The position numbers and the translations under genes are program-made. Below are positions 1 through 58,848 of a stretch of 58,848 bases of DNA, piece by piece. Source of the DNA: a virus (lineage: Duplodnaviria > Caudoviricetes); IMG/VR virus record IMGVR_UViG_3300045974_000247, positions 1 through 58,848 of that record; one strand, given 5' to 3'. The notes beneath the pieces are model-generated. The model did not search any database, had not been told where the DNA came from, and worked only from the letters and a program-made list of their open reading frames with translations. Position 1 is the first letter of the stretch. The number at the start of each line of letters is the position of its first letter.

Positions 1-127
1 CGTGGCAGGGACGCACCGTGTCGTGGTGAGACGCGCTTTCGCGTATTCGATAGCTCAGAAGCTCGGAAGGTCACCGCTGACCTTGCAGAGAATCGAAGAC
101 CGCCATTCGTACTCAGCCGCCTCTCGG
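1..127. repeat. Terminal direct repeat, left copy (probable circular-assembly overlap)
   Basis: 1-127 is identical to 58722-58848; 127 is a common maximum assembler k-mer. Confidence 0.9.
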
Positions 128-550
128 GCATCGCGCGTTCGCGCTTGGCTTCGTACCGTCGGCATCGCGCTAACGCGCGTGGCTCCGGCTCCGCTTGCTT
201 CGTTCGCCTGTCCTACAAGAGGAACCCTACTCCCATCCCCGGCGCAGAGTAAAGCGTTTGCCCGGCAGGTAGAAGAAGGATAGGGCAGTTCCGTTCTGGC
301 AGACATCCTGGCAGCGGAACCGCCAGCTGGCGACTCAGGAATCTGCCAAAACTCGAGCCTCTAGCAGTAGCAGGTCGGGAGGCTCGGCTGCGGCCGCAGC
401 TGGCAGATTCCTGAGGAGTTCTGTGCCAAACCAAGTCCAGGGTCGATTTCCACGTCCCTTGCGGGACTTTGTTTCATGAGTAACGGCGCCAGGTTGGCAA
501 CCCCCGAAAGGGTACCATTCTCTATTAGCCGCTATACGGGCTAATAGAAC
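1..550 (-). ncRNA. Putative long structured leader/ncRNA, 5' part (continues through 58440-58721)
   Basis: No credible ORF; dense inverted repeats, e.g. ctcaggaatctgcca/tggcagattcctgag (~334-415), aaggtca-ccgc-tgacctt, gtccc-GCAA-gggac on the minus strand, tctattagcc/ggctaataga. Confidence 0.45.
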
Positions 551-882
551 GGACATGGCAAAAACTGGTCATACCGAGAGTCGAAATCCGGAGCACTTTT
601 TTGGCAGGTTTTCACGATTCACGCAAAACGTGGCTGCTGCTTTCTGGCGCCTGTCACTGAAAGCGTGCGAAAATGCCATCGTTTTGTTTTGCCTTTGTGG
701 TCGAAGTATGGCCGGAACCCATCACTTTGGCTGCGATCAACCAGGGCTCAACACAACCGCTGGCGCCGCTCGGGGCCCCCGGGAGGCTCGGGGGCCTAGG
801 GCCCGGCACAGCGAAACAGGCCTGCCCAGCTGTGCCGGGCCCCCGGGAGGCTCGGGAGGAGGGACCCCCGGGAGCGTCAGCC

Positions 883-2274
883 TCAGCGGGCCCGGGAGCG
901 TGGGCGCTTGGACCCTGCCGCGCGCTCCCGGAGAGCTTCCAGCAGGGCCCTCTGCGTGCGGTCCTTCTTGGCGACCCCTCGCATCACGACCTCATCGACG
1001 GTCCCGCGCGCGACCACGTGGTGGACCACTACGCGCTCCCGCTGACCCTGCCGCCAGATGCGTCGGATGAGCTGCTCGTAGTTCTCCAGGTCCCACGTGA
1101 GCGAGTGCCAGATGACGGCGGCTCCGACCCCCTGGAGGTTGAGCCCGTGTGCGACGCTCTGCGGCTGCGCGAGGAGGACCGGGAGCCCGCCAGCGTTCCA
1201 GGCATCCTCGACCTCACGCGCCTTCTTCGCAGTCACCCCGCCCCCAAGGTACGGTGCGCCGGGGAAGGCGCGCTGGAGCCGCTCCAGGTCGTGCTGGAAC
1301 TCATACGCGATGAGCGCGGGCTTCCCCGACAGCTCCTCGACCAGCTCCTGGACTGCCTCGGTCTTGGCCTCGTGGAGGTGGTGGAGGGTGCGGACCTTCG
1401 GGTCGGACCCGTACAGCCCGCCGTTCGCAATCTGCCGGCACTTGATCGTCGCAGCCCCCACGTTGGCGGCGGTGACGATGCCCTCCTCGACCTGCGCCAG
1501 CAGGAGCTTCTCCATCTGGTCGTATGCCTTGCGCGCCTCGGGGGGCAGCTCGACCTCGACCGTGTTGTTGATCAGCGGCGGCAGCTTGAGGTAGTCCTCC
1601 CCCCGCATGCGGAGGACGAGGGGCCGCAGCCGTGCGTAGATGCGCTCAGCGGCATCCTCCTTCGGCACCCAGGTGTAGCCCCCGTACCCGGTGGCGTCGA
1701 AGTAGGCGTTGCGGAAGTGGGTGATGTAGGAGCCGAGCGCGTTGCCCTGGTCGAGGAGGTAGACCTGCCCGAAGAGGTCCATGAGCCCGTTGGGCGCTGG
1801 GCTCCCGGTGAGGATGACCCGCCGGTTGAACTCGTGGAGGTGCGGCCGGAGCGCCTTGAACCGCTGCGTGTTGGTGTGCTTGAACCGGGTGGACTCGTCT
1901 ACCACGAGCATGTCCCACTTGATGCGGAGCCGCTTTGCCTCCTTGAAGAGCCAGCCAAGCCCCTCGGGGTTGATCACGCTGACGTGGTGGGGCTGCTCCA
2001 GGAGCATCTGCTTGTCCTTGCCGTGGAGGACGTGGACGTTGAGCCCCCGGAACTCGTCCCACTTCTGCGCCTCGCGCGGCCACGTGCTCTCAGCGGGCCG
2101 GAGCGGGGCGATGACCAGCATCCTCTCGGCCATCCCCGATTCCAGCAGGACCTTGAACGTGGCGTAGGTGATGCTGGTCTTCCCCAGGCCCGGGTCGAGG
2201 AACAGCCCCCCACAGGCCTGGCCCAGGAGGAACTTGATGGCCTGGTCCTGGTATGCGTGCGGTTGGTACTGCAT
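883..2274 (-). CDS. SNF2-family (SF2) DNA helicase
   Basis: Walker A variant DPGLGKT, VVDES, LTGSP, HGLNLQ, QLIRRIWRQGQ motif VI. Confidence 0.93.
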   Translation of the reverse strand: MQYQPHAYQDQAIKFLLGQACGGLFLDPGLGKTSITYATFKVLLESGMAERMLVIAPLRPAESTWPREAQKWDEFRGLNVHVLHGKDKQMLLEQPHHVSVINPEGLGWLFKEAKRLRIKWDMLVVDESTRFKHTNTQRFKALRPHLHEFNRRVILTGSPAPNGLMDLFGQVYLLDQGNALGSYITHFRNAYFDATGYGGYTWVPKEDAAERIYARLRPLVLRMRGEDYLKLPPLINNTVEVELPPEARKAYDQMEKLLLAQVEEGIVTAANVGAATIKCRQIANGGLYGSDPKVRTLHHLHEAKTEAVQELVEELSGKPALIAYEFQHDLERLQRAFPGAPYLGGGVTAKKAREVEDAWNAGGLPVLLAQPQSVAHGLNLQGVGAAVIWHSLTWDLENYEQLIRRIWRQGQRERVVVHHVVARGTVDEVVMRGVAKKDRTQRALLEALRERAAGSKRPRSRAR

Positions 2275-2670
2275 TCAGATGCCCTCCCCGTCCACACCAT
2301 CGGTGAACCGGAGGACGCACGCGACCCGGATGCCCCGGTCGAGGACGATGGGACGCCTGGTGCCGGTGAACGCCTTGAACTCCTCCTTGAGCCGCTCCAG
2401 CTGCTGGATGTTGAGGGGCCGCTCCGACTCCAGCACGACCTGGTCGAAGGGCCCCAGCTCCAGGACCCTCGGGGTGATGACAATGGGCGGCTCGCTGTCC
2501 GGGTACTTGCCCCGGAGCACCACGGTCATCGCGCGCTCCCGCTCCAGCTCCTCCCGGAGCCGCGCGTTGGCGGCGGCTTGGACTGCAGCTTGCTCGAGCG
2601 CCTCATCCATCCGCATCTGGATGAGGGTCAGGCGCGCGAGGCAGTTGGGGCACAACAGCGTGTCGGTCAC
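2275..2670 (-). CDS. Hypothetical protein (CPNC, coiled coil)
   Basis: Abuts the helicase; GTG start after GAGG; genome-like codon usage. Confidence 0.65.
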   Translation of the reverse strand: MTDTLLCPNCLARLTLIQMRMDEALEQAAVQAAANARLREELERERAMTVVLRGKYPDSEPPIVITPRVLELGPFDQVVLESERPLNIQQLERLKEEFKAFTGTRRPIVLDRGIRVACVLRFTDGVDGEGI

Positions 2671-2888
2671 GGGGACACCTCGGGGGGTCGGTGGTAGTTG
2701 TTGCGGCAGATGTCGGAGCAGAACCTGCGCCGGGTGCCGCGCACGCGCCGGTCCCGGAGGAAGGTTCCACCGCAGTGGACGCACGTGGCGGCGTAGTTCC
2801 CGGGCTGGATGTTGAACAGCTCCTTGACCGGGAGGCTCATGCGCTCCTCGTGCGCCTGGAGGCAGCGCAGCTCGATGCGTCGGGCCAT
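2667..2888 (-). CDS. Small Zn-finger-like protein
   Basis: CVHCG...RRFCSDICR motif; overlaps the downstream start. Confidence 0.6.
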   Translation of the reverse strand: MARRIELRCLQAHEERMSLPVKELFNIQPGNYAATCVHCGGTFLRDRRVRGTRRRFCSDICRNNYHRPPEVSP

Positions 2889-2893
2889 GTCCC

Positions 2894-3232
2894 TCACAGC
2901 ACGTCCCCCAGGTCGAACTTCGTGGGCGCGTACCGCACCCGGTCCGCGATGATGGCGTCGATGATGTTGCGACCCGTGGCCTTGTCGTCGATGACGAACA
3001 CCCACTGGCCCAGGTCGATGAGCTGGTTGATCATCATCTTCTGGAGGGGCGTGGGCTCCTCCCCCACGCGCTTGTACTCGATGAGGAAGTGCTTGCCGTT
3101 GGGCGCCCAGAACCCTCGGTCAGGCCAGCTCCTCGCGCCCAGCCCGTTCATCTTCCGGACCAAGCAGCCGAGCCGCTTGGCGTACTGGACGTTGTCGTTC
3201 TCAGCGATGCGCTCCGGCTTAGTCTTGGCCAT
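2894..3232 (-). CDS. VRR-NUC domain nuclease
   Basis: E..E..V, WPDR, IEYK, PTPLQ motifs; usual partner of the SNF2 helicase in phages. Confidence 0.88.
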   Translation of the reverse strand: MAKTKPERIAENDNVQYAKRLGCLVRKMNGLGARSWPDRGFWAPNGKHFLIEYKRVGEEPTPLQKMMINQLIDLGQWVFVIDDKATGRNIIDAIIADRVRYAPTKFDLGDVL

Positions 3233-3336
3233 GTCGGTCCCTGTTGTGTCGGTCGAGCGCCCGGAGGAGGAGACACCCCGTCAGGGCAGAGATGGAGAGG
3301 CTGAGTAGCCCAGCCGCTGCGAGGCGCAGTATGGAG

Positions 3337-3618
3337 CTAATCATCGAACACCCGCAGGGACGGTCCCATGCCGAGCGACTTGACCTCCAGCTGCTCGAAG
3401 GACACGACCTCGATGCGGCTCCCGTTGACGAGCCGGATGACGTGCCGCGCTCGGGTGGAGCCCCCGACGTGCTGGGCGAAGACCCAGAGCGCGTCAGCGT
3501 TCCATCGGACCCGCTGCACGTTGGGCACGACGATGAGCACCACGGCCCCAGCGGTCTCAGAGGCCATGAGGATGGCCCTGAGGCAGGCTCGGGTTGTCTT
3601 CCCCGTGGACCGGCTCAT
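3337..3618 (-). CDS. Hypothetical protein with degenerate P-loop-like start
   Basis: RSTGKTT near the N-terminus; coupled to the upstream ORF. Confidence 0.55.
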   Translation of the reverse strand: MSRSTGKTTRACLRAILMASETAGAVVLIVVPNVQRVRWNADALWVFAQHVGGSTRARHVIRLVNGSRIEVVSFEQLEVKSLGMGPSLRVFDD

Positions 3619-3845
3619 CGCGCCCCTCCCTTCCGGCGGGGAGGGCGCGCAGAGGGCTGAGGCAGCGGCTCCTCAAGCGTCGGCCACGCGGGGTTGGGGG
3701 GCGTGTACCCGATCAAGAGGGTCGCGCGGCAGGCGCTGTTGGAGCACTCCCAGCGACCCTTCGGGTTGGTGGAGGTTAGTGTCCCCGCCACGCAGATTGG
3801 ACAGGTGTAGCTCGCGCTCACGACAAGACCCCTTCCTTGATCCAA
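3615..3845 (-). CDS. Small Zn-ribbon protein
   Basis: CPIC...WECSNSAC; start uncertain (may be GTG near 3821). Confidence 0.5.
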   Translation of the reverse strand: MDQGRGLVVSASYTCPICVAGTLTSTNPKGRWECSNSACRATLLIGYTPPNPAWPTLEEPLPQPSARPPRRKGGAR

Positions 3846-4219
3846 CGGGTGACCTTCTGGTCCTCCTCCTTCAGGTGGTACTCTACCCAGGCGCGCAGCC
3901 GCTTGACGAACTCACGCAGCTCCGGCTCCCCGCCCCGCGCCACCCGCGCGGAGTAGTGCGTCCAGACATCGAAGAAGCGCACATGCTCGCGTCGATGCTC
4001 TGCGAGAGCACTCTCTGGGTAGCGGACCTGCTCCATGAGCAGCTCCTCGTCCAGGAAGTGGGTGGTGAAGTGGGACCGGAGCCTGAGCATGGCCACCGCG
4101 ATGCGCCCATCGCTCAGTACCTCGGTCCCTTCCAAGTCGTCCAACACGTCACAGACAGTCTCGTGCTGCCGGTCGATGAGCCCGTTGCCGGTCCTCAGCG
4201 CCTCATTCCATGTCCGCAT
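3818..4219 (-). CDS. Bacteriohemerythrin
   Basis: W......TG...IDRQH, HF.DEE.LM...YP, EH..EH, W...H...ED: complete di-iron ligand pattern. Confidence 0.9.
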   Translation of the reverse strand: MRTWNEALRTGNGLIDRQHETVCDVLDDLEGTEVLSDGRIAVAMLRLRSHFTTHFLDEELLMEQVRYPESALAEHRREHVRFFDVWTHYSARVARGGEPELREFVKRLRAWVEYHLKEEDQKVTRWIKEGVLS

Positions 4220-4247
4220 CCCACGTCCCCCTCCCCCGCCCGTACTG

Positions 4248-4994
4248 CTAGAATCGGCAGGGGCCTCCGTTGTTGGCGCTGAACGCGCACCAGCGACAGT
4301 AGTTGCCGGGGCGCGGGTTGAACTTCGGGTCGTTCATCATCTTGGACGCGCGCTTGTCGAGCGCCTTCTGCGCCTTGGGCAGCTGCACCAGCGTCAACTC
4401 CCCGGCCTCAGAGGTCACCGTCTGCCCCTGGTCCGTGAAGATGAGCTCTGCGCGGGTCCGCTCCCCGAAGCCAGCCGTGAGCGAGGCCACCGCGTAGCCC
4501 ATCAGCTGGTCGTCGAAGACCTCTCCGGGACGCAGTTTCCCGGTCTTCCAGTCCTTCACCACGGACAGCTTCGGCTCGGGGAAGTGGAGCACGTCCACCT
4601 TGAAGCGCACGTACACGTCCTCATCGGTCCAGCCGGTCATCTTCCAGTCCTGAGTGAACGCCAGGTTGAGCTCCACGCGGACCTTCTGCTTGGCGTAGTC
4701 GGCCTTGAGCAGGCGCAGCTCCTTGGCGACCTTCTTGAGGTCGGGGTGGATGGTCTTCCGCTGCCCCCGGATGTACATCTCTGCCTCCTCGTGGAGGGCT
4801 GTCCCCCGGGCGAGCGCGGGAGCCTCGGGGGGCTTCTCACGACCGCACTTGTCGCAGGTGCCCCGCTTGTTCAGCCGCCCCTTGAAGCACTTGGGGCAGA
4901 GGTAGTCCACGCGCTCATACTTGGTCCTGCGTGGGCACTCCTCATACGCCTTCAGCGCGGAGGGGGACCACGTCTTGATGACCGACGACATCAC
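4248..4994 (-). CDS. PD-(D/E)XK (Cas4/RecB-like) exonuclease
   Basis: WSPS....YEECP, RGTALH, VD...DWKTGK, C-terminal CRWC...C. Confidence 0.88.
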   Translation of the reverse strand: MMSSVIKTWSPSALKAYEECPRRTKYERVDYLCPKCFKGRLNKRGTCDKCGREKPPEAPALARGTALHEEAEMYIRGQRKTIHPDLKKVAKELRLLKADYAKQKVRVELNLAFTQDWKMTGWTDEDVYVRFKVDVLHFPEPKLSVVKDWKTGKLRPGEVFDDQLMGYAVASLTAGFGERTRAELIFTDQGQTVTSEAGELTLVQLPKAQKALDKRASKMMNDPKFNPRPGNYCRWCAFSANNGGPCRF

Positions 4995-6823
4995 TTGACT
5001 CCTTTCAGGTCGCCCCAGTTGGGGCCTTGCTTCGCATCGCTGAGCATCGGGACATCGAACTCAACAGACTCCATCGCCTCCCGGAGCACCTCCAGCTCCT
5101 TCGCCATGGCGCCCTTGGGCGCGCTGACGTTGATCTCGTCGTGGACCGTGACCAAGAACCGGCCATCCTTCCGCACCTCGTTGTACCTGATGACTGCCTC
5201 CTTGGTGCAGTCGGCAGCGGAGCCCTGGATGAGGTAGTTGAGGAGCTTGTACTCAAACGTCTGCTCCCGTCCGTTCCGTACCACCGGCTCCTCGCAGTAG
5301 TACAGCCTCCCGCCCCACGTGCGGATGGGCTTGTCCTCCTTGGCCTTCCTCCGGAGCCCCTGCTCCAGGGCCCGGAGCCCGGGGATGGCCGAGCGCTGAG
5401 CGCCCTTGAGGAGCCGCGCCTGCTCGACCGAGACACCGAGCGCCTTGCTCAGCTTCCCCATCCCCATCCCGTAGAGCATGCCGAAGTTCAGGACCTTGAC
5501 CGCGCGACGCTCCAGCTGCGTGCCGGTGATGCCGGCGATGGACGCCTTCACGAAGTCATGCACGTCCATGCGCGGCTCCTCCCGGTACGCAGTCAGGAGG
5601 AGGTCATCCTCAAAGTGCGCCAGGATGCGCAGCTCCTGCTGGTTGTAGTCCCGGTGACCGAACAGCTGACCCTTGTCGGGGAGGCAGTAGCGTCGGATGA
5701 GCGGCAGCTCGGGGAGCTTCGGGACCTTCGGGTGGCTGTACCCGTCACCCTTGTCGTCCCACGTCTTGGGGATGTTCTGGAAGTTGGGTGAGCAACTCAG
5801 TCGCCCAGTCCGCGCGCCAGCGCCTCCCCCCGCGTGGTAGCTCTGCCGCACCTGGTTCCAGTTGGTGAAGATGTAGCCGTTGTTCCTCTCGGCCACCTCG
5901 GCCCACGGCCCCATGAACGTGCGCATCGCAGTGCCGAGCCGGGAGCGGTACTGAAGCGCCACGTACACGCGCGGGTCCTTGAACATCCCCACGCTCAGGT
6001 TCTCCTTCGCCACAGAGGGCTTCCCCGTGTCCGTGGGCACGAAGTCCTCCTCAGCGACGTGCCCCCGCTCGATGAGCGCTGCGGCCAGCGACTGGTCGGA
6101 GTCGATGTTGATGTCTCCGAGCTGCTTGGCGAGCCAGCGGTCCACGCTCGCCTGGGCGAGGGTGTACGCCTTGATGTCGGCCTGGAGCTTGGGCAGGTCC
6201 ACGCGGATGCCCTCCGACTCGTTGGCGAGGAGGACGGGGAGCAGCCGACGCTCCCGGTCATACGCCAGCTTCATCTCCCGGTCCAGCTTGGGGTACAGCT
6301 TGTCGTGGAGCTTCTTCGTGCGGACCACGTCACCGATGGCGTAGGGCCCGACGATGGACGCGGGGACCTTGGAGATGAACGCTCCGGCTCCCTTGCGCCC
6401 CTTCGTGAGCCCGTGGGCGATGACCCAGTCGGCCACGGCATCCTGCTCCTCGGGCTCCATGCCGAGCAGCCGCTTGGCGCTGGGCTTCAACGAGAGGTTG
6501 GGGGCGTGGGGGTCGGAGAGGAACAGGCTGAACATCGTGTCGTGGAACCGCTCCCAGGGCGGGAGCGCGAGCCCCAGATGGGCCTGGGCCACATCGAGGT
6601 CGAACTTGGCGTTGTGGAAGAGCAGCTCCTTGGTCTTCCAGAGGTCGGTGAGCACGCGCTTGGCCTTGGCCAGCGTCGTGTTGTTGCCCTCGGGGTGCCC
6701 CCACGCCAGGTACACCGGCTTGCGGCCGGGCTCCAGGATGGCGACTCCAACGGGCTTGGGAGGGTAGTTGGGACGCCCCTCGATGGCGTCGGTCTCAAAG
6801 TCCACGACGGTCACAGCGGCCAT
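4991..6823 (-). CDS. polA: DNA polymerase family A with 3'-5' exonuclease
   Basis: DFET exo I, HNAKFD exo II, TGRLS..PNFQNIP, DYNQQELRILAH, K.LNFG.LYG, NYLIQGSAAD, VHDE. Confidence 0.95.
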   Translation of the reverse strand: MAAVTVVDFETDAIEGRPNYPPKPVGVAILEPGRKPVYLAWGHPEGNNTTLAKAKRVLTDLWKTKELLFHNAKFDLDVAQAHLGLALPPWERFHDTMFSLFLSDPHAPNLSLKPSAKRLLGMEPEEQDAVADWVIAHGLTKGRKGAGAFISKVPASIVGPYAIGDVVRTKKLHDKLYPKLDREMKLAYDRERRLLPVLLANESEGIRVDLPKLQADIKAYTLAQASVDRWLAKQLGDINIDSDQSLAAALIERGHVAEEDFVPTDTGKPSVAKENLSVGMFKDPRVYVALQYRSRLGTAMRTFMGPWAEVAERNNGYIFTNWNQVRQSYHAGGGAGARTGRLSCSPNFQNIPKTWDDKGDGYSHPKVPKLPELPLIRRYCLPDKGQLFGHRDYNQQELRILAHFEDDLLLTAYREEPRMDVHDFVKASIAGITGTQLERRAVKVLNFGMLYGMGMGKLSKALGVSVEQARLLKGAQRSAIPGLRALEQGLRRKAKEDKPIRTWGGRLYYCEEPVVRNGREQTFEYKLLNYLIQGSAADCTKEAVIRYNEVRKDGRFLVTVHDEINVSAPKGAMAKELEVLREAMESVEFDVPMLSDAKQGPNWGDLKGVK

Positions 6824-7056
6824 GACTCTCCTCGCAGCAGTGCGGCGCGCTCTTGCTGGGCGCGCAGTTTGGTGTAGCGTCCGTGGAGGCGGCTGATGAA
6901 GAACACCCGTCGCCTCCCGCGCATCTCCGACTGCAACAGCTGGCGGAGCGCGGTCAGCGACAGGGTCTTCAACTGCTCGTTGAGCAGCTCCTGGGAAGCG
7001 AGGAGCTGCTCAACGGCCACCGCCGACAGGAGGAACTTGTCGGTGGTGGCGGGCAC
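6811..7056 (-). CDS. Hypothetical protein
   Basis: Coupled between the SSB-like gene and the polymerase. Confidence 0.6.
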   Translation of the reverse strand: MPATTDKFLLSAVAVEQLLASQELLNEQLKTLSLTALRQLLQSEMRGRRRVFFISRLHGRYTKLRAQQERAALLRGESWPL

Positions 7057-7904
7057 TAGAACTTGCCCTTGCCCTTCTTCGCGGCGGGGGCCTCGGCAGC
7101 GGGCTCCTCGTCAGCCTGCTTGTACTCCTGCTCGATGGCGGCCATGGCCTCCTCGCGCCGCGCCTCCAGCCCGTCGATGAGCACGGGGCTGATCGGCTCG
7201 CGCGCGGCCCAGGTCACCTTGAACTGGGACCGCTTGTCCTCGACGCAGTCCACGTCGCTGATGGTGAGGAGCGGGTGGAGGCTGTTGCGGGCGAGGTTGG
7301 TCACGTAGTCGGTCCAGCCCTTGCCGCTCGTCACCGGGAGCTTGAGCAGCGCCCAGCTGGCCGTCTTGACCGTGTCCTCGTCCACGTCGGCGGGGAGCGC
7401 GAGGAGGCGCCACCGGTTCTGGCACGCCTTGCCCTTGCTGTCCTCCTTGGCTCGAGCACCCAGCAGCTCCTCGGAGGCAGCGGACCCCCACTGGTTCATC
7501 GGGCACTCGGAGCAGCTCTCCGGCTTCGTGTACTCCCCGCTGGGCTTGCCCTTGGCGTTGAGGACCGGGTAGCCCTTGGCCGACTCGTGCGGCCGCATCT
7601 CCCCCTCCGTGCGCCCGAAGGCGTAGCAGCACGGCGGCGTGCGGTCGTCGGGGTCGAACTTCTTGTCGTACATGTCGTTCTCACGGATGTAGTCGAGGAC
7701 GATGAGGCCCACGGGCCCGTCCACCTTCGTGCCGCCGAGCTTCATCCCCGTCTGGGAGAAGCTCATCACGTTGGACGTGGGCGGTGGCACCGACTCCGCT
7801 GCCATCTGGGCATACTTGGCATACTTCTCCTCCAGGCTCCCCGGCTTGGCGAGAGTCTTGCCCTTGACGGGCACTGCGAGCGCTGCGGTTTTCTTGGTCG
7901 CCAT
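7056..7904 (-). CDS. Putative ssDNA-binding/annealing protein
   Basis: P.CYA, CSECPMNQWGS, GKACQN..RL pattern typical of proteins upstream of PolA in such siphoviruses; acidic/basic tail. Confidence 0.65.
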   Translation of the reverse strand: MATKKTAALAVPVKGKTLAKPGSLEEKYAKYAQMAAESVPPPTSNVMSFSQTGMKLGGTKVDGPVGLIVLDYIRENDMYDKKFDPDDRTPPCCYAFGRTEGEMRPHESAKGYPVLNAKGKPSGEYTKPESCSECPMNQWGSAASEELLGARAKEDSKGKACQNRWRLLALPADVDEDTVKTASWALLKLPVTSGKGWTDYVTNLARNSLHPLLTISDVDCVEDKRSQFKVTWAAREPISPVLIDGLEARREEAMAAIEQEYKQADEEPAAEAPAAKKGKGKF

Positions 7905-7907
7905 GTG

Positions 7908-8138
7908 TTACTCCTTCTCGTGGTACTCGATGGATGCGATGATGCTGCGTTCCGGGAGGCGAGAGCTGTCCCCCCGGCTGTTGATGAACGACGGGGGGAG
8001 GACATCGACGTTGAGCAGCTCAGCTCCCTCCTCCCGGAGGAGCGCGAGGGCACCGTTGATGGCGTCCTCCAGCTGCTTGATGTCCGCTCCCTCGACCAGC
8101 TTGATCTTGTACTTGGCCATGATCTTGTACCACCCCAT
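7908..8138 (-). CDS. Hypothetical protein
   Basis: In-operon ORF. Confidence 0.55.
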   Translation of the reverse strand: MGWYKIMAKYKIKLVEGADIKQLEDAINGALALLREEGAELLNVDVLPPSFINSRGDSSRLPERSIIASIEYHEKE

Positions 8139-8140
8139 GG

Positions 8141-8527
8141 TTACTTGCTCGCCTTGGTGAGGGAGAGCGTGGTGATGACGAACGGCACGACCCCAGGCAC
8201 GGTCTTCTTCGCGTCCAGCCGCTCCCGGAACGCAGCGTCATTCACGCGGCGCTGGAGCAAGTCGAACGCACCTGTCTTCTTGATGTACTTCTGCAACGCC
8301 TCCCAGTCCTCCACCTGGGCCACGGTGCGCGGGGAGAGGCTGGCTGTGGCGACCTTCCCCCGGGCCCCGTCGATGTTGACCTTGTCGAAGCTGTTCATGA
8401 TGTGCTGCTTCAGCGCTGCCTCCTCCTCCTTGAGCTTCTCGACCTCCTTGTCCAGCTCCAGCCGCTCGGAGCGCATCTTGTACGCGAGGTCGATGCACGC
8501 GCCCAGCGTCTTGGGGTACTTGATCAC
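8141..8527 (-). CDS. Conserved replication-region coiled-coil protein (Gam/Gp157-like)
   Basis: Coiled coil followed by V.DWEAL..YI....FDLLQRRV...VPGV. Confidence 0.65.
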   Translation of the reverse strand: MIKYPKTLGACIDLAYKMRSERLELDKEVEKLKEEEAALKQHIMNSFDKVNIDGARGKVATASLSPRTVAQVEDWEALQKYIKKTGAFDLLQRRVNDAAFRERLDAKKTVPGVVPFVITTLSLTKASK

Positions 8528-8745
8528 AGCTCGACCCGCTTGGGGAAGTTGAAGCTGAGCTGCTCGGGCACGCGCTCCGCAGCGAGCCCCTGGGCCGACT
8601 TGAGGACCTCGACCAGACGCACGTCCAGGACCGACTTGAGGCTGGCCTTGGCGACGTCAAACGTCACCTCGGCGCAGGCGCGCTCCTCCTCCCAGATGAC
8701 GTGCGTTTCCTCCCGCGTGACGACCACGACTGCGAAGCGACTCAT
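8524..8745 (-). CDS. Hypothetical protein
   Basis: Strong RBS GAGGAGGAG; first gene after the putative promoter. Confidence 0.65.
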   Translation of the reverse strand: MSRFAVVVVTREETHVIWEEERACAEVTFDVAKASLKSVLDVRLVEVLKSAQGLAAERVPEQLSFNFPKRVEL

Positions 8746-8787
8746 GGCACTCCTCCTCGGTTGGTTGACATCTTGGCAACGACTCCG

Positions 8788-8815
8788 ATTGTACGCTCAC
8801 GCGGGCCAGCGTAAA
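8788..8815 (-). promoter_or_regulatory. Putative sigma70-type promoter
   Basis: Minus strand TTTACG-N16-TACAAT in an intergenic gap. Confidence 0.55.
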
Positions 8816-8832
8816 GGCAGGACTTTGCCGCG

Positions 8833-9069
8833 TTACTTGGGCACCCCGGGTGGCTGAGCGATGCGCTCTGTCTCGACCTCGATGAGCTTGTCGAGGAAGT
8901 GCCGCGCCTTGGCGAGGTCCTGGAGCCCGTTCTTCTTGCGCCAGCGGTACACGTACTTGATGATCTGGGCCTCCATGTACGGGATGTCGTTGGCGAGCAC
9001 GAAGTCCCAGTGCTGAATCTCGGAGCGGTAGTGCTCCCCGCCCACCTGCGTCTCATTGGCCTTGCTCAT
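8833..9069 (-). CDS. DUF3310/SaV-like protein (T7 gp1.7-like nucleotide kinase family)
   Basis: QVGGEHY...IIKYVYRWRKKNGLQDLAKARHFL. Confidence 0.85.
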   Translation of the reverse strand: MSKANETQVGGEHYRSEIQHWDFVLANDIPYMEAQIIKYVYRWRKKNGLQDLAKARHFLDKLIEVETERIAQPPGVPK

Positions 9070-9593
9070 CGGAGCTTCTCCCATTCGTAGCTGAGGTGTT
9101 CGCACATCGACGACACTCCCTTGATCTCGTGCCGCGCGGTCTCCAGGTAGCTCAGCGCGCGGATGAACATGAGGCTGAGCCTCTGGGTCTTGTTCCCCAG
9201 CCGACGCTCCCGGAGGCACGTCCAGACCAGGTCGAGGGTGTCCGCTGTCTTGACGATGAACCCCTCCAGGTCCCCCAGCATCGGGATGGGGAGGGAGTGC
9301 TCAGCCACGAACACCTCCTCCATGCGGTCGAGGAGCGCGGACATGTCGGGGCTGGCGCGCTTGACGGGAGCGGGGATGTCCCCCGTGTCCACCTCTGGAG
9401 CGTCGTGGTAGAGGAGTGCCTGGAGCACGGGCCCGGGAGCTACCCCGTTGAGCTCGCACAGCTCCATCGCCACGACCATCGAGCCGTACACGTGGCGGGC
9501 GATGGTATGCTGCTCCACCGTCCGCACCGTGTGCAGGCGCACGAGGTCCCCGGCTTCGTACAGCGCCTCCATCCGCTTCAGGTTGGCCTTCAC
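9066..9593 (-). CDS. HD-domain nucleotide phosphohydrolase (YfbR-like)
   Basis: R.H...HTIARH, LYHDAPE..TGDIPAPVK, K.AD.LD. Confidence 0.87.
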   Translation of the reverse strand: MKANLKRMEALYEAGDLVRLHTVRTVEQHTIARHVYGSMVVAMELCELNGVAPGPVLQALLYHDAPEVDTGDIPAPVKRASPDMSALLDRMEEVFVAEHSLPIPMLGDLEGFIVKTADTLDLVWTCLRERRLGNKTQRLSLMFIRALSYLETARHEIKGVSSMCEHLSYEWEKLR

Positions 9594-10609
9594 TTGCCCC
9601 TCCTCGACAGCCACTCCAACGCTGCGTGACGCCAGTCGAGGGCAGAGCACTTGCGCGCCTCGGGTGGACTCTTGAGTCGCCAGGCTTTCCACAGGGGCTT
9701 GACGACGTTGTCCCAGAACGGGGTCTGGTACTCCTCCACGCTCGGGTCGATGCCGTGGTCCCAGAGCCGGAAGAAGTGCTGCATGTCGAGGTCCCACTCG
9801 ATGCAGTCCGCGGCCATCGGGTAGTGCGCGGCCAGCCCGCGCGTGTAGAGGTCCGGGGCAGGCTTGACGAGCTTGGTCGCTTCGTAGACCGGCCCCCGCT
9901 CCTTGACGCGGCTGTACACGGCTCCCCCGGGCCCCTCGGTGTAGACGTGGAGGCTGTCGCTGACCTGGGTGTAGGGCCCGACCTCGATGCCGAGCTTGTT
10001 GGCGATGTACTCCTGGAGCATCGACATGTGCACGACGTTGGCCCCGTAGGCTCCCCAGAGCATGTCGTTGGAGCGGTTGCACACCGTCATGTGCAGCTGG
10101 TCGGCCCGCACCTTGAAGTAGATGTGCGTGTTACAGGGCAGGTCCCGACTGGTCGAGCCGCCTGCCCCCTCCGAGCTGACTGCGTCCCCGTTGGGCGACC
10201 ACATCGCCACGACTGCGCGCCGGTCCTCCGGGTTCTTGAACAGCGCGTGGGTGACGTGGGTGAGCTGGTCGAACCCGAACCACTCGCGCCAGCGGAACCC
10301 GTAGGCTCCGTGGAACAGCTCCCCATCGTCGCTGAACTCCGCCATGCGGGGGTTGAAGACCCGGAGGAACCCGACATCGTTGCGCCCCTCCAGCATCCAG
10401 AGCCCCTCAAAGAAGTGGAAGAAGGGGTTGGCGTCGCGCTCCGGGGAGAACAGGACCCGTTCCTGGGGCCGGCTGTACACGGTGCTGACGGGCTGAGGGA
10501 CCTCGATGACTGGGCCTCCCCGGGAGTGACGCTCCACCCCCTGCTCGGCCATGAGCGCCATGCCGAGCGGGAGGGCTTCGTTGACGTTGCGGACGTTGAG
10601 GACGATCAC
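9590..10609 (-). CDS. Thymidylate synthase-family dUMP hydroxymethylase (YuA/M6-type)
   Basis: RDANPFFH, GAYG.RWR, DLPCN catalytic Cys, RSNDMLWGAYGANVVH (Asn, dUMP-specific), SLHVY. Confidence 0.88.
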   Translation of the reverse strand: MIVLNVRNVNEALPLGMALMAEQGVERHSRGGPVIEVPQPVSTVYSRPQERVLFSPERDANPFFHFFEGLWMLEGRNDVGFLRVFNPRMAEFSDDGELFHGAYGFRWREWFGFDQLTHVTHALFKNPEDRRAVVAMWSPNGDAVSSEGAGGSTSRDLPCNTHIYFKVRADQLHMTVCNRSNDMLWGAYGANVVHMSMLQEYIANKLGIEVGPYTQVSDSLHVYTEGPGGAVYSRVKERGPVYEATKLVKPAPDLYTRGLAAHYPMAADCIEWDLDMQHFFRLWDHGIDPSVEEYQTPFWDNVVKPLWKAWRLKSPPEARKCSALDWRHAALEWLSRRGK

Positions 10610-10830
10610 TTGGTCTCCTGGAACCCGTCGCACGAGCAGTCGCCGCACGGACCCTTGTCCCCGCGCTGGCGGGTGTAGAGGTGGTCCCCGAGCCGGTGGC
10701 CGCACTCGCACGTCTTCGCGCACGTCGCGCACTTGGCCGGGTCCTCGGCATGTGAGCACTGGACCGGCTCGACAACGGGGGTGGTCTGGGGCACTTCGGA
10801 CACTGCGTCAGGCTTCGTGATCTTGGCCAT
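10606..10830 (-). CDS. Small Cys/His-rich protein
   Basis: CECGH...H...C..C.C motif; RBS AGGAGGAG. Confidence 0.65.
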   Translation of the reverse strand: MAKITKPDAVSEVPQTTPVVEPVQCSHAEDPAKCATCAKTCECGHRLGDHLYTRQRGDKGPCGDCSCDGFQETK

Positions 10831-10832
10831 CG

Positions 10833-11693
10833 CTACTCCTCCTTGGGGGGTTGGTACTTGGAGCGTGGGCGACCCTCCCCGAGTCGCACGCGCTCATACT
10901 TGTCCAGCTCACACAGGCAGAACTGAATGTCGTGGGCAGTGAGCCGCCCTCCTCCTGGGAATGTCTCGAGCCACCGTGGCTGAATCTTCTCCAGCAGCGC
11001 GCGGATGAGGACCACGCCCTCGTCTGTACGGATGCCCTTCGTGAGCGGGGCCTTGCGCAGCCGGTTGAGTCCGCGCCTTGCCCCCGGGCCGGTGGGCGTC
11101 CAAGTCTCTGCGTCCTTCACCGGGTGGCGCCGCCAGAGCAAGTAGTCCTGGAGCACCTCCTTCGCCATGAACCCAGCGCCACCGAACCCGTGGACCTCCT
11201 GCATGACGTTGAAGCCAGCCTCCCACGTGTTGGTTGCCTCGATGGTGCTGACGATGTCCTCGGCACGGTCCCAGAGCGGCGCCAGGTACTCGTCCCCGAC
11301 CACCTTGTACTTGCGGACGCCTGCGTCACCGCCCCTGATCATGTACGCGCCGGTCCAGAACGTCTTGCCGGCGCGCTCGCACTCCTCCTCCGCGCGCTTG
11401 ATGCGAGCGGTCGAGTGAGCGCCCAACCAGCCGAGCGCGTCAGACGCCGCCACCGTGCCCGTGAAGCGTCGGAGCGCGCAGTTGTAGAGGGCCACGTGGA
11501 GCGGGGCCTCGCTGTACTTCTGATACACCTTGAGGAAGGCCTGCGTGGTCCGGTCGTGGACGCGCTGGACGTTGGTGAACTTGTACGTCTGGAGAATCTT
11601 GTCCTTGGTCCACGGCGCTGCCTGACCTCCGAGCTTGCGGAGCCGGATGTGCTCGCGCTCCTCGATGTACTTCCACAGTGGCTTGGCGTTCAC
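10833..11693 (-). CDS. aGPT-Pplase1 / 5-hmdU DNA kinase helical-domain family protein
   Basis: I.ERE.IR..K......PWT.D.IL..YKFTNV.R..DR.T, FWTGAY, G...FMA.E, GPGARRGL.RL, DIQF.LCE.DKY.R. Confidence 0.88.
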   Translation of the reverse strand: MNAKPLWKYIEEREHIRLRKLGGQAAPWTKDKILQTYKFTNVQRVHDRTTQAFLKVYQKYSEAPLHVALYNCALRRFTGTVAASDALGWLGAHSTARIKRAEEECERAGKTFWTGAYMIRGGDAGVRKYKVVGDEYLAPLWDRAEDIVSTIEATNTWEAGFNVMQEVHGFGGAGFMAKEVLQDYLLWRRHPVKDAETWTPTGPGARRGLNRLRKAPLTKGIRTDEGVVLIRALLEKIQPRWLETFPGGGRLTAHDIQFCLCELDKYERVRLGEGRPRSKYQPPKEE

Positions 11694-11809
11694 GTAAACG
11701 TCCTTTCTCTGGCTAGGGGGTTCCCCCTATAGTGGTTGGTGCGGGCAGGCGTAGTCTTTCTCAATGACCTACCAAGTTGTTGTCGCCGCCCAGAACAAGA
11801 ATGTTGTCG

Positions 11810-12208
11810 TCAAGGTTGACGCCTCCAACGAGCAGTCCGCGAAGGAGATTGCGAAGTGGCTGGTGGCGCACGCCCAGCACCTCCAGGCGCACGGGGTCCA
11901 AGCGAAGAAGTAGCGTCACGGGGCGCCAGAGCCTCCTTGAGCCTGAGCAGGGGTACGGCCAGGTGCGCTACCATACCAAGCGGGTCATCAGGAGCAGCCG
12001 CCACCTCGTCGAGCACGTCCTGTGCCGCCTTGCGCAGTCGAGTGATCTCCTTGCTCGCGCAGTCGCAGTCGGTGTATCCCTCGCAGCCCTCCTCGTGGTA
12101 GCTCTCGGGGGGCGCTCGGTTGCGCGCGTCCTCCACACACCCCGGACAGGGCAGCTCCGAGCCCGGGGGCCGGTTGTGTCGGGTGCAACCGTACACGCTC
12201 TTGGTCAC
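11810..12208 (-). CDS. Hypothetical Cys-rich protein
   Basis: GTG start overlapping the upstream stop. Confidence 0.5.
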   Translation of the reverse strand: MTKSVYGCTRHNRPPGSELPCPGCVEDARNRAPPESYHEEGCEGYTDCDCASKEITRLRKAAQDVLDEVAAAPDDPLGMVAHLAVPLLRLKEALAPRDATSSLGPRAPGGAGRAPPATSQSPSRTARWRRQP

Positions 12209-12402
12209 GACATCACCAGGGGCCGGTCCTTGCGGTCCGGGTGCTGCCCGCACCACTCGGTGGGGCGCGCGGGGATGCGGATGGGGATGATCTGGACCTG
12301 TCCCGCCCCCTGCGGGATGGGCATGGCTCCGGGAGGATTGAGGCGGCACTCGCCCCCGCCCAGCGGGTAGAAATACGGGCACGTCTGGCACGTTGCGGAC
12401 AT
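12205..12402 (-). CDS. Small Cys-rich protein
   Basis: CQTC.YF...GECR..PP...WCGQH, a common phage motif. Confidence 0.65.
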   Translation of the reverse strand: MSATCQTCPYFYPLGGGECRLNPPGAMPIPQGAGQVQIIPIRIPARPTEWCGQHPDRKDRPLVMS

Positions 12403-12405
12403 GGG

Positions 12406-13080
12406 CTACCTCGATGCGTCGAACATCGACGCGATGGTCTCATCGATCAGGCGTGCGTTCTCGCGCACGCAGTGCCCCCCAATGGGGCCCGGCATGTAGC
12501 TCAACCAGGGGCGCGCGACCTCGGGCCGTCCGAGCTTCGCATACCCCTCGTTGTACGTCTGGTTGGCGTGCGTGTAGACATCGGCCAGCTCCACGCCGTG
12601 CTTCTTCGCCTGCTCGGCGCACCAACGGTTGACGAGGATCATCATCCCGTACTGCGTCGTGTCCATGAGCTTCAGAAGCTCGGTGGTCTCGGTGTTGGGC
12701 ATGATGTACGTCGTCACCCCCACGACCTGGAACGCTCTGGCGATGTCCTCAGCCTCCGGGCCCGCGATGTACTTGACGAAGCTCTGGATGCCGCGCGCGA
12801 GATGCGGGTGCGTCCCCCTGATGGGGGAGTGGTTGACTCCGAGCTTGCGACACGTACCCACCGGCACCGACGAGTGGATGACGGTGCGGTGCGGCTGGAA
12901 CAACTCCTCGTACAAGCGGACCTGGTCGAGGAACTGCGGCCCGTGGTACGGGAAGCAGATGTGCAGCTCGTCAGCCAAACCCTTCACGCGGATGCCCTGC
13001 GGTGGGTCATGTAGCACCCCCCCAATGACTGCCTGGAGCCCCCGACCAACCTCCCCCGCTCCCACGATCACTCGCTCCAT
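12406..13080 (-). CDS. UDP-glucose/GDP-mannose dehydrogenase-family protein (compact)
   Basis: GAGEVG Rossmann motif, IHSSVPVGT, HSP, TE..KL..T, GPIGGHCV catalytic Cys; alternative start at 13134. Confidence 0.8.
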   Translation of the reverse strand: MERVIVGAGEVGRGLQAVIGGVLHDPPQGIRVKGLADELHICFPYHGPQFLDQVRLYEELFQPHRTVIHSSVPVGTCRKLGVNHSPIRGTHPHLARGIQSFVKYIAGPEAEDIARAFQVVGVTTYIMPNTETTELLKLMDTTQYGMMILVNRWCAEQAKKHGVELADVYTHANQTYNEGYAKLGRPEVARPWLSYMPGPIGGHCVRENARLIDETIASMFDASR

Positions 13081-13333
13081 GACCCACCCTTTCTCATCCG
13101 TGACCCTGCGTGTCTCTTCCGTGTGCAGACTCATGTCGCCTCCCAGCCTCCCGGTTCCCCCGGGGGCTTCGTTCGATTCCCGCCCCGACCCTCCGAGAGG
13201 CCCCTGGCGCTCAGCCTCCCCGCAGCCCCGTAGGCTGGCAGAGGGCCCTACCCCCTCCACGAGGACCCTCAGACCCCCATCCGCACAGTGCCTAGGGGCT
13301 CCGGATGGGGGGTAGACCCCCCCGAAAGGGTAC

Positions 13334-14278
13334 TCACGCCAGCCCGGTCTTCCGGTACCAGCGCACCGTCTCTCGCAGACCCTCTCGCAGGCCGACTCCT
13401 GCCTTGAGACCGAGCCACTTGCGAGCACGCGTCACGTCAGCCACCGAGAGCCTGATGTCTCCGCCACGGAATGCCTCCTGCTGGCACGACGTGCGCTTGC
13501 GCTCGCTGGGCGTCAGCTGCTCCTCCAAGAGGTCGGAGAGCTGGAGGAGCGTCGTGCCCTTGCCCATGGCGACGTTGTACACGAGGTTGACGTGCTTGGT
13601 CGTGGCGGCGAGGAGGTTGGCGGTGACCACGTTGCTGACGTACGTGAAGTCACGCGTGGTCGTCCCATCCCCATAGATCACATACGGCTCTCCCGACAGC
13701 ATCCTCTTGATCCACCGGGGGATGACGGCGCTGTAGCTGCCGTCCGGGTCCTGGCGCGGACCGTACACGTTGAAGTACCGCAGCCCGACCGTGTCCATGC
13801 CGTAGCTCTTGCCGTAGGCCAGCGCGTAGCTCTCCACGCACTGCTTGCTCGCTGCGTAGGGCGACAGCGGGGCCCCCACGATGACCTCGCGCCGCTTGTC
13901 CCCCAGAGCGTCCCCGTACACGGAGGAGCTGGAGGCGTACACGAAGCGGCGCACCCCGTGACGCCTGGCGTGCTCGAGAACTCGCAGGGTCCCATGCGTG
14001 TTGTTGAGGTGAGTCGTCATGGGGTCCGCGATGGACCGCGGCACGCTGGGGAGCGCGGCCTGGTGGAAGATGACGTCCACGCCGCTGAGGTCGAAGTTGT
14101 CGTGGACGATGTCGAGCGGGAGCACGTGGAGCCGCGCGTTGCCCTCGTGACCCGTGAGGTTCTCCTTCCTCCCGGTCGAGAGGTTGTCGATGACGATGAC
14201 CTCCCAGTCGCGCGCGAGGCAAGCGTCAACGAGATGCGACCCGATGAACCCGGCACCGCCGGTGATGGCGACCCTCAC
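13334..14278 (-). CDS. NAD-dependent UDP-HexNAc(A) 4-epimerase (WbpP/TviC-like SDR)
   Basis: TGGAGFIGSHL, HQAALPSVPRSI.DP, YASSSSVYG, SPYAASK, RYFNVYGPRQDP.GSYSAVIP.W. Confidence 0.9.
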   Translation of the reverse strand: MRVAITGGAGFIGSHLVDACLARDWEVIVIDNLSTGRKENLTGHEGNARLHVLPLDIVHDNFDLSGVDVIFHQAALPSVPRSIADPMTTHLNNTHGTLRVLEHARRHGVRRFVYASSSSVYGDALGDKRREVIVGAPLSPYAASKQCVESYALAYGKSYGMDTVGLRYFNVYGPRQDPDGSYSAVIPRWIKRMLSGEPYVIYGDGTTTRDFTYVSNVVTANLLAATTKHVNLVYNVAMGKGTTLLQLSDLLEEQLTPSERKRTSCQQEAFRGGDIRLSVADVTRARKWLGLKAGVGLREGLRETVRWYRKTGLA

Positions 14279-14637
14279 TTGGCACGCTCCTTCTTGCAGG
14301 CCGGCTGAGCCGGTGGGTTGAGGTTGAGACAGCTGATGCCGAAGCTCGTGACGTAGCAGACGATGCCGGGCCGGTTGAGGTCCTGGACCCGGTAGACCTG
14401 ACCCACCACGCCATCCGAGAAGATGACGTGCGCGGCTCCCGGGGGCCCGTCGTCCAGCGTGGCCTTGGAGCAGCCGATGAGCCCGCCCAGCAGGACGAGG
14501 AGGCAGAGGAGGATGAAGAGGAGCGCGGGCCAGTTGGGGCGCGCCCTCTGCCGGATGAGCTTGTCGATGCACACGGGGCAGGTCCCCGCCGTGCCGCAGA
14601 CGAGGCAGTTGGGCTTGATGACGGTCTTGTCGCTCAT
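14275..14637 (-). CDS. Membrane/lipoprotein-like hypothetical protein
   Basis: CxxC pairs, then a hydrophobic helix ending in LIGC. Confidence 0.6.
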   Translation of the reverse strand: MSDKTVIKPNCLVCGTAGTCPVCIDKLIRQRARPNWPALLFILLCLLVLLGGLIGCSKATLDDGPPGAAHVIFSDGVVGQVYRVQDLNRPGIVCYVTSFGISCLNLNPPAQPACKKERAK

Positions 14638-15215
14638 CGCGCCTCCACGATCAACTCCGGGTTGTGCTTGAGGCTCTCTGGCGGGTTGAAGTGCCAGAAG
14701 CGCCCCTGGTCCTTGAAGAGTCGGATGTGCTTGTACTTGTGGATGGTCGGCTTGAAGTAGCTCACCACGCGCATCCCCGACAGCAGGCGGTTGATCTCGG
14801 GGCTGTTGACCGTCATGGCGGCATACGGCTGGTCGAGGTAGTACTGGAGCCAGAAGTGCTGCGCTCCCGTGTGCCAGGCCTCGACAGCCTCGCGCACCTC
14901 GATATGGTCCGGGTGCTTGGGGGCGAGTGGAAGGAGGATGTGGCCGTGGTCCCCGCTGAGGTGGCTTGAGAGGAAGCAGCGGATGGCCTTGGTGCCGTCC
15001 CCCGGCTTGCCCCCGCCCCTCCGCTCCTTCGCCTCCAGGCCGCTCCACGAAGCCCCCATGGCCTTGGCGTATGCCTCTGCCTCGGGGCCGCGCTTCCTCG
15101 TGCCGGAGTAGACGGTGATGATGTGCACCGGGATGTTGTCCTTGATCCAGTTGGCGATGTGACCGCCCAGCGACAGGAAGGCGTCGTCAGCGTGAGGCTC
15201 GATGATGTGGATCAC
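14634..15215 (-). CDS. PIG-L/LmbE-family N-acetylhexosamine deacetylase
   Basis: EPHADDAFLSLGG (HxDD) and HPDH motifs, DQPY. Confidence 0.85.
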   Translation of the reverse strand: MIHIIEPHADDAFLSLGGHIANWIKDNIPVHIITVYSGTRKRGPEAEAYAKAMGASWSGLEAKERRGGGKPGDGTKAIRCFLSSHLSGDHGHILLPLAPKHPDHIEVREAVEAWHTGAQHFWLQYYLDQPYAAMTVNSPEINRLLSGMRVVSYFKPTIHKYKHIRLFKDQGRFWHFNPPESLKHNPELIVEAR

Positions 15216-15664
15216 GAGTCATCCTCCGTGTCGAAGGGGATCAACGACAGGTTGGGGGTGTAGGGGAGCTGATGCACCGCCAAGCCCAGTTGACGAGCGG
15301 CAGCGACCAGTCTCTGCATCGGGTTGCGTTCCAGCTCCTTCTTTGCGTCGCTGAGGGCGCGTCGGGTGCCGTTGAGTTCATCTCGCAGCCGGTACACCTC
15401 GCTGATCAGCGCGCCCACCACGGACCCTCCGCGCTCTGCCCAGATGGCCAGCTGTGCGTCGTTGAACTTCTCCGGCGCTGCCGAGAGGGGGGCGAAGACA
15501 ACCGTGCCCTGTTGCAGCTCCAAGACCTCCTCAGGGGTCCAGTCCCCGTATGCTTCCAACGTCAGCTGAACCGGGCCAGAGATAACAGTCGCCTTCTGGC
15601 CCGCAGCGGTTCGCACGACCTGTGTGGGGCGGTTCATCCGCACCATGTCGATGACGCCCCTCAT
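15212..15664 (-). CDS. Hypothetical protein
   Basis: Coupled overlaps on both sides. Confidence 0.55.
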   Translation of the reverse strand: MRGVIDMVRMNRPTQVVRTAAGQKATVISGPVQLTLEAYGDWTPEEVLELQQGTVVFAPLSAAPEKFNDAQLAIWAERGGSVVGALISEVYRLRDELNGTRRALSDAKKELERNPMQRLVAAARQLGLAVHQLPYTPNLSLIPFDTEDDS

Positions 15665-16491
15665 AGCCCCTCCGCGCCGAGCTTGAACGCCTTCTTCCAT
15701 GCGACCTTGACGTCGTTCATCGTGTCGCTCTCCATCCCGCCCCACGCCTTCTTCTGCACCACCGTCACGACCTCGGGGTACAGCGCGCCGAGCTTCGCTG
15801 CCGTGTCGCTCTGGAGCTGGGCCGTCCGGGCCCCCGCGCACCCTCCCGGAGCGTTGGCCGGTCCCGGGCTCGCGCGGTAGACGAGGGACACGACGTTGGG
15901 CTCGCCAGCGAGGAGCAGCTGGAGCGTCATGTTGAAGTCGGACATGGGCGACCCCTTGCCGATGCCCCTGGTGAACCGGGCCCCCGTGTTCATGACGGTG
16001 GGCACGTTGTAGGCCAGGCAGCAACCGAGCGCGCGGCCCACCTCGATGCTGTCGTGGAGGTTGGTGTCGTAGTCCCAGTGATGCTGGCGCATCCCCCACG
16101 CCGCGTGCGCGTAGTCCTTGAGGGATGTCTCGAGCCAGCCCAGCCCATCCAGCCACTGCTGCTCAGAGGTCGCAGTGAGAAAGCGCGGGTTGACCCCAGG
16201 GGTCATCGGCTGGCGGACGAGGAGCGTCGTGTCGTCATCGAGGAGGACGATGTGCTTGTGGCGCTGCTTGACTGCGTACTCCAGCATCCAGTCGCGCGTG
16301 GCGGCGAGCGTCATGCCGGTGGGGCGGTTGGCGGGGCACTCGATGGCCCCGAACCTTCCCTGCGCGAGGTGCGCCTTGACCTCCTCCTTGGGAACGAACA
16401 GCGTGGTGTTCTTCTTGGCGAGCGCGGGGAGGCTGTCCCACGTCTTCTGCTTCGACACTCGGCCCCTGGTAGCAATGTAGACTTGGATCAT
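15661..16491 (-). CDS. GT-A fold glycosyltransferase (TET/JBP-associated, GREB1/J-GT-like)
   Basis: VYIATRGR, V...E, TR.W.L, LLDDD, SDF..TLQLL..G..N, NAPGGC...R. Confidence 0.75.
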   Translation of the reverse strand: MIQVYIATRGRVSKQKTWDSLPALAKKNTTLFVPKEEVKAHLAQGRFGAIECPANRPTGMTLAATRDWMLEYAVKQRHKHIVLLDDDTTLLVRQPMTPGVNPRFLTATSEQQWLDGLGWLETSLKDYAHAAWGMRQHHWDYDTNLHDSIEVGRALGCCLAYNVPTVMNTGARFTRGIGKGSPMSDFNMTLQLLLAGEPNVVSLVYRASPGPANAPGGCAGARTAQLQSDTAAKLGALYPEVVTVVQKKAWGGMESDTMNDVKVAWKKAFKLGAEGL

Positions 16492-16498
16492 GGCACTC

Positions 16499-18550
16499 TC
16501 AGAACTTCCCGCCGTGGAAGAAACCATCCCAGTGCTCGGCGCACGCCTTGGGACCTTGCTTCAGCCAGTGCTCGCTGTTGCGGACAATCCAGAGCTTCTG
16601 GTTGCCCTGCTTCGTCATGACGGGGAGCCCGTCCTTGTACGCTCTGCGGAACCCGGCTGACTTGAGCTCCCGGGCGAACCCGTTGATGGTGGAGCGGTGG
16701 AAGTCCCCCATCGGATTGAAGAGCGTGTGGAGCTGCGTGGTCGTGAACAGACAGCACTTCTCTGCCGCCAGCGCGTTGCCGAGCGGCATGAGGGTGCGGT
16801 GCGGGTCCTCCTTGAGGTCGTGGACCCAGCGGCCCAGGTCGGACTTGTTGTCCACGATCATGTCGCGCTTGGCCTTGGTCTGGAAGGCGGGGCCCTTGGG
16901 GTTGAAGTCGGAGATGTCGAGGTGTTCCAGGTAATACCTCAGGTGGGCGGTGCCTCCGCGCTTGAACCGCCACGTGTCGAACTCATGGTAGAACCGGAGG
17001 GGCGCGGGGTGACTGGTGACCTCGTGTACGAAGAAGCGGCGGTCAGAGTCCTGGAGGAAGAAGGCGTTGGGCTCGTTGGACGTGAAGAAGTAGTTGATGC
17101 AGTCAGGGATGGTCACCAGGGGCATGTACTTGGCGTTGATGTTGACGCGCTCCTGGGTGATCAGCGCCTTGAGCCGGTTGGTGTCGGTGCGCCGGTCCGT
17201 GCCCGTGATCTCCTCCCCCACGATGAACTGTTTGTTCCTCGCCCACTCGTTGAAGCTGCCGTGAATCTCGGCATCCCCGATGACTCCCCCGTTCGTACCA
17301 TAGATGTCCTTGAGCGTCAACCCCAGGAGCGTCTTCCCCGTGCCGTGCGACACGCCCCAGACGAGCACGCCGCTGAAGAGCTTGACGCCCGGGTGCTGTA
17401 GCGGGTACGCTGCCCACTTGAGGAACCACTCGCGCGCTCCCGGCTCCGCTCCCGCGAAGATGTGGTCCAGGAGGTCGTGGAAGGGCGTGACGTCCCCCTT
17501 GACTGACTCAACCCCCCAGCCGCGCCAGAGATTGCAGTCACGCGCCTCCGTCACGAGCGGCTGGCCGGGGGCGTAGGTGAGGTGGTTGAGCGTGAAGCGA
17601 CCCGGCCACTCCAGCCACGCCTTGGCGAGGGGCTTGGTCTTGACCTTCCCCTCCGAGTCGCGCGTTGCGTACTTGCGGTCAGCGTAGGACACCGTCAGGA
17701 AGTCATGGACCGACAGCATCTCGTTGGTCTTGCGCTCCAGCAGCAGCGGAGGATAGCGGATAAGCAGCACCTCCTCGTTCATCGACCAGAGCGCCGCAGC
17801 CTCTTCGTACACGGGGGCTTCCTCGACCAGCGACTCCAAAGCCTCAACCGAGTGCTGGAGGAGGAAGTCATCGAGCCCCACCTTGGCGCCGTCAGGTCCG
17901 GGCGGGAGGGCCAGGAGCTTCGGGAGGGCTCCGCGCCGCATCAGCTCATACGCGAGCTTGCGCTGAGCGGTCAGCGCATCCGGCTTGGTGCCCACGTCGC
18001 TGTCCCAGATGATCGCAACGGGTCGCTGGTTCCACCTGGCCTCCTGGAGCACCGGGAGCAGCTCGGGCATGCCGCGCTTGGCCGCGCGAAACACGTCCAC
18101 TCCCCCCAAGCCGATGCACGCGACCCCCCGAGCGCATGCGACTGCCGCCTTGATCTCCCCCTCCGTGATGTAGACGGTCTTGGTGGGGTCCTGGAGCACC
18201 GCGTGCCACCTCTCCTTGAGCAGCGGCGGCAGGTAGACCTCGTTGAGCGTGCCGCCCGGTTGCCAGTAACGTGGAGGGCGCGCGAGGTTGGCGGCGAAGC
18301 CCGTGGGCGCGCCTAGGTAGCGGACCCGGAAGAAGGAGGTGCGCTTGCCCTGGTCATCGAAGTAGGGGATGCGCATGGACGGGCGGTTGTCTTGGGAACC
18401 GAGCCGCTGGGTTTCTGCGCTGCTGAGTTCCTCGAATCCCAGGAGCTTGGCCTGGGCATCGGTCAGGCCTGACTCGGCAAGCCGGACCCGCATCAGGGCG
18501 CGCGACCCTGCTGCCGCGTTACGTGCTCCGCTTGTCATTGCCACGCCCAT
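16499..18550 (-). CDS. Primase-helicase (Toprim/DUF3854-like plus SF3-like NTPase)
   Basis: IPYFD, ITEGEIKA, WDSD, K.GLDD; C-terminal GVSHGTGKT, FNEW, EE, LK.LIT, TSN. Confidence 0.88.
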   Translation of the reverse strand: MGVAMTSGARNAAAGSRALMRVRLAESGLTDAQAKLLGFEELSSAETQRLGSQDNRPSMRIPYFDDQGKRTSFFRVRYLGAPTGFAANLARPPRYWQPGGTLNEVYLPPLLKERWHAVLQDPTKTVYITEGEIKAAVACARGVACIGLGGVDVFRAAKRGMPELLPVLQEARWNQRPVAIIWDSDVGTKPDALTAQRKLAYELMRRGALPKLLALPPGPDGAKVGLDDFLLQHSVEALESLVEEAPVYEEAAALWSMNEEVLLIRYPPLLLERKTNEMLSVHDFLTVSYADRKYATRDSEGKVKTKPLAKAWLEWPGRFTLNHLTYAPGQPLVTEARDCNLWRGWGVESVKGDVTPFHDLLDHIFAGAEPGAREWFLKWAAYPLQHPGVKLFSGVLVWGVSHGTGKTLLGLTLKDIYGTNGGVIGDAEIHGSFNEWARNKQFIVGEEITGTDRRTDTNRLKALITQERVNINAKYMPLVTIPDCINYFFTSNEPNAFFLQDSDRRFFVHEVTSHPAPLRFYHEFDTWRFKRGGTAHLRYYLEHLDISDFNPKGPAFQTKAKRDMIVDNKSDLGRWVHDLKEDPHRTLMPLGNALAAEKCCLFTTTQLHTLFNPMGDFHRSTINGFARELKSAGFRRAYKDGLPVMTKQGNQKLWIVRNSEHWLKQGPKACAEHWDGFFHGGKF

Positions 18551-18770
18551 ACCCCCTCCCGATGCCCGCCTTCACGACAGCGCTCGCAACCTCTGCGTCA
18601 GTTCGGCTGCTCAGTAGCTGGGTCATCCCAGCCTCGATACAGAGACGCAGCAGCGCTGAGAGTGTCAGCATCGAAGCGTTCTCACCTGGCATGAAGAGGC
18701 GCAAGCGGCCCTCCCAGAGGGTCAGCCGCTGGTACAGATCAGCGGGTACTTTGAGGTAGATGACACGCAC
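18519..18770 (-). CDS. Ribbon-helix-helix-like DNA-binding protein
   Basis: VIYLKVPADLYQRL...TLSALLRLCIEAG; first gene of the leftward operon. Confidence 0.5.
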   Translation of the reverse strand: MRVIYLKVPADLYQRLTLWEGRLRLFMPGENASMLTLSALLRLCIEAGMTQLLSSRTDAEVASAVVKAGIGRGYGRGNDKRST

Positions 18771-18879
18771 GGGAACACCCCACTGTTGAGTAGAAGCGCG
18801 CCAGGTGGCGGGAAGCAAGCCGCCACCTGGCGCCGGATTGAGCCGCCATTGCCGGGCGGGAGGTAGAGGATACGCGGCG

Positions 18880-19150
18880 GGGGCCCAAGGTAAAGGGATT
18901 CTAAAATCACGAACAATCAAAGGGACTTGATCGGCGTTTGGTTGACTGCCAACCAGATTCACTACGACTACGCTACTACGCCACGTTTGAATGTACTTAG
19001 GCGAGAGGGGAGAGGGGAGGTGTATATTTATATTCTGAGATTATTCCGTAGAAGAGTAGTGAAGCCTCTGCCTTTTGGTGATAGCCGCCAGTTCCCACCC
19101 ACTACGCACAGTGAGTAGTGACCATAGTGTCCCATAGTAGCGTGGTTTGG
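18880..19150. promoter_or_regulatory. AT-rich divergent control region / putative replication origin
   Basis: Lowest-GC tract between the divergent operons; clustered ACTAC/GTAGT repeats. Confidence 0.5.
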
Positions 19151-19185
19151 ATGGCCTGAACCTGAGCGTATGGTTGCTCTTGTCA

Positions 19186-19578
19186 ATGGCAATCCAACCA
19201 CCACGTCCTTGCACATACCCATTCTGCAAGACGCTTGTGCAGAAGGGCAGGTGCCCCAAGCATGCCGTGGTGGTTGATCCCCAGTACAGGGCGCGGCACG
19301 AGGCCACCCGCCCGAGCGCCTACGCGCGAGGGTACACGAGCAAGTGGAAGCGTGAGTCTGCTACCTACCTGCTGACGTTCCCTTGGTGTGCCGAGTGTCA
19401 GCGTCAAGGCAAGCAGACGCGCGCCAACGTGGTGGACCATATCACCCCCCATCGAGGAGACCAGCCGCTGTTCTGGAACCGTCACAACTGGCAGCCACTC
19501 TGCAAGCAGTGCCACGACAGCAAGACGGCACGTGAGGATGGCGGCTGGGGCAAGCGCCAAGCAGAGGTGCGCCCGTGA
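19186..19578 (+). CDS. HNH endonuclease (HK97 gp74-like packaging cofactor)
   Basis: RGY..KW, P.C..C, VDHI.PH.GD..LFW...NWQPLC..CH..KT. Confidence 0.93.
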   Translation: MAIQPPRPCTYPFCKTLVQKGRCPKHAVVVDPQYRARHEATRPSAYARGYTSKWKRESATYLLTFPWCAECQRQGKQTRANVVDHITPHRGDQPLFWNRHNWQPLCKQCHDSKTAREDGGWGKRQAEVRP

Positions 19579-19589
19579 TGGTACTCTCA

Positions 19590-19759
19590 GAGTACGTGTG
19601 TCGAAAGCAGACACCCACTTGCCTGCTGCTCGAGGCGCTGCTTTACCAACAGAGACTGCGAGTACGTGTGGCGAAAGCAGACAATGCTGCTTTCCCATCC
19701 ACGACTGCCAGTACGTGTGTCGAAATCGGACAGCGTGCTGCTTTCGCCACACGTACTCG
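19590..19759. repeat. Three direct plus one inverted ~23-bp repeats between HNH and terS
   Basis: AGTACGTGTG(T/G)CGAAA(GCA/TCG)GACA at 19591, 19661, 19710; inverted copy at 19738-19759. Confidence 0.85.
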
Positions 19760-19908
19760 TAGCGAACCAGCGCCATTGGTGGGTAGGGGGGGTCGATTTC
19801 TTAGAGGGCACCAGAGCTACCGTTGCCTTTGGCATGCTTGGAACACGCCATCAAAACAGGCCCAAAACACGCCAGACCGCCAGCCGGTAGCCCCCCGGGA
19901 GGGGTAGC

Positions 19909-20400
19909 ATGGGACGTTCGCCAGTACCTTCAGCCATCCGACTGGTCCGAGGCACCCAGGACCCCAAGTCCCGCCCGAAGGAGCCACGGCGTGCCTTCGC
20001 AGTGCCGCTGCCCGCCAAGGGAGTCAAGCTCACCCCCGCTGAGAAGGATGCGTGGGCGATGTTCGGTGAGCTGGTGGGCGAGATGCGCGTCACGAACAAG
20101 TCGGACACCGTCGCCTTCCGGCTGATGGTCTCGACCTACGTGGATGCCGAGATACTGCGCGCCCAGATCAACGAGCTGGACGGCAAGGTGACCTACGACT
20201 GCCCGACAGCGAGCGGGGCGATCATGGTCCGGCCGCACCCCCTCCTCGCGCTCCTCGACAACGCAGACCTCAAGCTCGTGAAGCTCATGGCGCGCTTCGG
20301 GCTCACCCCGAGCGACAGGGCGCGGGTACACGATCAGGGAACAGGCAACGGCGGGAGGGCTCCGGGTAGTGGCGACGACGAGTTCACGCAAGCGGGCTAG
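19909..20400 (+). CDS. terS: Terminase small subunit (P27 family)
   Basis: MGR.P.P......G, HP.L, FGLTPSDRAR. Confidence 0.9.
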   Translation: MGRSPVPSAIRLVRGTQDPKSRPKEPRRAFAVPLPAKGVKLTPAEKDAWAMFGELVGEMRVTNKSDTVAFRLMVSTYVDAEILRAQINELDGKVTYDCPTASGAIMVRPHPLLALLDNADLKLVKLMARFGLTPSDRARVHDQGTGNGGRAPGSGDDEFTQAG

Positions 20401-22204
20401 CAACGCCGGCAAGGCGATGCCCACGCCCCCCGTTCCTCCCACGGAGCGGGACCACGTCGCATTGGCACTCCAGTACGCCAAGGACGTGGTCGCCAAGCGC
20501 AAGCCCGCGTGCAAGCAGGTCCGGCAGGCGTGCAAGCGCCAGCTCGATGACCTCGTGCGGTTCAAGGCCGGGGACAACCTGTACTGGGACGCTGCGCTCG
20601 CCGGCAAGGCGTGTCGCTTCATCGAGCGCCTTCCCCACGTCAAGGGTCCGAAGGCGAAGGCTGGCGAGCTGATCATCCTGGAGCCCTGGCAGTGCTTCAT
20701 CGTCACGACCATCTTCGGGTGGCGCCGGAAGGACACCGGGGGCCGCAGGTTCCGCAGGTCCTACGTGGAGGTGCCGCGAGGCAACGCCAAGTCCACTCTC
20801 TCCTCCGCCATCGCGCTGTACTGCCTGACGGCTGACGGGGAGGAGGGCCCCGAGGTCTACTCCGCTGCGACCACGCGTGACCAGGCCAAGATTGTCTTCG
20901 GTGACGCCCAGCAGATGATGCGCAAGCGGCGGGACTTCGCTGCCAAGCTGGGGGTGTACGTCAACCAGCACAACATCATCTGCCCCGTCGTCAACGGTTC
21001 CTTCTGGCCGCTCTCCCGGGAGTCGGGGACGATGGACGGCAAGAACGTCCACTGCGCCATCATCGATGAGCTCCACGCGCACAAGGACCGGGGCATCTAC
21101 GATGTCATCGAGACAGGCGCGGCCAAGCGGTTCTCCTCCCTCCTCTGGGTGATCACGACAGCGGGCTCCGACACCGCCGGCATCTGCTACGAGCTCAGGA
21201 CGTATGTCCACCGGGTCCTCGATGGAGTCATTGAGGATGATAGCCAGTTCGGGGTGGTGTACACGCTCGATGAGGACGACGATTGGACCGACCCGTCCAA
21301 CTGGGAGAAGGCCAACCCCAACTGGGGCATCAGCGTCATGCCGGACGCCTTCGCCCAGCTCGCCAAGAAGGCGATGCAGGTGGCGTCGGCCCAGAACAAC
21401 TTCAAGACCAAGCACCTCGACCTCTGGGTCAACGCAGATGTGGCGTGGATGGAGATGAGGGCGTGGGACCGCTGCGGTGACCCAGACCTTTCCCCCGAGC
21501 TGTTCGCTTCTGGCGACCCCTGTGTGCTCGCGCTCGACCTCGCGACCAAGACCGACATCTGCTCCAAGGCCAAGCTCTTCAAGAAGATGCATCCCAAGTG
21601 GACCGAGGGGTGTACGAAGCACGAGGGGGCTGGCGCGCTCGACTGCGAGGTGTGCTACCCGCCCACCGCCGAGCATGAGGCCCACTACTACCTGTTCGTG
21701 GACAACTTCCTCCCCGAGGACGCCATCCACGACGGGCGCAACAGCCAGTACCAGGGCTGGGCCATTGAGGGACACCTCATTGAGACTCCGGGGAGCGTGC
21801 TGGACTTCGGGTACGTGAAGCAGTCAATCATTGAGGACTTCGCCCAGTTCAATGTGCGCGAGGTCCCCTATGACCCGTGGCAGACCGCGCAGCTCGCGCA
21901 GGAGCTTCAGGAACAGCAGGGCATCCCCGTCATCGAGTACCGCGCCACCGTTCTCAACTTCTCCGCGCCCATGAAGGAGCTGGAGGCGCTCGTCCTCCAG
22001 CGTCGGTTGCACCACAACGCCTCCCCCGTCATGCGTTGGATGGTGTCCAACGTCGTGTGCCACCTCGATGCGAAGGACAACATCTACCCCCGGAAGGAGC
22101 AGCCCCAGAACAAGATTGACGGCGTGGTCGCCACAATCATGGCTCTGGGCCGCGCGCTCCTTCTGGACGACCCCTACTCTGACCGGGGATTCCTCCAGCT
22201 ATGA
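20369..22204 (+). CDS. terL: Terminase large subunit (HK97/cos-type)
   Basis: LEPWQ.F, EVPRGNAKS, IDELH, ITTAG, W.KANP, LDL...D, YDPW, KIDG..A..MA. Confidence 0.95.
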   Translation: MATTSSRKRASNAGKAMPTPPVPPTERDHVALALQYAKDVVAKRKPACKQVRQACKRQLDDLVRFKAGDNLYWDAALAGKACRFIERLPHVKGPKAKAGELIILEPWQCFIVTTIFGWRRKDTGGRRFRRSYVEVPRGNAKSTLSSAIALYCLTADGEEGPEVYSAATTRDQAKIVFGDAQQMMRKRRDFAAKLGVYVNQHNIICPVVNGSFWPLSRESGTMDGKNVHCAIIDELHAHKDRGIYDVIETGAAKRFSSLLWVITTAGSDTAGICYELRTYVHRVLDGVIEDDSQFGVVYTLDEDDDWTDPSNWEKANPNWGISVMPDAFAQLAKKAMQVASAQNNFKTKHLDLWVNADVAWMEMRAWDRCGDPDLSPELFASGDPCVLALDLATKTDICSKAKLFKKMHPKWTEGCTKHEGAGALDCEVCYPPTAEHEAHYYLFVDNFLPEDAIHDGRNSQYQGWAIEGHLIETPGSVLDFGYVKQSIIEDFAQFNVREVPYDPWQTAQLAQELQEQQGIPVIEYRATVLNFSAPMKELEALVLQRRLHHNASPVMRWMVSNVVCHLDAKDNIYPRKEQPQNKIDGVVATIMALGRALLLDDPYSDRGFLQL

Positions 22205-23859
22205 CCATCCGTGAGCGCATGTCCAAGCTGTTCAACTTCGGGCGGGTCGCGCCTGATGTTCCGCAGCGGTACGCAAGCTGGTACCCGGCCCAGTACCTCC
22301 CCGAGAACCTGCAGATCACCATGGACGTGGCGCTCCAGTTGAGCGTCGTGTGGGCGTGCGTGGACGCCATCGCCAAGGCCATCGCGTCGTGCCACTGGCA
22401 CGTCTACGCACTGAAGGGGGAGCAGCGCAAGTTCCTGGCCGAGGACCCGCTGGACTACATCCTCAATGTGCGGCCCAATGCCGAGATGACGGCCATTGGC
22501 TTCCGGGAGTCGTTGCTGTACGCAGCGCTGACCTGGGGCAACGCCTACGCTGAGATTGTCCGCGATGGTCGAGGCGCTGTTGCGGAGTTGTGGCCGCTCC
22601 TCCCCGAGCGGATGCAGGTGGCGCGGGACACCAACGGCGTGCTCCACTACGTCTACACCCAGTGGGATGGCGGGCAGATCAGGTTGGAGCAGTCCGACGT
22701 GTTGCACGTGCGCGGCCCCTCCATCAACGGGCTCCTGGGCGAGAACATCGTGGCGCGTGCCGTCAAGTCCATCGCGCTCGGAGTCGCGGCAGAGCGGTTC
22801 TCCATCTCCTTCTTCTCCAACTCCACGGTGGTGGGCGGCGTGCTGGAGTTCCCGCGCACCCTCGACCAGAAGACGTATGACCGGCTCAAGAAGGACTGGG
22901 AGGACAAGCGCCAGGGCCCCAACAATGCGCACAAGCCGATCATCCTGGAGGGCGGCGCCAAGTTCACCAGCATCGGCTCCAACCCCCAGGAGAGCCAACT
23001 CATCGAGGTGCGCAAGTTCCAGATGGAGGAAATCTGCCGCTGGTACGGGGTGCCGCTGCACAAGGTCCAGCACATCGACCGTGCCACCTTCAACAACATC
23101 GAGCACCTGGGCATCGAGTTCGTTCGTGACGCGCTGAGCCCGTGGGCGCTCCGGCTGGAGCAAGAGGCCAACTGGAAGCTGTTCCCCGCGCGCGGGCCCG
23201 GAGCCCGGAAGATGACGCGCATCGACACCTCCTGGCTCAGCCAGGGCGACTTCAAGAGCCGCGCGGAAGGCTACAGCATCCTCCGGAACATCGGGGTGTA
23301 CTCCGCCAACGACATCCTCGCCAAGGAGGGGGAGAACGGCATCGGGCCGGAAGGCGACATCCGCATCGTGGGCGCGAACATGCAGCTGCTGTCCGGTCTA
23401 CCGGACAAGGCCGAGGCTGAGCTGAAGAAGCTCAAGGAGCCTCCCGCGCCCAAGCTTCTGCCACCCGGGCAGTCTGGGGAATCTGACCTCCCTGACGAGA
23501 AGACCCCCGCTGCCCGGGTGGTGGTTCGTGAGGCTATCTGCGCGCTGTTCGCATCGGCCATGGAGCGGTACGCCAAGCGCCTCTCCAACCGCGAGCAGGA
23601 CCTGCGCCGGCGCAACCTTCCGGAGAGCCAGGTGGCCGGGAACCTTGCCCAGGAGCGCGAGCGGCTGCGCCCCTGGCTCCTCGATGAGTGCAGCAACGCG
23701 ATGGCCCTCATTAGCAAGGTGGGCGGCGGGGAGCCGCTCGGCGACACGGTGGTGCTGATCGCGGCAGACCAAGTGGACAACGGGGCCGCGCCCCGTGATG
23801 TGGCAGGACAACTCGTGGCGCAGTTCCTTTTGACCGGAGGCACCAATGTCGAAGTCTGA
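22201..23859 (+). CDS. HK97-family portal protein with C-terminal extension
   Basis: VWACV..IA, RPN.EMT, GNAY, ILEGG, EEICR.YGVP, F.NIE. Confidence 0.93.
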   Translation: MTIRERMSKLFNFGRVAPDVPQRYASWYPAQYLPENLQITMDVALQLSVVWACVDAIAKAIASCHWHVYALKGEQRKFLAEDPLDYILNVRPNAEMTAIGFRESLLYAALTWGNAYAEIVRDGRGAVAELWPLLPERMQVARDTNGVLHYVYTQWDGGQIRLEQSDVLHVRGPSINGLLGENIVARAVKSIALGVAAERFSISFFSNSTVVGGVLEFPRTLDQKTYDRLKKDWEDKRQGPNNAHKPIILEGGAKFTSIGSNPQESQLIEVRKFQMEEICRWYGVPLHKVQHIDRATFNNIEHLGIEFVRDALSPWALRLEQEANWKLFPARGPGARKMTRIDTSWLSQGDFKSRAEGYSILRNIGVYSANDILAKEGENGIGPEGDIRIVGANMQLLSGLPDKAEAELKKLKEPPAPKLLPPGQSGESDLPDEKTPAARVVVREAICALFASAMERYAKRLSNREQDLRRRNLPESQVAGNLAQERERLRPWLLDECSNAMALISKVGGGEPLGDTVVLIAADQVDNGAAPRDVAGQLVAQFLLTGGTNVEV

Positions 23860-24727
23860 GAAGATGTCGCTCCCTCCCGCGCTCGCGCGGGCCCGGGAGA
23901 TGCGGATGTCGGCAGTACCCCAGGCGCGCACGATGGCGCGCATCAACGCGGCCACGGCCACGGGGGAGCTGTACCTGTACAACCTCATCGGCCAGGGCTT
24001 CTTCTCCGACGGCATCACTGCCGAGTCGGTCCAGGCCGCGCTGGCGGGGATGAAGGGCGCCAAGGCGCTCAACGTCTTCATCAACTCCGAGGGTGGCGAC
24101 GTTTTCGAGGGTAAGGCCATCCACAACGTCATCAAGCGGTTCGATGGCAAGAAGACGGTGTATGTGGACGGCATCTGCGCGTCCATCGCCACCCACATCG
24201 CCATGGCCGGTGACGAGATCATCACCGCCGCCAACGCCACGTGGATGATCCACGACGCGTGGACCATCGCCATGGGGAACGCCAGCGACCTCCGCGCGGC
24301 AGCGGACATCATCGAGCGGGAGACCCAGAGCCTGGCCGAGGCATACGCTGCCCGGACGGGGAAGAAGTGCAACCTGGCCCAGCTCCGAGGCATGATGGCC
24401 GAGGAAACCTGGCTCCAGCCCAAGGATGCCCTCAAGTACGGGTTCACCGACAAGGTCGAGGAGCGGCTGTGCCCGGAGTGCGGCGAGGACCCGTGCGCGT
24501 GCGAGGACGAGAGCAACAGCGCGCGCTACGCAGCCGCCACCCACCGACCCCTCATCGCTGCCTACAAGAACGTCCCCGAGCGGCTCAAGGGCAAGCGCGC
24601 CACCAACGCCTCGCGCATCGCCGCCATGGACATGCGCATCCTCCAGACCTCGCAGCGTCGGGCCTGCCCGCCGCTGCCTTCCCCGGAGGGCCTGCCCGCC
24701 GGGAACAGCAGCAGCCGTACTAAGTAG
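23846..24727 (+). CDS. ClpP-like (S14) prohead protease
   Basis: INSEGGDVFEG, GICASIA, MIH, ETW.....A..YGF.D. Confidence 0.92.
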   Translation: MSKSEKMSLPPALARAREMRMSAVPQARTMARINAATATGELYLYNLIGQGFFSDGITAESVQAALAGMKGAKALNVFINSEGGDVFEGKAIHNVIKRFDGKKTVYVDGICASIATHIAMAGDEIITAANATWMIHDAWTIAMGNASDLRAAADIIERETQSLAEAYAARTGKKCNLAQLRGMMAEETWLQPKDALKYGFTDKVEERLCPECGEDPCACEDESNSARYAAATHRPLIAAYKNVPERLKGKRATNASRIAAMDMRILQTSQRRACPPLPSPEGLPAGNSSSRTK

Positions 24728-24771
24728 TGAACCGACGCAGCACCAACCCAATCGCAGCAAGGAGAGAGAAG

Positions 24772-26136
24772 ATGCCGACACCCAACGGAACCGTCACCAT
24801 CGAGGACCTGGAGAACAAGCTGACCCAGCTCCGAGACCAGGCCAACTCCATCCAGGCCACCGGCGATGCCGAGAGCCGGGACCTCAGCGAGCAGGAGCAG
24901 CTCGACTTCAACGCGGTCATGGACGCCTTCGAGGCCACCGAGAAGGAGATCACCCGGCGCCGCAAGCTCCAGGACCTCGACAACCGGCTCGCTGCCCCGC
25001 AGCCCCGGCGCATCCAGGAGGAGCCCACCGTGGCCGCTGCCGCTCCCATCGAGCGCGTGCCGGCCGGCAGCGCCGCGCGCTCCACCCCCGTCGCGTCCCA
25101 GTCCGGGTCGTGGGGCTGGCGGACGTTCGGTGAGTTCGCCAACGGCGTGCGTAAGGCTGCGCGCGGCATCATGGACCAGCGGCTCGTGGTCAACGCCCCT
25201 GCCTCCTTCGGTGGCGAGGGCACCAACGCGGATGGCGGGTACGCGGTGCCGCCCGACTTCCGCGCGGAGATCATGAAGTTCGTCCAGGGCGAGGACTCGC
25301 TGCTCGCGATGACCGACCAGCAGACCACCTCGAGCAACCAGATGACGGTCCCGACCGACGGCACCACGCCGTGGGGCAACTCGGGCGTCAACGCGAACTG
25401 GACCGACGAGGGCACGGACATCACCCTCAGCAAGCCCGCGCTCGGCCAGCTCACCGTCAAGGCGTACAAGCTGGCGGCGCTCGTGCCGATGACCGAGGAG
25501 CTGCTGGAGGACGCGGGGGCGATGAGCAACTACCTCCGCACGAAGGTCCCCCAGAAGTTCATCTCCGCCATCAACACCGCGCTGTACTCCGGCAACGGGA
25601 CCGGCAAGCCCACGGGCCTGATGACCTCCGGGTCGAAGGTCGTCCAGGCCGCCGTCACGGGCCAGGGCGCGGGCACCGTCGTGGCGACCAACATCGTCAA
25701 GATGTGGGGCCGGATGTACGCGCCCCTCCGCTCGGGTGCGGTGTGGCTGATCAACCAGGACGTGGAGCAGCAGCTCCAGCTCCTGGCGATGCCCGGCACT
25801 GCCCCGCAGGTCCCGCTGTACCTCCCGCCCGGCGGCTTCAGCGGCGCTCCCTACGGGACGCTGTTCGGCAGGCCGGTCATCTCCCTGGAGGCCTGCTCGG
25901 CGGTGGGCACCGAGGGTGACATCATGCTGGTGAACCCCAAGAGCTACCTGTCGGTGCTCAAGGCCAGCGGGATGCGCCAGGACGTGTCGATGCACGTGTA
26001 CTTCGCCAGCGACATCACCGCGTTCCGCTTCGTCATGCGGGTCGGCGGGCAGTCCTGGTGGAGCGCTGCCCTCACCCGGCAGAACGGCAGCAACACGCTG
26101 TCCAACATCATCACGCTGAACAGCACCCGGACCTAG
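24772..26136 (+). CDS. Major capsid protein (HK97 fold with delta domain)
   Basis: N-terminal coiled coil, DGGYAVP, W..EG, TEELLED, G.G.GKP.G, TLFGRPV. Confidence 0.93.
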   Translation: MPTPNGTVTIEDLENKLTQLRDQANSIQATGDAESRDLSEQEQLDFNAVMDAFEATEKEITRRRKLQDLDNRLAAPQPRRIQEEPTVAAAAPIERVPAGSAARSTPVASQSGSWGWRTFGEFANGVRKAARGIMDQRLVVNAPASFGGEGTNADGGYAVPPDFRAEIMKFVQGEDSLLAMTDQQTTSSNQMTVPTDGTTPWGNSGVNANWTDEGTDITLSKPALGQLTVKAYKLAALVPMTEELLEDAGAMSNYLRTKVPQKFISAINTALYSGNGTGKPTGLMTSGSKVVQAAVTGQGAGTVVATNIVKMWGRMYAPLRSGAVWLINQDVEQQLQLLAMPGTAPQVPLYLPPGGFSGAPYGTLFGRPVISLEACSAVGTEGDIMLVNPKSYLSVLKASGMRQDVSMHVYFASDITAFRFVMRVGGQSWWSAALTRQNGSNTLSNIITLNSTRT

Positions 26137-26146
26137 TGGCGGCGGC

Positions 26147-26181
26147 GGGGGAAGTGGGGGCTGAGAAGCCCCTGCTTCCCC
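26147..26181 (+). terminator. Hairpin after the capsid gene
   Basis: ggggaagtgggggct-GAGA-agcccctgcttcccc; weak U-tract. Confidence 0.5.
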
Positions 26182-26200
26182 TGCTTCCTTCGGAGCCCGA

Positions 26201-26596
26201 ATGGACAACGCAAAGGACAGCCCCACCAAGGGACAGATCAGCCCGCAGTTGGTGGCGGCAGCAGCCACTGTCAGCAGCGGGTGGGTCAACGCTGGCGACG
26301 CACTGACCTTCGCCGCAGCGGTCACGGCTGGCGCGCTGGGCGGCGCCACCAACGTGGTCAGCTCCTGGCAGCAGGCGACCAGCGCCGCTGGCGCAGGCGC
26401 CAAGGCTCTCACGGGCAACGGCACCACGAACATCGCCATGCCCACGGCAGACAGCACGCAGGACATCGACCTCGACCCCAGCGACATGGACGTCAACAAC
26501 GGGTTCGGATTCTTCCAGCTTCGCCTGACGGTGACCGGCGGCACGGGTTGCTTCCTGGCGACGACCATCCGGGCTCTCTACCCCAAGGTGCAATAA
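26201..26596 (+). CDS. Putative head decoration protein
   Basis: Small Ala/Gly/Thr-rich beta protein directly after the capsid gene. Confidence 0.6.
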   Translation: MDNAKDSPTKGQISPQLVAAAATVSSGWVNAGDALTFAAAVTAGALGGATNVVSSWQQATSAAGAGAKALTGNGTTNIAMPTADSTQDIDLDPSDMDVNNGFGFFQLRLTVTGGTGCFLATTIRALYPKVQ

Positions 26597-26850
26597 TGCG
26601 CGCGACACCGACTCCCTCAGCAGCCCTGTCACAGCCCTCCGTGGCCGAGGAGGCCATCCCCGTGGAGGCCCTCGTCCCCGCGTCAGCCCCTCAGGCTGCG
26701 GCAGCGCCCAGCGCCACGGTTCCGACCGTGGAGGAGGCGCTCAAGACCCTCGTGGAGGTGTTCCACGACCGCTGTTGCCACGGCGGGAGCGGCGGCTGGG
26801 CCGCGTGCCGTAACCCGGAGTGCGCAGCAGTCCAGCAGGTCCTCAAGTAG
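26596..26850 (+). CDS. Hypothetical protein
   Basis: TAATG coupling; Ala/Pro-rich with Cys cluster. Confidence 0.5.
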   Translation: MRATPTPSAALSQPSVAEEAIPVEALVPASAPQAAAAPSATVPTVEEALKTLVEVFHDRCCHGGSGGWAACRNPECAAVQQVLK

Positions 26851-26906
26851 GCGCATGGGAGGAGGGGGCCTGCCCCGCCCCTCCTCCTCGCGCTGTGGAG
26901 AGCACG

Positions 26907-27491
26907 ATGCTTCTGACGACGCTCGACAACGTGAAGAGCTGGCTCAACATCGAGCTGAGCGACGCCACAGCCAATGAGAAGCTCCAGCGGCTCATCGCGG
27001 CAGCGTCCGACTGGCTGGAAGCCCAGATGCGGCGCACGTTCGACCCGGTGGAGCAGACCGAGCGGTTCAGCGGCAACGGCTCGCGCGGGTACTCGCCCAA
27101 GCGCACGCCAGTCATCGACGTCATCGAGGTCATCATCGGCATCGGCACGACTCCGGTGACGCTCGTCAAGGACGTGGACTACATCCTGGTGGACGACCGG
27201 GTGGAGCTGCTTGGGGACGTCAACCGCTTCGACACCTTCCTCCCCGGCAAGTTCTTCAACCACGGGCGGTTCAACTGCTCGGTGAAGTACACGGCGGGCT
27301 ACGTCACGGTGCCCCCGGCGGTGGAGCAGGCTTGCATCACCCTCGTGGCGGAGTCGTTCCGCGGCAAGGACCGCATCGGACTCATGAGTCGCACGCTCGG
27401 CTCCGGTGAGACCACGACTTTCCGGCCCGACCAGATTCCTCTCACGGTCCAGCAGACCATCGACCTGTACCGCGCGGCGGTGGTGCCGTGA
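26907..27491 (+). CDS. Head-tail connector (gp6-like)
   Basis: TTL..VK.WL, LI.AAS..LE, V.YTAGY..VP..VEQAC. Confidence 0.85.
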   Translation: MLLTTLDNVKSWLNIELSDATANEKLQRLIAAASDWLEAQMRRTFDPVEQTERFSGNGSRGYSPKRTPVIDVIEVIIGIGTTPVTLVKDVDYILVDDRVELLGDVNRFDTFLPGKFFNHGRFNCSVKYTAGYVTVPPAVEQACITLVAESFRGKDRIGLMSRTLGSGETTTFRPDQIPLTVQQTIDLYRAAVVP

Positions 27492-27997
27492 GCAACAAGA
27501 TCATCGAAGCCAAGGTGGTGGGCGGCGCTGAGACGGCGCAACGCTTCGCCATGGCCGGCACGCGCTTGCGCGAGTCGATGAAGGGGACCATCCACACGCT
27601 CGGGGAGGAGCTGCGCGACAGCGCCCAGGGTCGCGCTCCCGCCCGCAAGGGCAAGCTGCGCAAGTCGTTCCGTGCTCGAGATTTTGAAAAGGGTCTGGTG
27701 GTCGGCACGCGCGTGTCTGCCAAGAAGTATTATGCACGCTTCGTGGAGCAGGGCATCGGGCCGGTCACCGCCGCAGTCAAGACCTACGCGCGCCGCACCA
27801 AGAGCGGGTCGGTCCGGGCCGGAGAGCCCGGTCACAAGAAGAAGGTGGCTCAAGGCATCGTGTTCGTCAAGGCTCACCCGCGCAAGATGTTCTCCAAGCC
27901 GCGCCCCTTCCTCGCCCCTGCTGTCGAGGGGATGCGGCAGGCGATCATGGCGCGCATCGAAGGCACCATCGCGCTGGCCATGAAGGAGGGCAGCTAG
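27488..27997 (+). CDS. HK97 gp10-like neck protein
   Basis: AP.R.G.LR.S, YARFVE.G, PRPFL.PA. Confidence 0.82.
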   Translation: MSNKIIEAKVVGGAETAQRFAMAGTRLRESMKGTIHTLGEELRDSAQGRAPARKGKLRKSFRARDFEKGLVVGTRVSAKKYYARFVEQGIGPVTAAVKTYARRTKSGSVRAGEPGHKKKVAQGIVFVKAHPRKMFSKPRPFLAPAVEGMRQAIMARIEGTIALAMKEGS

Positions 27998-27999
27998 TC

Positions 28000-28524
28000 A
28001 TGGGCATCCAGGGAGGTCGGGAGCGGTACTACAGGGCGCTGTACGACCGGCTGGCTGCGAACACGCCCAGCGTCAAGTGGCGGGGACGCTCCATGGCCGC
28101 CTACGCCAACTTGCCTGCGGAGCAGCAGCCTGCGCTTGTCTTCAACGTGGCGGGCCAGACGCCTGAGCAGCAGCCACGTATGCCGCCCAAGTGGCTCTTG
28201 GGCACGGTCCTCGTCCTGATGGCCCGTGATACGAACGCTGCCCCGGGCGAGGTCGTGCTGAACGCCATGATCGATGAGGTGGAGTACGCGCTGGAGTGGC
28301 AACCGGGCGAGCCCGTCCCTGGGAACGGGGAGCTGTGGCACACGACGCTCGGCGGCATCGTGCAGCGCTGCTACATCGATGGGGTGATCGAGTTCCCGTC
28401 AGCAGGAGAGGCATCGGAACAGGCGATGGCCCTCGTACCTGTCGTGATGGAGGTCGTTGGTACGGGCCGCAGAGTCTCGGAGCGTCCCACGGGAGTGGGA
28501 GTGGCAGTGGACGATGTAACGTAG
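28000..28524 (+). CDS. Putative tail terminator/completion protein
   Basis: Position before the tail tube; QPAL, TLGG.V..C.I.G. Confidence 0.65.
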   Translation: MGIQGGRERYYRALYDRLAANTPSVKWRGRSMAAYANLPAEQQPALVFNVAGQTPEQQPRMPPKWLLGTVLVLMARDTNAAPGEVVLNAMIDEVEYALEWQPGEPVPGNGELWHTTLGGIVQRCYIDGVIEFPSAGEASEQAMALVPVVMEVVGTGRRVSERPTGVGVAVDDVT

Positions 28525-28548
28525 TTCAACAGCAACGGAGGCACAACC

Positions 28549-29289
28549 ATGTACATGTTCGGCGCAGGCAACGTCTACCTCACTCCCCAGGTGGGAGCGG
28601 GGGTGGTGGCAACCCCGCAGAAGGTCGGCACGCTCCAGGAAGTGTCGTTCGACATCTCCTTCGAGTCCAAGGAGCTGTACGGCAACAAGCAGTTCCCGGT
28701 CATGGTCGCCCGGGGCAAGGGCAAGATCAGCGGCAAGGCCAAGACGGGCGAGTTCAAGGGCGCGCTCATCCTCTCCCTCCTCTCCGGCGCCACCCAGGCC
28801 ACGGGGCGCAAGGTGGGCGCGTCGGAAGTGGGCGTGGTGCCCTCTCCGAGCGGCCCGTACACCATCAGCACGGCGCACTCGGCCAACTTCTCGGAGGACC
28901 TGGGCGTCATCGACTCCGCCACGGGGCTCTCCCTGACGCACGTGGCGAGCGGGCCGACCACCGGGCAGTACAGCGTGACGGCGGGGGTCTACACCTTCGC
29001 TGCCGCCGATGCCGGGCACTCCGTGCAGATCAACTACGCCTGGACCGATGCCTCGACCGGCAAGACCATCAGCTACAGCAACCAGTTGATGGGCGCGCAG
29101 TCCATCTACACGCTCGGCCTGTACAACACCAACCCGGACGGCTCGCTGTTCGGCATCAAGTTCAAGAACGTCGTCATCCCGAAGCTCGCGCTGGGGTTCA
29201 AGTCGGACGACTTCACCATGCCCGACCTCGACCTGTCGGCCTTCGCGGGCACGGACGACAGCATCCTGGAAGCGTACACGCCGGAGTAG
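28549..29289 (+). CDS. Major tail tube protein
   Basis: FGAG, G.LQEVS.D.S...KELYG..QFP..VARGK, K.DDF..P. Confidence 0.82.
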   Translation: MYMFGAGNVYLTPQVGAGVVATPQKVGTLQEVSFDISFESKELYGNKQFPVMVARGKGKISGKAKTGEFKGALILSLLSGATQATGRKVGASEVGVVPSPSGPYTISTAHSANFSEDLGVIDSATGLSLTHVASGPTTGQYSVTAGVYTFAAADAGHSVQINYAWTDASTGKTISYSNQLMGAQSIYTLGLYNTNPDGSLFGIKFKNVVIPKLALGFKSDDFTMPDLDLSAFAGTDDSILEAYTPE

Positions 29290-29319
29290 TCCAACCTGTA
29301 ACGCACTGGGGGCGTTCAC

Positions 29320-29655
29320 ATGGCGATTCTCGATGGAGTGCGGGTCAAGCTGGGGGGCGCGGAGTACATTGTCCCGCCCCTCAGCCTCCGCTCGCTGAAG
29401 AAGCTGGGGAAGAAGATTCAGGAGCTGTCCAACATCAACAGCGTGCCCACGGAAGAGCAGACCGATGCGTTGCTGGAGGTCATCCATGCCGCGCTCGTTC
29501 GCAACTACCCCGACATCACGCTGGACGACCTGGCGGACCTGGTGGACCTCGGCAACATGCTGGAGGTCTTCCCTGCCGTGCTGGCGGTGTCCGGCCTGAA
29601 GCAGAACGTCGTGCCGGGCGGTTCCCCGGGGGAAGCTCCAAGCCCGAGGAACTAG
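29320..29655 (+). CDS. Tail assembly chaperone (G)
   Basis: GG.EY.VPPL, AL.RNYPD.T, DLGN; lies between tube and tape measure. Confidence 0.8.
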   Translation: MAILDGVRVKLGGAEYIVPPLSLRSLKKLGKKIQELSNINSVPTEEQTDALLEVIHAALVRNYPDITLDDLADLVDLGNMLEVFPAVLAVSGLKQNVVPGGSPGEAPSPRN

Positions 29656-29909
29656 ACTGGGACACGCTGCTCGGGCTGCTGTGCTCAGGTCTCAAGAAGC
29701 TCCCCGACGAGGTGCTGGACGGGATGGACTTCGCCCAGGCGACGATGCTGTCGAAGTACTGGGCGAAGCACCCCCATATGCTCTTCGGAGCGGGGGTGGG
29801 CGGGGAGGGGAGGGTAGCAGAGTCGGTGGCGCAGGCGCAGCCGACTAAGTACGCAACGCAGGAGGAAGTCCAGCAGCTGCTCGGTCAGTACGGGCCCAGG
29901 AGGGCGTGA
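29628..29909 (+). CDS. Frameshifted chaperone extension (GT)
   Basis: GGGGGAA at 29628-29634; -1 frame open to 29909 (LDWDTLLGLL...YWAKHP). Confidence 0.7.
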   Translation, partial: GGSSKPEELDWDTLLGLLCSGLKKLPDEVLDGMDFAQATMLSKYWAKHPHMLFGAGVGGEGRVAESVAQAQPTKYATQEEVQQLLGQYGPRRA

Positions 29910-29910
29910 C

Positions 29911-32900
29911 GTGGCGAATGACCTACAGGTAACCATCTCTGCCAGCGTCAAGGGGCTCATCGACGGGCTTCAGCAGGCTTCATCTGCCGTCAAGGAGAAC
30001 ACGGCGGTCATGGAGGGGACGTTCCACCATCTCGTTGAGACGGTGGAGAAGCTCAAGGCCCCGTTCATGACCATGGCCGCCGTGGTGGGCGGTGGCGCGC
30101 TGTTCAAGGAAGCCATCAGCGAGGCGAACAACTTCACCGGGGAGGTCTTCCGGCTCTCCCGCGCGCTGGGCGTGTCCACGGAGGAGGCATCGGGCCTCAA
30201 GGTTGCCATCGGCAAGCTCGGCATCGACTCCGACACGTACATCACGGCGGTGTACAAGCTCCAGATGGCGCTGAGGACCAACGAGGCAGCACTCAACGCC
30301 AACGGGGTTGCGACACGCAACGCCAAGAACGAGCACCTGGCCATCCAGGACGTGATGCAGAACGGTCTGGGGCGCATCAAGCAGCTCAAGTCGGGCTACG
30401 ATGCGAACGCGCTCAGCCAGTTGATGTTCGGGCGCGGCGCCAAGGAGATGGCTCAGCTCCAACTCCTCACCAACGAGCGGTTGGCGGACGGTGCGGAGGA
30501 AGCCCGACACCTGGGCTTGGTCGTGACGCAGGATGGCGTGCTCTCCATGCGCGCCTACAAGGACGCAGTCCACGACGTCCACGAGGTGTTCGAAGCACTT
30601 CAGATCAAGCTCGGGCAAGCGGTCCTCCCGCTCCTGACCAAGCTCGCCCACCTGTTCAGCTCGATGGGCGGGGCCATCGTGAGCGGCATCGGGGCTGCGC
30701 TCAAGGGCCTGTTTGAAATCCTGGGCTACACGTCCATCCAGCTGTCCATCCTGGCGGCGGTGCTCTACGGGCCCCTCAAGGCAGCGTTCGTGGCGGGCTC
30801 CACGGCGGTGCTGGCCTTCGTGGCGTCGCTCCAGAAGCAGTACTCGCTGGCCCTCGCCACGGCCATGATGCAGACCAACAACCTCGCTGCGACCTTCGGG
30901 CTGTCGGCCAAGGAGGCAGCGAAGATGGGTCTGGCTGTCGGCCCTTCGCTCGGGAACCGTCTCACGGCGCTCGGGAGCGTCGTGGGGTCGATGATCAACC
31001 CCCTGACGCTGGTGATTGCGGCGCTCGTGGGCGGGGCCTTCGCGCTGGAGCGGTTCATGAGCTCCAACACGCGCGCGGCTAAGGAGGCTGCGGAGGCGTC
31101 ACGGGCCTTCAAGTCCCAGACCACGGAGTACATGACGCTGGCGGAAGAGGCCAAGCGCCTCGATGCCATCACGGTCAAGAACGGGTACTCCACGAGCCAG
31201 GTTGAGCTGGCCCAGAAGAAGCTCCACATCGTCCTGGAGCAGCTCAACAACATGTACCCGGGCTTCAACAAGCTCCTGGAGGGGGAGGACGGGCATCACC
31301 GGAGCATCACCGAGGCTCTCAAGCTCCAGACGGCTGAGCTGGAGAAGCAGGCCAAGTCCAAGCTCGACTCGGCCACCGCTGAGATGAAGCGGCTGGAGCG
31401 CGCCCAGGATGCGTACGATGCTGAGAAGGCCCAGCGCGAGGCGCTGGAGAAGCCCGTCACGACCCCCTCCACGGCGGGGCTCTCCGCGCTCACCGCCCAG
31501 GAGCAGTCGGCGGCACTCGGGGCGCAGCTCCTCCACGGGTGGCTCGCCAAGGGTGTCAACGCGATGTCGGCCTGGCGCAACACCGACGTGTCCAACGCGC
31601 TCAAGGAGCAGCGTCAGGCCGTGCTCGACCTCACCACCTCCTACCAGTCTCTGCTCGGAGAGGTGGGCAAGCCTGCGGCGAGCTTCGTGGACGCGGTGGG
31701 AACGGGTCGGTTCAAGACCTGGGAGAAGGAGCTGGAGCAGATCAAGGGCGCAGAGGAGAACTGGTTCAGCTGGGACGTGGACCGCGAGTCGAGCTTCTGG
31801 CAGGCGAAGCTCGCCATGTCCCAGAAGGGCTCCGGGGAGTACGAGGCCACGCTGGTCAAGGTCAACGCGCTCCGGAAGGCGACGCAGCTCAAGGAGCACG
31901 AGGAGCAGCTCCAGGCGCTCGGCCTGCAGCTGGACGCGGCCAAGTATGACGGACAGCGGCGCATCGACCTTGCCAACCAGATGGTCCAGGAGGAGGTGCG
32001 GCTGCACAAGGAGGGCTCCAAGGAGGTCATCGCGGCGCAGCGCAAGGCGGCAGAGGTACAGCGCGAGGTCCAGCGCGACCTGCTCGCGTCGTGGCGGTCC
32101 TATCACCAGGGGAAGCGCGACCTGGAGATGGACGCGCTGAAGGTGTATGAGGACGACCTCGCCTTCCAGGTCGAGATGGGGGAGCTGACCACGGGCCAGA
32201 TGCTGGAGATGACTCGAGCCAGCCTCGACCGGAAGTATGAGCTGGAGCGCCAGGGCAACGCTGAGGCACTCGCCAACGAGGAGCTGACGATGGATCAACG
32301 TCGGAAGCTCCTCAACAAGGGTGAGCGCGACTACCAGCAGTACCTGATCGCCGTCCACAAGCTCAACCAGGCCATGGCCGCGAACCAGATGGCCGTGGCG
32401 ATGGAGTTCATCAACCCCTTCGTTAGCGCGTTTCAGTCGGGCCTCCAGAAGATGCTGCGCGGGCAGATCAGCTTCGCCAAGGCTGTCTCGGGCATCTGGT
32501 CCATCACCTTCGACGCCATCACCCAAGGGGTGAGCCAGCTCGTGGCCGACTGGGTCAAGGCGGGGCTCAAGATGCTGTCCTCGTGGATCAGCACGAAGAT
32601 GGCCGAGCTTGGCATCGCCAACGCGGTGGAGGGGGGCAAGGCAAGCGCGGCGGTGGCGGGCGCAACCGTGGCGGGCGCAGCGGACTTCGCACTGTTGGAG
32701 GAGCAGCTTGCCGCAGCGGAGGTGCGCTCTGTAGCTGCGACCGGACAGATTGTTACCAACGCTGCCGTGGCCGGGTCGGGAGCGGCAGCAAGCGCCTCCT
32801 CCACCCCCGGCATCGGCTGGATTCTCGCCATCCCCGCGATGGTCGCTGTCGTGGCCGGGGTCATGGCGCTCCGCTCGATGGTCGGCTCGGCCGCAGGCGG

Positions 32901-33159
32901 CTGGGACATCGGCAACGAGAACCCCATGGGCCAGCTCCACGCCAAGGAGATGGTCCTGCCCGCGCGGTACGCGGAAGGGTTCCGGCAGATCATTAACAAC
33001 CACGGCAACGTGGAGGGTTCCTCCGGCGGGGGCCCGACCGTGATCAACATCCACGCGACAGACTCCGTAGGCATCGACCGGGTTCTGCAGAACCGTAAGG
33101 CGACCATCATCAAGATTGTCGAAGAGGCGTGGCGCAATGGGCGCTACCGCAAGGCGTAG
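29911..33159 (+). CDS. Tape measure protein
   Basis: 1082-aa helical Ala-rich protein with hydrophobic segments; C-terminal SAAGG.D...LHAKEMVLPA. Confidence 0.9.
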   Translation: MANDLQVTISASVKGLIDGLQQASSAVKENTAVMEGTFHHLVETVEKLKAPFMTMAAVVGGGALFKEAISEANNFTGEVFRLSRALGVSTEEASGLKVAIGKLGIDSDTYITAVYKLQMALRTNEAALNANGVATRNAKNEHLAIQDVMQNGLGRIKQLKSGYDANALSQLMFGRGAKEMAQLQLLTNERLADGAEEARHLGLVVTQDGVLSMRAYKDAVHDVHEVFEALQIKLGQAVLPLLTKLAHLFSSMGGAIVSGIGAALKGLFEILGYTSIQLSILAAVLYGPLKAAFVAGSTAVLAFVASLQKQYSLALATAMMQTNNLAATFGLSAKEAAKMGLAVGPSLGNRLTALGSVVGSMINPLTLVIAALVGGAFALERFMSSNTRAAKEAAEASRAFKSQTTEYMTLAEEAKRLDAITVKNGYSTSQVELAQKKLHIVLEQLNNMYPGFNKLLEGEDGHHRSITEALKLQTAELEKQAKSKLDSATAEMKRLERAQDAYDAEKAQREALEKPVTTPSTAGLSALTAQEQSAALGAQLLHGWLAKGVNAMSAWRNTDVSNALKEQRQAVLDLTTSYQSLLGEVGKPAASFVDAVGTGRFKTWEKELEQIKGAEENWFSWDVDRESSFWQAKLAMSQKGSGEYEATLVKVNALRKATQLKEHEEQLQALGLQLDAAKYDGQRRIDLANQMVQEEVRLHKEGSKEVIAAQRKAAEVQREVQRDLLASWRSYHQGKRDLEMDALKVYEDDLAFQVEMGELTTGQMLEMTRASLDRKYELERQGNAEALANEELTMDQRRKLLNKGERDYQQYLIAVHKLNQAMAANQMAVAMEFINPFVSAFQSGLQKMLRGQISFAKAVSGIWSITFDAITQGVSQLVADWVKAGLKMLSSWISTKMAELGIANAVEGGKASAAVAGATVAGAADFALLEEQLAAAEVRSVAATGQIVTNAAVAGSGAAASASSTPGIGWILAIPAMVAVVAGVMALRSMVGSAAGGWDIGNENPMGQLHAKEMVLPARYAEGFRQIINNHGNVEGSSGGGPTVINIHATDSVGIDRVLQNRKATIIKIVEEAWRNGRYRKA

Positions 33160-33181
33160 TACACCACCAGGAGGCAGTGCA

Positions 33182-33943
33182 ATGAACCAGGAGCTGGAGG
33201 CGAAGTCGAGGACGTGGCGCAACATGGGCATCGGGGCCACGGTCGTGGCGGTCGTGGCGGCGGCATTCGCTGCGTTCTCGTTCCACAAGGCAGCGGTCTA
33301 CCACGAGCAGGCGATGGAGGTGTCTCGCCCGGGTGACGGCGTGGACGCGCAGGTCAAGACCGCCCCCAAGGGCGCAGTGTCCGGGCACGAGGCTGGCCAG
33401 TGGCTCGTCCAGGTCGTGCGCGATGGCAAGGTCATCAGCGAGGAGGTGGCGCAGAACTTCCTGGCGGACGAGGGGGAGGCAGACCTTCTCGCGTGCTTCT
33501 ACCAGAGCGCGACCGCTTCCACGGGCAATCCCGGGTGCCCCACGGGCGGGTTCACGGGCGGACTCCTCTCCACCACTGCTACTCCGGCGGAGAACTCCAC
33601 CTGGGCGTCCCTCTCTGCGACGGAACTCGTGACGGGCACTTCAGCGGGCTACGCCAGCTGGACCATCGCGCGAGCGAACACGGGTTGGTTCGGCACGTCT
33701 TCAGGGACCGCCCCCACGACCGTGGCGAGCGGCACGGGAGGCTGCACGGAAACCTCGTGCGCCCAGGTGAGCACGGCGCAGACCACCATCACCGCGTCCG
33801 GGAACTGGACGGTGGGCGCGCGCTACATCGTCATCCGGGGGACCACGGGCAATCGGCTCATCTCGGTGGCCCAGCTCTCGGCAGACCGCACGCTGCAGAG
33901 CGGAGACCAGCTGAACCTGACGTACCGCCAGGCGATGCAGTAG
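33182..33943 (+). CDS. Putative virion protein with N-terminal hydrophobic segment
   Basis: N...EGE, GYA...I.R, RTL.SGD.L..TY tail-associated pattern. Confidence 0.6.
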   Translation: MNQELEAKSRTWRNMGIGATVVAVVAAAFAAFSFHKAAVYHEQAMEVSRPGDGVDAQVKTAPKGAVSGHEAGQWLVQVVRDGKVISEEVAQNFLADEGEADLLACFYQSATASTGNPGCPTGGFTGGLLSTTATPAENSTWASLSATELVTGTSAGYASWTIARANTGWFGTSSGTAPTTVASGTGGCTETSCAQVSTAQTTITASGNWTVGARYIVIRGTTGNRLISVAQLSADRTLQSGDQLNLTYRQAMQ

Positions 33944-33974
33944 CTGCTCTGCTTCTGTCCTCTGGGGGTGGTCT

Positions 33975-35033
33975 ATGGCGACGCTGCGCTTCCATACCTT
34001 GTTCTGTATGGACGAGGAACGTGGTGACCTAGACATGCAGCGGCGTGTATGGGCGGGAGAGGGCAATCCGATGCTGGAGGCCCTCCCCCGCTACTCGCGC
34101 TTGAACACCAACTGCTTTGGGAAGCACTCCCACGCCACGGCCCCCGCCTACGCCAGCGCAGACCCGGGAGCGGGGTACATCGACAGCGGCATCAAGAACG
34201 CAAAGCCCCTCACGAGCGCGATGCTCTCCACCACCCCCACGGTGACGTACACGCACAACGAGGGGGCGCATGAGCGCGCTAGCGTGTTCGTGTTCCAGGT
34301 AGGTCTTACCGCTGCTCAGGCAGCGACCATCTCGTCAGCGGTGCTCTACTGCGCTCTGGCGAGTCAGGGAGTCAATCAGTTTGCGGGTAGGTTGCCCATG
34401 CCTCACAAGGACGGCACCTACAAGTGGGCTTGGAAGATTTATGGGGTCGCGGAGGATGACTTCCACCCGGAGCGCGAGACACAGCCGAACGGGTACGACT
34501 GGACGATGATGACGGAGGCGTACCACCACATTCCGTACAAGTGCTTTGCAGGGCAGAAAGACCCCAACCTGTCCGGACTCAACGGGAGGTTTTACCTGGC
34601 GGATTCGCTTGCTTGCTACCGCGAACACACGGTAGCGGTGACGGCCTGGGAGTGGCCCTTCAGCTTGACCGCACCTGGGTTTGCTACGCAGGGTTCTGCG
34701 GCTGTGCCCCCTCCCGGGGGGACCACCACGGCTCCGTGGACGAGCCCCGACATCACAGAGATCATCAAGGAAATCTGCGGCAGACCGGGGTGGGTCGCTG
34801 GGAACCGGATTGCGCTGGTGTTCGCTCCCGATGGAATCTGGAATGACATGAGCGATACAATGATTGCCGTGAGCAACCAGGACTACCCGTCAGACCCTAA
34901 CCCCGCGCTTGCTGCCCAGTACTTGGCCGAGCTTGTACCGCTAGGCTTCAACCACGACTACTTCGTCAACGCAGGAACAGATCAACCTCAGTTTCAGATG
35001 GCGCAGGTTGAACTCAGGATCACGGTGCCCTAA
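33975..35033 (+). CDS. Putative virion protein (DNRLRE-like beta domain)
   Basis: ATISSA.L and SPDIT.IIKEI..RPGW..GN.I motifs. Confidence 0.55.
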   Translation: MATLRFHTLFCMDEERGDLDMQRRVWAGEGNPMLEALPRYSRLNTNCFGKHSHATAPAYASADPGAGYIDSGIKNAKPLTSAMLSTTPTVTYTHNEGAHERASVFVFQVGLTAAQAATISSAVLYCALASQGVNQFAGRLPMPHKDGTYKWAWKIYGVAEDDFHPERETQPNGYDWTMMTEAYHHIPYKCFAGQKDPNLSGLNGRFYLADSLACYREHTVAVTAWEWPFSLTAPGFATQGSAAVPPPGGTTTAPWTSPDITEIIKEICGRPGWVAGNRIALVFAPDGIWNDMSDTMIAVSNQDYPSDPNPALAAQYLAELVPLGFNHDYFVNAGTDQPQFQMAQVELRITVP

Positions 35034-38000
35034 TGGCTGGCTCATTCATCGGCGCAGGCGCAACGGTCACAGGGGCAGGGGTCACCTCGTTGTCGGTTCC
35101 GGTCCCTTCCGGCAACTCCGGTGACCTGCTCTACCTGCAAACGTCTTTGAGCGTGGCCAGCACCCCGGCGGGCTGGACGGTGGTTGTCGCGGGGCAGCTG
35201 TACCGCAAGACGGCTACAGCAGCGTCTGAGGGCAACGTCGCGCTGGCCACGTTGGACGGTGACTACTTCGGGGGGGAGGACTGGACTGTTTACAACTCCA
35301 GCGCGCGCGTCACACGCTGGCGCGGCATCGACGCTGCTCCGCTGGGGTCACAGATTCAGCTTGTGGCGCAGACCGTTGACATCGTGTTCACCTTCACGCA
35401 GTTGGCGGCAGGAAGGGCCGTCCTCGTCTTCTTTAACACGCCCTGGGACTCCATAACTCCGGGGACGACGTGCTCGGGCAAGTACAATGGCGTCGCTTTC
35501 GAGGGCTCGGTTGCCCTAGCTGGTAGCACGATTTCCAAGGCGGGCGCGGCGTACACGTTGTCGTGCGCTGCAGGCACGAGCAGTAACCAGTTGCGGCTGT
35601 CCGCCAACGGGGACACTTACGCGACCATCGTGTGGCACAACGTTCCTGCGGGCTCCTCGACTTACACGCACGAGGGGGCGGACGCGGGAGTGGCCCAGGA
35701 TGCGGTGGCTGACAGCATTCACCAGGCGGTGACCACCGAGGTCGTCACTGATGTTGCGGTTGTGAAGGAGTCTGAGACTGACACCGCGCCGCAGCACGCG
35801 GGGCTCGTCAGCTACAACGTGAAGGCGGGGAATGGTGTCTTGGAGTATGCGACGCTCCCGTCAGGGCTCCAGGCTGGCGACGTTGTCATAGCCATCGACC
35901 CGGGTGTACTGATGGCGGGGGCGTTCTCTGGTTGGTCGCAGGCGACTTGCTCGCCTACTTCTGGGAATGGTTCGTACTTCCAATGGCGCAGGTACACGGG
36001 GGTTGGCGAGGAGCGCATCTATGCGAACGTCCCGTCTGGGCAGCAGTTGATTCAAATTGCCCTCCGGGGCGTGCCGTTGACGGGGACGATTGTATCGGGC
36101 AGCACTCAGCGAGTTGGAGGTGTCGGGGCTAGCGGTAGCGTGGCGGGGTTTCTCGTCAAGTCAGGGGCTCCCCTCATCGCGTTCCTCTCCGACTACAAGA
36201 GCAGCAACGTCACGCTCCCGCCGACTCCCACGGGCCCGGTCACTACCAAAATCGCGGAGGGCATCGGGTCGGTAGGACAGTACTCCTGGAGCTTGTATCT
36301 CGACTTTGCCTCTGCGACTGGTGTGGTTGGGGCAGAGTCCTACTCCGGAACGTCCAGCAATCTCAACCTGAGGTACATCGGGTTGGTGATGGCGGCGGAT
36401 AGCTACTCTGACGCAGCTACGGACACGAGCGTTGCCGCTGATGCGGTCGCGGACACCTTCCACGACGTCAACGTGTCGGAGGTCGTGGCCGACGTTGCGC
36501 AGGCCAAGGAGGCCCCGCCCGCAGACCCGGAGCGCGACCACGTCCCCGGTCCTCTTTCGGAGGTCGTTACCGGCGCAGCCACTGCCCCAGGCGTCGTGGT
36601 GACGCAGGCTCCGGCGGTACAGCTTGACCCTCTCGTCGGCTGCTACGGTGGCGGCGACGCCTACTCTGGCGAGGTGAAGGGCAAGTTCACGTCGCCCACG
36701 GACGGGTACATTGGGCGTAGGCGGCAGCTCGGCAAGGCTGTCTCTCCGGACGCGCGCGGGGACCGCGCGTTGTTCTTCGTGCCGCGCGCGCAGGTGCCCA
36801 AGGATGGCAGCGGGACCGTAGGGCGCGCCACGCTCATCCTGACCCCGGTGACGGTGGGCACCTACGATGCCAGTGACCCGGTGGCGGGGACGCTCGCCAA
36901 GGTGCAGGCGGCTCCTGCTTCGTTGAATCCCAACACCTGTACGCTGGAGGACGTGCTCAGCGCCGCGCTCTCCGGGGACTATGGGACGTTCGCCATGCGA
37001 GCCCTCTGGTCCGATGGCGACCCCGTGGTGACGCGGGTCGGCCCCGGTGTGACTGGTAGTGTTGGTCCGGTCTGGCTGTGCGGTGGACGCGGATACTTCA
37101 CGACGCTCAAGGCACGCCCGCAGAACCCGTGGGAGATCAACCTGACCTCCCTGGTCAACGCGCGTGTCGCAGCAGGACAGGACATCGCGGCGGTGCTCGA
37201 CTTCTCCCCCAGCGGGCGCGCAGACACGAAGGTCGTGGCTGAGTTCTACGGACAGGCCGTGCCCGAGCTGCGCCCCCGGTTGGAGGTGGACCCCTTCGGT
37301 GCCAGCGACTTGGTGTTCTCCGACCTCGACACCTGCACCCCGACGTTGTCGGTGACGACTCCCGCCGGAGCTACGCTCAAGGAGATTGCCTGGGGGTATG
37401 ACTCCTCTTGCGAGCAGGGGTACACGACCGGCGTCACGAAGGTGGACCACTTCAAGGATTTCTCCCCGTATGAGTTCCCGATGCTGGAGACCTCTGCGCG
37501 GGTGTTCGTGAAGGTGACGCTGGACTACGGAGGCCCCGACCGCACGGTCACGTTTGAGCGCAGCTTCTTCACGCCCAAGTCGCATCGTCCGAAGATGCTG
37601 GCGAAGGACTCCACGGGGATTGGGCTGTCGGCTGCGCGTTCGTTGCACCCGTACATCAGCCACCCGGCGGGGGTGTCGACTCTGTGGGCGCAGCTCAACA
37701 GCGCTAGTTCGTTCACCATCTGGGGGCACACCAGTCAGCCCGTGACGATTGATGAGAACACGGGCGCGCGGGGCTACAACTTTGGCCAGAGTGCCGGCAG
37801 GGGTTCCATCGGAGGGGACTCTTGGCAGGACATTGGCGGCTGCTTCACGGACTGGGCAACGGCGGCGCACTACACGATGCTGTCGAACTTGCGGACGGCA
37901 GACAGTCGGTACAACGTCGTGCTCTACCGGACCACAGGGGCGTTCTCCTACGCCTGGAACATCTGGGACATGATCTACATTGGCCCAGACTTCAGCGTGG

Positions 38001-41000
38001 GTACGTCGGCTGACGTTGGCGTCGGGGGGTTGACCTTCGCGGCTCCGCTGGATGGGCGTCTGTTTGCGACTACGCGAGCGGAGGATTGGCGCAAGGGCGC
38101 GCCGTCCCCTTCCCTCACTTCGATGCTCGTGGCCTTCGTGGGCGACGGCAAGCTGTACGTCTACTCTTCGCGCAGCTATGATGCGAAGGGGTTTGCGCTG
38201 GCGGGTAACATCTGGACGCTGGAGATTGGTCCCACGGGCTCAGGGGCTGCGACTGTCGTTGACGTGAACCCCGACGCAGAGGTGGCCTTCCTCCACGGTC
38301 TCACGCGGGACCGGCAGCACCGGACCATCCTCGTGGCGCGCACCTCTAGCGGGAACTGCGTGCTGGGCTCGCGCACGGACGATGTCATCACGACCGCATC
38401 GGACGGTTCCGCGCCCACGACGACTCCTGGAACGTGGACGACGCGCAGCGTGCCGAACTTCGCGCAGGCGTACATGGGGAGCCCCGGCATCAAGTTGACT
38501 GGGGTGGCTGACGAGCCCGACTTTGAGACGGCCAGTCTCGTGCTGGTCAGGCCGGCAGCGCCCCACATGGAGTTCCTCCGCATCGACAGCCTCAACCCGG
38601 GTAAGCCCGATGGGCGCTCGTCTACGAACCTCAACACCTCGCACAGCAGTTCCGAAGCGGTCATGTGCAACCCCCCGCCGTGGGGTCCGTATGACGCGCC
38701 CAACACCATCTCGCCCAACACGCAGTGGTACGATGGTCGGTTGGTGGATGACTGGCCTGCCTGCACCCAGGTTATCATGCGAACTGCCCACGGCGGGGCG
38801 ATGGGCTTCGACCTCTCCGGGGGGAAGCTCCGCGCGCAGCGTATCTATGACCGTGCACGCCTGTCCGAGATCAGCAGCATCGACGCGCCTACGGGAGCGA
38901 CGACCATCCGCGTGATCTCTGAGCGCGCGCCTGAGGGCGCGGAAGTGGCGGTCATGGTCGGTGGGGGCGCGGGTGCCTGGGCGATGTTCACGGTCACGGC
39001 GGGCATGGACATCAGTCGCATCGACGCACCCACCCCCGACCTCAAGTGGCGCTTGACGACGGGCACGCTGGAGGCGGGCACCAACGTCGTGCTCCAGCAG
39101 GACTCAGGTCTTCGCGGGCTCACCAAGCTCCCCGGCTACAACACCTTCGGCGCAACGTGGCAGTGGGACTCCTGGAGCGCCGTGCCCGCAGGCCTGATGA
39201 ACCACGCGGGCACGGCCAAGGTGAAGGTTCTGGGCGGCAAGGGGCAGAGCGTGCGCCTCAAGATCACGAACACCTCGCTGGGAGGTGGCGCGTGGATTGA
39301 CGGCACGTTCTACCCGTATGGCTACGAACCGCACATCGGATACACCGGGTCGCCAGAGCTCATCGGTGGCTTGGAGTTCCCGATGATTCGGTGGCAGGCG
39401 TGGTACATCAGTCAGGACGGGGGCAAGACCTTTGACCGGTGCTACGCCACCCAGTGGATTCCTTGCGGAGAGTCGCCCAGCAACGGAGAGGTCATCATCC
39501 AGACGCCCACGCTCACGGGCGACGAGGTTTGGATTTGCAAGGAGGCGCCCAACGACTACGAAACGTGGCAGCTCAAGGTGACTGAGGTGCTGTCTCGCGC
39601 GGCCAACCCGCTCGATACTGCCTACCACAAGGTCAAGTGCGTCGCTTCCAATGGTGACCTGCTCTACTTGGGCAGCGACCCGGCCAAGATTGGCCAACCA
39701 GTCTCGCAGGTCGAGACTGATGGGGTGCGCAAGCTCGTGACGTGGGAGCCCAATCTACCGGGTAACGCCACGGGAGTTGGCTGCGACAACTGGAAGGGGA
39801 TGCTCATTGACTGGGAGTTTGCGGACGGGGGCAAGCCTCGCGCGGAGAAGTCCCTCATCGTCTGCTACGGTGACGACGATGCGTCGGAGCAAGGCCCCGG
39901 TCGCAACCTGTTGTTCATGATCGACTTCCTCTTGTCGGGGGCAGTGCGCGCTCGGTCGCTGCTCAAGAAGTTCTCATTCCTGTTCATCCCGATGTCGTCG
40001 CAGGCAGGCGTCAAGTATGGCCAGGCTCGCTTCGCGCTGGACGGCATAGGGAGCGGAGGCAGCTACGATCACGTCACCCCTGCACAGTGGGTCACGGGCA
40101 GTCAGTACCGCGTGTGGGGCGGGGGCTCGCGCATCGGTGAGTTCGTCATCACGGCGGCGCAGGAGGAGTGGCGCTCCTCCATGCCCGTGGAGCGACAGGC
40201 TGATGCAGTGTTTTGTGAAACGTCGTGGCACGCCGACACCCACAACCGCGATGCCGCAACTCCGTTGGTGCCTCCGTTCCTCGTGGTGGGGTTCCCTGGG
40301 TTTGCTACTCCTGAAGCAGGCGTGGCCGCGTTCAACACGCGCTACCTCCCCACCGTGTGGCCGGAGGTTCATGCAAGGCAGACAGGCTACTCCTCGCCCG
40401 TCACCCCGGGGTCAACGAACTTCACACTGGAGCTTCCTTGGAACGGTCCCAGCCCCAAGCTGACGTTCTGGGGTGCCGACGACTCCGCGAAGAACTGGGC
40501 AGCTGCGTTCCTCGATGGCATCAGCATCGCGGGTGGCGCGTTCGATGTCTACGATGAGACAGGCGAGGATGCCTCCATCGCCAGCGACGTGGTCAAGGAC
40601 CAGCTGATCTTCACGGAGGCCCCCGCTGGCGCCGCCAAGGGGCCTGCTACTGCGACCGACCAGGCCATTGGACGGGAGACTCCCGCTGAGCGGGTCGTTG
40701 CCCCGGACAGCAGCGTCGCTCAGATGCAGGCGGCTGAGGTCGCGGCTCAGGCGGCTCAGTCGCGCGAGCAGGCCAGCGCTGGTCTGTCGCTCACCGACGT
40801 GACTGCCGGCGGAGCGCAGGCCGGGGACGTTGCCGAGGCTCACCCCGCCTACACGGAAGCCCCTGCCGGCGGTGCACAGACCGGGGACTCCACGGGAGCC
40901 TCCCGGGTAGCCCCCGAAGCTCCCTCAGGGGCGGGGCAGGCCCCCGGAGCGGTCACGGGGGCCTTGACCGGAGTAGCGGCCCCCTCCGGCGCTGCACAGG

Positions 41001-41488
41001 CCCCGGGCACTGTGCTCGATAGCTTGAGCGGCACGCCCCAGCCGAGCGTCGTGACGGAGGCTCTCTCAGGCGCGGGGCAAGCCACAGGCGTGGTCGTGGA
41101 TACGCAGCTCCGCGATGGGCAGACGGTGGTGGGGGCCTTCCCCGCGCTGCCTGGCCTCAGCATCGCGCTCACGCGCATCCCCCTGTACAAGACCTACGTG
41201 GGGACCTCGGTGACCGGGCATGAGACTCGACACGCGCGCCAGGGAAGCCCCCGGTACAGGTACTCGCTGGAGATGGAGATGCTCCGCAAGAACCTGACGG
41301 TGGATGAGGCCCAGCAGCTCGCTGACTTCATCATGGCCCAGCTCGGGCGGTATGGGCGCTTCACTTTCTTCGACCCCTACGACAACCAGCCGCGCACCTG
41401 CCGCTTCGACACAGACGAGACCACCTTTGAGCGACTGGTCTCGGACATCTGGCAAGTGCGGGCCCTCGACATCATCACGGTGAAGTAG
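35033..41488 (+). CDS. Giant tail protein (2151 aa) with C-terminal DUF2460/Dit-like domain
   Basis: Beta-rich modules with D/A/V linkers; M14-peptidase-like segment; ends with FPALPGL..R.P...T...SVTG.E.R...PRY.Y.L...G....F.F.DP.D. Confidence 0.75.
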   Translation: MAGSFIGAGATVTGAGVTSLSVPVPSGNSGDLLYLQTSLSVASTPAGWTVVVAGQLYRKTATAASEGNVALATLDGDYFGGEDWTVYNSSARVTRWRGIDAAPLGSQIQLVAQTVDIVFTFTQLAAGRAVLVFFNTPWDSITPGTTCSGKYNGVAFEGSVALAGSTISKAGAAYTLSCAAGTSSNQLRLSANGDTYATIVWHNVPAGSSTYTHEGADAGVAQDAVADSIHQAVTTEVVTDVAVVKESETDTAPQHAGLVSYNVKAGNGVLEYATLPSGLQAGDVVIAIDPGVLMAGAFSGWSQATCSPTSGNGSYFQWRRYTGVGEERIYANVPSGQQLIQIALRGVPLTGTIVSGSTQRVGGVGASGSVAGFLVKSGAPLIAFLSDYKSSNVTLPPTPTGPVTTKIAEGIGSVGQYSWSLYLDFASATGVVGAESYSGTSSNLNLRYIGLVMAADSYSDAATDTSVAADAVADTFHDVNVSEVVADVAQAKEAPPADPERDHVPGPLSEVVTGAATAPGVVVTQAPAVQLDPLVGCYGGGDAYSGEVKGKFTSPTDGYIGRRRQLGKAVSPDARGDRALFFVPRAQVPKDGSGTVGRATLILTPVTVGTYDASDPVAGTLAKVQAAPASLNPNTCTLEDVLSAALSGDYGTFAMRALWSDGDPVVTRVGPGVTGSVGPVWLCGGRGYFTTLKARPQNPWEINLTSLVNARVAAGQDIAAVLDFSPSGRADTKVVAEFYGQAVPELRPRLEVDPFGASDLVFSDLDTCTPTLSVTTPAGATLKEIAWGYDSSCEQGYTTGVTKVDHFKDFSPYEFPMLETSARVFVKVTLDYGGPDRTVTFERSFFTPKSHRPKMLAKDSTGIGLSAARSLHPYISHPAGVSTLWAQLNSASSFTIWGHTSQPVTIDENTGARGYNFGQSAGRGSIGGDSWQDIGGCFTDWATAAHYTMLSNLRTADSRYNVVLYRTTGAFSYAWNIWDMIYIGPDFSVGTSADVGVGGLTFAAPLDGRLFATTRAEDWRKGAPSPSLTSMLVAFVGDGKLYVYSSRSYDAKGFALAGNIWTLEIGPTGSGAATVVDVNPDAEVAFLHGLTRDRQHRTILVARTSSGNCVLGSRTDDVITTASDGSAPTTTPGTWTTRSVPNFAQAYMGSPGIKLTGVADEPDFETASLVLVRPAAPHMEFLRIDSLNPGKPDGRSSTNLNTSHSSSEAVMCNPPPWGPYDAPNTISPNTQWYDGRLVDDWPACTQVIMRTAHGGAMGFDLSGGKLRAQRIYDRARLSEISSIDAPTGATTIRVISERAPEGAEVAVMVGGGAGAWAMFTVTAGMDISRIDAPTPDLKWRLTTGTLEAGTNVVLQQDSGLRGLTKLPGYNTFGATWQWDSWSAVPAGLMNHAGTAKVKVLGGKGQSVRLKITNTSLGGGAWIDGTFYPYGYEPHIGYTGSPELIGGLEFPMIRWQAWYISQDGGKTFDRCYATQWIPCGESPSNGEVIIQTPTLTGDEVWICKEAPNDYETWQLKVTEVLSRAANPLDTAYHKVKCVASNGDLLYLGSDPAKIGQPVSQVETDGVRKLVTWEPNLPGNATGVGCDNWKGMLIDWEFADGGKPRAEKSLIVCYGDDDASEQGPGRNLLFMIDFLLSGAVRARSLLKKFSFLFIPMSSQAGVKYGQARFALDGIGSGGSYDHVTPAQWVTGSQYRVWGGGSRIGEFVITAAQEEWRSSMPVERQADAVFCETSWHADTHNRDAATPLVPPFLVVGFPGFATPEAGVAAFNTRYLPTVWPEVHARQTGYSSPVTPGSTNFTLELPWNGPSPKLTFWGADDSAKNWAAAFLDGISIAGGAFDVYDETGEDASIASDVVKDQLIFTEAPAGAAKGPATATDQAIGRETPAERVVAPDSSVAQMQAAEVAAQAAQSREQASAGLSLTDVTAGGAQAGDVAEAHPAYTEAPAGGAQTGDSTGASRVAPEAPSGAGQAPGAVTGALTGVAAPSGAAQAPGTVLDSLSGTPQPSVVTEALSGAGQATGVVVDTQLRDGQTVVGAFPALPGLSIALTRIPLYKTYVGTSVTGHETRHARQGSPRYRYSLEMEMLRKNLTVDEAQQLADFIMAQLGRYGRFTFFDPYDNQPRTCRFDTDETTFERLVSDIWQVRALDIITVK

Positions 41489-41490
41489 CC

Positions 41491-41844
41491 ATGGCCCAGT
41501 TCCCTACGCTGCACGCAACGATCAACGTCAGGCGCACCCTCGTGCACGCCACGTCCCTGTACGAAGGGGACTCCGGAAAGGAGCAGGCCACGTCGTGGCT
41601 CGCGGCCCCGCGCGTGAAGTACGAACTGGAGATTGAGTTTCTCGATGCGACTCAGGGGCAGGACATGGAGGTGTTGCTCGCCTTCGTGGACGCGCACCGG
41701 GGCAGGCTGGGGAGGTTCACGTACACGGACGAGTGGGATGGGCAGGACCGCTGGGTGCGTCTCGACATGGACGACCTGGCCTATGAGCGCTTCATGTCGA
41801 AGCTCTGGACGATTACCACGCTGACGCTCCTCACGGTGTCCTGA
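41491..41844 (+). CDS. DUF2460-like distal tail protein
   Basis: FP.L, SGKE....W...PR.KYEL, F..H.GR...F.Y.D; paralog of the preceding C-terminus. Confidence 0.75.
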   Translation: MAQFPTLHATINVRRTLVHATSLYEGDSGKEQATSWLAAPRVKYELEIEFLDATQGQDMEVLLAFVDAHRGRLGRFTYTDEWDGQDRWVRLDMDDLAYERFMSKLWTITTLTLLTVS

Positions 41845-42695
41845 TGAAGACCGCATCTCCCACGCTCGTTGCGTACCTCCAGGCGAACAACACCGCGTTC
41901 ATCGCGGAGTTGTTCCGCTTCACCCTCCACGACGGGTCCGTGCTCCGCTGGACCACGTATGACTCCGACCTGCTGGGCTACTCCTCCGATGGGCCGGTGA
42001 TCGCCTACGAAGGCGGGGTGCTCCGTCAGACGGTGGGCTCCGAGACTTCGACGCTGGACGTGCTGCTCGGGGTCGCGCCTTCCTTCCGGCTCCCCAACGG
42101 CAAGCGCCTCCCCGCCGCAGCGGCCGCAGGGGACTTCGACGGCGCAGACGTTCAGATTGACCGGGTGTACATGGCGACCCCCGGGGACACCTCCATGGGC
42201 ATCGTGCCCTGGTTCACGGGCATCGTGGGGCCGGTCCGACCCGCCTCCACGGGGGTCGTGCTGACGATCAACAGCGCGCTCGACAAGATGAACCGCAAGC
42301 TCCCCCGCCGGGTGTTCTCGCCCACGTGCCCGTTCAGCATCTACGATGCCGCGTGCGGGCTCGCGCGGACCTACACCAGCGGAGCCGTCCTCACGTCCGG
42401 GAGCACGGTCAACGCGGTGTCGGTGAACGTCGCCACGGGCTTCTGGGCGCGCGGGTCCATCGAGTTCCTCTCCGGTGTCTGCGTGGGCGTGCACCGGACC
42501 GTGTCGTTGCAGTCCTCGGTGGCGGGCGGGCTCCGCTTGCAGTTCAACGTGCCGCTCCCCTTCGCGCCGTCGCAAGGCGACTTGCTCCAGCTCCTCCCGG
42601 GCTGCGACAAGACGTATGCCGCGTGCATCGCCCACGCCAACCAGACGCGCTTCGGGGGCTTCCCCTTCGTGCCCAAGCCGGAGTCTGTCCGATGA
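41844..42695 (+). CDS. DUF2163/BR0599-like tail hub protein (GTA-type)
   Basis: G.FDGA, C...IYD..CG, PGCDKT...C...N..RFGGFPFVP. Confidence 0.88.
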   Translation: MKTASPTLVAYLQANNTAFIAELFRFTLHDGSVLRWTTYDSDLLGYSSDGPVIAYEGGVLRQTVGSETSTLDVLLGVAPSFRLPNGKRLPAAAAAGDFDGADVQIDRVYMATPGDTSMGIVPWFTGIVGPVRPASTGVVLTINSALDKMNRKLPRRVFSPTCPFSIYDAACGLARTYTSGAVLTSGSTVNAVSVNVATGFWARGSIEFLSGVCVGVHRTVSLQSSVAGGLRLQFNVPLPFAPSQGDLLQLLPGCDKTYAACIAHANQTRFGGFPFVPKPESVR

Positions 42696-43168
42696 GCCCG
42701 GAGGTTGAGCTAGCCATACCGCCCCACGAGGTGGAGGCCATGCAGCGCAGGGCCGTGGTCGAGGAGGCGCTGACCTGGCTCGGCACTCCCTGGCACCACG
42801 CGGCTCGAGCCAAGGGCCACGGCGTGGACTGCGGACAGTTCCTCATCGGGGTGTTCGCCAACGCGGGGGTCATCGAGTCGTTCCAGGTCCCCCACTATCC
42901 GCAGGACTGGGCGCTGCACCGGGGCAGCGAGGTCTTCCTGGGCATCGTGGAGCGGTACGCGCGGGAGCGCGTGGTTGGGTGCCCTCGCCCGGGGGACGTG
43001 CTGCTGTTCAAGTATGGCCGCTGTCTGTCGCACGCAGCGCTCGTGGTGACGTACCCGCGCATCATCCACGCCTACCTGGGCGCAGCGGGAGTGGTGCTCG
43101 ACGACGTGGTTGCCAATGCTGATCTCGCCACGCGCTACATCGGTGCGTGGAGCTGTTGGAGGGCGTGA
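42692..43168 (+). CDS. NlpC/P60 tail-associated peptidase
   Basis: A..WLGTPWHH, GVDC, PGD.LLF, H.A, IIHA. Confidence 0.9.
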   Translation: MSPEVELAIPPHEVEAMQRRAVVEEALTWLGTPWHHAARAKGHGVDCGQFLIGVFANAGVIESFQVPHYPQDWALHRGSEVFLGIVERYARERVVGCPRPGDVLLFKYGRCLSHAALVVTYPRIIHAYLGAAGVVLDDVVANADLATRYIGAWSCWRA

Positions 43169-46100
43169 TGGGTGGCGGGGCAAAGGTCGCTGAGATTGCT
43201 GGGGAAGACATCTTCGGGATGCAGCTGGGCACCTCATGCTACGGTGACCCGGTGCCCATTGTCTACGGACGCAACCGGCTCGCCGGCAACATCATCTGGA
43301 TGCCCACGGAGTTCTGGGAGCGGGTTCCCGGAGACCAGGCTGGCGCGGGCAAGGGAGGCGACTCCGGAGCGGGCTCTCAGGACACGTACTACCAGGGGCT
43401 GATGATCGCGCTCTGCGAGGGCCCCGTGCTCGCGCTGGGCGGTGTCTGGCGGGACAAGGACTACTTCCCTGACCTGGCTGCGTTCGCGGAGTCGGGAGCG
43501 GGCCCGCTCGTGGCCGCGCTCGGGGGCAGGCCGCAGACCGTCTGGGACTTTCTCCTCTCCACCCCCGCCACGCGGGTCCAGGGGCTGCGCTTCGTGGTGC
43601 CGTCCAACGCCACGTATGAGATTGTGGACCCGTACTTTCACGACATGGAGACGCGCCCTGACCCGCGCGTGCCCGCCTCCAACCACCTGACCGTGTACAT
43701 GGAGCGCGGCATCATGTGGGTGGGAACCAACACGGCTGACCAGTACTGGTTCACCATCACGCCGCAACCGGGTGTCGGAGCCACGCTGACGTTCTCGGCC
43801 AACCTCATCGGTCGGACCGTGGCGATCAGCTACAACCAGCAGCCTGACTACACCAGGTATGGCCTCGCCTACTCCGGCACGGCGCACGTGGACTCCCCGC
43901 GCTTCGCGCTGGGCAACTCCAACTCGATGAAGAACCTGTCGTTTGAGGTGATGGGGTTTCTCAACTCCGGGGCGGGAGCGGACCCGGCATCGGTCATCCT
44001 CGACCTGTTGACCAACGCCTACTACGGGTGCGAGTGGCCGACCTCGATGGTCGAGGTGGACAAGGGGCAAGATGGGCTGACTCAGTCGGGCTACAGGACA
44101 TATTGCGCCGCGATGAACTTCGTGGTGTCTCCGATGTTCCAGGAGCAGAAGCCCGTCATGGAGCACGTGGCGGAGGTGCTGCGCGCGACCAACTCCGAGA
44201 TGGTCTGGTCGGAGGGCAAACTCAAGGTCATCCCGTTGGGCGACACGGCGGTGGGCGGCTTCGTGCCGTTCCTACAGCCGATGTTCGATGTCCTCCCCGT
44301 CCACCTTCGCCCCCTCTCAGGCGACGTGGTGGACGGGGTGGCCGGGGGGCCCATCACCATCGAGCGCGTGCGCGAGAGCGACACGTACAACGACTGGCCC
44401 GTGGAGTACATCCAGGCCGTGGGCGCGGACCCCTCCAGCGGGTACAACACCAACGTCACTTCGGGCATCGACCAGGCCGACGTGGAGTTGACGGGTGAGA
44501 CGCGCTCCCACGATCCGGAGCAGCTCCACTGCATCACGAGCGCGGAGCACGCTCAGGTCATCTCCAAGCTGTTCGCGCAGCGCTCGTGCTACGTGCGCAA
44601 CACCTACACGCTCAAGTTGGGGCTCCAGTTCGGACTGCTGGAGGCGTTCGACATCGTCACCATCACCGACCCGCTGCTGGGCTTCGACCGACTCCCCGTC
44701 CGCATCCGCACGATTGAGGAGGACCCGGTTGAGCAGCAGATCACCATCACGGCAGAGGACTGCCTCATCGGGGTTGCCCAGGCAGCGGCGCACTCGACCA
44801 CCGCCGGAGAGGGCGTGGGGCAGGACTACGGGTCCGACCCCTTCATCGCGAACAGGCCCATCATCTTCGCACCTCCGCTCACGGCCACGGAGTCGGGCAC
44901 CCCGGAGCTTTGGATTGCGACGAGTGGCATCGTCAAGGACTGGGGCGGCGCCAAGGTCTGGCTGTCCTGGGACGAGGGACAGAGCTACACGTACATGGGC
45001 GACATCCAGGGCGCGGTGTATGGGGCCCTGACGGATGCCTGCACGGCGGGGCCGCTCCTCGACTCGACCACGGTGCTGGGCGTGGACGTGCGCGCGAGCA
45101 AGGGCGCGCTGACGACCTACAACCAGAGTGACTTCGACGCCAAGGTGTCCGCGTGCTGGCTGGACGGGGAGGTCATCGCCTTCCGCGATGCTGCGCTCCA
45201 GGGGGACGGGTCCTACCACCTCACGCAGCTCGCGCGCGGATGCCGTGGGACGCTCCCGGCTTCGCATGACCTCGGGGCCTCCTTCCTGCTCCTGAACCGC
45301 AACGTCCTCCGGGTGCCCATCGACCCCTCGCGCTTCGGACAGACGGTGTTCGTCAAGCTGACGAGCTACAACCTGACGCGCTCGGTGATGCAGTCCCTCT
45401 CCGCTGCCGCCGTCAACACGTACATCCTCCCCGGCCAGCGCCAGACGCTCGACACCGCCGACTCGCTCAAGCTCTCCTTCGATGACTTCGTGCGCGAGGA
45501 CTGGGACGTGCTCGTCGGCAGCGGCGTGCCCTCGCTGACGACCGGCGGCATCGATGGGGGGCGCGCGCTCCGGGTGCAAGGTGACCTGGTCATCGCGCAC
45601 CGCACCCTCATTCCCGTGGACGTGGCCCGGCCCTACGGCCTGGCTGCGACGTTCCAGCAAGTCGCCAACCCCACGACTGGGGGGCGCGGCTTCTGGGCTG
45701 GCCTCGCTGGCGTCGGAGCGGATGGCGTGACCCCCGTCAACGCCAGCGGCGCTGCGGACTGGATCAACGGTCAGCACATGCTCGCGGTGGGCGATGTAGA
45801 CCCGGGGACCTGGCACGGGCTCCTGGGCTACTGGGCGGGCCGCGCGACCCCCGGCTCCCAGGCCGGGCCAGCGAGCGGCCCGGGGGCCTTCCACGCCAAC
45901 GTGCGCTACGTGCGCCTGCTCCTCGGGTTCAACCGCACGGCGGGGGACGGGACGCAGGACATCGACAGCGTGTCGGTGTACGATGCCACGGGAGACATCG
46001 CCATCGCGCAGGCAGGGGCCGGGTCGAGCGGCTTGTCGTCCCACCTGACCAACGAGGGCATCACGCTCCCCGCAACCTCCGGAGGGGTCGTGACCTCGGG

Positions 46101-47661
46101 CCTCCCGCTCACGACCACGATGAAGGTGACGCGCGGCATCGCGGACGACACGGGATGGGCCTTCACCGCGAGCATCAACCCCTCAGGCGCGGCAGCGTTC
46201 TCGTGCGACTCCTCGACCGGTGTGCTCCAGGTGACGACCTTCCCCGCTGGGGTGGACTACGCAGAGATCACCATCACCGCCACCAAGGTCGGCAACCCGA
46301 CGCTCACGCGGAAGTTCGCCATGGCCAAGGCGCGAGCGGGGGCCCCCGGGACTGACGGAGCCCCCGGAGCTACCGGGCCGCAGGGTGCCCAGGGTACGCA
46401 GGGGCCGGCAGGCTCCAACGGGCAGGCAACCTACTTCCACGTGGCCTACGCCAACAGCGCAGATGGCGTGACCGGGTTCAACCAGGTCGCTGGTGCGTAC
46501 ATCGGGACCTACGTGGACAACACGTTGGCTGACTCCAGCAGCCCCTCCGCGTACACGTGGCGGCTCTTCCAGGGCGCGCAGGGACCGGCGGGCACCAACG
46601 GCATCCCGGGACAGAACGGAACTGACGGACAGACCAGCTACCTGCACATCAAGTACAGCAACGATGGCGGCGTCAACTTCACGGGGCACTCCGGCGAGGA
46701 CCCGGGCACTTGGTTGGGTCAGTGCGTGGACTTCAACCTCGCTGACCCGACCAGCGTGTCGGCGTACACGTGGAGTCTGATCCAGGGTCCGCAAGGTCCG
46801 CAGGGCCCCCAGGGACCTCAGGGTGTCGCGGGCCAGGCGAGCACGCGCGGCAGTCGCTGGTTCTACTTGACGCTGGGCACCCCCGGATGGGACGCGGGGG
46901 CAGCGACCACCGCAGCCTCTGTCGCTGGTGGGCCCATCGCGGGGGACACGGTCGTGGAGTCGTGGGCGGCAGGCGCGCAGACGGGAGTGTACAACGGCGC
47001 TGGCTGGGACCAGGTGATGCAGGTCATCGACGGGTCCGTGGTCGTCAACGGCACGCTCAGCGCGGACAAGCTCGTGAGCCAGCTCGCTGTGACCCAGATC
47101 ATCCGCTCCTCCGTGATCAAGGATAGCGCGGGGAACACGGTCACCCCCGTGCTCAACGGCTCGGAGGACCCGGTGCTGGGGACTGGGTTCATGCTGCGCG
47201 GGGACCGCGTGGGCGCCAACGCTACGAAGCCCGTGGCCTACTTCGCGCCCAGCGGCATCCGAGTGGGCAGCAAGACGATGAACGAAGCGTGGTTTGCGAA
47301 GCAGATCATCGGGTTCGGGCACTACACTTGGCAGGGGGGCTACCCGTCCACGAACAACGGCAACGTGATCCTGTCCCCGACGTTGTCGCGGGTGATGATC
47401 TATGACCCCCAGGTCGGGGCGAACATGCCCGTGCTCCGCATCACTTCCAGCCTCGGGCTCGGCTCCCAGGTCATGGCCGTTGTCACGCCCAACGGGTTCA
47501 ACAACGTGGGCACGGACATGCGCATCTACACGGCGGCGTTGAACTACATCGACATCCTCGTGGTCGCCGCAGCAGACGGCGCGTGGATTGAGCCCAACAA
47601 CTACAACGTGAGCTTCTCGTTGATGGTCCTCTGGTACGGGTCTGGGGGTATCGCATGGTGA
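43168..47661 (+). CDS. Central tail tip / host-specificity protein with collagen-like repeats
   Basis: YG.PVPIVYG.NR..GN.IW, ALCEGP, L.RG..GT...H, G-X-Y runs near the C-terminus. Confidence 0.88.
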   Translation: MGGGAKVAEIAGEDIFGMQLGTSCYGDPVPIVYGRNRLAGNIIWMPTEFWERVPGDQAGAGKGGDSGAGSQDTYYQGLMIALCEGPVLALGGVWRDKDYFPDLAAFAESGAGPLVAALGGRPQTVWDFLLSTPATRVQGLRFVVPSNATYEIVDPYFHDMETRPDPRVPASNHLTVYMERGIMWVGTNTADQYWFTITPQPGVGATLTFSANLIGRTVAISYNQQPDYTRYGLAYSGTAHVDSPRFALGNSNSMKNLSFEVMGFLNSGAGADPASVILDLLTNAYYGCEWPTSMVEVDKGQDGLTQSGYRTYCAAMNFVVSPMFQEQKPVMEHVAEVLRATNSEMVWSEGKLKVIPLGDTAVGGFVPFLQPMFDVLPVHLRPLSGDVVDGVAGGPITIERVRESDTYNDWPVEYIQAVGADPSSGYNTNVTSGIDQADVELTGETRSHDPEQLHCITSAEHAQVISKLFAQRSCYVRNTYTLKLGLQFGLLEAFDIVTITDPLLGFDRLPVRIRTIEEDPVEQQITITAEDCLIGVAQAAAHSTTAGEGVGQDYGSDPFIANRPIIFAPPLTATESGTPELWIATSGIVKDWGGAKVWLSWDEGQSYTYMGDIQGAVYGALTDACTAGPLLDSTTVLGVDVRASKGALTTYNQSDFDAKVSACWLDGEVIAFRDAALQGDGSYHLTQLARGCRGTLPASHDLGASFLLLNRNVLRVPIDPSRFGQTVFVKLTSYNLTRSVMQSLSAAAVNTYILPGQRQTLDTADSLKLSFDDFVREDWDVLVGSGVPSLTTGGIDGGRALRVQGDLVIAHRTLIPVDVARPYGLAATFQQVANPTTGGRGFWAGLAGVGADGVTPVNASGAADWINGQHMLAVGDVDPGTWHGLLGYWAGRATPGSQAGPASGPGAFHANVRYVRLLLGFNRTAGDGTQDIDSVSVYDATGDIAIAQAGAGSSGLSSHLTNEGITLPATSGGVVTSGLPLTTTMKVTRGIADDTGWAFTASINPSGAAAFSCDSSTGVLQVTTFPAGVDYAEITITATKVGNPTLTRKFAMAKARAGAPGTDGAPGATGPQGAQGTQGPAGSNGQATYFHVAYANSADGVTGFNQVAGAYIGTYVDNTLADSSSPSAYTWRLFQGAQGPAGTNGIPGQNGTDGQTSYLHIKYSNDGGVNFTGHSGEDPGTWLGQCVDFNLADPTSVSAYTWSLIQGPQGPQGPQGPQGVAGQASTRGSRWFYLTLGTPGWDAGAATTAASVAGGPIAGDTVVESWAAGAQTGVYNGAGWDQVMQVIDGSVVVNGTLSADKLVSQLAVTQIIRSSVIKDSAGNTVTPVLNGSEDPVLGTGFMLRGDRVGANATKPVAYFAPSGIRVGSKTMNEAWFAKQIIGFGHYTWQGGYPSTNNGNVILSPTLSRVMIYDPQVGANMPVLRITSSLGLGSQVMAVVTPNGFNNVGTDMRIYTAALNYIDILVVAAADGAWIEPNNYNVSFSLMVLWYGSGGIAW

Positions 47662-47897
47662 GGTACTTGGTCGTGGCGGCGTTGGCGCTGGCTGGCTGCG
47701 GGGGGTCGGTGGCTCCTTGCTACAACTTCGGGGAGATCAGGTGCAGTGCGGACCGGGGCACGGTGGAGCAGTGCTCGGAGAGCGCGACGTGGGAGCTGGC
47801 CACGACCTGCCCCCCGGGCCTGTCCTGCGCTCCGGTGGCCGTGGCCGCTCCGGAGCTTGGGCTGGTCTTCACGGACCTGCGCTGCGTGGCGCCATGA
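47655..47897 (+). CDS. Cys-rich lipoprotein
   Basis: Signal peptide with lipobox LAGC; C...E.RC......QC....W....C..G..C. Confidence 0.75.
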   Translation: MVRYLVVAALALAGCGGSVAPCYNFGEIRCSADRGTVEQCSESATWELATTCPPGLSCAPVAVAAPELGLVFTDLRCVAP

Positions 47898-48361
47898 CTG
47901 ACTACGACATCCAGCGCATCACCGACACCTTCCTCCTCGCGCTCGTGGTCTGGCGCGAGGCGCGCGGGGAGCCGCACGACTGCCGCGTGGCCGTGGCGTG
48001 CTCCATCCTCAACCGGGTCAAGCGCCCCTCGTGGTGGGGCTCGGATGTCCAGGGGGTCGTCACGAAGAAGTGGCAGTACAGCTCGATGACCGCGCCCAAC
48101 GACCCGCAGCTCACGAAGTTCCCCGCGCGCTCGGACACTACGTGGCTCGACTGCATGACCATCGCTGACGACGTGCTGCGCGGTCGTGTCGTCCCCCCGT
48201 TTCCCGGAGCGGACAGCTACCATGACATCTCCATCCCCGCCCCCAACTGGGCAACGCCTGCCGCCTTCGTGGGGCAGCTCGGGCGCATCCGGTTCTTCAA
48301 CCTCGACAACGATGTCGAGGCCAACGCAGTACCTACTCAGGAGGGAATCACCCATGGCTGA
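47894..48361 (+). CDS. Endolysin, SleB/Hydrolase_2 cell wall hydrolase
   Basis: LA...W.EARGE.....AVA..I.NRV, V.....QYS, GA..Y, P.WA. Confidence 0.87.
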   Translation: MTDYDIQRITDTFLLALVVWREARGEPHDCRVAVACSILNRVKRPSWWGSDVQGVVTKKWQYSSMTAPNDPQLTKFPARSDTTWLDCMTIADDVLRGRVVPPFPGADSYHDISIPAPNWATPAAFVGQLGRIRFFNLDNDVEANAVPTQEGITHG

Positions 48362-48683
48362 CCCTGTCACGACCCCCGCTCCCGGAGCCGTCACCCCCGG
48401 AACCCAGACCAGCGAGTTCAAGGTGACCGTTGTCGCAACCATCCTCTCCATCCTCGCCACCGTCGTGCCGACGCTCATCTCCATCTTCGGGGACCTCCAG
48501 GCCAAGTTCCCCTCGTGGACCTGGGCGGGCCCGGTCCTCGGCATGCTCGGCATCATCGGCACCGTGCTGACCGCGCTCGGGTACCAGAGCACGCGCGCCC
48601 AGGTCAAGGAGGCAGCGAGCGCGGCGGGGGCGCAGGTGGCCGTGGCGCAGGTGGACGCAGCCGCTGCGAATCTCGGGAGGTGA
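48354..48683 (+). CDS. Putative holin
   Basis: Two TM helices, PG..TSEF N-terminus, directly after the endolysin. Confidence 0.7.
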   Translation: MADPVTTPAPGAVTPGTQTSEFKVTVVATILSILATVVPTLISIFGDLQAKFPSWTWAGPVLGMLGIIGTVLTALGYQSTRAQVKEAASAAGAQVAVAQVDAAAANLGR

Positions 48684-48685
48684 TC

Positions 48686-49057
48686 ATGCGCGTCACCGCC
48701 ATCGTCCTCGTGCTTGCGCTCCTCGCGCCCTACAGGGCGGTGGCGGATGACGCGGTGTACTCCGCGCCCTCCCCGGCCCCCACCAGCTACAGCAAGCTGA
48801 CGTGGGACTACGCGGGGCAGTTGACCGTGGGCTACTGGTACACGGGGGAGCAGGTGCAGAAGATTGACCTCAAGCTCCGGGTGCTGCAGCAACAGAACGA
48901 GTACCTCACGGACCGCGCAGCGCAAGAGTGCTTCGACAAGACCCAGGAAGCGAACAAGGAGATGATCAGCGGCTTCAGCGGGCTGTGGCTCGGCATCGGG
49001 CTCGGGGTTGTTGCCGGGCTCGTGGGGGGCTACTTCCTTGCGAGGGCCGTCAAGTGA
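48686..49057 (+). CDS. Secreted/membrane protein (possible spanin-like)
   Basis: Signal peptide, coiled coil, C-terminal TM helix. Confidence 0.55.
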   Translation: MRVTAIVLVLALLAPYRAVADDAVYSAPSPAPTSYSKLTWDYAGQLTVGYWYTGEQVQKIDLKLRVLQQQNEYLTDRAAQECFDKTQEANKEMISGFSGLWLGIGLGVVAGLVGGYFLARAVK

Positions 49058-49233
49058 GGCCGATCACCAGCCGTACTTACTGCACCAACTGCGGGCATCA
49101 CTGGGATGTTCACACAGACGAGGGTTGCGCCGCGCGACACAGTCGAGGGGGATTGTGCCCATGCAAGAGCAAGAAGGACACGAAGACGACAGCAGTCGAA
49201 CGCGGCACGGAAGGCGCAAGCAGGACACAGTAG
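49054..49233 (+). CDS. Small Cys/His-rich protein
   Basis: C..CGH...H....C......C.C; GTGA overlap. Confidence 0.5.
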   Translation: MRPITSRTYCTNCGHHWDVHTDEGCAARHSRGGLCPCKSKKDTKTTAVERGTEGASRTQ

Positions 49234-49268
49234 CTCAGCGGGGGGTCCGGGAGGGAGGCCTGGATGGC

Positions 49269-49553
49269 GTGGCGAGGGTTGTGGGCGCGTGGCGCGCGGG
49301 GAACCGGGCAGGCGATGACGTCATCAGGGAGCGCATCAAGGAGCGCAGCGCCTGGGCTCGGCACGGACTCCTCGGCCTCGTGCTCGGGGCACTCTTCGCA
49401 CAGCAGATGATGCGGGACCGGGCAGAGTTCGCGCAGCGCGAGCAGCGCGAGGGGCAGATGGCGCAGGCGTTCAACCGGCTGGCTGATGAGCTCAAGGAGT
49501 TCCGCAGGGACCTCCGCGCGACGTTGACGGGTCATCGAGAGGTGCCGCCATGA
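49269..49553 (+). CDS. Membrane protein
   Basis: One TM helix plus coiled coil; start uncertain. Confidence 0.5.
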   Translation: MARVVGAWRAGNRAGDDVIRERIKERSAWARHGLLGLVLGALFAQQMMRDRAEFAQREQREGQMAQAFNRLADELKEFRRDLRATLTGHREVPP

Positions 49554-50059
49554 AGCACTTCGACGCTCGGGCTCCCTGGATTGCCGGGGTGGTGGTGCTG
49601 GTCGCTGCGGCCGGTGGCGGGTTGGAGACCATCAGCGACCCGAAGTTGTACAGCGACCACGGCTGGGCGCTGTACGTCTTCGGGGCAGACTTCATGCTGC
49701 TCATGATCATCATCCTCCGAGCGGCGCTCCAGCTGCGCGCCAACAAGAACTTCGACGCGCGCCTGGAGCACGCCGTCAAGGCCCGACTCGACCTGGCACG
49801 TCAGGTCGGGCAGCTGGAGGGTGCCGCCCGGGAGCGCAACATCCGGCTCGACCTACAGCGTCGCATCCTCGACACGCTGCGCGACCGCAGCGTCATCCTC
49901 CGGGACTGCGACGAGGACCACGAGCTGCGCCTGATGCGCATCGAGGAGAAGTTCCGGCTGTCGCATGACCAGGCGGTGGCGCGCGTGGCGCTGCGTGGTC
50001 GAGCCTTCGATGACTCGCTGGACAGCACGCTGGTGGAAGAGCTGACTCGCAAGCAGTAA
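49550..50059 (+). CDS. Membrane protein with coiled coil
   Basis: Two hydrophobic helices; ATGA overlap; last plus-strand gene. Confidence 0.6.
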   Translation: MKHFDARAPWIAGVVVLVAAAGGGLETISDPKLYSDHGWALYVFGADFMLLMIIILRAALQLRANKNFDARLEHAVKARLDLARQVGQLEGAARERNIRLDLQRRILDTLRDRSVILRDCDEDHELRLMRIEEKFRLSHDQAVARVALRGRAFDDSLDSTLVEELTRKQ

Positions 50060-50553
50060 CGCAGCTGCCCAACTCCGACAGGGCAAGTCTCGCAGGTTGC
50101 GGTCTTCCTGCGAGCGTCGTGGCACTCCCGGGCCCGTGGTGCCTCGGGTATGGCGGAGAGCACCTCCGAGCGGCCCCCGGCCAGCCGTCCCCAGCGGCCC
50201 GGTCCGGGGGCCTCTCGCCTTCCTCCCCCGTTCGGGGGATGAGTACCTGTCCGGGGGTAGCCTGAGGGGCCTCCGCGCCCCTAGGCACTGTGCGGCGAGG
50301 AGGGGGGGTCACAGGAGTGGCGGGTCGCCAGGTAGCGTCAGAGCCCGGGGCTGCCAGGGGCCTTCCCCCCACGGTCCCGGGGGCTGGTGTCCCCGGTCCT
50401 CCGGCTCCCGGGGGCTGGCGCGCCCCATGGGCCGGTAGGCTCGGGGGTCGAGCCCCCGGAGCGTCAGCCGGAGGGGCGCGAGGAGCGTCAGGCGCCAAGC
50501 CGCTCGCCAGCCCCCAGTCGAGGTCCCCCGGGAGCAACCTGCGGATGTGCGAA

Positions 50554-50595
50554 GGGCCCGACCCCCTGCGCCGTCAAGCGCAGGGGGTCGGGCCC
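50554..50595 (-). terminator. Perfect 18-bp hairpin between the convergent arms
   Basis: gggcccgaccccctgcgc-cgtcaa-gcgcagggggtcgggccc. Confidence 0.7.
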
Positions 50596-50620
50596 CCGGT
50601 GCTGCAGTCCTGCGCGCCGG

Positions 50621-50890
50621 TCAGCCGACGCTGATGATGCCGCGCTTCGTGTCGCCCAGGAGGTAGCCCGTGTCGCCGCCAGCCTCCACGAACTCGCCCA
50701 CGGTCATGCCCGACTTGTACAGCGAGCGGGTCTTGCTGGCGGCGCTGTCGGGCCGCTTCTCGACCTTGGCCGCGACAGCCGCCTTGTCGAGCACCTTGAT
50801 CTTCTGACCGAGCCGAGCAGCGCGGGCACCCGGCTCCTCCTTCGCCACGACCTTCTTCTCCACCTTCGTGTTCTTCTTCGCAGCAGCCAT
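50621..50890 (-). CDS. Small basic protein, KIKVL..Y..G.TV.E domain (paralog 1)
   Basis: Strong RBS AAGGAG; shares a domain with the C-termini of 51758-52810 and 57355-58164. Confidence 0.8.
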   Translation of the reverse strand: MAAAKKNTKVEKKVVAKEEPGARAARLGQKIKVLDKAAVAAKVEKRPDSAASKTRSLYKSGMTVGEFVEAGGDTGYLLGDTKRGIISVG

Positions 50891-50932
50891 CTGGCACTCC
50901 TTGGTTGGTTGGGGTACTGCCTCAGAGACAGA

Positions 50933-50960
50933 ACCATACGCTGGTTCGCACCAAGGGGAA
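50933..50960 (-). promoter_or_regulatory. Putative promoter for 50621-50890
   Basis: TTCCCC-N16-TATGGT, preceded by GCG as in the 8788 promoter; similar CAACCAACC leader. Confidence 0.4.
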
Positions 50961-50967
50961 GGCCCCC

Positions 50968-51016
50968 AACAAGAAGGGCCCGCTGGCTCGCCTAGTCAAG
51001 GCGAGCCAGCGGGCCC
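50968..51016 (-). terminator. Intrinsic terminator
   Basis: Perfect 17-bp stem gggcccgctggctcgcc/ggcgagccagcgggccc followed by TTCTTGTT on the minus strand. Confidence 0.75.
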
Positions 51017-51021
51017 AAGGG

Positions 51022-51210
51022 TCAGGCAGGGTCGCGCGCGCAGACCACGAGCGGCTGCGGCTCACGGCGCGGGTCGGGGTCGATGTGGTGCAAGTTCCCG
51101 CACCCGCAGTGCGTCAGCGGGCAGTTGGTCGGGTCGGAGCAGCGCCGCCTGACGAAATGCATCTTGGGGAGCTTGCCGGGTCGGAACCCGGGGAACACGA
51201 CGGGGCGCAT
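51022..51210 (-). CDS. Small Cys/His-rich protein
   Basis: RBS GGAGG; C...CP..HCGCG..HH. Confidence 0.5.
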   Translation of the reverse strand: MRPVVFPGFRPGKLPKMHFVRRRCSDPTNCPLTHCGCGNLHHIDPDPRREPQPLVVCARDPA

Positions 51211-51295
51211 CAGGACCTCCTTCAGCGGGTGATGAGGAACAGCACGAACGCAGCGGTGGCGAGCGCGTCCACGAGGACGTTGAGCCAGTTGTCCT

Positions 51296-51691
51296 TCATG
51301 TCGCCTCCACCGGCTGGTAGTACACCTCCCCAGTCTTCTCGTCCTTGAACTTGGCGCACGCCTGGGCGCCCTTCTCTTCGTACCCGGCATCGCGGCGCCA
51401 TCCCTCGTCCCAGCGCACGTCGCCCATGTACCGGGCGCGCTTGGCGACCTCCTTGCTGACGTCCACGATGGTGGGCGTGCCGGGCTTGTCGTAGTCGGGG
51501 AGGCGCCAGGCCTTCCCAGCGGTCATCTTGAACGGCATTGGCTTGATCCTTTCGCAGTAGTGGCAGGGTTGAACGGTCCACTCGCCCAGATTGTACGGCC
51601 CCTCCCCCTCGTTGGGGAGCGAAGGAGCGTACAGGGCGAGGATGCGGTTGCACCCGGGACAACGCTCCCGGTCAGGCTGCTTCTTCGACAC
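51296..51691 (-). CDS. Hypothetical protein with CxxC pairs
   Basis: RBS GGAGG, GTG start; CPGC...CHYC. Confidence 0.65.
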   Translation of the reverse strand: MSKKQPDRERCPGCNRILALYAPSLPNEGEGPYNLGEWTVQPCHYCERIKPMPFKMTAGKAWRLPDYDKPGTPTIVDVSKEVAKRARYMGDVRWDEGWRRDAGYEEKGAQACAKFKDEKTGEVYYQPVEAT

Positions 51692-51757
51692 GTGGCCTCC
51701 ACGCGCGCTCGGAGCCGGGCACTACGCCACCCGGCTCCGAGCCGCTCAGCGGTTGAG

Positions 51758-52810
51758 CTACTTGACGGCGACCAGGGCGCGCACCGTTGCGTCCTTGCGG
51801 ATGTACGTCCAGTCGCACCCGTGGGTCTGGCACTTCTCCTGGAACTGCTCGACCGTCATGCCGTCCTTGTAGAAGGTCCGGCACTCATACGCCTTGGAGG
51901 ACTTGTTGCCGGTGTCCTCCAGGAACTTCTTCAGCGCCGGCAGCACCTTGATCTTGGCGCCCTCCGGGAACCCGGTCCCCTTCGGAGCCTTGGGGGCCTT
52001 CTTCTCCTTCGGGGCCGCAGCCGGGGCAGGGGTCTTCTTGGCGACCTCGGCCTTGGCCGCCTTCGGGTCGAGGGTCTTGGCGGTGGCGAGCGCGGGAGCC
52101 TCGGGGGCCTTCGCCTCCCTGGGCACGCTCGCGCGGTCCACCTTCGCCACGCCCAGCTCCGGCATGGGGAGCTTCTTGGACTGCTTCTCGGTCTTCTTGT
52201 CGTCGGTCTTCTTGGCCATGGACTTCTCCTTCAGGTAGTTGTGGACCAGCTCAGCACGGACCTGCGCCGGGAGAAACCGGAAGCCAGCGCCGTGCTCCTT
52301 CTCCAACTCGCGTAGTGCGTCGATCAACTCCACGTGCTCGATGCGAGCCGCCAGGCTCGCCACGACCTCCTTCTGCGGGTCATCCGCCGGGTGCTTGTGG
52401 TTCGCGCGCATCAGGTCGAACAGCTTCTCTGCGAACTGCCAGGCCAGCGACACGCCGCTGGTCCGCTGCCCCCGGAGCGTCAGCTTCCGCACCGGGTTGT
52501 CGCTTGAGTTGTACTTGCCCTCCGTCATGAAGTCCAGGTGGTGGTAGAACTCGTGGAACACCGTCTTGAGGTGCGCGCGCGAGTGGATGGAGATGCTCCT
52601 GCTCTTCGGGTGGTACCAGCCGTTGGCCCCCTCGTCGGGGGTCCGCTCCGTAACCTGGGGAGGCTTGATCTTGTAGACCCGGGCGAGCACGGCCAGAACG
52701 ACCCGTGCTCGCTTGCGGTCTACCTTGAACCAGTAGCCTCGGTGTATGGGGAACAGCGCTCTCAACTCTCGGGGACACCGCACGTCCCACGTCTGGGTAG
52801 CAGCGAGCAT
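51758..52810 (-). CDS. HExxH metallopeptidase-like domain + K/A/P-rich linker + KIKVL domain (paralog 2)
   Basis: GWY......I.I....TVFHEFYHH; internal RBS+ATG at 52219. Confidence 0.7.
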   Translation of the reverse strand: MLAATQTWDVRCPRELRALFPIHRGYWFKVDRKRARVVLAVLARVYKIKPPQVTERTPDEGANGWYHPKSRSISIHSRAHLKTVFHEFYHHLDFMTEGKYNSSDNPVRKLTLRGQRTSGVSLAWQFAEKLFDLMRANHKHPADDPQKEVVASLAARIEHVELIDALRELEKEHGAGFRFLPAQVRAELVHNYLKEKSMAKKTDDKKTEKQSKKLPMPELGVAKVDRASVPREAKAPEAPALATAKTLDPKAAKAEVAKKTPAPAAAPKEKKAPKAPKGTGFPEGAKIKVLPALKKFLEDTGNKSSKAYECRTFYKDGMTVEQFQEKCQTHGCDWTYIRKDATVRALVAVK

Positions 52811-52814
52811 CGGG

Positions 52815-53342
52815 TCACCGAGCCGGGATGAGGTTGAAGTGCCGAGCGGCTGCGAGCTGCTCCACGCCGTCACCGTGGTGGTCGCGCCCCTCGGCCTCGC
52901 ACACCTCCTCATAGTCCTCGTCCTGCGCCAAGCGGTCAGCCGTCACGGACCAGCGGACCTCGCCGCACCCGTTGATGCTGACGAGGCAGAACCACCGGCC
53001 ATCGCGCTGGAAGTAGTAGTCAGCGCACTTGGGGTGGGTGAGCCAGGGGCTGTCGGCGCGCACCTCCGCGAGCACGTAGCTGTTCTTGCTGCGCGACCAG
53101 TAGATGTCGTTGGTCGTGTTCATGTCGCGGAGCGTCACGTCCACCCGGGCTCCGTGCTGCGTGTCCTTCCAGCCGAAGATGGCCGGGGGCCCCGCGATGA
53201 ACCGCTCGGGGATGCCCTTGGCGCACTCCTCGCAGAGCCGCGTGCCGTAGATGGTCTTGACCTTCCCCCTCGGGGAGGGGCACCCGTCAGGGTGCACGGT
53301 CCGGCAGCGGAGAGCTTCGCATTCGCAGGTACGGGTGGTCAT
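52815..53342 (-). CDS. Hypothetical protein
   Basis: CECE...H...CP...LCEECA; RBS GAGG. Confidence 0.6.
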   Translation of the reverse strand: MTTRTCECEALRCRTVHPDGCPSPRGKVKTIYGTRLCEECAKGIPERFIAGPPAIFGWKDTQHGARVDVTLRDMNTTNDIYWSRSKNSYVLAEVRADSPWLTHPKCADYYFQRDGRWFCLVSINGCGEVRWSVTADRLAQDEDYEEVCEAEGRDHHGDGVEQLAAARHFNLIPAR

Positions 53343-53596
53343 GGCTTCCTCTTCGCAGGCGTCCAGCCCGCGCGCTTGAGTAGGTTGAGAACATCGGTGG
53401 GCTTGGTCGGCGGGCTGTACCCCTCCACGAGGGGCTTCCCATCGAGGCTGATCCAGTACTGCGGGCGGGAGGACGAGCGCCCCCCACCCAGGTAGGTCCA
53501 GGAGTACCGCAGGCTCACCTGGACGCGGTTGTCTTCGGAGCGCCACTCCTGGAAGCGGAGCGGCTTGAGGGTCCGGTCGAGGAGCTTGACGCCCAT
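53339..53596 (-). CDS. Hypothetical protein
   Basis: ATGA overlap; RBS GGAG. Confidence 0.6.
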   Translation of the reverse strand: MGVKLLDRTLKPLRFQEWRSEDNRVQVSLRYSWTYLGGGRSSSRPQYWISLDGKPLVEGYSPPTKPTDVLNLLKRAGWTPAKRKP

Positions 53597-53598
53597 GG

Positions 53599-54108
53599 CT
53601 AGTCTCCAATGCCGTGGTACTCTTCCGTCACCACCAGGCCCTTGCCGGCCCCCAGGTCGATGACGTACACCTGGTTGAGCTTCATCCCCTGGCCCCACGT
53701 GGACTTCGGGAACCAGCGCTGGTCGCGCCAGTGCCACACCTCGTGGAACCGCTGGCTGATCGCCTCCCCCATCAGCGGGGTCAGCGCCGCGCCCTGGTAC
53801 GTCAGGTCGTGGGCGTACCAGCAGCGGTCATCGTAGGACATCTGCTTCTCGTGGACGAAGGTTCGCGTGGCGAGGTGGACGACGCCAGCCGACTGGCGGG
53901 TGACCCGGAGCGTGATGCGGGGCTCCAAGCGGAGCTCACCAGCGTCGGTGGTGTACACGTACAGGTTGAGCTCCTCCTTGAAGGTGCCGCCCCGGATGAC
54001 CTCGGGGAAGGCCAGCGCCTCCACCCGGTTGCGGCGCACGTATGCGACCACGGTGTCGCCGGGGAGGAGCTGGGAGCTGGACACGTCGGTCTGGTAGGTC
54101 GGCTGCAT
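53599..54108 (-). CDS. Hypothetical protein
   Basis: RBS GGAG after the conserved leader. Confidence 0.65.
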   Translation of the reverse strand: MQPTYQTDVSSSQLLPGDTVVAYVRRNRVEALAFPEVIRGGTFKEELNLYVYTTDAGELRLEPRITLRVTRQSAGVVHLATRTFVHEKQMSYDDRCWYAHDLTYQGAALTPLMGEAISQRFHEVWHWRDQRWFPKSTWGQGMKLNQVYVIDLGAGKGLVVTEEYHGIGD

Positions 54109-54140
54109 GGTTGGTCTCCAGAGGGTAGGTTGAGCATCGG

Positions 54141-54198
54141 GTCGAGGGACCCAGCGAGAGGAGCGAGCAGCGCTCGCCCCCCTCAAGTGCTCCTCGAC
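54141..54198 (-). ncRNA. Conserved intergenic stem-loop element, copy A
   Basis: GUCGAGGAGCACUUGAG-[variable hairpin]-CUCGCUGGGUCCCUCGAC. Confidence 0.75.
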
Positions 54199-54235
54199 AG
54201 AGCCACGGAGCCTACCGTGGCTGGCGGTGGTGCGA

Positions 54236-54427
54236 CTAGTCAGCCTTCCTGTTGTGCGGCCAACGGAGGGAGTGCGTCCATCCTCCGGGGAGCGGCTCAG
54301 CCCAGCGCTCGTTGTCGAGCACCCCGGCGCAGCGCTGCCCGGGGGAAGCGTCGCACGTGGGGCAGCGGAAGACGAGGGAGCGCGCGACCTGGGCCGCGTG
54401 CCACTCGGACATCGGGAGCGACTTCAT
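54236..54427 (-). CDS. Small Zn-finger protein
   Basis: CPTC.A.PG.RC...H..R; RBS AAGGAGG. Confidence 0.6.
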   Translation of the reverse strand: MKSLPMSEWHAAQVARSLVFRCPTCDASPGQRCAGVLDNERWAEPLPGGWTHSLRWPHNRKAD

Positions 54428-54705
54428 GGTGCCCTCCTTCGGGCGGGGAGTCGAGCGGTTTGGGAGCAGCGGGAGCCGTGAGCGGTCTGGACGTAGACGA
54501 TGGCGGTGAGCGGCCACTCACGAGGGTTGTACGGCATGACCTCCAGCGGGACGATGTCGAAGCCCAGCTTGGCGGCGAACGCTTCGATGCGGTCCGGGTC
54601 TGCGTGCTGCGCGAGCGGGTGGCGCGTGGTCCCTTCGTACATCGGGGCCACGTCCTCCTTCTCGCTGTCCTCTGCGCGGGTGATGCGGAAGTAGAGCTTG
54701 GCCAT
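54424..54705 (-). CDS. Hypothetical protein
   Basis: Coupled to both neighbours. Confidence 0.55.
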   Translation of the reverse strand: MAKLYFRITRAEDSEKEDVAPMYEGTTRHPLAQHADPDRIEAFAAKLGFDIVPLEVMPYNPREWPLTAIVYVQTAHGSRCSQTARLPARRRAP

Positions 54706-55085
54706 CACACGCTCCAGTTGAAGATGACTTCGTTCGTGCGCGGCCACATCGTCGTCATCATCGCGGAGGGCCCGCCGTCATCCGCGCCCATCACCATCTC
54801 CTCCACGTGGGCCCGGGTCCAGAAGGAGGGGCTGAGGGAGGAGTCGTTGAGCATGTCGTTGTCGAGCGCGGCGCGCAGCTCCCGGCGCAGCTCCAGCTGG
54901 TCGTGCTTCGGGACCGCGCCGTGCTCAGCCACGTAGCAGCCGACCAGGTTGTCCAGGACGACTGCGAGGAGGTCAGGCGTGGCCGTGTAGCCGCAGCCGT
55001 GGCACTTCGTTCCCAGCTCCAGGAGGAGGGACCGGCGGGAGCCGTTCATGTCGGGCGGGCAGCGGGGGCAGTAGTGGGTGGTCAT
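54705..55085 (-). CDS. Hypothetical protein with N-terminal Zn ribbon
   Basis: CPRC...CHGCG; RBS GAGGAG. Confidence 0.6.
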   Translation of the reverse strand: MTTHYCPRCPPDMNGSRRSLLLELGTKCHGCGYTATPDLLAVVLDNLVGCYVAEHGAVPKHDQLELRRELRAALDNDMLNDSSLSPSFWTRAHVEEMVMGADDGGPSAMMTTMWPRTNEVIFNWSV

Positions 55086-55087
55086 GG

Positions 55088-55372
55088 TCACTTCTCCTCG
55101 CAGGAGCAGAGCCCCTGGCACTTCGGGCAGTCGCACTCCCCGTAGATGGCGGCGGTGCAGGGTCGGTTGGTTGCCGCCCACTCGACGCAGGCGGGGCACT
55201 TCGGGGTCGCCAGGTGCCAGAGCTTCTCGCGCCACTCGATGAGTCCCGCCTTCTCCATGTCGCGGAGGGAGGCGCGGCAGTTCAGGAGCAGCTGGTCAGC
55301 GGTGGCGGGGCCGGTCTGGAGTCGGGCCAGGACGAGCGCCTGGCCGGTGAGCTTCCTGTTCTTGGTCGTCAT
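55088..55372 (-). CDS. wHTH-like plus Cys-rich protein
   Basis: VL.RL..GP.T...L...L..MEKAGLI; CPAC...C...CDCPKC..C.C. Confidence 0.6.
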   Translation of the reverse strand: MTTKNRKLTGQALVLARLQTGPATADQLLLNCRASLRDMEKAGLIEWREKLWHLATPKCPACVEWAATNRPCTAAIYGECDCPKCQGLCSCEEK

Positions 55373-55374
55373 GG

Positions 55375-55587
55375 CTAGCCTCGGGCTGCGTAGGTGAGGA
55401 GGGAGTTGGCGAGGTGGAGGGCCTGCTTCTTCGTGAGCCGGATAGACTGGGTGGCGAAGCCGCGCCGCCACTTGCCGTCGGAGCCCAGCACGGAGGCGCG
55501 GTTGCCGACGATGAGCTCCAGCTTCGGCTCTCCGTCACGGCAGGTCACTGCGAAGGGGCGCTTGGTCTTGCGGACGAGGGGGATCAT
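55375..55587 (-). CDS. Hypothetical protein
   Basis: RBS GGAG; I.LT..QA..LA..LL ending. Confidence 0.6.
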   Translation of the reverse strand: MIPLVRKTKRPFAVTCRDGEPKLELIVGNRASVLGSDGKWRRGFATQSIRLTKKQALHLANSLLTYAARG

Positions 55588-55617
55588 TGGTGTCTCCAGG
55601 TAGGGTGAGCGGTTGGA

Positions 55618-55854
55618 CTAGCTGCGGCGGGTGATGACGACAACGGCGTGGCGGGCGAAGTGGACGTGGACGCGGGGCAGGTCGGAGCCCTCGGCGATGA
55701 GCTTGGGCTCGCAGGTGAACGTGAAGGACTCGCCAACCTCCAGCTCGTCCAGCTGCGCTTCGCGGCGCACGGAGCAGGCCAGCGCTGCGAGGCTGAGAGC
55801 GGTCTTGAGCTTGCCGGTCCCGGAGTTGTAGCTGTCGAAGGTCTTGGTCGTCAT
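55618..55854 (-). CDS. Hypothetical protein (MTTK start)
   Basis: RBS GGAG after stem-loop B. Confidence 0.6.
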   Translation of the reverse strand: MTTKTFDSYNSGTGKLKTALSLAALACSVRREAQLDELEVGESFTFTCEPKLIAEGSDLPRVHVHFARHAVVVITRRS

Positions 55855-55884
55855 GGCGGTGTCTCCGAAGGGTAGGGTGAACGG

Positions 55885-55949
55885 GTCGAGGGACCCAGCG
55901 AGCAAGAGGAGCGGCCGCAGCCGGTCCTCCCGCTCAAGTGCTCCTCGAC
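55885..55949 (-). ncRNA. Conserved intergenic stem-loop element, copy B
   Basis: Identical arms to copy A, different apical hairpin. Confidence 0.75.
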
Positions 55950-56188
55950 TAGCTGCGGGTGCTCCAGTGCAGCAGGGAGCCGGAGGGGAACCCCTCGCCC
56001 GGGACAGCGGCGACAGGCTCGGTGAACCAGGCGTTGAGGACGTCAGCGGAGGCCTGGTTGTCGAACACGTCCAGGATGACGTGGCCGACGTGCGCCAGGA
56101 CGTTCCGGACCCGCGCCCCTTCGATGCCGCGCTTCTGGGTCGCTGCGATAGCCTGGTCGGCGTTGCCCTTCACGATCAGCGTGTACAT
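55949..56188 (-). CDS. Hypothetical protein
   Basis: L..WF.E......G.P.GSLL.W pattern; RBS GAGG. Confidence 0.6.
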   Translation of the reverse strand: MYTLIVKGNADQAIAATQKRGIEGARVRNVLAHVGHVILDVFDNQASADVLNAWFTEPVAAVPGEGFPSGSLLHWSTRS

Positions 56189-56190
56189 GG

Positions 56191-56373
56191 CTAGTTCCTC
56201 TCCAGTCGGTCGATGTCGTTGATCATCATGATCGCGTTCTGCGCCGCGTGGCTGTTCAGGCACCAGTCGCGCACCGCCTTCTTCTGGTCCCGGTCCTCGG
56301 CCTCTCGCAGCGCCTTGTTGGCCATCGCGAGTGCAGCGAGCAGCGCCTTCATGTTCTTGTTCGTGAGCTTCAT
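56191..56373 (-). CDS. Hypothetical protein
   Basis: RBS AAGGAG. Confidence 0.6.
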   Translation of the reverse strand: MKLTNKNMKALLAALAMANKALREAEDRDQKKAVRDWCLNSHAAQNAIMMINDIDRLERN

Positions 56374-56399
56374 GGCAGCTCCTTCAGGTAGGGTGAGCT

Positions 56400-56858
56400 T
56401 CAGTACTCCACGCACTGCGTCATGACCTTGCGCCAGCCCTTGACCATCTTGGCTCCCTTGGCGAAGGAGGTCAGCCCCCCGGCCCGCCGGATGAGGACGT
56501 GGAGCCGGTTGCGGCAGAACACGGAGGAGAGCTTGCCGGCGTCGTTCGGCATCCCGGTGACGATGGTCAGCCAGAGGTCCCCGTGCTCCGTCATCTTGGT
56601 CTCCTGCTCCTTGACCTCGTAGCGGTAGGAGCCGTCAGACTGCGGGGCGCGCATCCGGTTGACGATGCGCTCGACCATCGCGGTCTGGGCAGGGGTCTGC
56701 TTCGTGCCGCGCTTCAGGACCTTTCGAGCGGCCCGCTCACCGCAGTTGGGGCACTCATACGTCGGGACCATCTTCGCCAGCTCCTCGCTCCACGTGGTCG
56801 TCTTCTTCCAGAAGTCCACGCCGCATCCGCAGTTCACTCCGCGCTTGATCTCGGCCAT
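56400..56858 (-). CDS. Hypothetical protein with Zn ribbon
   Basis: CGCG...CPNCG; RBS GAGGAG. Confidence 0.65.
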   Translation of the reverse strand: MAEIKRGVNCGCGVDFWKKTTTWSEELAKMVPTYECPNCGERAARKVLKRGTKQTPAQTAMVERIVNRMRAPQSDGSYRYEVKEQETKMTEHGDLWLTIVTGMPNDAGKLSSVFCRNRLHVLIRRAGGLTSFAKGAKMVKGWRKVMTQCVEY

Positions 56859-56860
56859 GG

Positions 56861-57052
56861 TCAGCTCCTCTTGAGGGGGGCGAGCTTGAACAGCTTCTGC
56901 GAGCACTTCAGGCACCGCCCGACCTCGGGCTGGTTGCGCGGGGTCTGAGGGCGGATGGTATGGGAGCAAGCTTCGATGCCGCAGTCCACGCAGTGGTAGA
57001 TGCGGCCGCAGCGTCCCGCACGGCACGAGCGACAGGCGATGGTCTTCTTCAT
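56861..57052 (-). CDS. Small Cys-rich protein
   Basis: CRSC...C..CVDC...C.H...CLKC; RBS AAGGAG. Confidence 0.6.
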   Translation of the reverse strand: MKKTIACRSCRAGRCGRIYHCVDCGIEACSHTIRPQTPRNQPEVGRCLKCSQKLFKLAPLKRS

Positions 57053-57054
57053 GG

Positions 57055-57261
57055 TCAGCTCCTTGCGGCGTCGTTCTGGAGGCACATCGAGCAGGTCACG
57101 GAGCCGTCCTCTGCCTCGTCGCAGCAGGCGCGGCACACGGGGTCGAGGCAACGGTCGCAGGTGAGGATCATCACCTGGTTGTCGCCGCAGCGGAAGATGA
57201 CGGGAACCTTCTTCTTGTCGCAGCAGCAGCAGGTGCGGTCGGGCTCGTTCGTGGCGGCCAT
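57055..57261 (-). CDS. Small Cys-rich protein
   Basis: CCCC, CDRC..PVC..CC, CSMC; RBS GGAG. Confidence 0.6.
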   Translation of the reverse strand: MAATNEPDRTCCCCDKKKVPVIFRCGDNQVMILTCDRCLDPVCRACCDEAEDGSVTCSMCLQNDAARS

Positions 57262-57292
57262 GGTCGGCTCCAGTGAGTAGGTTGAACGTCGG

Positions 57293-57355
57293 GTCGAGGG
57301 ACCCAGCGAGCCCAGCGAGTCCCGAAGGGCTCGCCAGGCTCAAGTGCTCCTCGAC
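57293..57355 (-). ncRNA. Conserved intergenic stem-loop element, copy C
   Basis: Identical arms; apical hairpin capped by cUUCGg. Confidence 0.78.
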
Positions 57356-58164
57356 TACTTGACGCTGATCAGGCCACGGCGGATGTCGCCGTGGAGGTAG
57401 CCCATGTCCAGCTCGGCCTTCGCCATCGCCTTCCGCCACTCGCCCACCGTCTTGGACTTGGCGTACAGGTCGAAGATGCGGCGAGCGTTCTTGCCGCGCT
57501 TCGGGTTCTCGGTCACGAGCACCTTGATCTTCGACTCGTTGGAGATGACCTCGGCGCGCTCGGCCTTGGCGGCGGGCTTCGTGGCCTTCTTGGACTCGAC
57601 CTTCTTGGCGGCGGGCTTCGTGGACTTCTTGGCGGTGGTCTTCACGGTGGTCTCCTTCTTCGTGGCGGGGGACTTCGGGGTGGTGACCTTCGCAGCCTTG
57701 GGGGCGGCCTTGCGGGCCTTGTCCTCGGCAACGGTGCGGTCGAGGGGGTGCTTCTCGGTGGCAACGGGGGCAGCGACAGCGGCGGTCTTGGTCGTCATGG
57801 CAGACTCCTTCTTGGGGTTGGACTTCTTGGACTGCTTCACAGCGGTGGACTTGTCGTTGAGGACATCGAAACCGAGCTTCGTGATCCAGCAGGTCGAGGG
57901 GTCCTGGTTGGTCCCCATGAACATCTCGTTGGTTCCCTCCTGCACCCCGACCAGCCCCTTCTTCTGCAGCGAGTTGAGCACGCCGCTGTAGGACTTGGCG
58001 GCACCGGAGAAGTCGAGGAGGGAGGAGTCGGACCAGACCGCGTTGTCGATGATCTCGGGGTTGGTCCCGTCCCCGCCGTTCAGGCAGTTGTAGAGAGAGG
58101 TGGCGATGCCGAAGAGAAGGTTGCGCTCCATCGAGGTCAGGGTCATCGAGGTCTTGGTCGTCAT
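57355..58164 (-). CDS. wHTH-like domain + histone H1-like K/A linker + KIKVL domain (paralog 3)
   Basis: LT..E...L, SGVLNSL.KKGLV, ITKLG; AKK repeats; NPKR....F.LY....TV.EW......D.GYL.GD..RG.I.V. Confidence 0.75.
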   Translation of the reverse strand: MTTKTSMTLTSMERNLLFGIATSLYNCLNGGDGTNPEIIDNAVWSDSSLLDFSGAAKSYSGVLNSLQKKGLVGVQEGTNEMFMGTNQDPSTCWITKLGFDVLNDKSTAVKQSKKSNPKKESAMTTKTAAVAAPVATEKHPLDRTVAEDKARKAAPKAAKVTTPKSPATKKETTVKTTAKKSTKPAAKKVESKKATKPAAKAERAEVISNESKIKVLVTENPKRGKNARRIFDLYAKSKTVGEWRKAMAKAELDMGYLHGDIRRGLISVK

Positions 58165-58202
58165 GGCGTTGCTCCTTGGTAGGTAGGGAAGGGGTTGAAC
58201 GA

Positions 58203-58421
58203 CTAGGCGTTGCGGATGTTGTAGAAGACGCCGCAGGTCGCGCAGCGGATGACGTTGCCGGAGCCCAGCTGTCCGGACTGGGCGATGTCCTCGCCGCAGC
58301 CTTCGCACTGATTCGACTCGACCATCCGGAAGGTCTTGCCGTTGGTCCAGAAGTACAGCGCCTCTCCTCCGACGCGGATGTACAGCTCAGCGGGCTTGCT
58401 CGTGTCGATCATCTTGGCCAT
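58203..58421 (-). CDS. Small Zn-ribbon protein, first early gene
   Basis: CEGCG...CATCG; RBS AGGAG. Confidence 0.6.
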   Translation of the reverse strand: MAKMIDTSKPAELYIRVGGEALYFWTNGKTFRMVESNQCEGCGEDIAQSGQLGSGNVIRCATCGVFYNIRNA

Positions 58422-58439
58422 GTTCGCTCCTGGTAGGTT

Positions 58440-58721
58440 GAACGGGTTTGCTTCGGGACTTCGATCAGCCCACCCTCCGAGAGGAGAGGAGGCTGACCGA
58501 AGGGGCGAGTGATCTCACCCCAGGGGTCTGGCGCGGCTGAACTCCCTTGCGAGGAGTCTGACTGGCGCCCAAGGTCTTGCGGGTCAACGGTCACTCCGTT
58601 GAAGCCCTGCTCTGGATCATCCTCCGTAGCTCTGTTGCGAACCGCTGACTGGTCGGCTGAGCTTGACGCTCACCGTTTCAGAAGTCCATACGAGGATGCG
58701 AGCAACCTTGCCTGCCGCTCT
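58440..58721 (-). ncRNA. Putative long structured leader/ncRNA, 3' part
   Basis: Minus-strand hairpins such as acuccuc-GCAA-gggagu, ugagc-gucaa-gcuca, ucaacgg-aguga-ccguuga; no credible ORF. Confidence 0.45.
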
Positions 58722-58848
58722 CGTGGCAGGGACGCACCGTGTCGTGGTGAGACGCGCTTTCGCGTATTCGATAGCTCAGAAGCTCGGAAGGTCACCGCTG
58801 ACCTTGCAGAGAATCGAAGACCGCCATTCGTACTCAGCCGCCTCTCGG
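58722..58848. repeat. Terminal direct repeat, right copy
   Basis: Identical to 1-127. Confidence 0.9.

Follow-up and report, generated by a model that had tools for sequence, protein, structure and literature searches.

Restriction sites that persist beside a flanking thymine in an uncultured pond phage with a putative thymine-modification gene cluster

In the genome of an uncultured pond phage, the palindromes GATC, GAGCTC, GACGTC, GGCGCC, GCCGGC and GGTACC persist almost only where a T stands directly 5′ of the site on at least one strand. We consider it likely, from site counts and gene content, that a bulky TG-specific thymine modification made via 5-hydroxymethyl-dU (5-hmdU) shields adjoining sites from host Type II enzymes, and that a kinase-domain protein sets its context. 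The window, meaning the whole stretch of 58,848 bp that was analyzed (66.0% GC), ends in an exact direct terminal repeat of 127 bp (positions 1..127 and 58722–58848) and is a complete genome; the repeat contains no GATC, so no site was counted twice. Outside the modification cluster, the genome is unrelated at the DNA level to any cultured phage, and the best match of the capsid protein among cultured phages is at 36.5%.

The sequence-only reading had put the number of GATC sites at roughly a hundred, nearly all with a 5′ T or a 3′ A. An exact count gave 122, with 121 flanked in this way (AGATCA 26, TGATCT 23, CGATCA 20, TGATCA 18, TGATCG 13, GGATCA 11 and TGATCC 10), a stronger pattern than claimed. 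Its six example positions (1443, 7190, 12636, 20165, 28269 and 47096) all carry TGATC or GATCA, and its single exception, CGATCC, was confirmed at 44511..44516 on the plus strand, within the codons CAC GAT CCG (His-Asp-Pro) of the gene for a 1504-aa tail protein, where a swap to synonymous GAC would abolish the site.

Expected counts were derived from 1000 synonymous-codon shuffles that preserve codon usage and amino-acid sequence. Against the codon-aware null, no tetramer was more depleted than GATC (244 vs. 541 with both strands counted, z = −12.8), of which 122 sites were observed and 270.7 expected. T/A-flanked sites numbered 121 against 140.4 expected (sd 7.5), and VGATCB occurred once against 130.3 expected (sd 8.5; z = −15), a value that none of the 1000 shuffles came close to. 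The T/A-flanked fraction was 0.992, the maximum across the shuffles being 0.586, and the binomial probability of at least 121 of 122 sites being so flanked at p = 0.519 is 2e-33. The reported loss of non-palindromic contexts was borne out as well: AGATCG/CGATCT was absent (25.6 expected) and CGATCC/GGATCG present once (41.8 expected; both strands in each case). Sites with one T flank numbered 103 against 124.4 expected, those with two 18 against 16.1 and those with none 1 against 129.7, and each flank pair with one T lay near expectation (e.g., AT, 49 vs. 38.7). Only T rescues GATC, and a single T on one strand suffices.

Codon choice for Ile and Asp confirms the flank-dependent rule. Where an ATC codon after G would create VGATCB, ATC was used in 0 of 41 cases, with ATT in 38 and ATA in 3, bearing out the suggestion that ATT replaces ATC in disfavored contexts; after G in a T/A-flanked context, ATC was used in 100 of 105 (95%) and ATT in the other 5. 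Ile codons not preceded by G comprised 455 ATC, 24 ATT and 4 ATA, and Asp codons before C in an unshielded context were GAC in 152 cases and GAT in one.

GATC had been treated as a special case, although at least six sites obey the same rule. Fifteen sites were tested against 300 codon shuffles, and for each of the 15 none of the shuffles was as low as the observed unflanked count. Observed and expected numbers without a T flank were 0/33.2 for GAGCTC, 1/25.6 for GACGTC, 4/43.2 for GGCGCC, 3/33.3 for GCCGGC and 0/7.2 for GGTACC; with a T flank they were 12/15, 11/11, 26/24, 18/14 and 5/7, respectively, at most 1.6 sd from expectation. Across the six rescued sites, observed-to-expected ratios ranged from 0.68 to 1.28 with the flank and from 0.00 to 0.09 without it. 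When the eight avoided G-starting 6-mers were pooled, T-flanked copies numbered 76 against 86.0 expected and unflanked copies 12 against 185.3, whereas the six avoided C-starting 6-mers, in which the flank forms a TC step, showed no T-flank rescue in the window (T-flanked 12 vs. 77.8 expected; unflanked 24 vs. 156.5). Since G-starting but not C-starting palindromes are rescued, the protective feature is a T in a TG step.

Depletion against the codon-aware null extends to at least 13 different palindromes in the window. GTCGAC, flagged earlier as rare, occurs once (37675..37680) against ~25 expected, directly after a T as described, and TGTCGAC showed no rescue (1 vs. 5.7 expected). Palindromes with an internal TG were partly depleted (CTGCAG 9 vs. 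28, GTGCAC 7 vs. 16.5, GCATGC 7 vs. 14.7), and the tetramer TGCA occurred 111 times against 158 expected. This counts against a simple model of uniformly modified TG steps that block all cleavage, since such a model predicts sparing of these sites. In the window, 38% of thymines are followed by G.

The gene content of the phage is consistent with thymine modification. A family A DNA polymerase with a 3′-5′ exonuclease domain (4991..6823, minus strand; PF00476, E = 3.7e-56; PF01612) gives the phage its own replicase, as in other T-replacing phages. The modification genes lie on the same strand. At 9590..10759, a thymidylate-synthase-family protein (PF00303, E = 1.3e-19; phrog_5131, E = 5e-110) is presumed to act as a dUMP hydroxymethylase and would in that case provide 5-hmdUMP, these matches being equally compatible with methylase activity. 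It is followed at 10833..11693 by a 286-aa protein with the 5-hmdU DNA kinase helical domain (PF18723, E = 2.4e-34; 119.4 bits against a cut-off of 25, spanning profile positions 7–277 of 281), which is 27–32% identical to homologs in M6, YuA, PaMx11, PhiW-14 and SH-Ab 15599 and is our candidate reader of the TG context. An HD-domain ORF with an LLYHDAPE motif lies on this strand at approximately 9066..9650, where the long ORF called for the neighboring gene runs into it, and resembles by eye the YfbR-like deoxynucleotidase YuA gp18, which matches PF12917.

Further along, a 203-aa protein (12406..13017, minus strand) has 1709 homologs and no Pfam family; some of these homologs are labeled UDP-N-acetyl-D-mannosaminuronate dehydrogenase by one source, yet are ~225 aa long. 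An NAD-dependent nucleotide-sugar epimerase/dehydratase (13334..14572, minus strand; PF01370, E = 1.6e-65) is closest to the TviC-type UDP-GlcNAcA 4-epimerase (NF011728, E = 8.7e-74, under the model cut-off), and, as the domain begins near residue 100, translation may in fact start downstream of the called start codon. Two more minus-strand genes encode a PIG-L/LmbE-like deacetylase-family protein (14634..15215; PF02585, E = 4.4e-7, 30.9 bits against a cut-off of 28.2) and a DNA-base glycosyltransferase-like protein (15661..16527; phrog_842, E = 1.1e-28) of the TET-associated glycosyltransferase/beta-glucosyl-HMC alpha-glucosyltransferase type, whose PF20691 match (E = 1.3e-6; 29.0 bits against a cut-off of 27.5) covers only profile positions 1–94 of 205.

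The amino-acid/polyamine:DNA transferase family PF18724 (aGPT-Pplase2 type) gave no match at E ≤ 0.1 in a six-frame search of the window, nor did it appear in a Pfam scan that covered 29 of the 69 called ORFs; as a positive control, YuA gp10 matched it with E = 3e-48. The P-loop kinase domain PF18748 likewise gave no match at E ≤ 0.1 in six-frame searches of the window and of two further genomes, G001 and G002. In M6, FP1, Sonora and TM26 this domain immediately precedes the helical domain; it is weak in PaMx11, and was also undetected in PhiW-14 and SH-Ab 15599, both of which carry the pathway.

A comparison with other phages, with and without the kinase, gave the direction predicted by the sequence-only reading. 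The diverged relative G001 is syntenic with the window phage, with 30–57% amino-acid identity; at the DNA level most aligned blocks are only 64–68% identical, three short ones reaching up to 81%. Its T-flanked/unflanked counts were 160/1 for GATC (132/111 expected), 8/0 for GACGTC (8/14), 9/0 for GGTACC (7/7) and 36/4 for GAGCTC (18/25). Of the cluster, the two genomes have in common only the thymidylate-synthase-like (53% identity), kinase-domain (54%) and PIG-L-like (47%) genes, the last adjoining the kinase-domain gene in G001 too; tblastn of G001 with the glycosyltransferase, epimerase and 203-aa protein as queries found no homolog. G002 encodes a kinase-domain homolog that is 53% identical, yet shows no T-flank rescue; it lacks the ThyA-like gene and avoids the TG-containing sites TGGCCA and CAGCTG.

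All eight published kinase-bearing phages compared (YuA, M6, PaMx11, Bordetella FP1, Rhizobium TM26, Stenotrophomonas Sonora, PhiW-14 and SH-Ab 15599) showed T-flank rescue of G-starting sites. For GCCGGC, the T-flanked/unflanked counts were 6/0 in M6 (49 unflanked expected), 14/0 in FP1 (51), 38/0 in TM26 (30) and 15/1 in PhiW-14 (33). Five kinase-less phages (D3112, phiKMV, B3, Dagobah and YO103_6) showed no such rescue, YO103_6 being uninformative, and avoided sites irrespective of flank: observed and expected numbers of G-starting sites were 0/15 T-flanked and 2/28 unflanked in D3112, 8/35 and 9/68 in phiKMV, 0/11 and 0/18 in B3, and 0/9 and 1/27 in Dagobah. In the phages compared, the step at which shielding would occur is TG in the proteobacterial phages and apparently TC in Microbacterium phages.

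These observations are most likely explained by a mechanism in which thymine would be replaced or decorated through the 5-hmdU pathway, with the bulky final base installed mainly at T followed by G, a specificity probably belonging to the enzymes and set by the kinase-domain protein. A modified T abutting a Type II recognition site would block the host enzyme, one strand being enough. At GATC, the flanking T is the nucleotide 5′ of the cut made by MboI/Sau3AI-type enzymes. Sites already shielded would be under little selection, while those lacking an adjacent TG, their internal T being followed by C or A, would be removed by synonymous changes over evolution, resulting in avoidance conditional on the flanking base. 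The earlier proposal, that host restriction purged GATC unless a modified T at TG shields it, held in every part that sequence can address, namely the single VGATCB against 130 expected, the dependence on TG and the phage comparison; we infer both the DNA modification and the selecting role of host Type II enzymes. Points against the mechanism are the partial depletion of palindromes with an internal TG, the unrescued TGTCGAC, the undetected PF18724 and PF18748, and G002, which shows no T-flank rescue despite its kinase-domain homolog.

The same TG shield could instead have its context set by the glycosyltransferase, or by another enzyme acting on 5-hmdU in DNA, in which case the protective group would be a sugar joined to the hydroxymethyl itself. 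The TAGT-like glycosyltransferase, TviC-like epimerase and PIG-L-like protein of the cluster would fit such a route, as would the lack of detected PF18724 and PF18748 domains, but we judge it unlikely, given that G001 has the footprint without homologs of the glycosyltransferase, epimerase and 203-aa protein, and that over eight phages with differing downstream enzymes the footprint tracks the kinase domain. Purging by an agent that is not a classical host Type II enzyme cutting unmodified sites is quite improbable, all options taken jointly. Such an agent might be a DpnI-like, methyl-dependent enzyme, whose sites Dam would methylate unless the neighboring modified T kept the methylase off, or a phage nuclease degrading host DNA at sites the phage must itself avoid. 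The phage does encode an HNH endonuclease, a PD-(D/E)XK nuclease and one further endonuclease, and sequence by itself cannot identify the selecting enzyme; however, depletion of so many palindromes is what exposure to many host restriction-modification systems usually looks like, the site sets avoided by kinase-less phages of other hosts overlap, the methyl-dependent route would cover GATC only, and any such agent would still require a TG-specific shield. Scarcely credible is an origin with no modification at all, in which biased codons, codon pairs or dinucleotides, or host enzymes that happen to need V…B flanks, would produce the pattern: the shuffle null does not keep dinucleotides at codon junctions, and AT-rich tetramers fall far under it (e.g., TTAA, 2 vs. 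21), which may be partly an artifact, but T-flanked ratios match that same null at six sites where unflanked ones collapse, ATC fills 95% of G-ATY contexts when they are shielded and 0% when they are not, the flank has no effect at C-starting sites or in kinase-less high-GC phages, and an identical flank requirement in six unrelated enzymes is implausible.

If shielding by TG-specific thymine modification is correct, a single modified base outside the site, on one strand, would be protective enough over evolution to lift selection. Pairing the kinase-domain protein with sugar-nucleotide enzymes and not with the known transferase makes this lineage a candidate for a new thymine adduct. More tentatively, at somewhat less than even chances, flank-conditional avoidance may be a general readout of thymine hypermodification, of its dinucleotide and of host restriction specificities, with the pond lineage making a new, probably sugar-bearing TG-specific thymine without the known transferase. 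Were this so, the dinucleotide specificity of hypermodification could be inferred from genome sequence, with no need for an isolate, mass spectrometry or native-DNA sequencing, which would be useful for modification clusters known only from metagenomes, would aid the choice of restriction enzymes and sequencing strategies for difficult phage DNA, and would help predict the host defenses that a phage evades.

TG-specific thymidine hypermodification that blocks restriction is itself already published (PMC6449724, PMC13458397). Modification in SH-Ab 15599 was placed mainly at TG from restriction digests (PMC13458397), a TG/TC preference was proposed for M6, ViI and PhiW-14 with tGCCGGC as a flank example (PMC6449724), TG-containing sites of phage F8 resist restriction (10.1101/2025.03.31.646159), and up to half of thymidines are modified in known phages (PMC8989533), a range that takes in the 38% TG share found here. 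Among the closest known systems, thymidine hypermodification through 5-hmdU and the 5-hmdU DNA kinase is described for the Pseudomonas phages M6, YuA and PaMx11, Salmonella ViI, Delftia PhiW-14 and Acinetobacter SH-Ab 15599 (PMC5889632, PMC8989533, PMC13458397). The window phage resembles them in carrying a ThyA-family gene, a PF18723 protein and a family A polymerase of its own; they show the same conditional site avoidance, and the partial modification predicted for the window phage is likewise at TG. It differs in its cluster, where PF18724 is undetectable, as is PF18748, also undetected in PhiW-14 and SH-Ab 15599, and which instead holds an epimerase, a PIG-L-like protein and a glycosyltransferase. 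The DNA-base-type glycosyltransferase candidate would liken the cluster to those behind T-even glucosyl-5hmC and base J, modifications not known to be TG-specific.

As in the palindrome avoidance described for phages (e.g., PMC6286503), the window is depleted of short Type II-like palindromes relative to a codon-aware null; in contrast to that classical form, avoidance here is set by a base outside the recognition site, and T-preceded G-starting sites occur at about their expected frequency. The closest precedent is the resistance of PhiW-14 DNA to NaeI and NgoMIV in vitro, for which the flanking TG of tGCCGGC was offered as a possible partial explanation (PMC6449724). The idea that a modified T just outside the site protects it is the same, and GCCGGC is rescued in both the window and PhiW-14, but the rule reported here is near-absolute, evolutionary, and extends over six sites and many genomes. 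Our literature search for a flank-conditional restriction-site footprint found no paper describing one. What is new here is the footprint read from sequence alone, together with the unusual gene set of this lineage.

The sequence-only reading had held that GATC survives in the window almost only as TGATC or GATCA, and an exact count confirmed this: 121 of the 122 sites carry T on the 5′ side or A on the 3′ side, that is, a T directly 5′ of the palindrome on at least one strand (T-flanked), and the single exception is CGATCC at 44511, as claimed. A maximal-order Markov expectation conditions on pentamers that are themselves already depleted and so suits the flank question poorly; expected counts were instead taken from 1000 synonymous-codon shuffles in which all protein sequences and the total codon usage stayed unchanged. 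Under this null, 270.7 GATC sites are expected in the window; the earlier claim of VGATCB depletion held, with 1 unflanked site observed vs. 130.3 expected, and because T-flanked sites were merely mildly low (121 vs. 140.4, z = −2.5), the loss of GATC is confined to unflanked sites. When sites were classed by their two 5′ neighbors, one per strand, the classes without T held 1 site vs. 129.7 expected, and those with T were AT (49 vs. 38.7), CT (33 vs. 49.7), GT (21 vs. 36.0) and TT (18 vs. 16.1), which indicates that one T suffices and that a flanking A is no substitute. A T directly after GATC gave no rescue, as we term the survival of avoided palindromes in a T-flanked context. The use of ATT in place of ATC after G was likewise evident: ATC encoded isoleucine in 0 of 41 unshielded contexts (ATT in 38, ATA in 3) and in 100 of 105 shielded ones, while aspartate before C was encoded by GAT in 1 of 153 unshielded contexts.

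The T-flank split was applied to all 4- and 6-bp palindromes of the window. Besides GATC, five further G-starting palindromes follow the T-flank rule: GAGCTC (T-flanked, 12 observed vs. 15.0 expected; unflanked, 0 vs. 33.2), GACGTC (11 vs. 11.1; 1 vs. 25.6), GGCGCC (26 vs. 24.3; 4 vs. 43.2), GCCGGC (18 vs. 13.9; 3 vs. 33.3) and GGTACC (5 vs. 7.4; 0 vs. 7.2). Depletion of C-starting palindromes was independent of the flank, as seen for CCGCGG (T-flanked, 2 vs. 22.8; unflanked, 1 vs. 37.3), CGGCCG (1 vs. 16.9; 10 vs. 37.1), CGTACG (1 vs. 9.8; 1 vs. 13.6) and CGATCG (0 vs. 10.1; 0 vs. 12.2). Pooled, avoided G-starting sites numbered 76 T-flanked vs. 86.0 expected and 12 unflanked vs. 185.3, and C-starting sites 12 T-flanked vs. 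77.8 and 24 unflanked vs. 156.5. Since a T flank rescues G-starting sites and not C-starting ones, the protective unit is T followed by G; the T within GATC, GAGCTC and GACGTC forms a TC step and evidently gives no protection. TG steps hold 38% of the window’s T. Two of the three unflanked GCCGGC survivors have TG directly after the site (10468 and 14300), and two of the four unflanked GGCGCC survivors have TG before it, with G at −1 (3102 and 51365), numbers too few to test.

We compared cultured phages with and without the helical domain of 5-hmdU DNA kinase (PF18723; hereafter the kinase domain), the candidate reader of the TG context; among the phage records, 126 bear it. In all eight kinase-bearing phages of proteobacteria tested, G-starting avoided palindromes survive almost only when T-flanked. 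The T-flanked and unflanked counts (observed/expected) were 32/116 and 1/212 in YuA (50 of 58.7 kb), 43/131 and 9/249 in M6, 33/88 and 5/163 in PaMx11, 40/117 and 2/222 in Bordetella FP1, 69/69 and 2/110 in Rhizobium TM26, 26/31 and 4/55 in Stenotrophomonas Sonora, and, over the first 100 kb of each, 127/137 and 36/169 in PhiW-14 and 94/81 and 6/51 in SH-Ab 15599; because the pooled words were picked by an unflanked ratio < 0.5, which biases the unflanked counts downward, the informative contrasts are the T-flanked counts and the C-starting sets picked likewise. At C-starting sites of the same phages, ratios were similarly low, T-flanked and unflanked alike. PF18723 was searched for and not found in D3112, phiKMV, B3, Dagobah and YO103_6. 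YO103_6 had too few avoided sites for the flank test; in the other four, rescue was absent (T-flanked vs. unflanked, observed/expected: D3112, 0/15 vs. 2/28; phiKMV, 8/35 vs. 9/68; B3, 0/11 vs. 0/18; Dagobah, 0/9 vs. 1/27).

In three kinase-bearing Microbacterium phages it is instead the C-starting sites that are rescued by a 5′ T, with T-flanked and unflanked counts of 46/66 and 15/120 in Neferthena, 20/38 and 3/44 in Pajaza, and 47/47 and 15/73 in GreenIvy. Individual palindromes of this group (T-flanked/unflanked) included CAGCTG at 13/0, CCGCGG at 5/0 and 7/0, and CGGCCG at 6/0; GCCGGC and GGCGCC were not rescued. These counts suggest a TC-step specificity in the Microbacterium phages, and their rescue of C-starting sites shows that T flanks do not generically give rise to the footprint.

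At 58,848 bp and 66% GC, the window is a complete viral record that carries an exact direct terminal repeat of 127 bp, and a GC3-based gene call gave 69 ORFs. Structural genes (small and large terminase, portal, ClpP-like protease, major capsid, tape measure, baseplate hub) lie on the + strand, and genes of replication and nucleotide metabolism (SNF2 helicase, PD-(D/E)XK nuclease, family A polymerase, primase) on the − strand. A megablast search with 12 kb of the window gave no DNA-level match among 50,697 phage records, and the best capsid match from a cultured phage is 36.5% identical. The sequence is present as contigs in two public pond-metagenome runs; for one of them, the pieces matching positions 1–20000 were short, mostly identical and low-depth, with no usable strain variation. 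A search for large-terminase relatives among bacterial genomes gave four (Undibacterium, Hymenobacter, Lysobacterales and Pseudomonadales; 44–52% identity), a spread too wide to point to one host. In the viral collection, the terminase relatives came as 4–20 kb fragments, which do not reveal whether modification genes accompany them. Three of these (L004, L010 and L018; 4–7.5 kb, large terminases 52–63% identical) had a partial T/A-flank bias at GATC (15/3, 22/9 and 30/7), and six others (L002, L003, L005–L007 and L015) had none.

The putative modification genes lie on the − strand from 9.0 to 16.5 kb. They comprise an HD-domain ORF recognized from its translation only, a ThyA-family protein, a 286-aa protein matching the kinase domain (119 bits) and, within 12406–16527, a 203-aa member of a large uncharacterized family, a TviC-like nucleotide-sugar (UDP-sugar) epimerase, a PIG-L-like protein and a DNA-base-type (TAGT-like) glycosyltransferase. 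Six-frame searches of the window detected neither the amino-acid:DNA transferase of the published pathway (PF18724) nor the P-loop kinase domain PF18748; the latter was likewise missed in PhiW-14 and SH-Ab 15599, and was detected in M6, FP1, Sonora, TM26 and, weakly, PaMx11. The strict Walker-A pattern G....GK[ST] was found in none of the six frames. Two ORFs were considered for the kinase role and rejected: 11810–12391(−) translates into a low-complexity Pro/Arg/Gly-rich product, and 8833–9219(−), whose match to “nucleotide kinase” PHROGs is confined to the C-terminal part, resembles by eye a small accessory domain more than a kinase.

Two viral contigs, G001 and G002, encode kinase-domain proteins 53–54% identical to that of the window. 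G001 (51.7 kb, 88% complete) is syntenic with the window at 30–57% protein identity; its DNA identity is 64–68% in most aligned blocks, with a maximum of 81% among three short blocks, so low that its sites are not simply inherited. Its GATC sites are 160 T-flanked and 1 unflanked, vs. 131.8 and 111.2 expected, and GACGTC (8/0), GGTACC (9/0) and GAGCTC (36/4) are distributed in the same sense. In common with the window, G001 has the genes for the ThyA-like, kinase-domain and PIG-L-like proteins, and tblastn found no homologs there of the window’s epimerase, glycosyltransferase or 203-aa protein; this pattern points to the common core, most simply to the kinase-domain protein, as the origin of the TG rule. 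G002 (75 kb, complete) has only the kinase-domain homolog (53% identical) in common with the window; there the gene lies beside one for ThyX, and a ThyA-like gene is lacking. In the codon-shuffle flank test, G002 showed no T-flank rescue; GATC was not depleted but over-represented (782 observed vs. 522 expected), and GAGCTC, CTCGAG, TGGCCA and CAGCTG were absent or nearly so whatever the flank. A kinase-domain homolog alone is thus insufficient for the footprint. A 282-aa Pam3_Gp34-like protein (7056–7904, − strand; assigned from Atlas clusters only, 18–35% of members, with no Pfam match) sits amid the replication and modification genes and is common to the window, G001 (L028, 3642–4481, 40% identity) and YuA gp05 (PF23977, E = 5.6e-74).

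Several observations do not fit a simple TG rule. TG-containing sites are still depleted in the window (ratios: CTGCAG, 0.32; GTGCAC, 0.42; GCATGC, 0.48; TGCA, 0.70). Among phages with the TG footprint, TGCA depletion is much stronger in the YuA-like phages than in the window (observed/expected: YuA, 20/105; M6, 32/128; Bordetella FP1, 13/130; Rhizobium TM26, 40/112; Sonora, 26/108; G001, 56/111; window, 111/158), and it is absent from PaMx11, PhiW-14, SH-Ab 15599 and the kinase-less controls. TGCA would place two modified T residues 3 bp apart on opposite strands. TGTCGAC is not rescued in the window (1 vs. 5.7 expected) and is rescued in PaMx11 (14 vs. 12.4). At position −2 of single-T-protected sites of the six palindromes, the window has too few G (30 vs. 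50.7 expected) and too many T (56 vs. 37.6; chi-square p = 4e-4), a bias that G001 does not share (p = 1.0). These misfits suggest that enzymes differ in sensitivity, that modification is incomplete in some wider contexts, or that closely spaced adducts carry a cost of their own. AT-rich tetramers also fell far below the codon-shuffle null (TTAA, 2 vs. 21; AATT, 1 vs. 13; TATA, 4 vs. 23; ATAT, 6 vs. 25), as did T-flanked A-starting palindromes; this deficit may be an artifact of a null that does not preserve junction dinucleotides, or real avoidance.

The sequence-only reading had proposed that host restriction purged GATC unless a modified T in a TG step shields it. Taken together, the footprint, the relatives and the comparison of kinase-bearing with kinase-less phages support this interpretation of TG-specific thymine modification. 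Judging by gene families, the ThyA-like enzyme together with the phage’s own polymerase would bring 5-hmdU into the DNA; the footprint and the published biochemistry of homologs suggest that, once replication is over, 5-hmdU preceding G would be marked by the kinase-domain protein. Because epimerase, PIG-L-like, glycosyltransferase and 203-aa genes are present and PF18724 is absent, the bulky adduct may be a sugar derivative that has so far not been reported for thymine. For /GATC cutters, the flanking, presumably modified T is the nucleotide 5′ of the scissile bond. As an evolutionary outcome, sites with the T of a TG directly 5′ on either strand are kept near neutral frequency, and the remaining sites are lost through synonymous substitution.

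TG-specific shielding itself is known biology. A TG/TC preference was inferred from digests of M6, ViI and PhiW-14, with the remark that sites such as tGCCGGC may gain further protection from the T next to them (Flodman et al. 2019, PMC6449724); the diaminopropyl-thymine of SH-Ab 15599 was placed predominantly at TG, also from digests (2026, PMC13458397); and phage F8 DNA resisted enzymes with TG in their site (2025 preprint, 10.1101/2025.03.31.646159). Full-text literature searches, covering main texts, turned up no paper connecting genomic site avoidance with the flanking base in hypermodified phages, and the flank-conditional footprint and its generality appear to be the new parts relative to these systems.

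What the first reader, a model, noticed from the sequence alone, without database searches (positions are those of the whole stretch)
8833..16491. Candidate new thymidine hypermodification pathway: 5hmdU plus an amino-uronic sugar
Seen: one co-oriented cluster encodes a dUMP hydroxymethylase (YuA/M6-type RSND.WGAYGAN), an HD hydrolase, a DUF3310 protein, aGPT-Pplase1, a UDP-sugar dehydrogenase (GGHC), a WbpP/TviC-like 4-epimerase, a PIG-L deacetylase and a J-GT/TET-associated-type glycosyltransferase. Established: M6, ViI and phiW-14 make 5hmdU and add amino-acid or amine groups after phosphorylating it; trypanosome J-GT glucosylates 5hmU; TviB/TviC and WbpO/WbpP pairs make UDP-GalNAcA. I recognise no P-loop 5hmdU kinase, amino acid:DNA transferase, PLP enzyme or radical SAM gene here. 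Inference: the phage makes UDP-HexNAc(A), transfers the sugar to 5hmdU in DNA and de-N-acetylates it. The product would be a zwitterionic base-J analogue (e.g. galactosaminuronyl-hmdU), and aGPT-Pplase1 may add a further step.
Basis: partly seen in the sequence, partly recalled or inferred. Interest (0 to 1): 0.92.

Follow-up and report, generated by a model that had tools for sequence, protein, structure and literature searches.

The report
Phage sugar-on-thymine DNA modification cluster
A complete pond-phage genome carries the genes that put hydroxymethyl-uracil into DNA next to a DNA-type sugar transferase and a small sugar-tailoring cassette, so it probably decorates its thymines with an amino sugar, a chemistry not yet shown for any phage.

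Summary
At 8833-16491 (minus strand) a complete 58.8-kb phage genome encodes DUF3310, an HD 5'-deoxynucleotidase, an M6/YuA-type dUMP hydroxymethylase, aGPT-Pplase1, a WbpP/WbgU/TviC-like epimerase, a PIG-L deacetylase and a TAGT-family GT-A glycosyltransferase. The "UDP-sugar dehydrogenase" is only partly confirmed. It is a 224-aa two-domain UGDH-like protein without the UDP-binding domain, and three catalytic residues appear substituted. The genome gave no match to the M6 kinase or to AADT, PALP, radical-SAM or TET/JBP models. The 5hmdU core is syntenic with phage M6, but a sugar cassette sits where M6 has its amino-acid cassette. In 8 of 10 viral loci encoding this GT subfamily, the GT lies with aGPT-Pplase1 and the dUMP hydroxymethylase. 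None of the 10 has the sugar cassette.

Best reading (about 0.5): 5hmdU in DNA is O-glycosylated directly, without a kinase, using a phage-tailored UDP-HexNAc-type donor, and the sugar is then de-N-acetylated on the DNA. The uronic-acid step is doubtful.

The TS + Pplase1 + nucleotidase + glucosyltransferase co-location is already in print for pelagiphages, and epimerase-dependent HexNAc/HexA glycosylation of 5hmC is known. I therefore call this a new variant of a known kind. No chemistry was tested.

The parts
15661..16491 (-). TAGT-family GT-A glycosyltransferase (276 aa), the predicted 5hmdU-DNA glycosyltransferase
   Evidence: Pfam TAGT 29.1 bits against a 27.5 cut-off. phrog_842 E 2.4e-28. 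46 of 46 relatives match TAGT. AF2 pLDDT 96, GT-A fold; best PDB folds are COLGALT1, TarP, POMGNT1 and GnT-I at TMq 0.44-0.50. Invariant DDD at residues 85-87.
15212..15664 (-). B150, a 150-aa ORF of unknown function; its start overlaps the GT stop by 4 nt and its stop overlaps the PIG-L start by 4 nt
   Evidence: No Pfam, NCBIfam or PHROG hit. The Atlas gave no lead. Coordinates.
14634..15215 (-). PIG-L/LmbE-type zinc deacetylase (193 aa), the predicted de-N-acetylase of the DNA-linked HexNAc
   Evidence: PF02585 30.9 bits against 28.2. Best PDB sequences are the teicoplanin pseudoaglycone deacetylases Dbv21 and Orf2*, E 1.9e-5; both the N-terminal PHxDD and the HPDH stretches align. No match in GenBank phages or by pattern scan of IMG/VR.
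14275..14637 (-). memb120, a 120-aa ORF with N-terminal CxxC...CxxC and one hydrophobic helix ending in a lipobox-like motif; role unknown
   Evidence: Translation. No Pfam or NCBIfam hit. Weak phrog_20857, E 0.0011.
13334..14278 (-). SDR nucleotide-sugar 4-epimerase (314 aa) of the WbgU/WbpP/TviC type
   Evidence: PF01370 222 bits. PDB WbgU 1.5e-73, WbpP 9.9e-70. NCBIfam TviC is the best model at 249 bits, below its 760-bit equivalog cut-off. GxxGxxG and YxxxK are visible in the translation.
12406..13080 (-). dh224, a two-domain UGDH-superfamily protein (224 aa) with invariant GGHC; no UDP-binding domain; possible nucleotide-sugar dehydrogenase of unknown specificity
   Evidence: No Pfam hit. 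TIGR03026 15.2 bits against 189.8. 1976 relatives of about 225 aa. AF2 pLDDT 93.7. Foldseek top hits are UDP-Glc/UDP-ManNAc dehydrogenases at TMq 0.70-0.75, with beta-hydroxyacid dehydrogenases close behind. Profile against PDB: 4r16, E 0.0057.
12205..12402 (-). orf65, a small Cys-rich ORF directly after dh224 in the same frame
   Evidence: GC3 0.85-0.92 in that phase. Translation. No Pfam hit.
11810..12211 (-). small133, a doubtful ORF; only its 5' part has coding-like GC3
   Evidence: No family hit.
10833..11693 (-). aGPT-Pplase1 (Pfam HMUDK_hel), 286 aa, with an invariant Cys261-Glu262 pair; function not established
   Evidence: PF18723 119 bits. 31% identity to M6 gp55. Alignment of 7 GT-linked orthologues. 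No PDB sequence match.
9590..10609 (-). dUMP hydroxymethylase of the M6/YuA type (339 aa)
   Evidence: 43% identity to M6 gp58, E 3e-84. phrog_5131 E 9e-111. Best PDB match is the CMP hydroxymethylase MilA, 1.5e-18, with Asn here where MilA has Asp.
9066..9593 (-). HD-domain 5'-deoxynucleotidase (175 aa), predicted to clear competing dT nucleotides
   Evidence: PF12917 60.4 bits. 34% identity to M6 gp59.
8833..9069 (-). DUF3310 protein (78 aa), homologue of M6 gp61
   Evidence: PF11753 36 bits. 53% identity to M6 gp61. The PHROG families it matches are mostly named nucleotide kinases.

Best explanation
This phage replaces thymidine by 5-hydroxymethyl-dU before replication. The M6-type dUMP hydroxymethylase makes the nucleotide, and the HD nucleotidase and the DUF3310 protein bias the nucleotide pools. 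After replication the phage decorates the hydroxymethyl group directly with a sugar.

The transfer is made by the TAGT-family GT-A enzyme from a UDP-sugar. As in T4 and base J, it needs no kinase and no amino-acid:DNA transferase.

The genes packed between the GT and aGPT-Pplase1 tailor the sugar. The WbpP/WbgU/TviC-like epimerase supplies a UDP-HexNAc of the right C4 configuration. The PIG-L enzyme removes the N-acetyl group after transfer, as its relatives do on GlcNAc-aglycone conjugates. This leaves a primary amine in the major groove. The small UGDH-like protein may oxidise the sugar, but this is the weakest step.

aGPT-Pplase1 is a constant companion of the hydroxymethylase. It probably acts on 5hmdU in DNA in its own right. 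Its reaction is unknown.

Shown here: gene identities, gene order, absences and recurrence across loci. Inferred: every chemical step.
For: Completeness and gene order:
- The genome is complete, so absences count.
- M6 gp55, gp58, gp59, gp61 and gp62 have hits in the same order in the window. M6 gp51 (AADT), gp52 (PLP), gp53 (rSAM) and gp54 (kinase) have none at E 0.01.

Absences over all six frames:
- PF18724 ADDT, PF04055, PF00291 and PF12851 give no match at E 1.
- Controls: PF18724 finds M6 gp51 at 2.3e-48. PF18723 finds the window's own gene.
- The one strict Walker-A match on a coding-like ORF lies in the N-terminal tail of a Pam3 gp34-like protein.

The GT:
- It is a TAGT member with a GT-A fold and an invariant DDD.
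- Of 10 IMG/VR loci that encode this GT subfamily, 8 have aGPT-Pplase1, the GT and an M6-type dUMP hydroxymethylase within a few kb. One of these, L087, is an M6-like phage.
- 0 of 10 have hits to the M6 kinase, AADT, PLP or rSAM proteins.
- 0 of 5 whole records, 4 of them complete, have PF18724.

Cluster structure:
- GT, B150, PIG-L, memb120 and the epimerase overlap by 4 nt each.
- No minus-strand terminator-like site lies inside the cluster.
- Identical short contigs from a second study bridge the primase/GT and GT/B150 junctions.

Sugar enzymes:
- The epimerase is closest to UDP-HexNAc(A) 4-epimerases.
- PIG-L is closest to deacetylases of a glycoside-linked GlcNAc.

Precedent from passages I read:
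- Phage GT-A enzymes put HexNAc and HexA on 5hmC in DNA, and many depend on a neighbouring epimerase (10.1101/2023.12.21.572611).
- M6 gp55 was dispensable for the in vitro M6 reaction (PMC8989533).
Against: - No chemistry was measured. Everything after gene identity is inference.
- The GT's own Pfam score is only 1.6 bits over the cut-off and covers the N-terminal 93 residues.
- Its nearest solved folds are protein and teichoic-acid GTs, at modest TM of 0.44-0.50.
- 0 of 10 related GT loci carry the epimerase, dh224 or PIG-L. No second example of the full cassette was found in IMG/VR, in 50,697 GenBank phage records, or in the metagenome and genome scans.
- The dh224 family lies in 80 of 80 viral and 21 of 21 metagenome loci without any GT, hydroxymethylase or Pplase1. 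There it sits next to SDR, DegT and GT4-type genes and virion genes. It is a general phage sugar module that could serve another acceptor.
- dh224 lacks the UDP-binding domain. In weak alignments it has Ile/Val, Thr and Asn where UGDHs have Glu, Asn and Asp. The residue roles are recalled, not tested.
- A membrane-type ORF sits inside the cassette.
- The epimerase is below the TviC equivalog cut-off.
Confidence: 0.5

Rival explanations
1. A plain base-J-like product. The GT glycosylates 5hmdU with an ordinary host UDP-sugar such as UDP-glucose, as the relatives without a cassette presumably do. The epimerase, dh224, PIG-L and the membrane ORF are a separate imported module that modifies another target, such as the host envelope or virion proteins.
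For: 0 of 10 related GT loci have the cassette, yet 8 of 10 keep Pplase1-GT-hydroxymethylase. The dh224 family is never linked to 5hmdU genes elsewhere: 0 of 80 and 0 of 21 loci. It often lies by virion genes and GT4/GT2 genes. A membrane-type ORF lies inside the cassette.
Against: The cassette is inserted exactly between the GT and Pplase1, inside the replication/nucleotide module. It runs in the same direction, with 4-nt overlaps from the GT through to the epimerase. Epimerase-dependent DNA GTs are documented. The window's GT and its two closest relatives (74% and 63% identity) share insertions that the other ten aligned GTs lack, which fits a changed donor. No second GT that could use the tailored sugar was found among the 48 ORFs scanned.
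Confidence: 0.2
2. UDP-GlcNAc is oxidised by dh224 and epimerised to UDP-GalNAcA. This is transferred to 5hmdU and de-N-acetylated, giving a zwitterionic galactosaminuronyl-hmdU.
For: TviC is the best NCBIfam model for the epimerase. dh224 has a UGDH-like fold and an invariant Cys in GGHC. JGI labels several relatives as UDP-ManNAcA dehydrogenase. In other phages the family co-occurs with UDP-GlcNAc 2-epimerase, DegT and Gfo/Idh/MocA-type genes, as in uronic amino-sugar pathways (the pathway analogy is recalled).
Against: dh224 has no UDP-binding domain and scores 15 bits against a cut-off of 190. Three residues recalled as catalytic in UGDH appear substituted. Foldseek scores beta-hydroxyacid dehydrogenases nearly as well. 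The C4 configuration cannot be read from sequence.
Confidence: 0.15
3. The GT and cassette act on a non-DNA acceptor altogether. The DNA keeps bare 5hmdU, or a product made by aGPT-Pplase1 alone.
For: The nearest solved folds are TarP, a phage-borne wall teichoic acid GlcNAc transferase, and protein GTs. About 65% of GT-containing contigs in the published mining had no base-modification gene nearby.
Against: The GT is a TAGT family member: 46 of 46 relatives match. 8 of 10 loci link it to the hydroxymethylase. It sits between the primase and the nucleotide genes.
Confidence: 0.1
4. An aGPT-Pplase1-centred route. Pplase1 uses its Cys-Glu pair as the clade-2 enzymes do. It activates 5hmdU, or a glycosylated 5hmdU, and joins a nucleophile such as the amine of a de-N-acetylated sugar, or a hydride to give T. 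The final linkage is then not a simple O-glycoside.
For: Cys261-Glu262 is invariant in 7 of 7 GT-linked orthologues. In clade-2 enzymes a conserved Cys and the neighbouring Glu are essential (PMC8989533; PMC13458397). Pplase1 always travels with the hydroxymethylase (PMC9599517). How 5hmdU becomes T is stated to be unknown (PMC5889632).
Against: No kinase is present to make a leaving group. No detectable sequence or profile relation to clade 2 was found here. There is no precedent.
Confidence: 0.07

Closest known systems
Thymidine hypermodification of Pseudomonas phages M6/YuA (5-NedU), with ViI, PaMx11 and PhiW-14 as variants
   Same: An M6-type dUMP hydroxymethylase, HD hydrolase, DUF3310/gp61 homologue, aGPT-Pplase1 (gp55 homologue) and family-A polymerase occur in the same order. 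The hydroxymethyl group of 5hmdU in DNA is the attachment point. The end product probably carries a primary amine.
   Different: There is no 5hmdU DNA kinase, no clade-2 transferase (AADT), no PLP enzyme and no radical-SAM enzyme. A glycosyltransferase and sugar-nucleotide genes occupy the cassette position. Activation would come from the UDP-sugar donor, not from phosphorylating the base.
Phage TET/5mYOX-associated glycosyltransferase clusters on 5hmC (Burke 2021; Pyle 2023/2024), especially 'subclass II' GT + epimerase pairs
   Same: A TAGT/GT-A transferase sits next to a sugar epimerase. HexNAc and HexA products are documented there.
   Different: The hydroxymethyl base is made before replication by a thymidylate-synthase homologue and is uracil, not cytosine. 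The genome has no TET/JBP gene and no such match. A PIG-L deacetylase and a mini-UGDH are added. In the passages I read, neither is mentioned in those clusters ('deacetylase' occurs 0 times in the preprint).
Pelagiphage (HTVC023P-type) TS + aG/PT-PPlase1 + 5'-deoxynucleotidase + putative glucosyltransferase module (PMC9599517)
   Same: It has the same four-gene core near PolA, noted as a likely thymidine hypermodification system. My loci L003-L005, L086-L089 and L092 show the same core.
   Different: That paper reports only co-location. It proposes no product and, in the passages read, no sugar-nucleotide genes. The window adds the epimerase, dh224 and PIG-L cassette.
Base J (beta-D-glucosyl-hydroxymethyluracil) of kinetoplastids
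   Same: The predicted linkage is a sugar O-linked to the hydroxymethyl of 5hmU in DNA, added by a GT directly from a UDP-sugar.
   Different: In base J, 5hmU arises by oxidation of T in DNA by JBP. Here it arises from a nucleotide-level hydroxymethylase. The sugar here is probably an amino sugar, not glucose. Homology to J-GT was not tested.
GT then PIG-L logic of GPI (PIG-A/PIG-L), mycothiol (MshA/MshB), bacillithiol (BshA/BshB) and teicoplanin (GtfA/Orf2*) biosynthesis
   Same: A GlcNAc is first transferred to an acceptor hydroxyl and then de-N-acetylated by a PIG-L/LmbE zinc enzyme. The window's PIG-L matches Dbv21 and Orf2* best. The pathway logic itself is recalled.
   Different: The acceptor would be a base in double-stranded DNA. 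No PIG-L enzyme is known to me to act on DNA.
SP-15 / YerA41 / Carin-5 oligosaccharide-modified thymidines
   Same: These are sugar-bearing thymidine derivatives in phage DNA. Carin-5 has a block with GTs and a putative GlcNAc deacetylase.
   Different: Those sugars hang on a dihydroxypentyl linker with phosphate. The phages are myoviruses with UDG-like PolA, with a different gene set and no aGPT-Pplase1/TAGT core reported in the passages read.

Membership tests
TAGT (TET-associated glycosyltransferase, Pfam PF20691) | Score at or above the Pfam gathering cut-off | tested here: met
   29.1 bits against 27.5, residues 2-93 only. 46 of 46 aligned relatives match at E <= 0.001, best 7.5e-22.
TAGT (TET-associated glycosyltransferase, Pfam PF20691) | GT-A fold with an acidic DxD-type metal/UDP site | tested here: met
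   AF2 model pLDDT 96. Foldseek hits are GT-A enzymes. D85-D86-D87 are invariant or nearly so.
TAGT (TET-associated glycosyltransferase, Pfam PF20691) | Genomic association with a TET/JBP dioxygenase | tested here: not met
   No PF12851 match in the complete genome at E 1. The partner is a thymidylate-synthase-type hydroxymethylase instead.
TAGT (TET-associated glycosyltransferase, Pfam PF20691) | Glycosyl transfer to a hydroxymethylpyrimidine in DNA | not testable with these tools
   Needs an enzyme assay.
M6/ViI-type thymidine hypermodification pathway | dUMP hydroxymethylase supplying 5hmdU | tested here: met
   43% identity to M6 gp58. Asn at the uracil/cytosine-discriminating position, where MilA has Asp. 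The role of this position is recalled.
M6/ViI-type thymidine hypermodification pathway | P-loop 5hmdU DNA kinase (5-HMUDK) | tested here: not met
   M6 gp54 has no tblastn hit at E 0.01. The strict Walker-A scan finds only a Pam3 gp34-like protein and a non-coding-like ORF. Kinases of ViI, PaMx11 and PhiW-14 were not used as queries.
M6/ViI-type thymidine hypermodification pathway | Clade-2 aGPT-Pplase (amino acid:DNA transferase, PF18724) | tested here: not met
   No match at E 1. The positive control on M6 gives 2.3e-48.
aGPT-Pplase clade 1 (Pfam PF18723 HMUDK_hel) | Full-length match above the cut-off | tested here: met
   119 bits against 25, profile positions 7-277 of 281.
UDP-sugar 6-dehydrogenase (UGDH/WbpO/TviB; TIGR03026) | Family model score above the cut-off | tested here: not met
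   15.2 bits against 189.8. No Pfam UDPG_MGDP_dh domain hit.
UDP-sugar 6-dehydrogenase (UGDH/WbpO/TviB; TIGR03026) | Rossmann domain plus helical central domain with a catalytic Cys | tested here: met
   Foldseek TMq 0.70-0.75 to 3phl, 1dli, 7kws and 4r16. Cys204 in GGHC is invariant in 34 of 34 sequences.
UDP-sugar 6-dehydrogenase (UGDH/WbpO/TviB; TIGR03026) | C-terminal UDP-sugar-binding domain | tested here: not met
   The protein and its roughly 225-aa relatives end about 20 residues after the Cys. TM normalised by target is only 0.42-0.44.
UDP-sugar 6-dehydrogenase (UGDH/WbpO/TviB; TIGR03026) | Catalytic Glu, Asn and Asp beside Lys and Cys (roles recalled) | tested here: inconclusive
   In a weak profile alignment (E 0.0057) Lys is kept, but Glu aligns to Ile/Val and Asn to Thr. 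The residue four after the Cys is an invariant Asn.
UDP-HexNAc(A) 4-epimerase (WbpP/WbgU/TviC) | Extended SDR with GxxGxxG and YxxxK; closest to this subgroup | tested here: met
   WbgU 1.5e-73, WbpP 9.9e-70. Motifs are visible.
UDP-HexNAc(A) 4-epimerase (WbpP/WbgU/TviC) | Equivalog-level score to TviC | tested here: not met
   249 bits against a cut-off of 760.
PIG-L/LmbE deacetylase (PF02585) | Score above the cut-off, with both metal-binding stretches | tested here: met
   30.9 bits against 28.2. PHxDD and HPDH align to Dbv21/Orf2*. The metal-ligand roles are recalled.
Base J pathway | JBP-type thymidine hydroxylase | tested here: not met
   No Tet_JBP match.
Base J pathway | Homology of the GT to trypanosome J-GT | not tested
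   No J-GT sequence was available from a tool.

The most novel reading that the evidence does not exclude
This is a kinase-independent thymidine hypermodification in which 5hmdU in phage DNA is O-glycosylated with a phage-made HexNAc-type sugar. The sugar is then de-N-acetylated on the DNA by a PIG-L enzyme. The product is an amino-sugar base-J analogue, cationic, or zwitterionic if the mini-UGDH really makes the uronic acid. It would be the first glycosylated 5hmdU chemically defined in a bacteriophage and the first PIG-L deacetylase acting on DNA. It would reach an amine in the major groove by a sugar route instead of the amino-acid or polyamine route.
Probability: 0.35. Interest if true: 0.8.

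Novelty: new variant of a known kind. Interest (0 to 1): 0.62.

Why it matters
All chemically defined 5hmdU-derived hypermodifications that I saw described use the kinase plus AADT route (5-NedU, 5-NeOmdU, 5-AcNmdU, putrescinyl-T, glutamyl-T, dapT). All end in an amine or amide side chain.

This genome, and at least eight related viral loci, show a second route built on the same 5hmdU core that swaps that cassette for a DNA glycosyltransferase. The window is the only example found with its own sugar-tailoring genes. It gives a concrete and cheap reconstitution target: five or six small genes, with predicted masses in hand.

If the product is an amino sugar, three things follow. It would add a new natural DNA base. 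It would add a new substrate class for PIG-L enzymes. It would provide a reactive amine handle for DNA labelling.

The comparison also sharpens an open question, the function of clade-1 aGPT-Pplase. This protein travels with the hydroxymethylase whichever cassette is present.

Finally, the roughly 225-aa mini-UGDH family is large, confined to uncultured phages in my searches, and uncharacterised.

Tried and rejected
- **Near-identical DNA in GenBank phages.** None found.

- **Single-protein pattern scans of IMG/VR.** The scans for dh224 and PIG-L found no relatives. The dh224 profile scan did.

- **Search for a second copy of the full cassette.** I used the closest dh224 relatives as queries. 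The genome-contig scan found nothing. The metagenome scan found 21 loci, none above 49% identity and none with 5hmdU genes. P0002, the 60% relative on a 50.9-kb NCBI contig, could not be located; it carries no accession.

- **Complex prediction of GT with aGPT-Pplase1.** The verdict was 'no answer'. This is no evidence either way.

- **Sequence and profile links from clade-1 Pplase.** No link was found to solved structures or to M6 gp51.

- **The Walker-A hit at 7056-7904.** I considered it as a hidden kinase and rejected it. The motif lies in the first 17 residues of a Pam3 gp34-like protein. Its neighbour is Pam3 gp33-like.

- **B150.** The Atlas gave no lead.

- **Sequencing runs.** No RNA holder is listed. 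Both holders are kept as contigs, so base modification cannot be seen. The gaps of X2 mean nothing.

- **Papers not reached.** Iyer et al. 2013, which defined TAGT and aGPT-Pplase, is not held. What I say of it is recalled or taken from citing papers. Supplementary tables of the Pyle, Lee and T-dioxygenase papers were not opened. They may list this contig or relatives, or GT sequences close to this one.

- **Basis for 'not in print'.** My statements that glycosylated 5hmdU and PIG-L enzymes in DNA clusters are not in print rest only on searches and on the passages read.

- **Pfam coverage.** Pfam was run on 48 window ORFs. It was not run on the plus-strand structural genes beyond the terminase.

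Full report
**What the window is.** The window is a whole virus record of 58,848 bp with direct terminal repeats, rated 100% complete. G+C is about 65%. Spurious ORFs abound at this G+C, so I called genes by third-position G+C and by homology. No near-identical DNA exists among 50,697 GenBank phage records. The primase-helicase is 40-43% identical to those of Pseudoxanthomonas phage PW916 and Stenotrophomonas phage AXL3. Short contigs identical to parts of the region occur in a second pond-metagenome study. Among them are pieces that bridge the primase/GT, GT/B150 and Pplase1/small-ORF junctions. The gene order is therefore not an assembly artefact of one sample.

**Checking the observation.** All genes of the finding lie on the minus strand. 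In the order of transcription they are:
- primase, 16499-18550
- TAGT glycosyltransferase, 15661-16491
- B150, 15212-15664
- PIG-L, 14634-15215
- memb120, 14275-14637
- epimerase, 13334-14278
- a 254-nt gap
- dh224, 12406-13080
- orf65, 12205-12402
- the doubtful small133, 11810-12211
- aGPT-Pplase1, 10833-11693
- dUMP hydroxymethylase, 9590-10609
- HD nucleotidase, 9066-9593
- DUF3310, 8833-9069
- small ORFs, a Pam3 gp33/gp34-like pair, and a family-A DNA polymerase at 4991-6823

From the GT to the epimerase, each start overlaps the preceding stop by 4 nt. No minus-strand terminator-like site lies inside the cluster.

**The 'dehydrogenase'.**
- The 224-aa protein has no Pfam hit. It scores 15 bits against the 190-bit cut-off of the nucleotide-sugar dehydrogenase model.
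- It belongs to a large family of proteins of about 225 aa: 1976 hits. A few are labelled by JGI as UDP-ManNAcA dehydrogenase.
- The family has an invariant GxGEVG, an STVPxGT-like strand, a conserved Lys in a TEAxKL helix, and an invariant GGHC.
- A confident model (pLDDT 93.7) superposes best on UDP-glucose and UDP-ManNAc dehydrogenases, with TM 0.70-0.75 by query but 0.42-0.44 by target. Beta-hydroxyacid dehydrogenases follow closely.
- It therefore has the first two UGDH domains and lacks the UDP-binding third domain.
- In the weak profile alignment to 4r16 (E 0.0057), the Glu of the 'PE' motif aligns to Ile/Val and the Asn four residues after the Lys aligns to Thr. The residue four after the Cys is an invariant Asn, where I recall an Asp in UGDHs. 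The residue roles are recalled.
- In 80 of 80 viral loci and 21 of 21 metagenome loci the family occurs without any GT, hydroxymethylase or Pplase1 homologue of the window. Among the 80 viral loci it sits next to SDR genes (28), DegT aminotransferases (27), GT4/GT2-type genes, UDP-GlcNAc 2-epimerases (10) and a virion protein (21).
- It is a general phage sugar-nucleotide component of unknown specificity. Calling it TviB/WbpO-like goes beyond the evidence.

**Absences.** The genome is complete, so absences can be tested.
- M6 gp51 (AADT), gp52 (PLP), gp53 (radical SAM) and gp54 (kinase) have no tblastn hit at E 0.01. M6 gp55, gp58, gp59, gp61 and gp62 hit in order.
- Six-frame searches with PF18724 (ADDT), PF04055, PF00291 and PF12851 found nothing at E 1.
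- As controls, PF18724 finds M6 gp51 at 2.3e-48 and PF18723 finds the window's Pplase1.
- A strict Walker-A scan gave two hits. One is on a non-coding-like ORF. The other is in the N-terminal tail of a Pam3 gp34-like protein.
- Kinases from ViI, PaMx11 or PhiW-14 were not used as queries, so a very divergent kinase is not excluded.

**Comparative evidence for the GT.**
- The GT has 1182 representatives at E <= 0.001.
- All 46 relatives that I aligned match Pfam TAGT.
- The model is a GT-A fold (pLDDT 96) with an invariant DDD.
- Ten IMG/VR loci encode this subfamily, at 26-43% identity.
- Eight of the ten (L003, L004, L005, L086, L087, L088, L089, L092) have aGPT-Pplase1, the GT and an M6-type hydroxymethylase together, usually followed by HD, DUF3310 and the polymerase. 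The other two have a weaker TS-like hit and a dCMP deaminase.
- L087 is an M6-like phage: its Dda is 48%, its RNR 58% and its polymerase 51% identical to M6. There the GT stands where M6 has gp51-gp54.
- None of the ten has hits to M6 gp51-54.
- None of five whole records, four of them complete, has PF18724.
- None of the ten has the epimerase, dh224 or PIG-L.
- L005 has a second TAGT-like GT. L089 has a radical-SAM/SPASM gene beside its GT.
- A GenBank metagenome-assembled phage annotates 'glucosyl transferase - pyrimidine hmase - hd domain' in a row.

**Mechanism.**
- Shown: gene identities, order, recurrence and absences.
- Inferred, step 1: the hydroxymethylase makes 5hmdUMP. It has Asn at the position where the CMP-specific MilA has Asp.
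- Inferred, step 2: the HD nucleotidase and the DUF3310 protein bias the nucleotide pools.
- Inferred, step 3: the polymerase incorporates 5hmdU.
- Inferred, step 4: the GT transfers a sugar from a UDP donor directly to the hydroxymethyl group, so no kinase is needed.
- Inferred, step 5: the epimerase, closest to UDP-GlcNAc/GalNAc(A) 4-epimerases, supplies the donor. This matches the published epimerase-dependent phage DNA GTs that install HexNAc or HexA on 5hmC.
- Inferred, step 6: PIG-L acts after transfer. Its best solved relatives de-N-acetylate a GlcNAc already attached to an aglycone, and the GT-then-PIG-L order is the rule in GPI, mycothiol and bacillithiol synthesis (recalled). The result would be an amine in the major groove. 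That is the same physicochemical end as the amino-acid and polyamine routes.
- The dh224 step is open.
- aGPT-Pplase1 keeps an invariant Cys-Glu pair. It accompanies the hydroxymethylase whichever cassette is present (PMC9599517). M6 gp55 was dispensable in vitro. I found no statement of its function in the passages read from four papers.

**What is already known.** For each paper I read only the named passages or section.
- PMC9599517 notes TS + aG/PT-PPlase1 + 5'-deoxynucleotidase + a putative glucosyltransferase together in pelagiphages. [quoted passage not shown]
- The Pyle et al. preprint (section 9, read in full, and other passages) reports GT-A hits split between 5mYOX and ThyS neighbours, epimerase-dependent GTs, and HexNAc, HexA and other sugars on 5hmC.
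- The 2026 T-dioxygenase paper links phage T-dioxygenases to GTs.
- Carin-5, YerA41 and SP-15 carry oligosaccharides on a dihydroxypentyl-uracil.
- In five literature searches I found no chemically defined glycosylated 5hmdU in a bacteriophage and no PIG-L or mini-UGDH in a DNA-modification cluster. Supplements were not seen.

**Verdict.** The cluster is real and the annotation is largely right. The core idea, direct glycosylation of 5hmdU without a kinase, is well supported by comparative genomics, but as a gene association it is partly anticipated in print. The tailored amino-sugar product is plausible and so far unique to this genome. The uronic-acid and zwitterion detail is weak. I rate it a new variant of a known kind, with interest 0.62.

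Noticed in passing
window 12406-13080; loci L006-L085 and L093-L113: The roughly 225-aa 'mini-UGDH' family is large: 1976 hits, and 200 confirmed stretches in IMG/VR. It has no match in 50,697 GenBank phage records at E 1e-10. It sits beside SDR, DegT, GT4/GT2 and UDP-GlcNAc 2-epimerase genes and a virion gene. It looks like an uncharacterised phage nucleotide-sugar enzyme that lacks the UDP-binding domain.
   Followed up: partly
window 14275-14637 (-): This is a 120-aa ORF inside the sugar cassette. It has an N-terminal CxxC...CxxC, then a hydrophobic helix ending in a lipobox-like motif. No family was found.
   Followed up: no
window 13081-13333: A 254-nt stretch without clear coding signal lies between the epimerase stop and the dh224 start. 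It is the only sizeable gap between the GT and dh224. Its RNA structure was not examined.
   Followed up: no
window 12205-12402 and 11810-12211 (-): A Cys-rich 65-aa ORF follows the dh224 stop in the same frame. The next ORF, small133, has coding-like GC3 only in its 5' part, and its true extent is unclear.
   Followed up: partly
L005:445-1200 and L005:3280-3963; L089:8859-9806: One related phage has two TAGT-like GTs flanking the hydroxymethylase, suggesting a possible disaccharide. Another has a radical-SAM/SPASM gene next to its GT.
   Followed up: no
window 10833-11693 (-); alignment A4: Clade-1 aGPT-Pplase keeps an invariant Cys-Glu pair near its C-terminus in 7 of 7 GT-linked orthologues. 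It shows no detectable sequence or profile relation to solved structures or to M6 gp51.
   Followed up: partly
window 7056-8527 (-): A Pam3 gp34-like protein (282 aa) and a Pam3 gp33-like protein (128 aa) form a pair between the nucleotide genes and the polymerase. The former has a chance Walker-A-like string in its N-terminal tail.
   Followed up: partly
window 35012-41488 and 43123-47661 (+): Two very long open frames of 2158 and 1512 aa lie in the structural module. They were not annotated.
   Followed up: no
window 8000-19000: Contigs identical to parts of this phage occur at low depth in a second pond-metagenome study, X2.
   Followed up: partly

Follow-up and report, generated by a model that had tools for sequence, protein, structure and literature searches.

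A close parallel to the element reported here is found in the early region of phage T7, in what we take to be the RNase III sites R0.3, R0.5, R1, R1.1 and R1.3, which the T7 record examined does not annotate. When folded at these positions, the T7 early intergenic hairpins show 5-8 bp in the lower stem and 9-10 bp in the upper stem, with an internal loop between the two. Three of the five have ACUCAAGG...CCUUUAUGAU in common around a variable tip, and the stop codon of gene 0.4 lies inside a lower stem.

Two further groups of elements have a comparable layout. REP sequences and BIMEs are repeated imperfect palindromes within operons and can shield the upstream message from 3' exonucleases; REPs occur in many copies in host chromosomes and are paired with RAYT transposases. 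Integron attC sites have conserved ends, with cores of the form RYYYAAC...GTTRRRY, around a folded centre of variable length, and only one of their strands is active. A third group is known from the cluster K mycobacteriophages, in which ESAS are described as 17-bp imperfect inverted repeats lying 4-13 bp apart, just upstream of SAS, a 13-bp motif that coincides with the ribosome binding site (PMC3203893, PMC7302621). For Adephagia, a 2024 paper describes an intergenic ESAS motif of 46-47 bp that combines -35/-10 hexamers with an imperfect inverted repeat of 15 bp, and ESAS are now read there as a SigA-like promoter plus an inverted repeat (PMC11373665).

Three copies and a shared leader in an operon of small genes

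The stretch of DNA analyzed here (58,848 nucleotides, hereafter the window) is a complete 58.8 kb siphophage record of 66% GC, and the hosts of its nearest cultured relatives are Xanthomonadaceae. Its minus strand carries an operon of small genes approximately 7.4 kb in length, the start of which is preceded by approximately 1.16 kb without called genes (Table 1). The gene layout and the absence of a consensus promoter inside the operon suggest that it is expressed early and as one single transcript. Among the early proteins scanned, there were no matches to PHROG families, and the sole Pfam match above the cut-off was a putative DNA-binding phage zinc-finger domain. Neither an RNase III gene of the phage's own nor a sigma factor was found in the phage, PF00940 (phage RNA polymerase) yielded no matches, with an equally silent control, and ARAGORN detected no tRNA genes.

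Table 1. Positions of the features discussed in the text, counted from the first nucleotide of the window
Feature	Position	Strand	Description
Operon, presumably early	50976-58441	minus	about 20 small genes, mostly orphan, often Cys-rich
Palindrome, 18 bp, T-rich tail	50976-51016		at the operon's end
Copy 1	57290-57355 (pattern 57293-57355)	minus	5' arm, 29-nt variable hairpin, 3' arm, CCG tail
Copy 2	55882-55949 (pattern 55885-55949)	minus	arms as in copy 1; 31-nt variable hairpin
Copy 3	54138-54198 (pattern 54141-54198)	minus	arms as in copy 1; shorter variable hairpin, GCU triloop
Mini-hairpin, copy 1	57290-57305	minus	UGGGUC-CCUC-GACCCG in the 3' arm; -8.2 to -8.4 kcal/mol alone
Mini-hairpin, copy 2	55882-55897	minus	same
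Mini-hairpin, copy 3	54138-54153	minus	same
Extra 8-bp hairpin	54201-54222	minus	AGCCACGG-UAGGCU-CCGUGGCU; between stop codon and copy 3
Gene ending at copy 1	57355-58164	minus	last base of TAG is the first G of copy 1
Gene ending at copy 2	55949-56188	minus	last base of TAG is the first G of copy 2
Gene before copy 3	54236-54427	minus	copy 3 begins 37 nt past its TAG
First gene past copy 1	57055-57261	minus	68 aa, Cys-rich
First gene past copy 2	55618-55854	minus	78 aa
First gene past copy 3	53599-54108	minus	169 aa, orphan
Leader after copy 1	57276-57285	minus	exact match
Leader, further exact copies	58432-58441, 56387-56396, 55871-55880	minus	
Leader, further exact copies	55599-55608, 54124-54133, 53379-53388	minus	

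The original prediction, made from the sequence alone, had placed three copies of one intergenic motif on the minus strand, and both its coordinates and its consensus proved exact. The full patterns of copies 3, 2 and 1 measure 58, 65 and 63 nt, respectively. As predicted, their arms are identical: 38 arm bases, paired and unpaired alike, are invariant across the three copies, and the hairpin between the arms varies. The sequence GTCGAGGAGCACTTGAG occurs three times in the window even when three mismatches are allowed, compared to 0.33 expected from shuffles, and CTCGCTGGGTCCCTCGACCCG likewise occurs three times compared to 0.00 expected; the whole pattern is absent from the forward strand, and its backwards-pattern control also returned nothing. 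A covariance model constructed from the three copies scores 85-92 bits on those copies. When it was run over the window with its filters switched off, the next match, an unrelated one, reached 14.8 bits (E 0.27), indicating that the window contains exactly three copies. All of them are intergenic and oriented as the genes, with the next ATG located 29-33 nt past the end of each copy. In copies 1 and 2, the first G doubles as the final base of the upstream TAG, as had been noted originally. Two genes of the operon, one of which encodes a 72-aa zinc-ribbon protein, lie upstream of copy 1, and a comparison with 5.8 billion proteins gave the orphan protein encoded past copy 3 no match other than itself.

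The parallels to the T7 sites are several. In both cases, multiple co-oriented intergenic copies are found within one early region (presumably early for the window). An internal loop separates the lower from the upper stem, and the bases surrounding it are conserved, unlike the tip. The lower stem is in contact with a stop codon, and the next start codon is 20-35 nt further on. There is no sequence similarity between the two, however. The arms of the window copies are identical, including the lower stem, whereas the T7 sites differ among themselves, and the window helices are longer and much more G+C-rich (about -40 kcal/mol, compared to -17 to -26 kcal/mol for T7).

The operon also contains a start-associated leader, which is new in this analysis. 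The sequence TCAMCCTACY followed by GGAG is common to seven gene starts, three of which also have the hairpin, and the distance from the leader to GGAG and ATG is 2-5 nt. There are seven exact matches to the leader, all on the minus strand and all within 53379-58441. This arrangement mirrors the still poorly understood SAS/ESAS of actinobacteriophages. Judging from the sources on cluster K and on the cluster EF Microbacterium phages, both systems place a short conserved motif at the starts of some non-structural genes and a longer upstream element, with conserved repeats and a variable spacer, at about half of these starts (three of seven in the window) (PMC3203893, PMC7302621). By the same accounts, the two differ in that the window arms are complementary only in part (7+2+4 positions) and are separated by a 25-31 nt hairpin, that the window has no fitting -35/-10 pair, and that its leader motif is a different one, located before GGAG rather than over it; thus, the window copies are not ESAS as these accounts define them. 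Since the nearest cultured relatives of this phage infect Xanthomonadaceae, the likeness hints that this style of gene punctuation may be broader than the clusters in which it was first described.

Modelled on ESAS, the copies could also be read at the DNA level as a promoter and/or operator, which we consider very unlikely. The 2024 paper does interpret ESAS as a SigA-like promoter with an inverted repeat (PMC11373665), a relative (L006/L007) has 12 promoter-like sites in the equivalent region (TTGCAA/TTGCGT-type hexamer, 16-17 bp spacer, TACTCT), and the CCTACYC of the window leader resembles the second hexamer of that relative, TACTCT. Yet a consensus scan found no sites in either 50000-58848 or 1-1000, no TTGACA-like hexamer is visible by eye 16-18 bp before TACCCT/TACTCA, and a transcription start past TACCCT/TACTCA would lose the conserved GGAG. 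Furthermore, the copies differ by 7 bp in the spacing of their arms and by 3-4 nt in the spacing of arm and leader, the phage has no detectable sigma factor, and the G-T wobbles of the copies favor one strand, for which duplex DNA has no reason. The copies lack the pair of -35 and -10 hexamers, 16-18 bp apart, of a sigma-70/SigA-type promoter. A sigma-54 promoter, a kink-turn and a tRNA-like substrate were similarly considered and found not to fit by eye, the last also in view of the ARAGORN result.

Folding of the copies and strand preference

The fold has the same outline in every copy: a basal stem of 7 bp, an A-C mismatch and two more pairs are followed by an internal loop (3x4) and by 12-16 bp of upper stem. 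This bears out the predicted basal stem and internal loop in all three cases. The minus-strand fold energies are -40.1, -44.5 and -42.5 kcal/mol (z -3.05 to -3.91), whereas those of the plus strand are -30.4, -38.0 and -38.6 kcal/mol, a difference of 4-10 kcal/mol in favor of the minus strand. The variable segment had been predicted to fold in every copy, and it does. Of 69 cells, 97.1% are paired, compared to 42.0-50.7% in controls with slid partners. In the upper stem, five of 14 pairs are altered on both sides, a value reached in 3 of 500 shuffles, although these covariation statistics have weak power as they rest on three sequences from one genome. The accompanying claim that the segment differs completely in sequence was overstated: six of the 14 upper-stem pairs show no variation, and copies 1 and 3 have GGCGAGC...CUCGCU in common. 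All nine pairs of the lower helix are invariant, and the lower helix therefore contributes nothing to the covariation evidence.

Several features distinguish the two strands. G-U or U-G pairs account for 12 of the 69 cells and would become A-C mismatches if read on the opposite strand, in agreement with the prediction that these pairs work only on the minus strand. The covariance model scores 17-23 bits on the antisense strand, compared to 85-92 bits on the sense strand. Two copies have UNCG-type tips closed by C-G, the predicted cUUCGg loop of copy 1 (CCCUUCGGG) and the C-UGCG-G of copy 2; UUCG- and UGCG-type loops closed by C-G are extra stable in RNA. Together, the G-U cells, the UNCG-type loops and the strand asymmetry point to sense-strand RNA. 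The RNA-level reading of the original prediction is thus supported in part, by the asymmetry, the G-U cells and the compensating changes.

A stable RNA hairpin might of course function passively, as a terminator or pause site that dispenses with a U-tract or as a REP-like barrier to 3' exonucleases, with neither cleavage nor a partner. Its great stability (-39 to -43 kcal/mol) and the location of the copies at gene ends, 1.1-1.75 kb apart along the operon, would suit such a role, and the copies share with REP/BIME elements the character of repeated imperfect palindromes inside an operon. Conversely, no T-run follows any copy (the bases directly after the copies are CCCGACGUUCAACC, CCCGUUCACCC and CCCGAUGCUCAACC), and the terminator-like palindromes of this phage look different, being perfect GGGCCCG... 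sequences, one of which has a T-rich tail. The invariance of the arms, the internal loop and the conservation of the CCG tail would also be superfluous in a passive hairpin, and we regard this explanation as unlikely. In the sense that a hairpin is present and a U-tract is absent, the original statement that these are not intrinsic terminators was correct, and a terminator scan listed none of the copies. With respect to REPs proper, PF01797 (Y1 transposase) had no matches in the phage and only chance-level matches were seen among the bacterial matches listed, which, within those matches, sets the copies apart from REPs with a RAYT transposase.

A possible processing and stability site in the presumed early message

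The 3' arm alone can adopt a second structure, which is likewise new in this analysis. This mini-hairpin excludes the basal stem, such that the two are mutually alternative folds. Blocking the first 14 nt, or blocking or removing the 5' arm, lets it form in each of the three copies. It takes in the UGGG of the internal loop and the CCG tail, both of which are left without a role if it does not form, and its use of these bases would explain why the unpaired bases of the 3' arm are conserved. The mini-hairpin is itself invariant and accordingly draws no support from covariation; a 5-bp self-complement within a 21-nt arm could be due to chance, at roughly the percent level by our estimate.

Our preferred reading, to which we assign a probability of roughly 40%, is that the copies are cis-acting structured elements of the sense RNA, which mark processing and stability points in a polycistronic operon of small genes. 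The transcript would fold into a quasi-continuous helix consisting of the basal stem, A-C mismatch, two pairs, 3x4 loop and upper stem, and a double-strand-specific endonuclease, most simply host RNase III, could cut this helix at the internal loop. The stable variable hairpin would then remain on the upstream message and cap its 3' end, while the 3' arm of the downstream message would refold into the mini-hairpin at or near the new 5' end, where it would stand ahead of the TCAMCCTACY-GGAG leader. Each gene block would thereby gain separate stability. We infer the cleavage, its position, the enzyme and the effect upon stability from a layout that is that of a T7-type RNase III site, with approximately two helix turns, an internal loop and an intergenic position on what is presumably a single transcript. 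Two helical turns are the typical length of an RNase III substrate in E. coli, and internal loops restrict the enzyme to cleavage of one strand, leaving a protective 3' hairpin (PMC1540722).

RNase III alone would leave the 38 invariant bases, including those of the lower stem, unexplained, which favors a sequence-specific partner. The copies could then be an RNA site for a sequence-specific phage or host protein that steers antitermination, translation or decay, or that is itself a nuclease, with the arms and internal loop as the recognition surface and the variable hairpin merely joining them. Identical arm bases in all three copies alongside a drifted tip represent more constraint than structure alone requires, and the arms meet regardless of the spacer length. 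Since two genes precede copy 1, among them that of the zinc-ribbon protein, an early factor could come first, and once bound it could switch the element between its basal-stem and mini-hairpin states. However, the PHROG and Pfam scans found no candidate for such a protein among the early proteins scanned, there is no downstream terminator to override, and both states leave the next gene's start region unpaired, so translational control is not evident. On balance, we consider this role possible but doubtful. The unpaired start region, which is seen in all folds, likewise led us to reject the idea of a 3' arm that hides the downstream ribosome binding site, and stop-codon readthrough was rejected as the frame meets a TGA after four codons.

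In a bolder version, a dedicated phage-encoded protein that binds or cuts RNA sequence-specifically would read the 38 bases, make three cuts in the early message and switch the 3' arm out of the basal stem into the mini-hairpin, leaving both products with protective hairpins at their ends. In its logic, such a private system of operon punctuation would resemble the pairing of a CRISPR repeat with its Cas6 nuclease more closely than RNase III, and we consider it rather improbable. If the processing and stability reading is true, the element would constitute a compact, portable case of a phage splitting one early transcript into separately stabilized messages, with the possible added twist of two states, in which one set of bases contributes first to a long stem, as one of its halves, and later to a hairpin that caps the 5' end. 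The value of this case is limited by its basis in one genome and three copies.

Search for copies in other genomes

The original prediction had left room for a match to an already described RNA family. At gathering scores, Rfam 15 had no match anywhere in the window, and the five weak matches obtained from 54000-57500 at E <= 10 overlap none of the copies. Relatives of the phage were sampled through its SNF2 helicase (17 related loci, identity up to 66%) and its DNA polymerase (one locus, at 55%). The best score of the covariance model on the 17 related loci was 16.8 bits (E 0.55), and it detected nothing at E <= 1 in 10 related whole viral records, while detecting the window's own record as a positive control; L014-L020 were covered as flanks, and of the overlapping L006 and L007, the latter was searched as a whole record. 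The covariance-model check envisaged originally thus recovered the copies of the window, but none in the related viral records. Similarly, tblastn with 21 early-operon translations, two of them in mis-set frames, had no hit in loci L004-L020.

Broader searches gave comparable results. In viral contigs, neither the two arms with a gap nor the 19-nt 3' arm was found, the 17-nt 5' arm occurred in one stretch that has neither 3' arm nor hairpin, and a looser two-part pattern occurred in 14 stretches, all judged to be chance. The loose pattern occurred in at least 120 stretches of bacterial genome contigs. All of the matches listed for it, viral and bacterial (at least 134), looked like chance and preserved a maximum of 9 of 18 flanking arm bases. 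Copy 1 had no blastn match below E 0.3 among 50,697 phage records. In a sample of Lysobacterales, 2 of 401 genomes had a single match with two mismatches, compared to 2 for the control pattern, and the 3' arm was absent at <= 2 mismatches from five whole bacterial genomes, which were reached via chance-hit loci.

These results also bear upon the idea of a recombination site or mobile element that acts on DNA, single-stranded or duplex, whether as an attC-like cassette boundary (an option of the original prediction), as an insertion of the MITE or REP type, or as a priming signal. The copies do share with attC sites their conserved ends, a center that varies in sequence and length yet folds, and the preference for one strand. 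Moreover, junctions with and without the hairpin have TAGTCG ... TTCAACC in common, as if a module had been gained or lost. Several findings weaken this option. PF00589 (tyrosine recombinase) had no matches in the phage record, whereas the control was positive in 14 of 14 genomes, and a Y1 transposase is similarly absent. The ends, GTCGAGG...CCTCGAC, are unlike the attC cores, so the copies do not conform to integron attC sites, and no clean target duplication is visible. Recent spread would have left the center identical, yet the center varies. No true copy was present among the bacterial genome matches listed, and the Lysobacterales count equaled that of its control. Lastly, this stretch is present in one listed DNA sequencing run, probably the source sample, and in no RNA run; in that DNA run, no contig joins across the copies and there is no sign of cassette exchange, contigs being prone to drop rare variants. 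We therefore regard a mobile or recombinational origin as highly improbable.

A single contig of the same run spans 53000-58800 without differences. Repeat families encountered in L004, L005, L008, L013 and L015 are coding repeats rather than analogous elements. The only joint observed in this DNA run lies within a Lys-rich coding repeat and probably derives from other organisms.

The repeated element as an RNA hairpin

The element is real and constrained: it is a hairpin of the sense-strand RNA that occurs three times in a single orphan phage. Pattern counts and a covariance model agree with the original prediction of three copies with identical arms (Table): each arm occurs exactly 3 times in the window, always on the minus strand, and the model built from the copies scores them at 85-92 bits, whereas whatever unrelated match ranks next in the window reaches 14.8 bits. 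The region is present in one DNA run, probably the source sample, one contig of which spans it with no differences and no joints at the copies. As predicted for two copies, the first G is also the last base of the upstream TAG in copies 1 and 2; copy 3 starts 37 nt past its TAG, with a separate 8-bp hairpin in between. The next ATG lies 29-33 nt beyond the end of every copy.

Folding reproduced the predicted 7-bp basal stem and conserved irregular internal loop. The stem pairs GUCGAGG with CCUCGAC and is followed by an A-C mismatch and two further pairs (G-U and C-G), the internal loop sets ACU against CUGG, and the upper stem begins UGAG/CUCG, extends for 12-16 pairs and ends in a small terminal loop. 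When the three copies are aligned, 97.1% of 69 cells are paired, versus 42-51% with the partners slid by 1-3 columns, and two-sided changes are found in 5 of the 14 upper-stem pairs, a result matched by 3 of 500 shuffles. The nine lower pairs are invariant and thus neither support nor contradict the fold. The segment between the arms had been described as completely different in sequence but always folding; the folding holds, whereas the complete difference does not, since six pairs of the upper stem stay the same in all copies and some short stretches are common to copies 1 and 3.

Several properties combine to favor folded RNA of the sense strand rather than duplex DNA. G-U or U-G pairs occupy twelve cells that would read as A-C mismatches on the opposite strand, versus a single mismatch the other way, which bears out the claim that these pairs work only on the minus strand. 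The sense strand folds better by 4-10 kcal/mol, and the antisense reaches 17-23 bits under the covariance model. Two copies have the tips C-UUCG-G, already noted in the original prediction, and C-UGCG-G, loops of a type that is extra stable in RNA, and the arms pair despite differing spacer lengths (58, 65 and 63 nt). DNA-level roles for the element are, even jointly, the least probable of the alternatives considered. The element is no recognisable promoter: a consensus scan of 1-1000 and 50000-58848 found none, no -35-like hexamer could be seen by eye at a workable spacing from TACCCT/TACTCA, and a start point there would drop the conserved GGAG. Our searches found no sigma factor, tyrosine recombinase, Y1 transposase or RNase III encoded in the phage; a search for a phage RNA polymerase also gave no match, its positive control being silent as well.

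Possible roles in processing, protein recognition and termination

The best-supported mechanism, to which we assign a probability of roughly 0.4, would be endonucleolytic punctuation of a polycistronic message to give hairpin-capped products, as in phage T7. We folded five early intergenic stretches of T7, at what we take to be its RNase III sites, as the T7 record used carries no such annotation. These stretches exhibit a lower stem of 5-8 bp, an internal loop and an upper stem of 9-10 bp; ACUCAAGG...CCUUUAUGAU flanks a variable tip in three of the five, and the gene 0.4 stop codon lies within a lower stem.

According to PMC1540722, RNase III substrates typically comprise two turns, an internal loop confines the cut to a single strand so that a protective 3' hairpin remains, and aligning the substrates revealed no conserved positive sequence determinants. 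This argues that RNase III alone would not keep 38 bases invariant. A sequence-specific partner is accordingly ranked as the main rival: recognition of the element by a dedicated RNA-binding partner comes next after the processing reading, albeit as a somewhat unlikely explanation.

Additional folding potential resides in the 3' arm, which by itself forms a mini-hairpin (UGGGUC-CCUC-GACCCG). This makes use of the internal-loop UGGG and the CCG tail, the conserved positions without a partner in the long hairpin. The long form is more stable by ~5.3 kcal/mol, and the mini-hairpin (-8.2 to -8.4 kcal/mol) appears in all three copies once the first 14 nt are blocked or removed, as they might be by a terminating ribosome or after a cut, respectively. 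Being invariant, the mini-hairpin receives no covariation support, and it could have arisen by chance.

The view that the copies are not intrinsic terminators was upheld, as no U-tract follows any of them. The terminator-like elements of the phage itself look different: they form perfect palindromes of the GGGCCCG... type, of which one has a T-rich tail. A passive barrier or terminator is an improbable reading.

Leaders, start-associated motifs and relatives

The leader TCAMCCTACY, with GGAG 2-5 nt on and then ATG, occurs exactly 7 times, all on the minus strand within 53379-58441, and the hairpin precedes three of the seven. Hairpin-free junctions keep the same frame, TAGTCG ... TTCAACC. This arrangement is similar in style to the start-associated motifs (SAS/ESAS) of cluster K mycobacteriophages, although the element lacks the defining features of ESAS. 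In PMC3203893, a 13-bp start-associated motif marks 11-19 genes in the non-structural half of cluster K genomes, and about half of these genes also have, upstream, two 17-bp imperfect inverted repeats with a variable spacer between them. A similar motif pair is described for Microbacterium cluster EF phages (PMC7302621), and the Adephagia ESAS is now read as a SigA-like promoter plus a repeat (PMC11373665). According to PMC12699233, experiments on the role of these motifs are still needed.

An Rfam check, of the kind proposed with the original prediction, left the element unmatched, and it belongs to no known RNA family; its sequence family is new, while its kind is already known. Scanning viral and bacterial collections for the pattern yielded chance matches only, among the matches listed, as did blastn against 50,697 phage records. 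The element is absent from 17 loci found via the SNF2 helicase (<=66% identity) and from 10 whole related records, in a search whose positive control, the window's own record, was detected. The related loci also hold no homologues of the putative early genes, and the 169-aa protein after copy 3 matched only itself among 5.8 billion proteins. In place of the element, the equivalent region of two overlapping related loci (L006 and L007) contains 12 sigma-70-like promoters. These near-identical promoter-like sites (L006 7100-12800, and L007) consist of a TTGCAA/TTGCGT-type hexamer, a 16-17 bp spacer and TACTCT, and precede small genes in the counterpart of the small-gene operon, some after terminator hairpins.

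Genome setting

The window is an entire virus record; its 58,848 bases have a 127-base terminal repeat and a G+C content of 62-69%. By DNA polymerase, the nearest cultured phages infect Stenotrophomonas and Pseudoxanthomonas (~45% identity).

Coordinates of the element and of annotated features
Feature	Position	Strand
Element copy 1	57293-57355	minus
Element copy 2	55885-55949	minus
Element copy 3	54141-54198	minus
~20 small genes in series, mostly orphans, many Cys-rich	58421 -> ~51.0 kb	minus
Shared C-terminal domain genes	57355-58164, 51758-52810, 50621-50890	minus
Small and large terminase, portal, capsid, tape measure, GTA-like tail proteins, cell-wall hydrolase	~19.9-50.1 kb	plus
Primase-helicase, thymidine-hypermodification-type enzymes, family A DNA polymerase, PD-(D/E)XK nuclease, SNF2 helicase	18.5 -> 0.9 kb	minus
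TET-associated / beta-glucosyl-HMC-alpha-glucosyltransferase-like enzyme	15661-16527	minus
PIG-L-type deacetylase	14634-15215	minus
NAD epimerase/dehydratase	13334-14572	minus
5-hmdU DNA kinase	10833-11693	minus
Thymidylate-synthase-like	9590-10759	minus
Terminator palindrome of SNF2 helicase	799-842	

About 1.16 kb without called genes (within 1-882 and 58442-58848; calls made with a G+C-third-position filter) separates the SNF2 helicase palindrome from the first small gene. This gap is locally lower in G+C, includes the terminal repeat and contains a perfect 15-nt inverted repeat (334-348 / 401-415). Many small proteins of 54236-58421 (minus) carry paired, zinc-ribbon-like CxxC motifs, and gene 54236-54427 (minus) has a match to PF24623, a phage zinc finger with a putative DNA-binding role. 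Three minus-strand proteins have in common a domain at the C-terminus (..KIKVL.. TV.E.. G.. ..G.I/V.V), preceded by Lys/Ala/Pro-rich linkers, and a strong hairpin directly follows each of their genes. A similar domain ends four genes of L006; for the 89-aa shared-domain protein, the Atlas gives viral hypothetical clusters only, with weak winged-helix-like structural leads. Two perfect 18-bp palindromes (50554-50595 and 50976-51016), both starting GGGCCCG with TTGAC in the loop, flank the single gene 50621-50890 where the gene arms converge.

The base-hypermodification gene set (9590-16527, minus strand) suggests virion DNA with sugar-decorated thymidine. For a 2151-aa protein encoded among the tail genes (35033-41488, plus), matches to known families are confined to the region near the C-terminus, with Pfam DUF2460 spanning residues 2036-2119 and a PHROG hit spanning 1967-2119; its ~1,960 N-terminal residues have no sequence match in Pfam, PHROGs or PDB. 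In the divergent region between the gene arms (19656-19762), the 25-nt CTGCGAGTACGTGTGGCGAAAGCAG is accompanied by an inverted copy 57 nt off, and a related sequence at 19705-19725 makes a third copy; these repeats are a candidate operator or origin.
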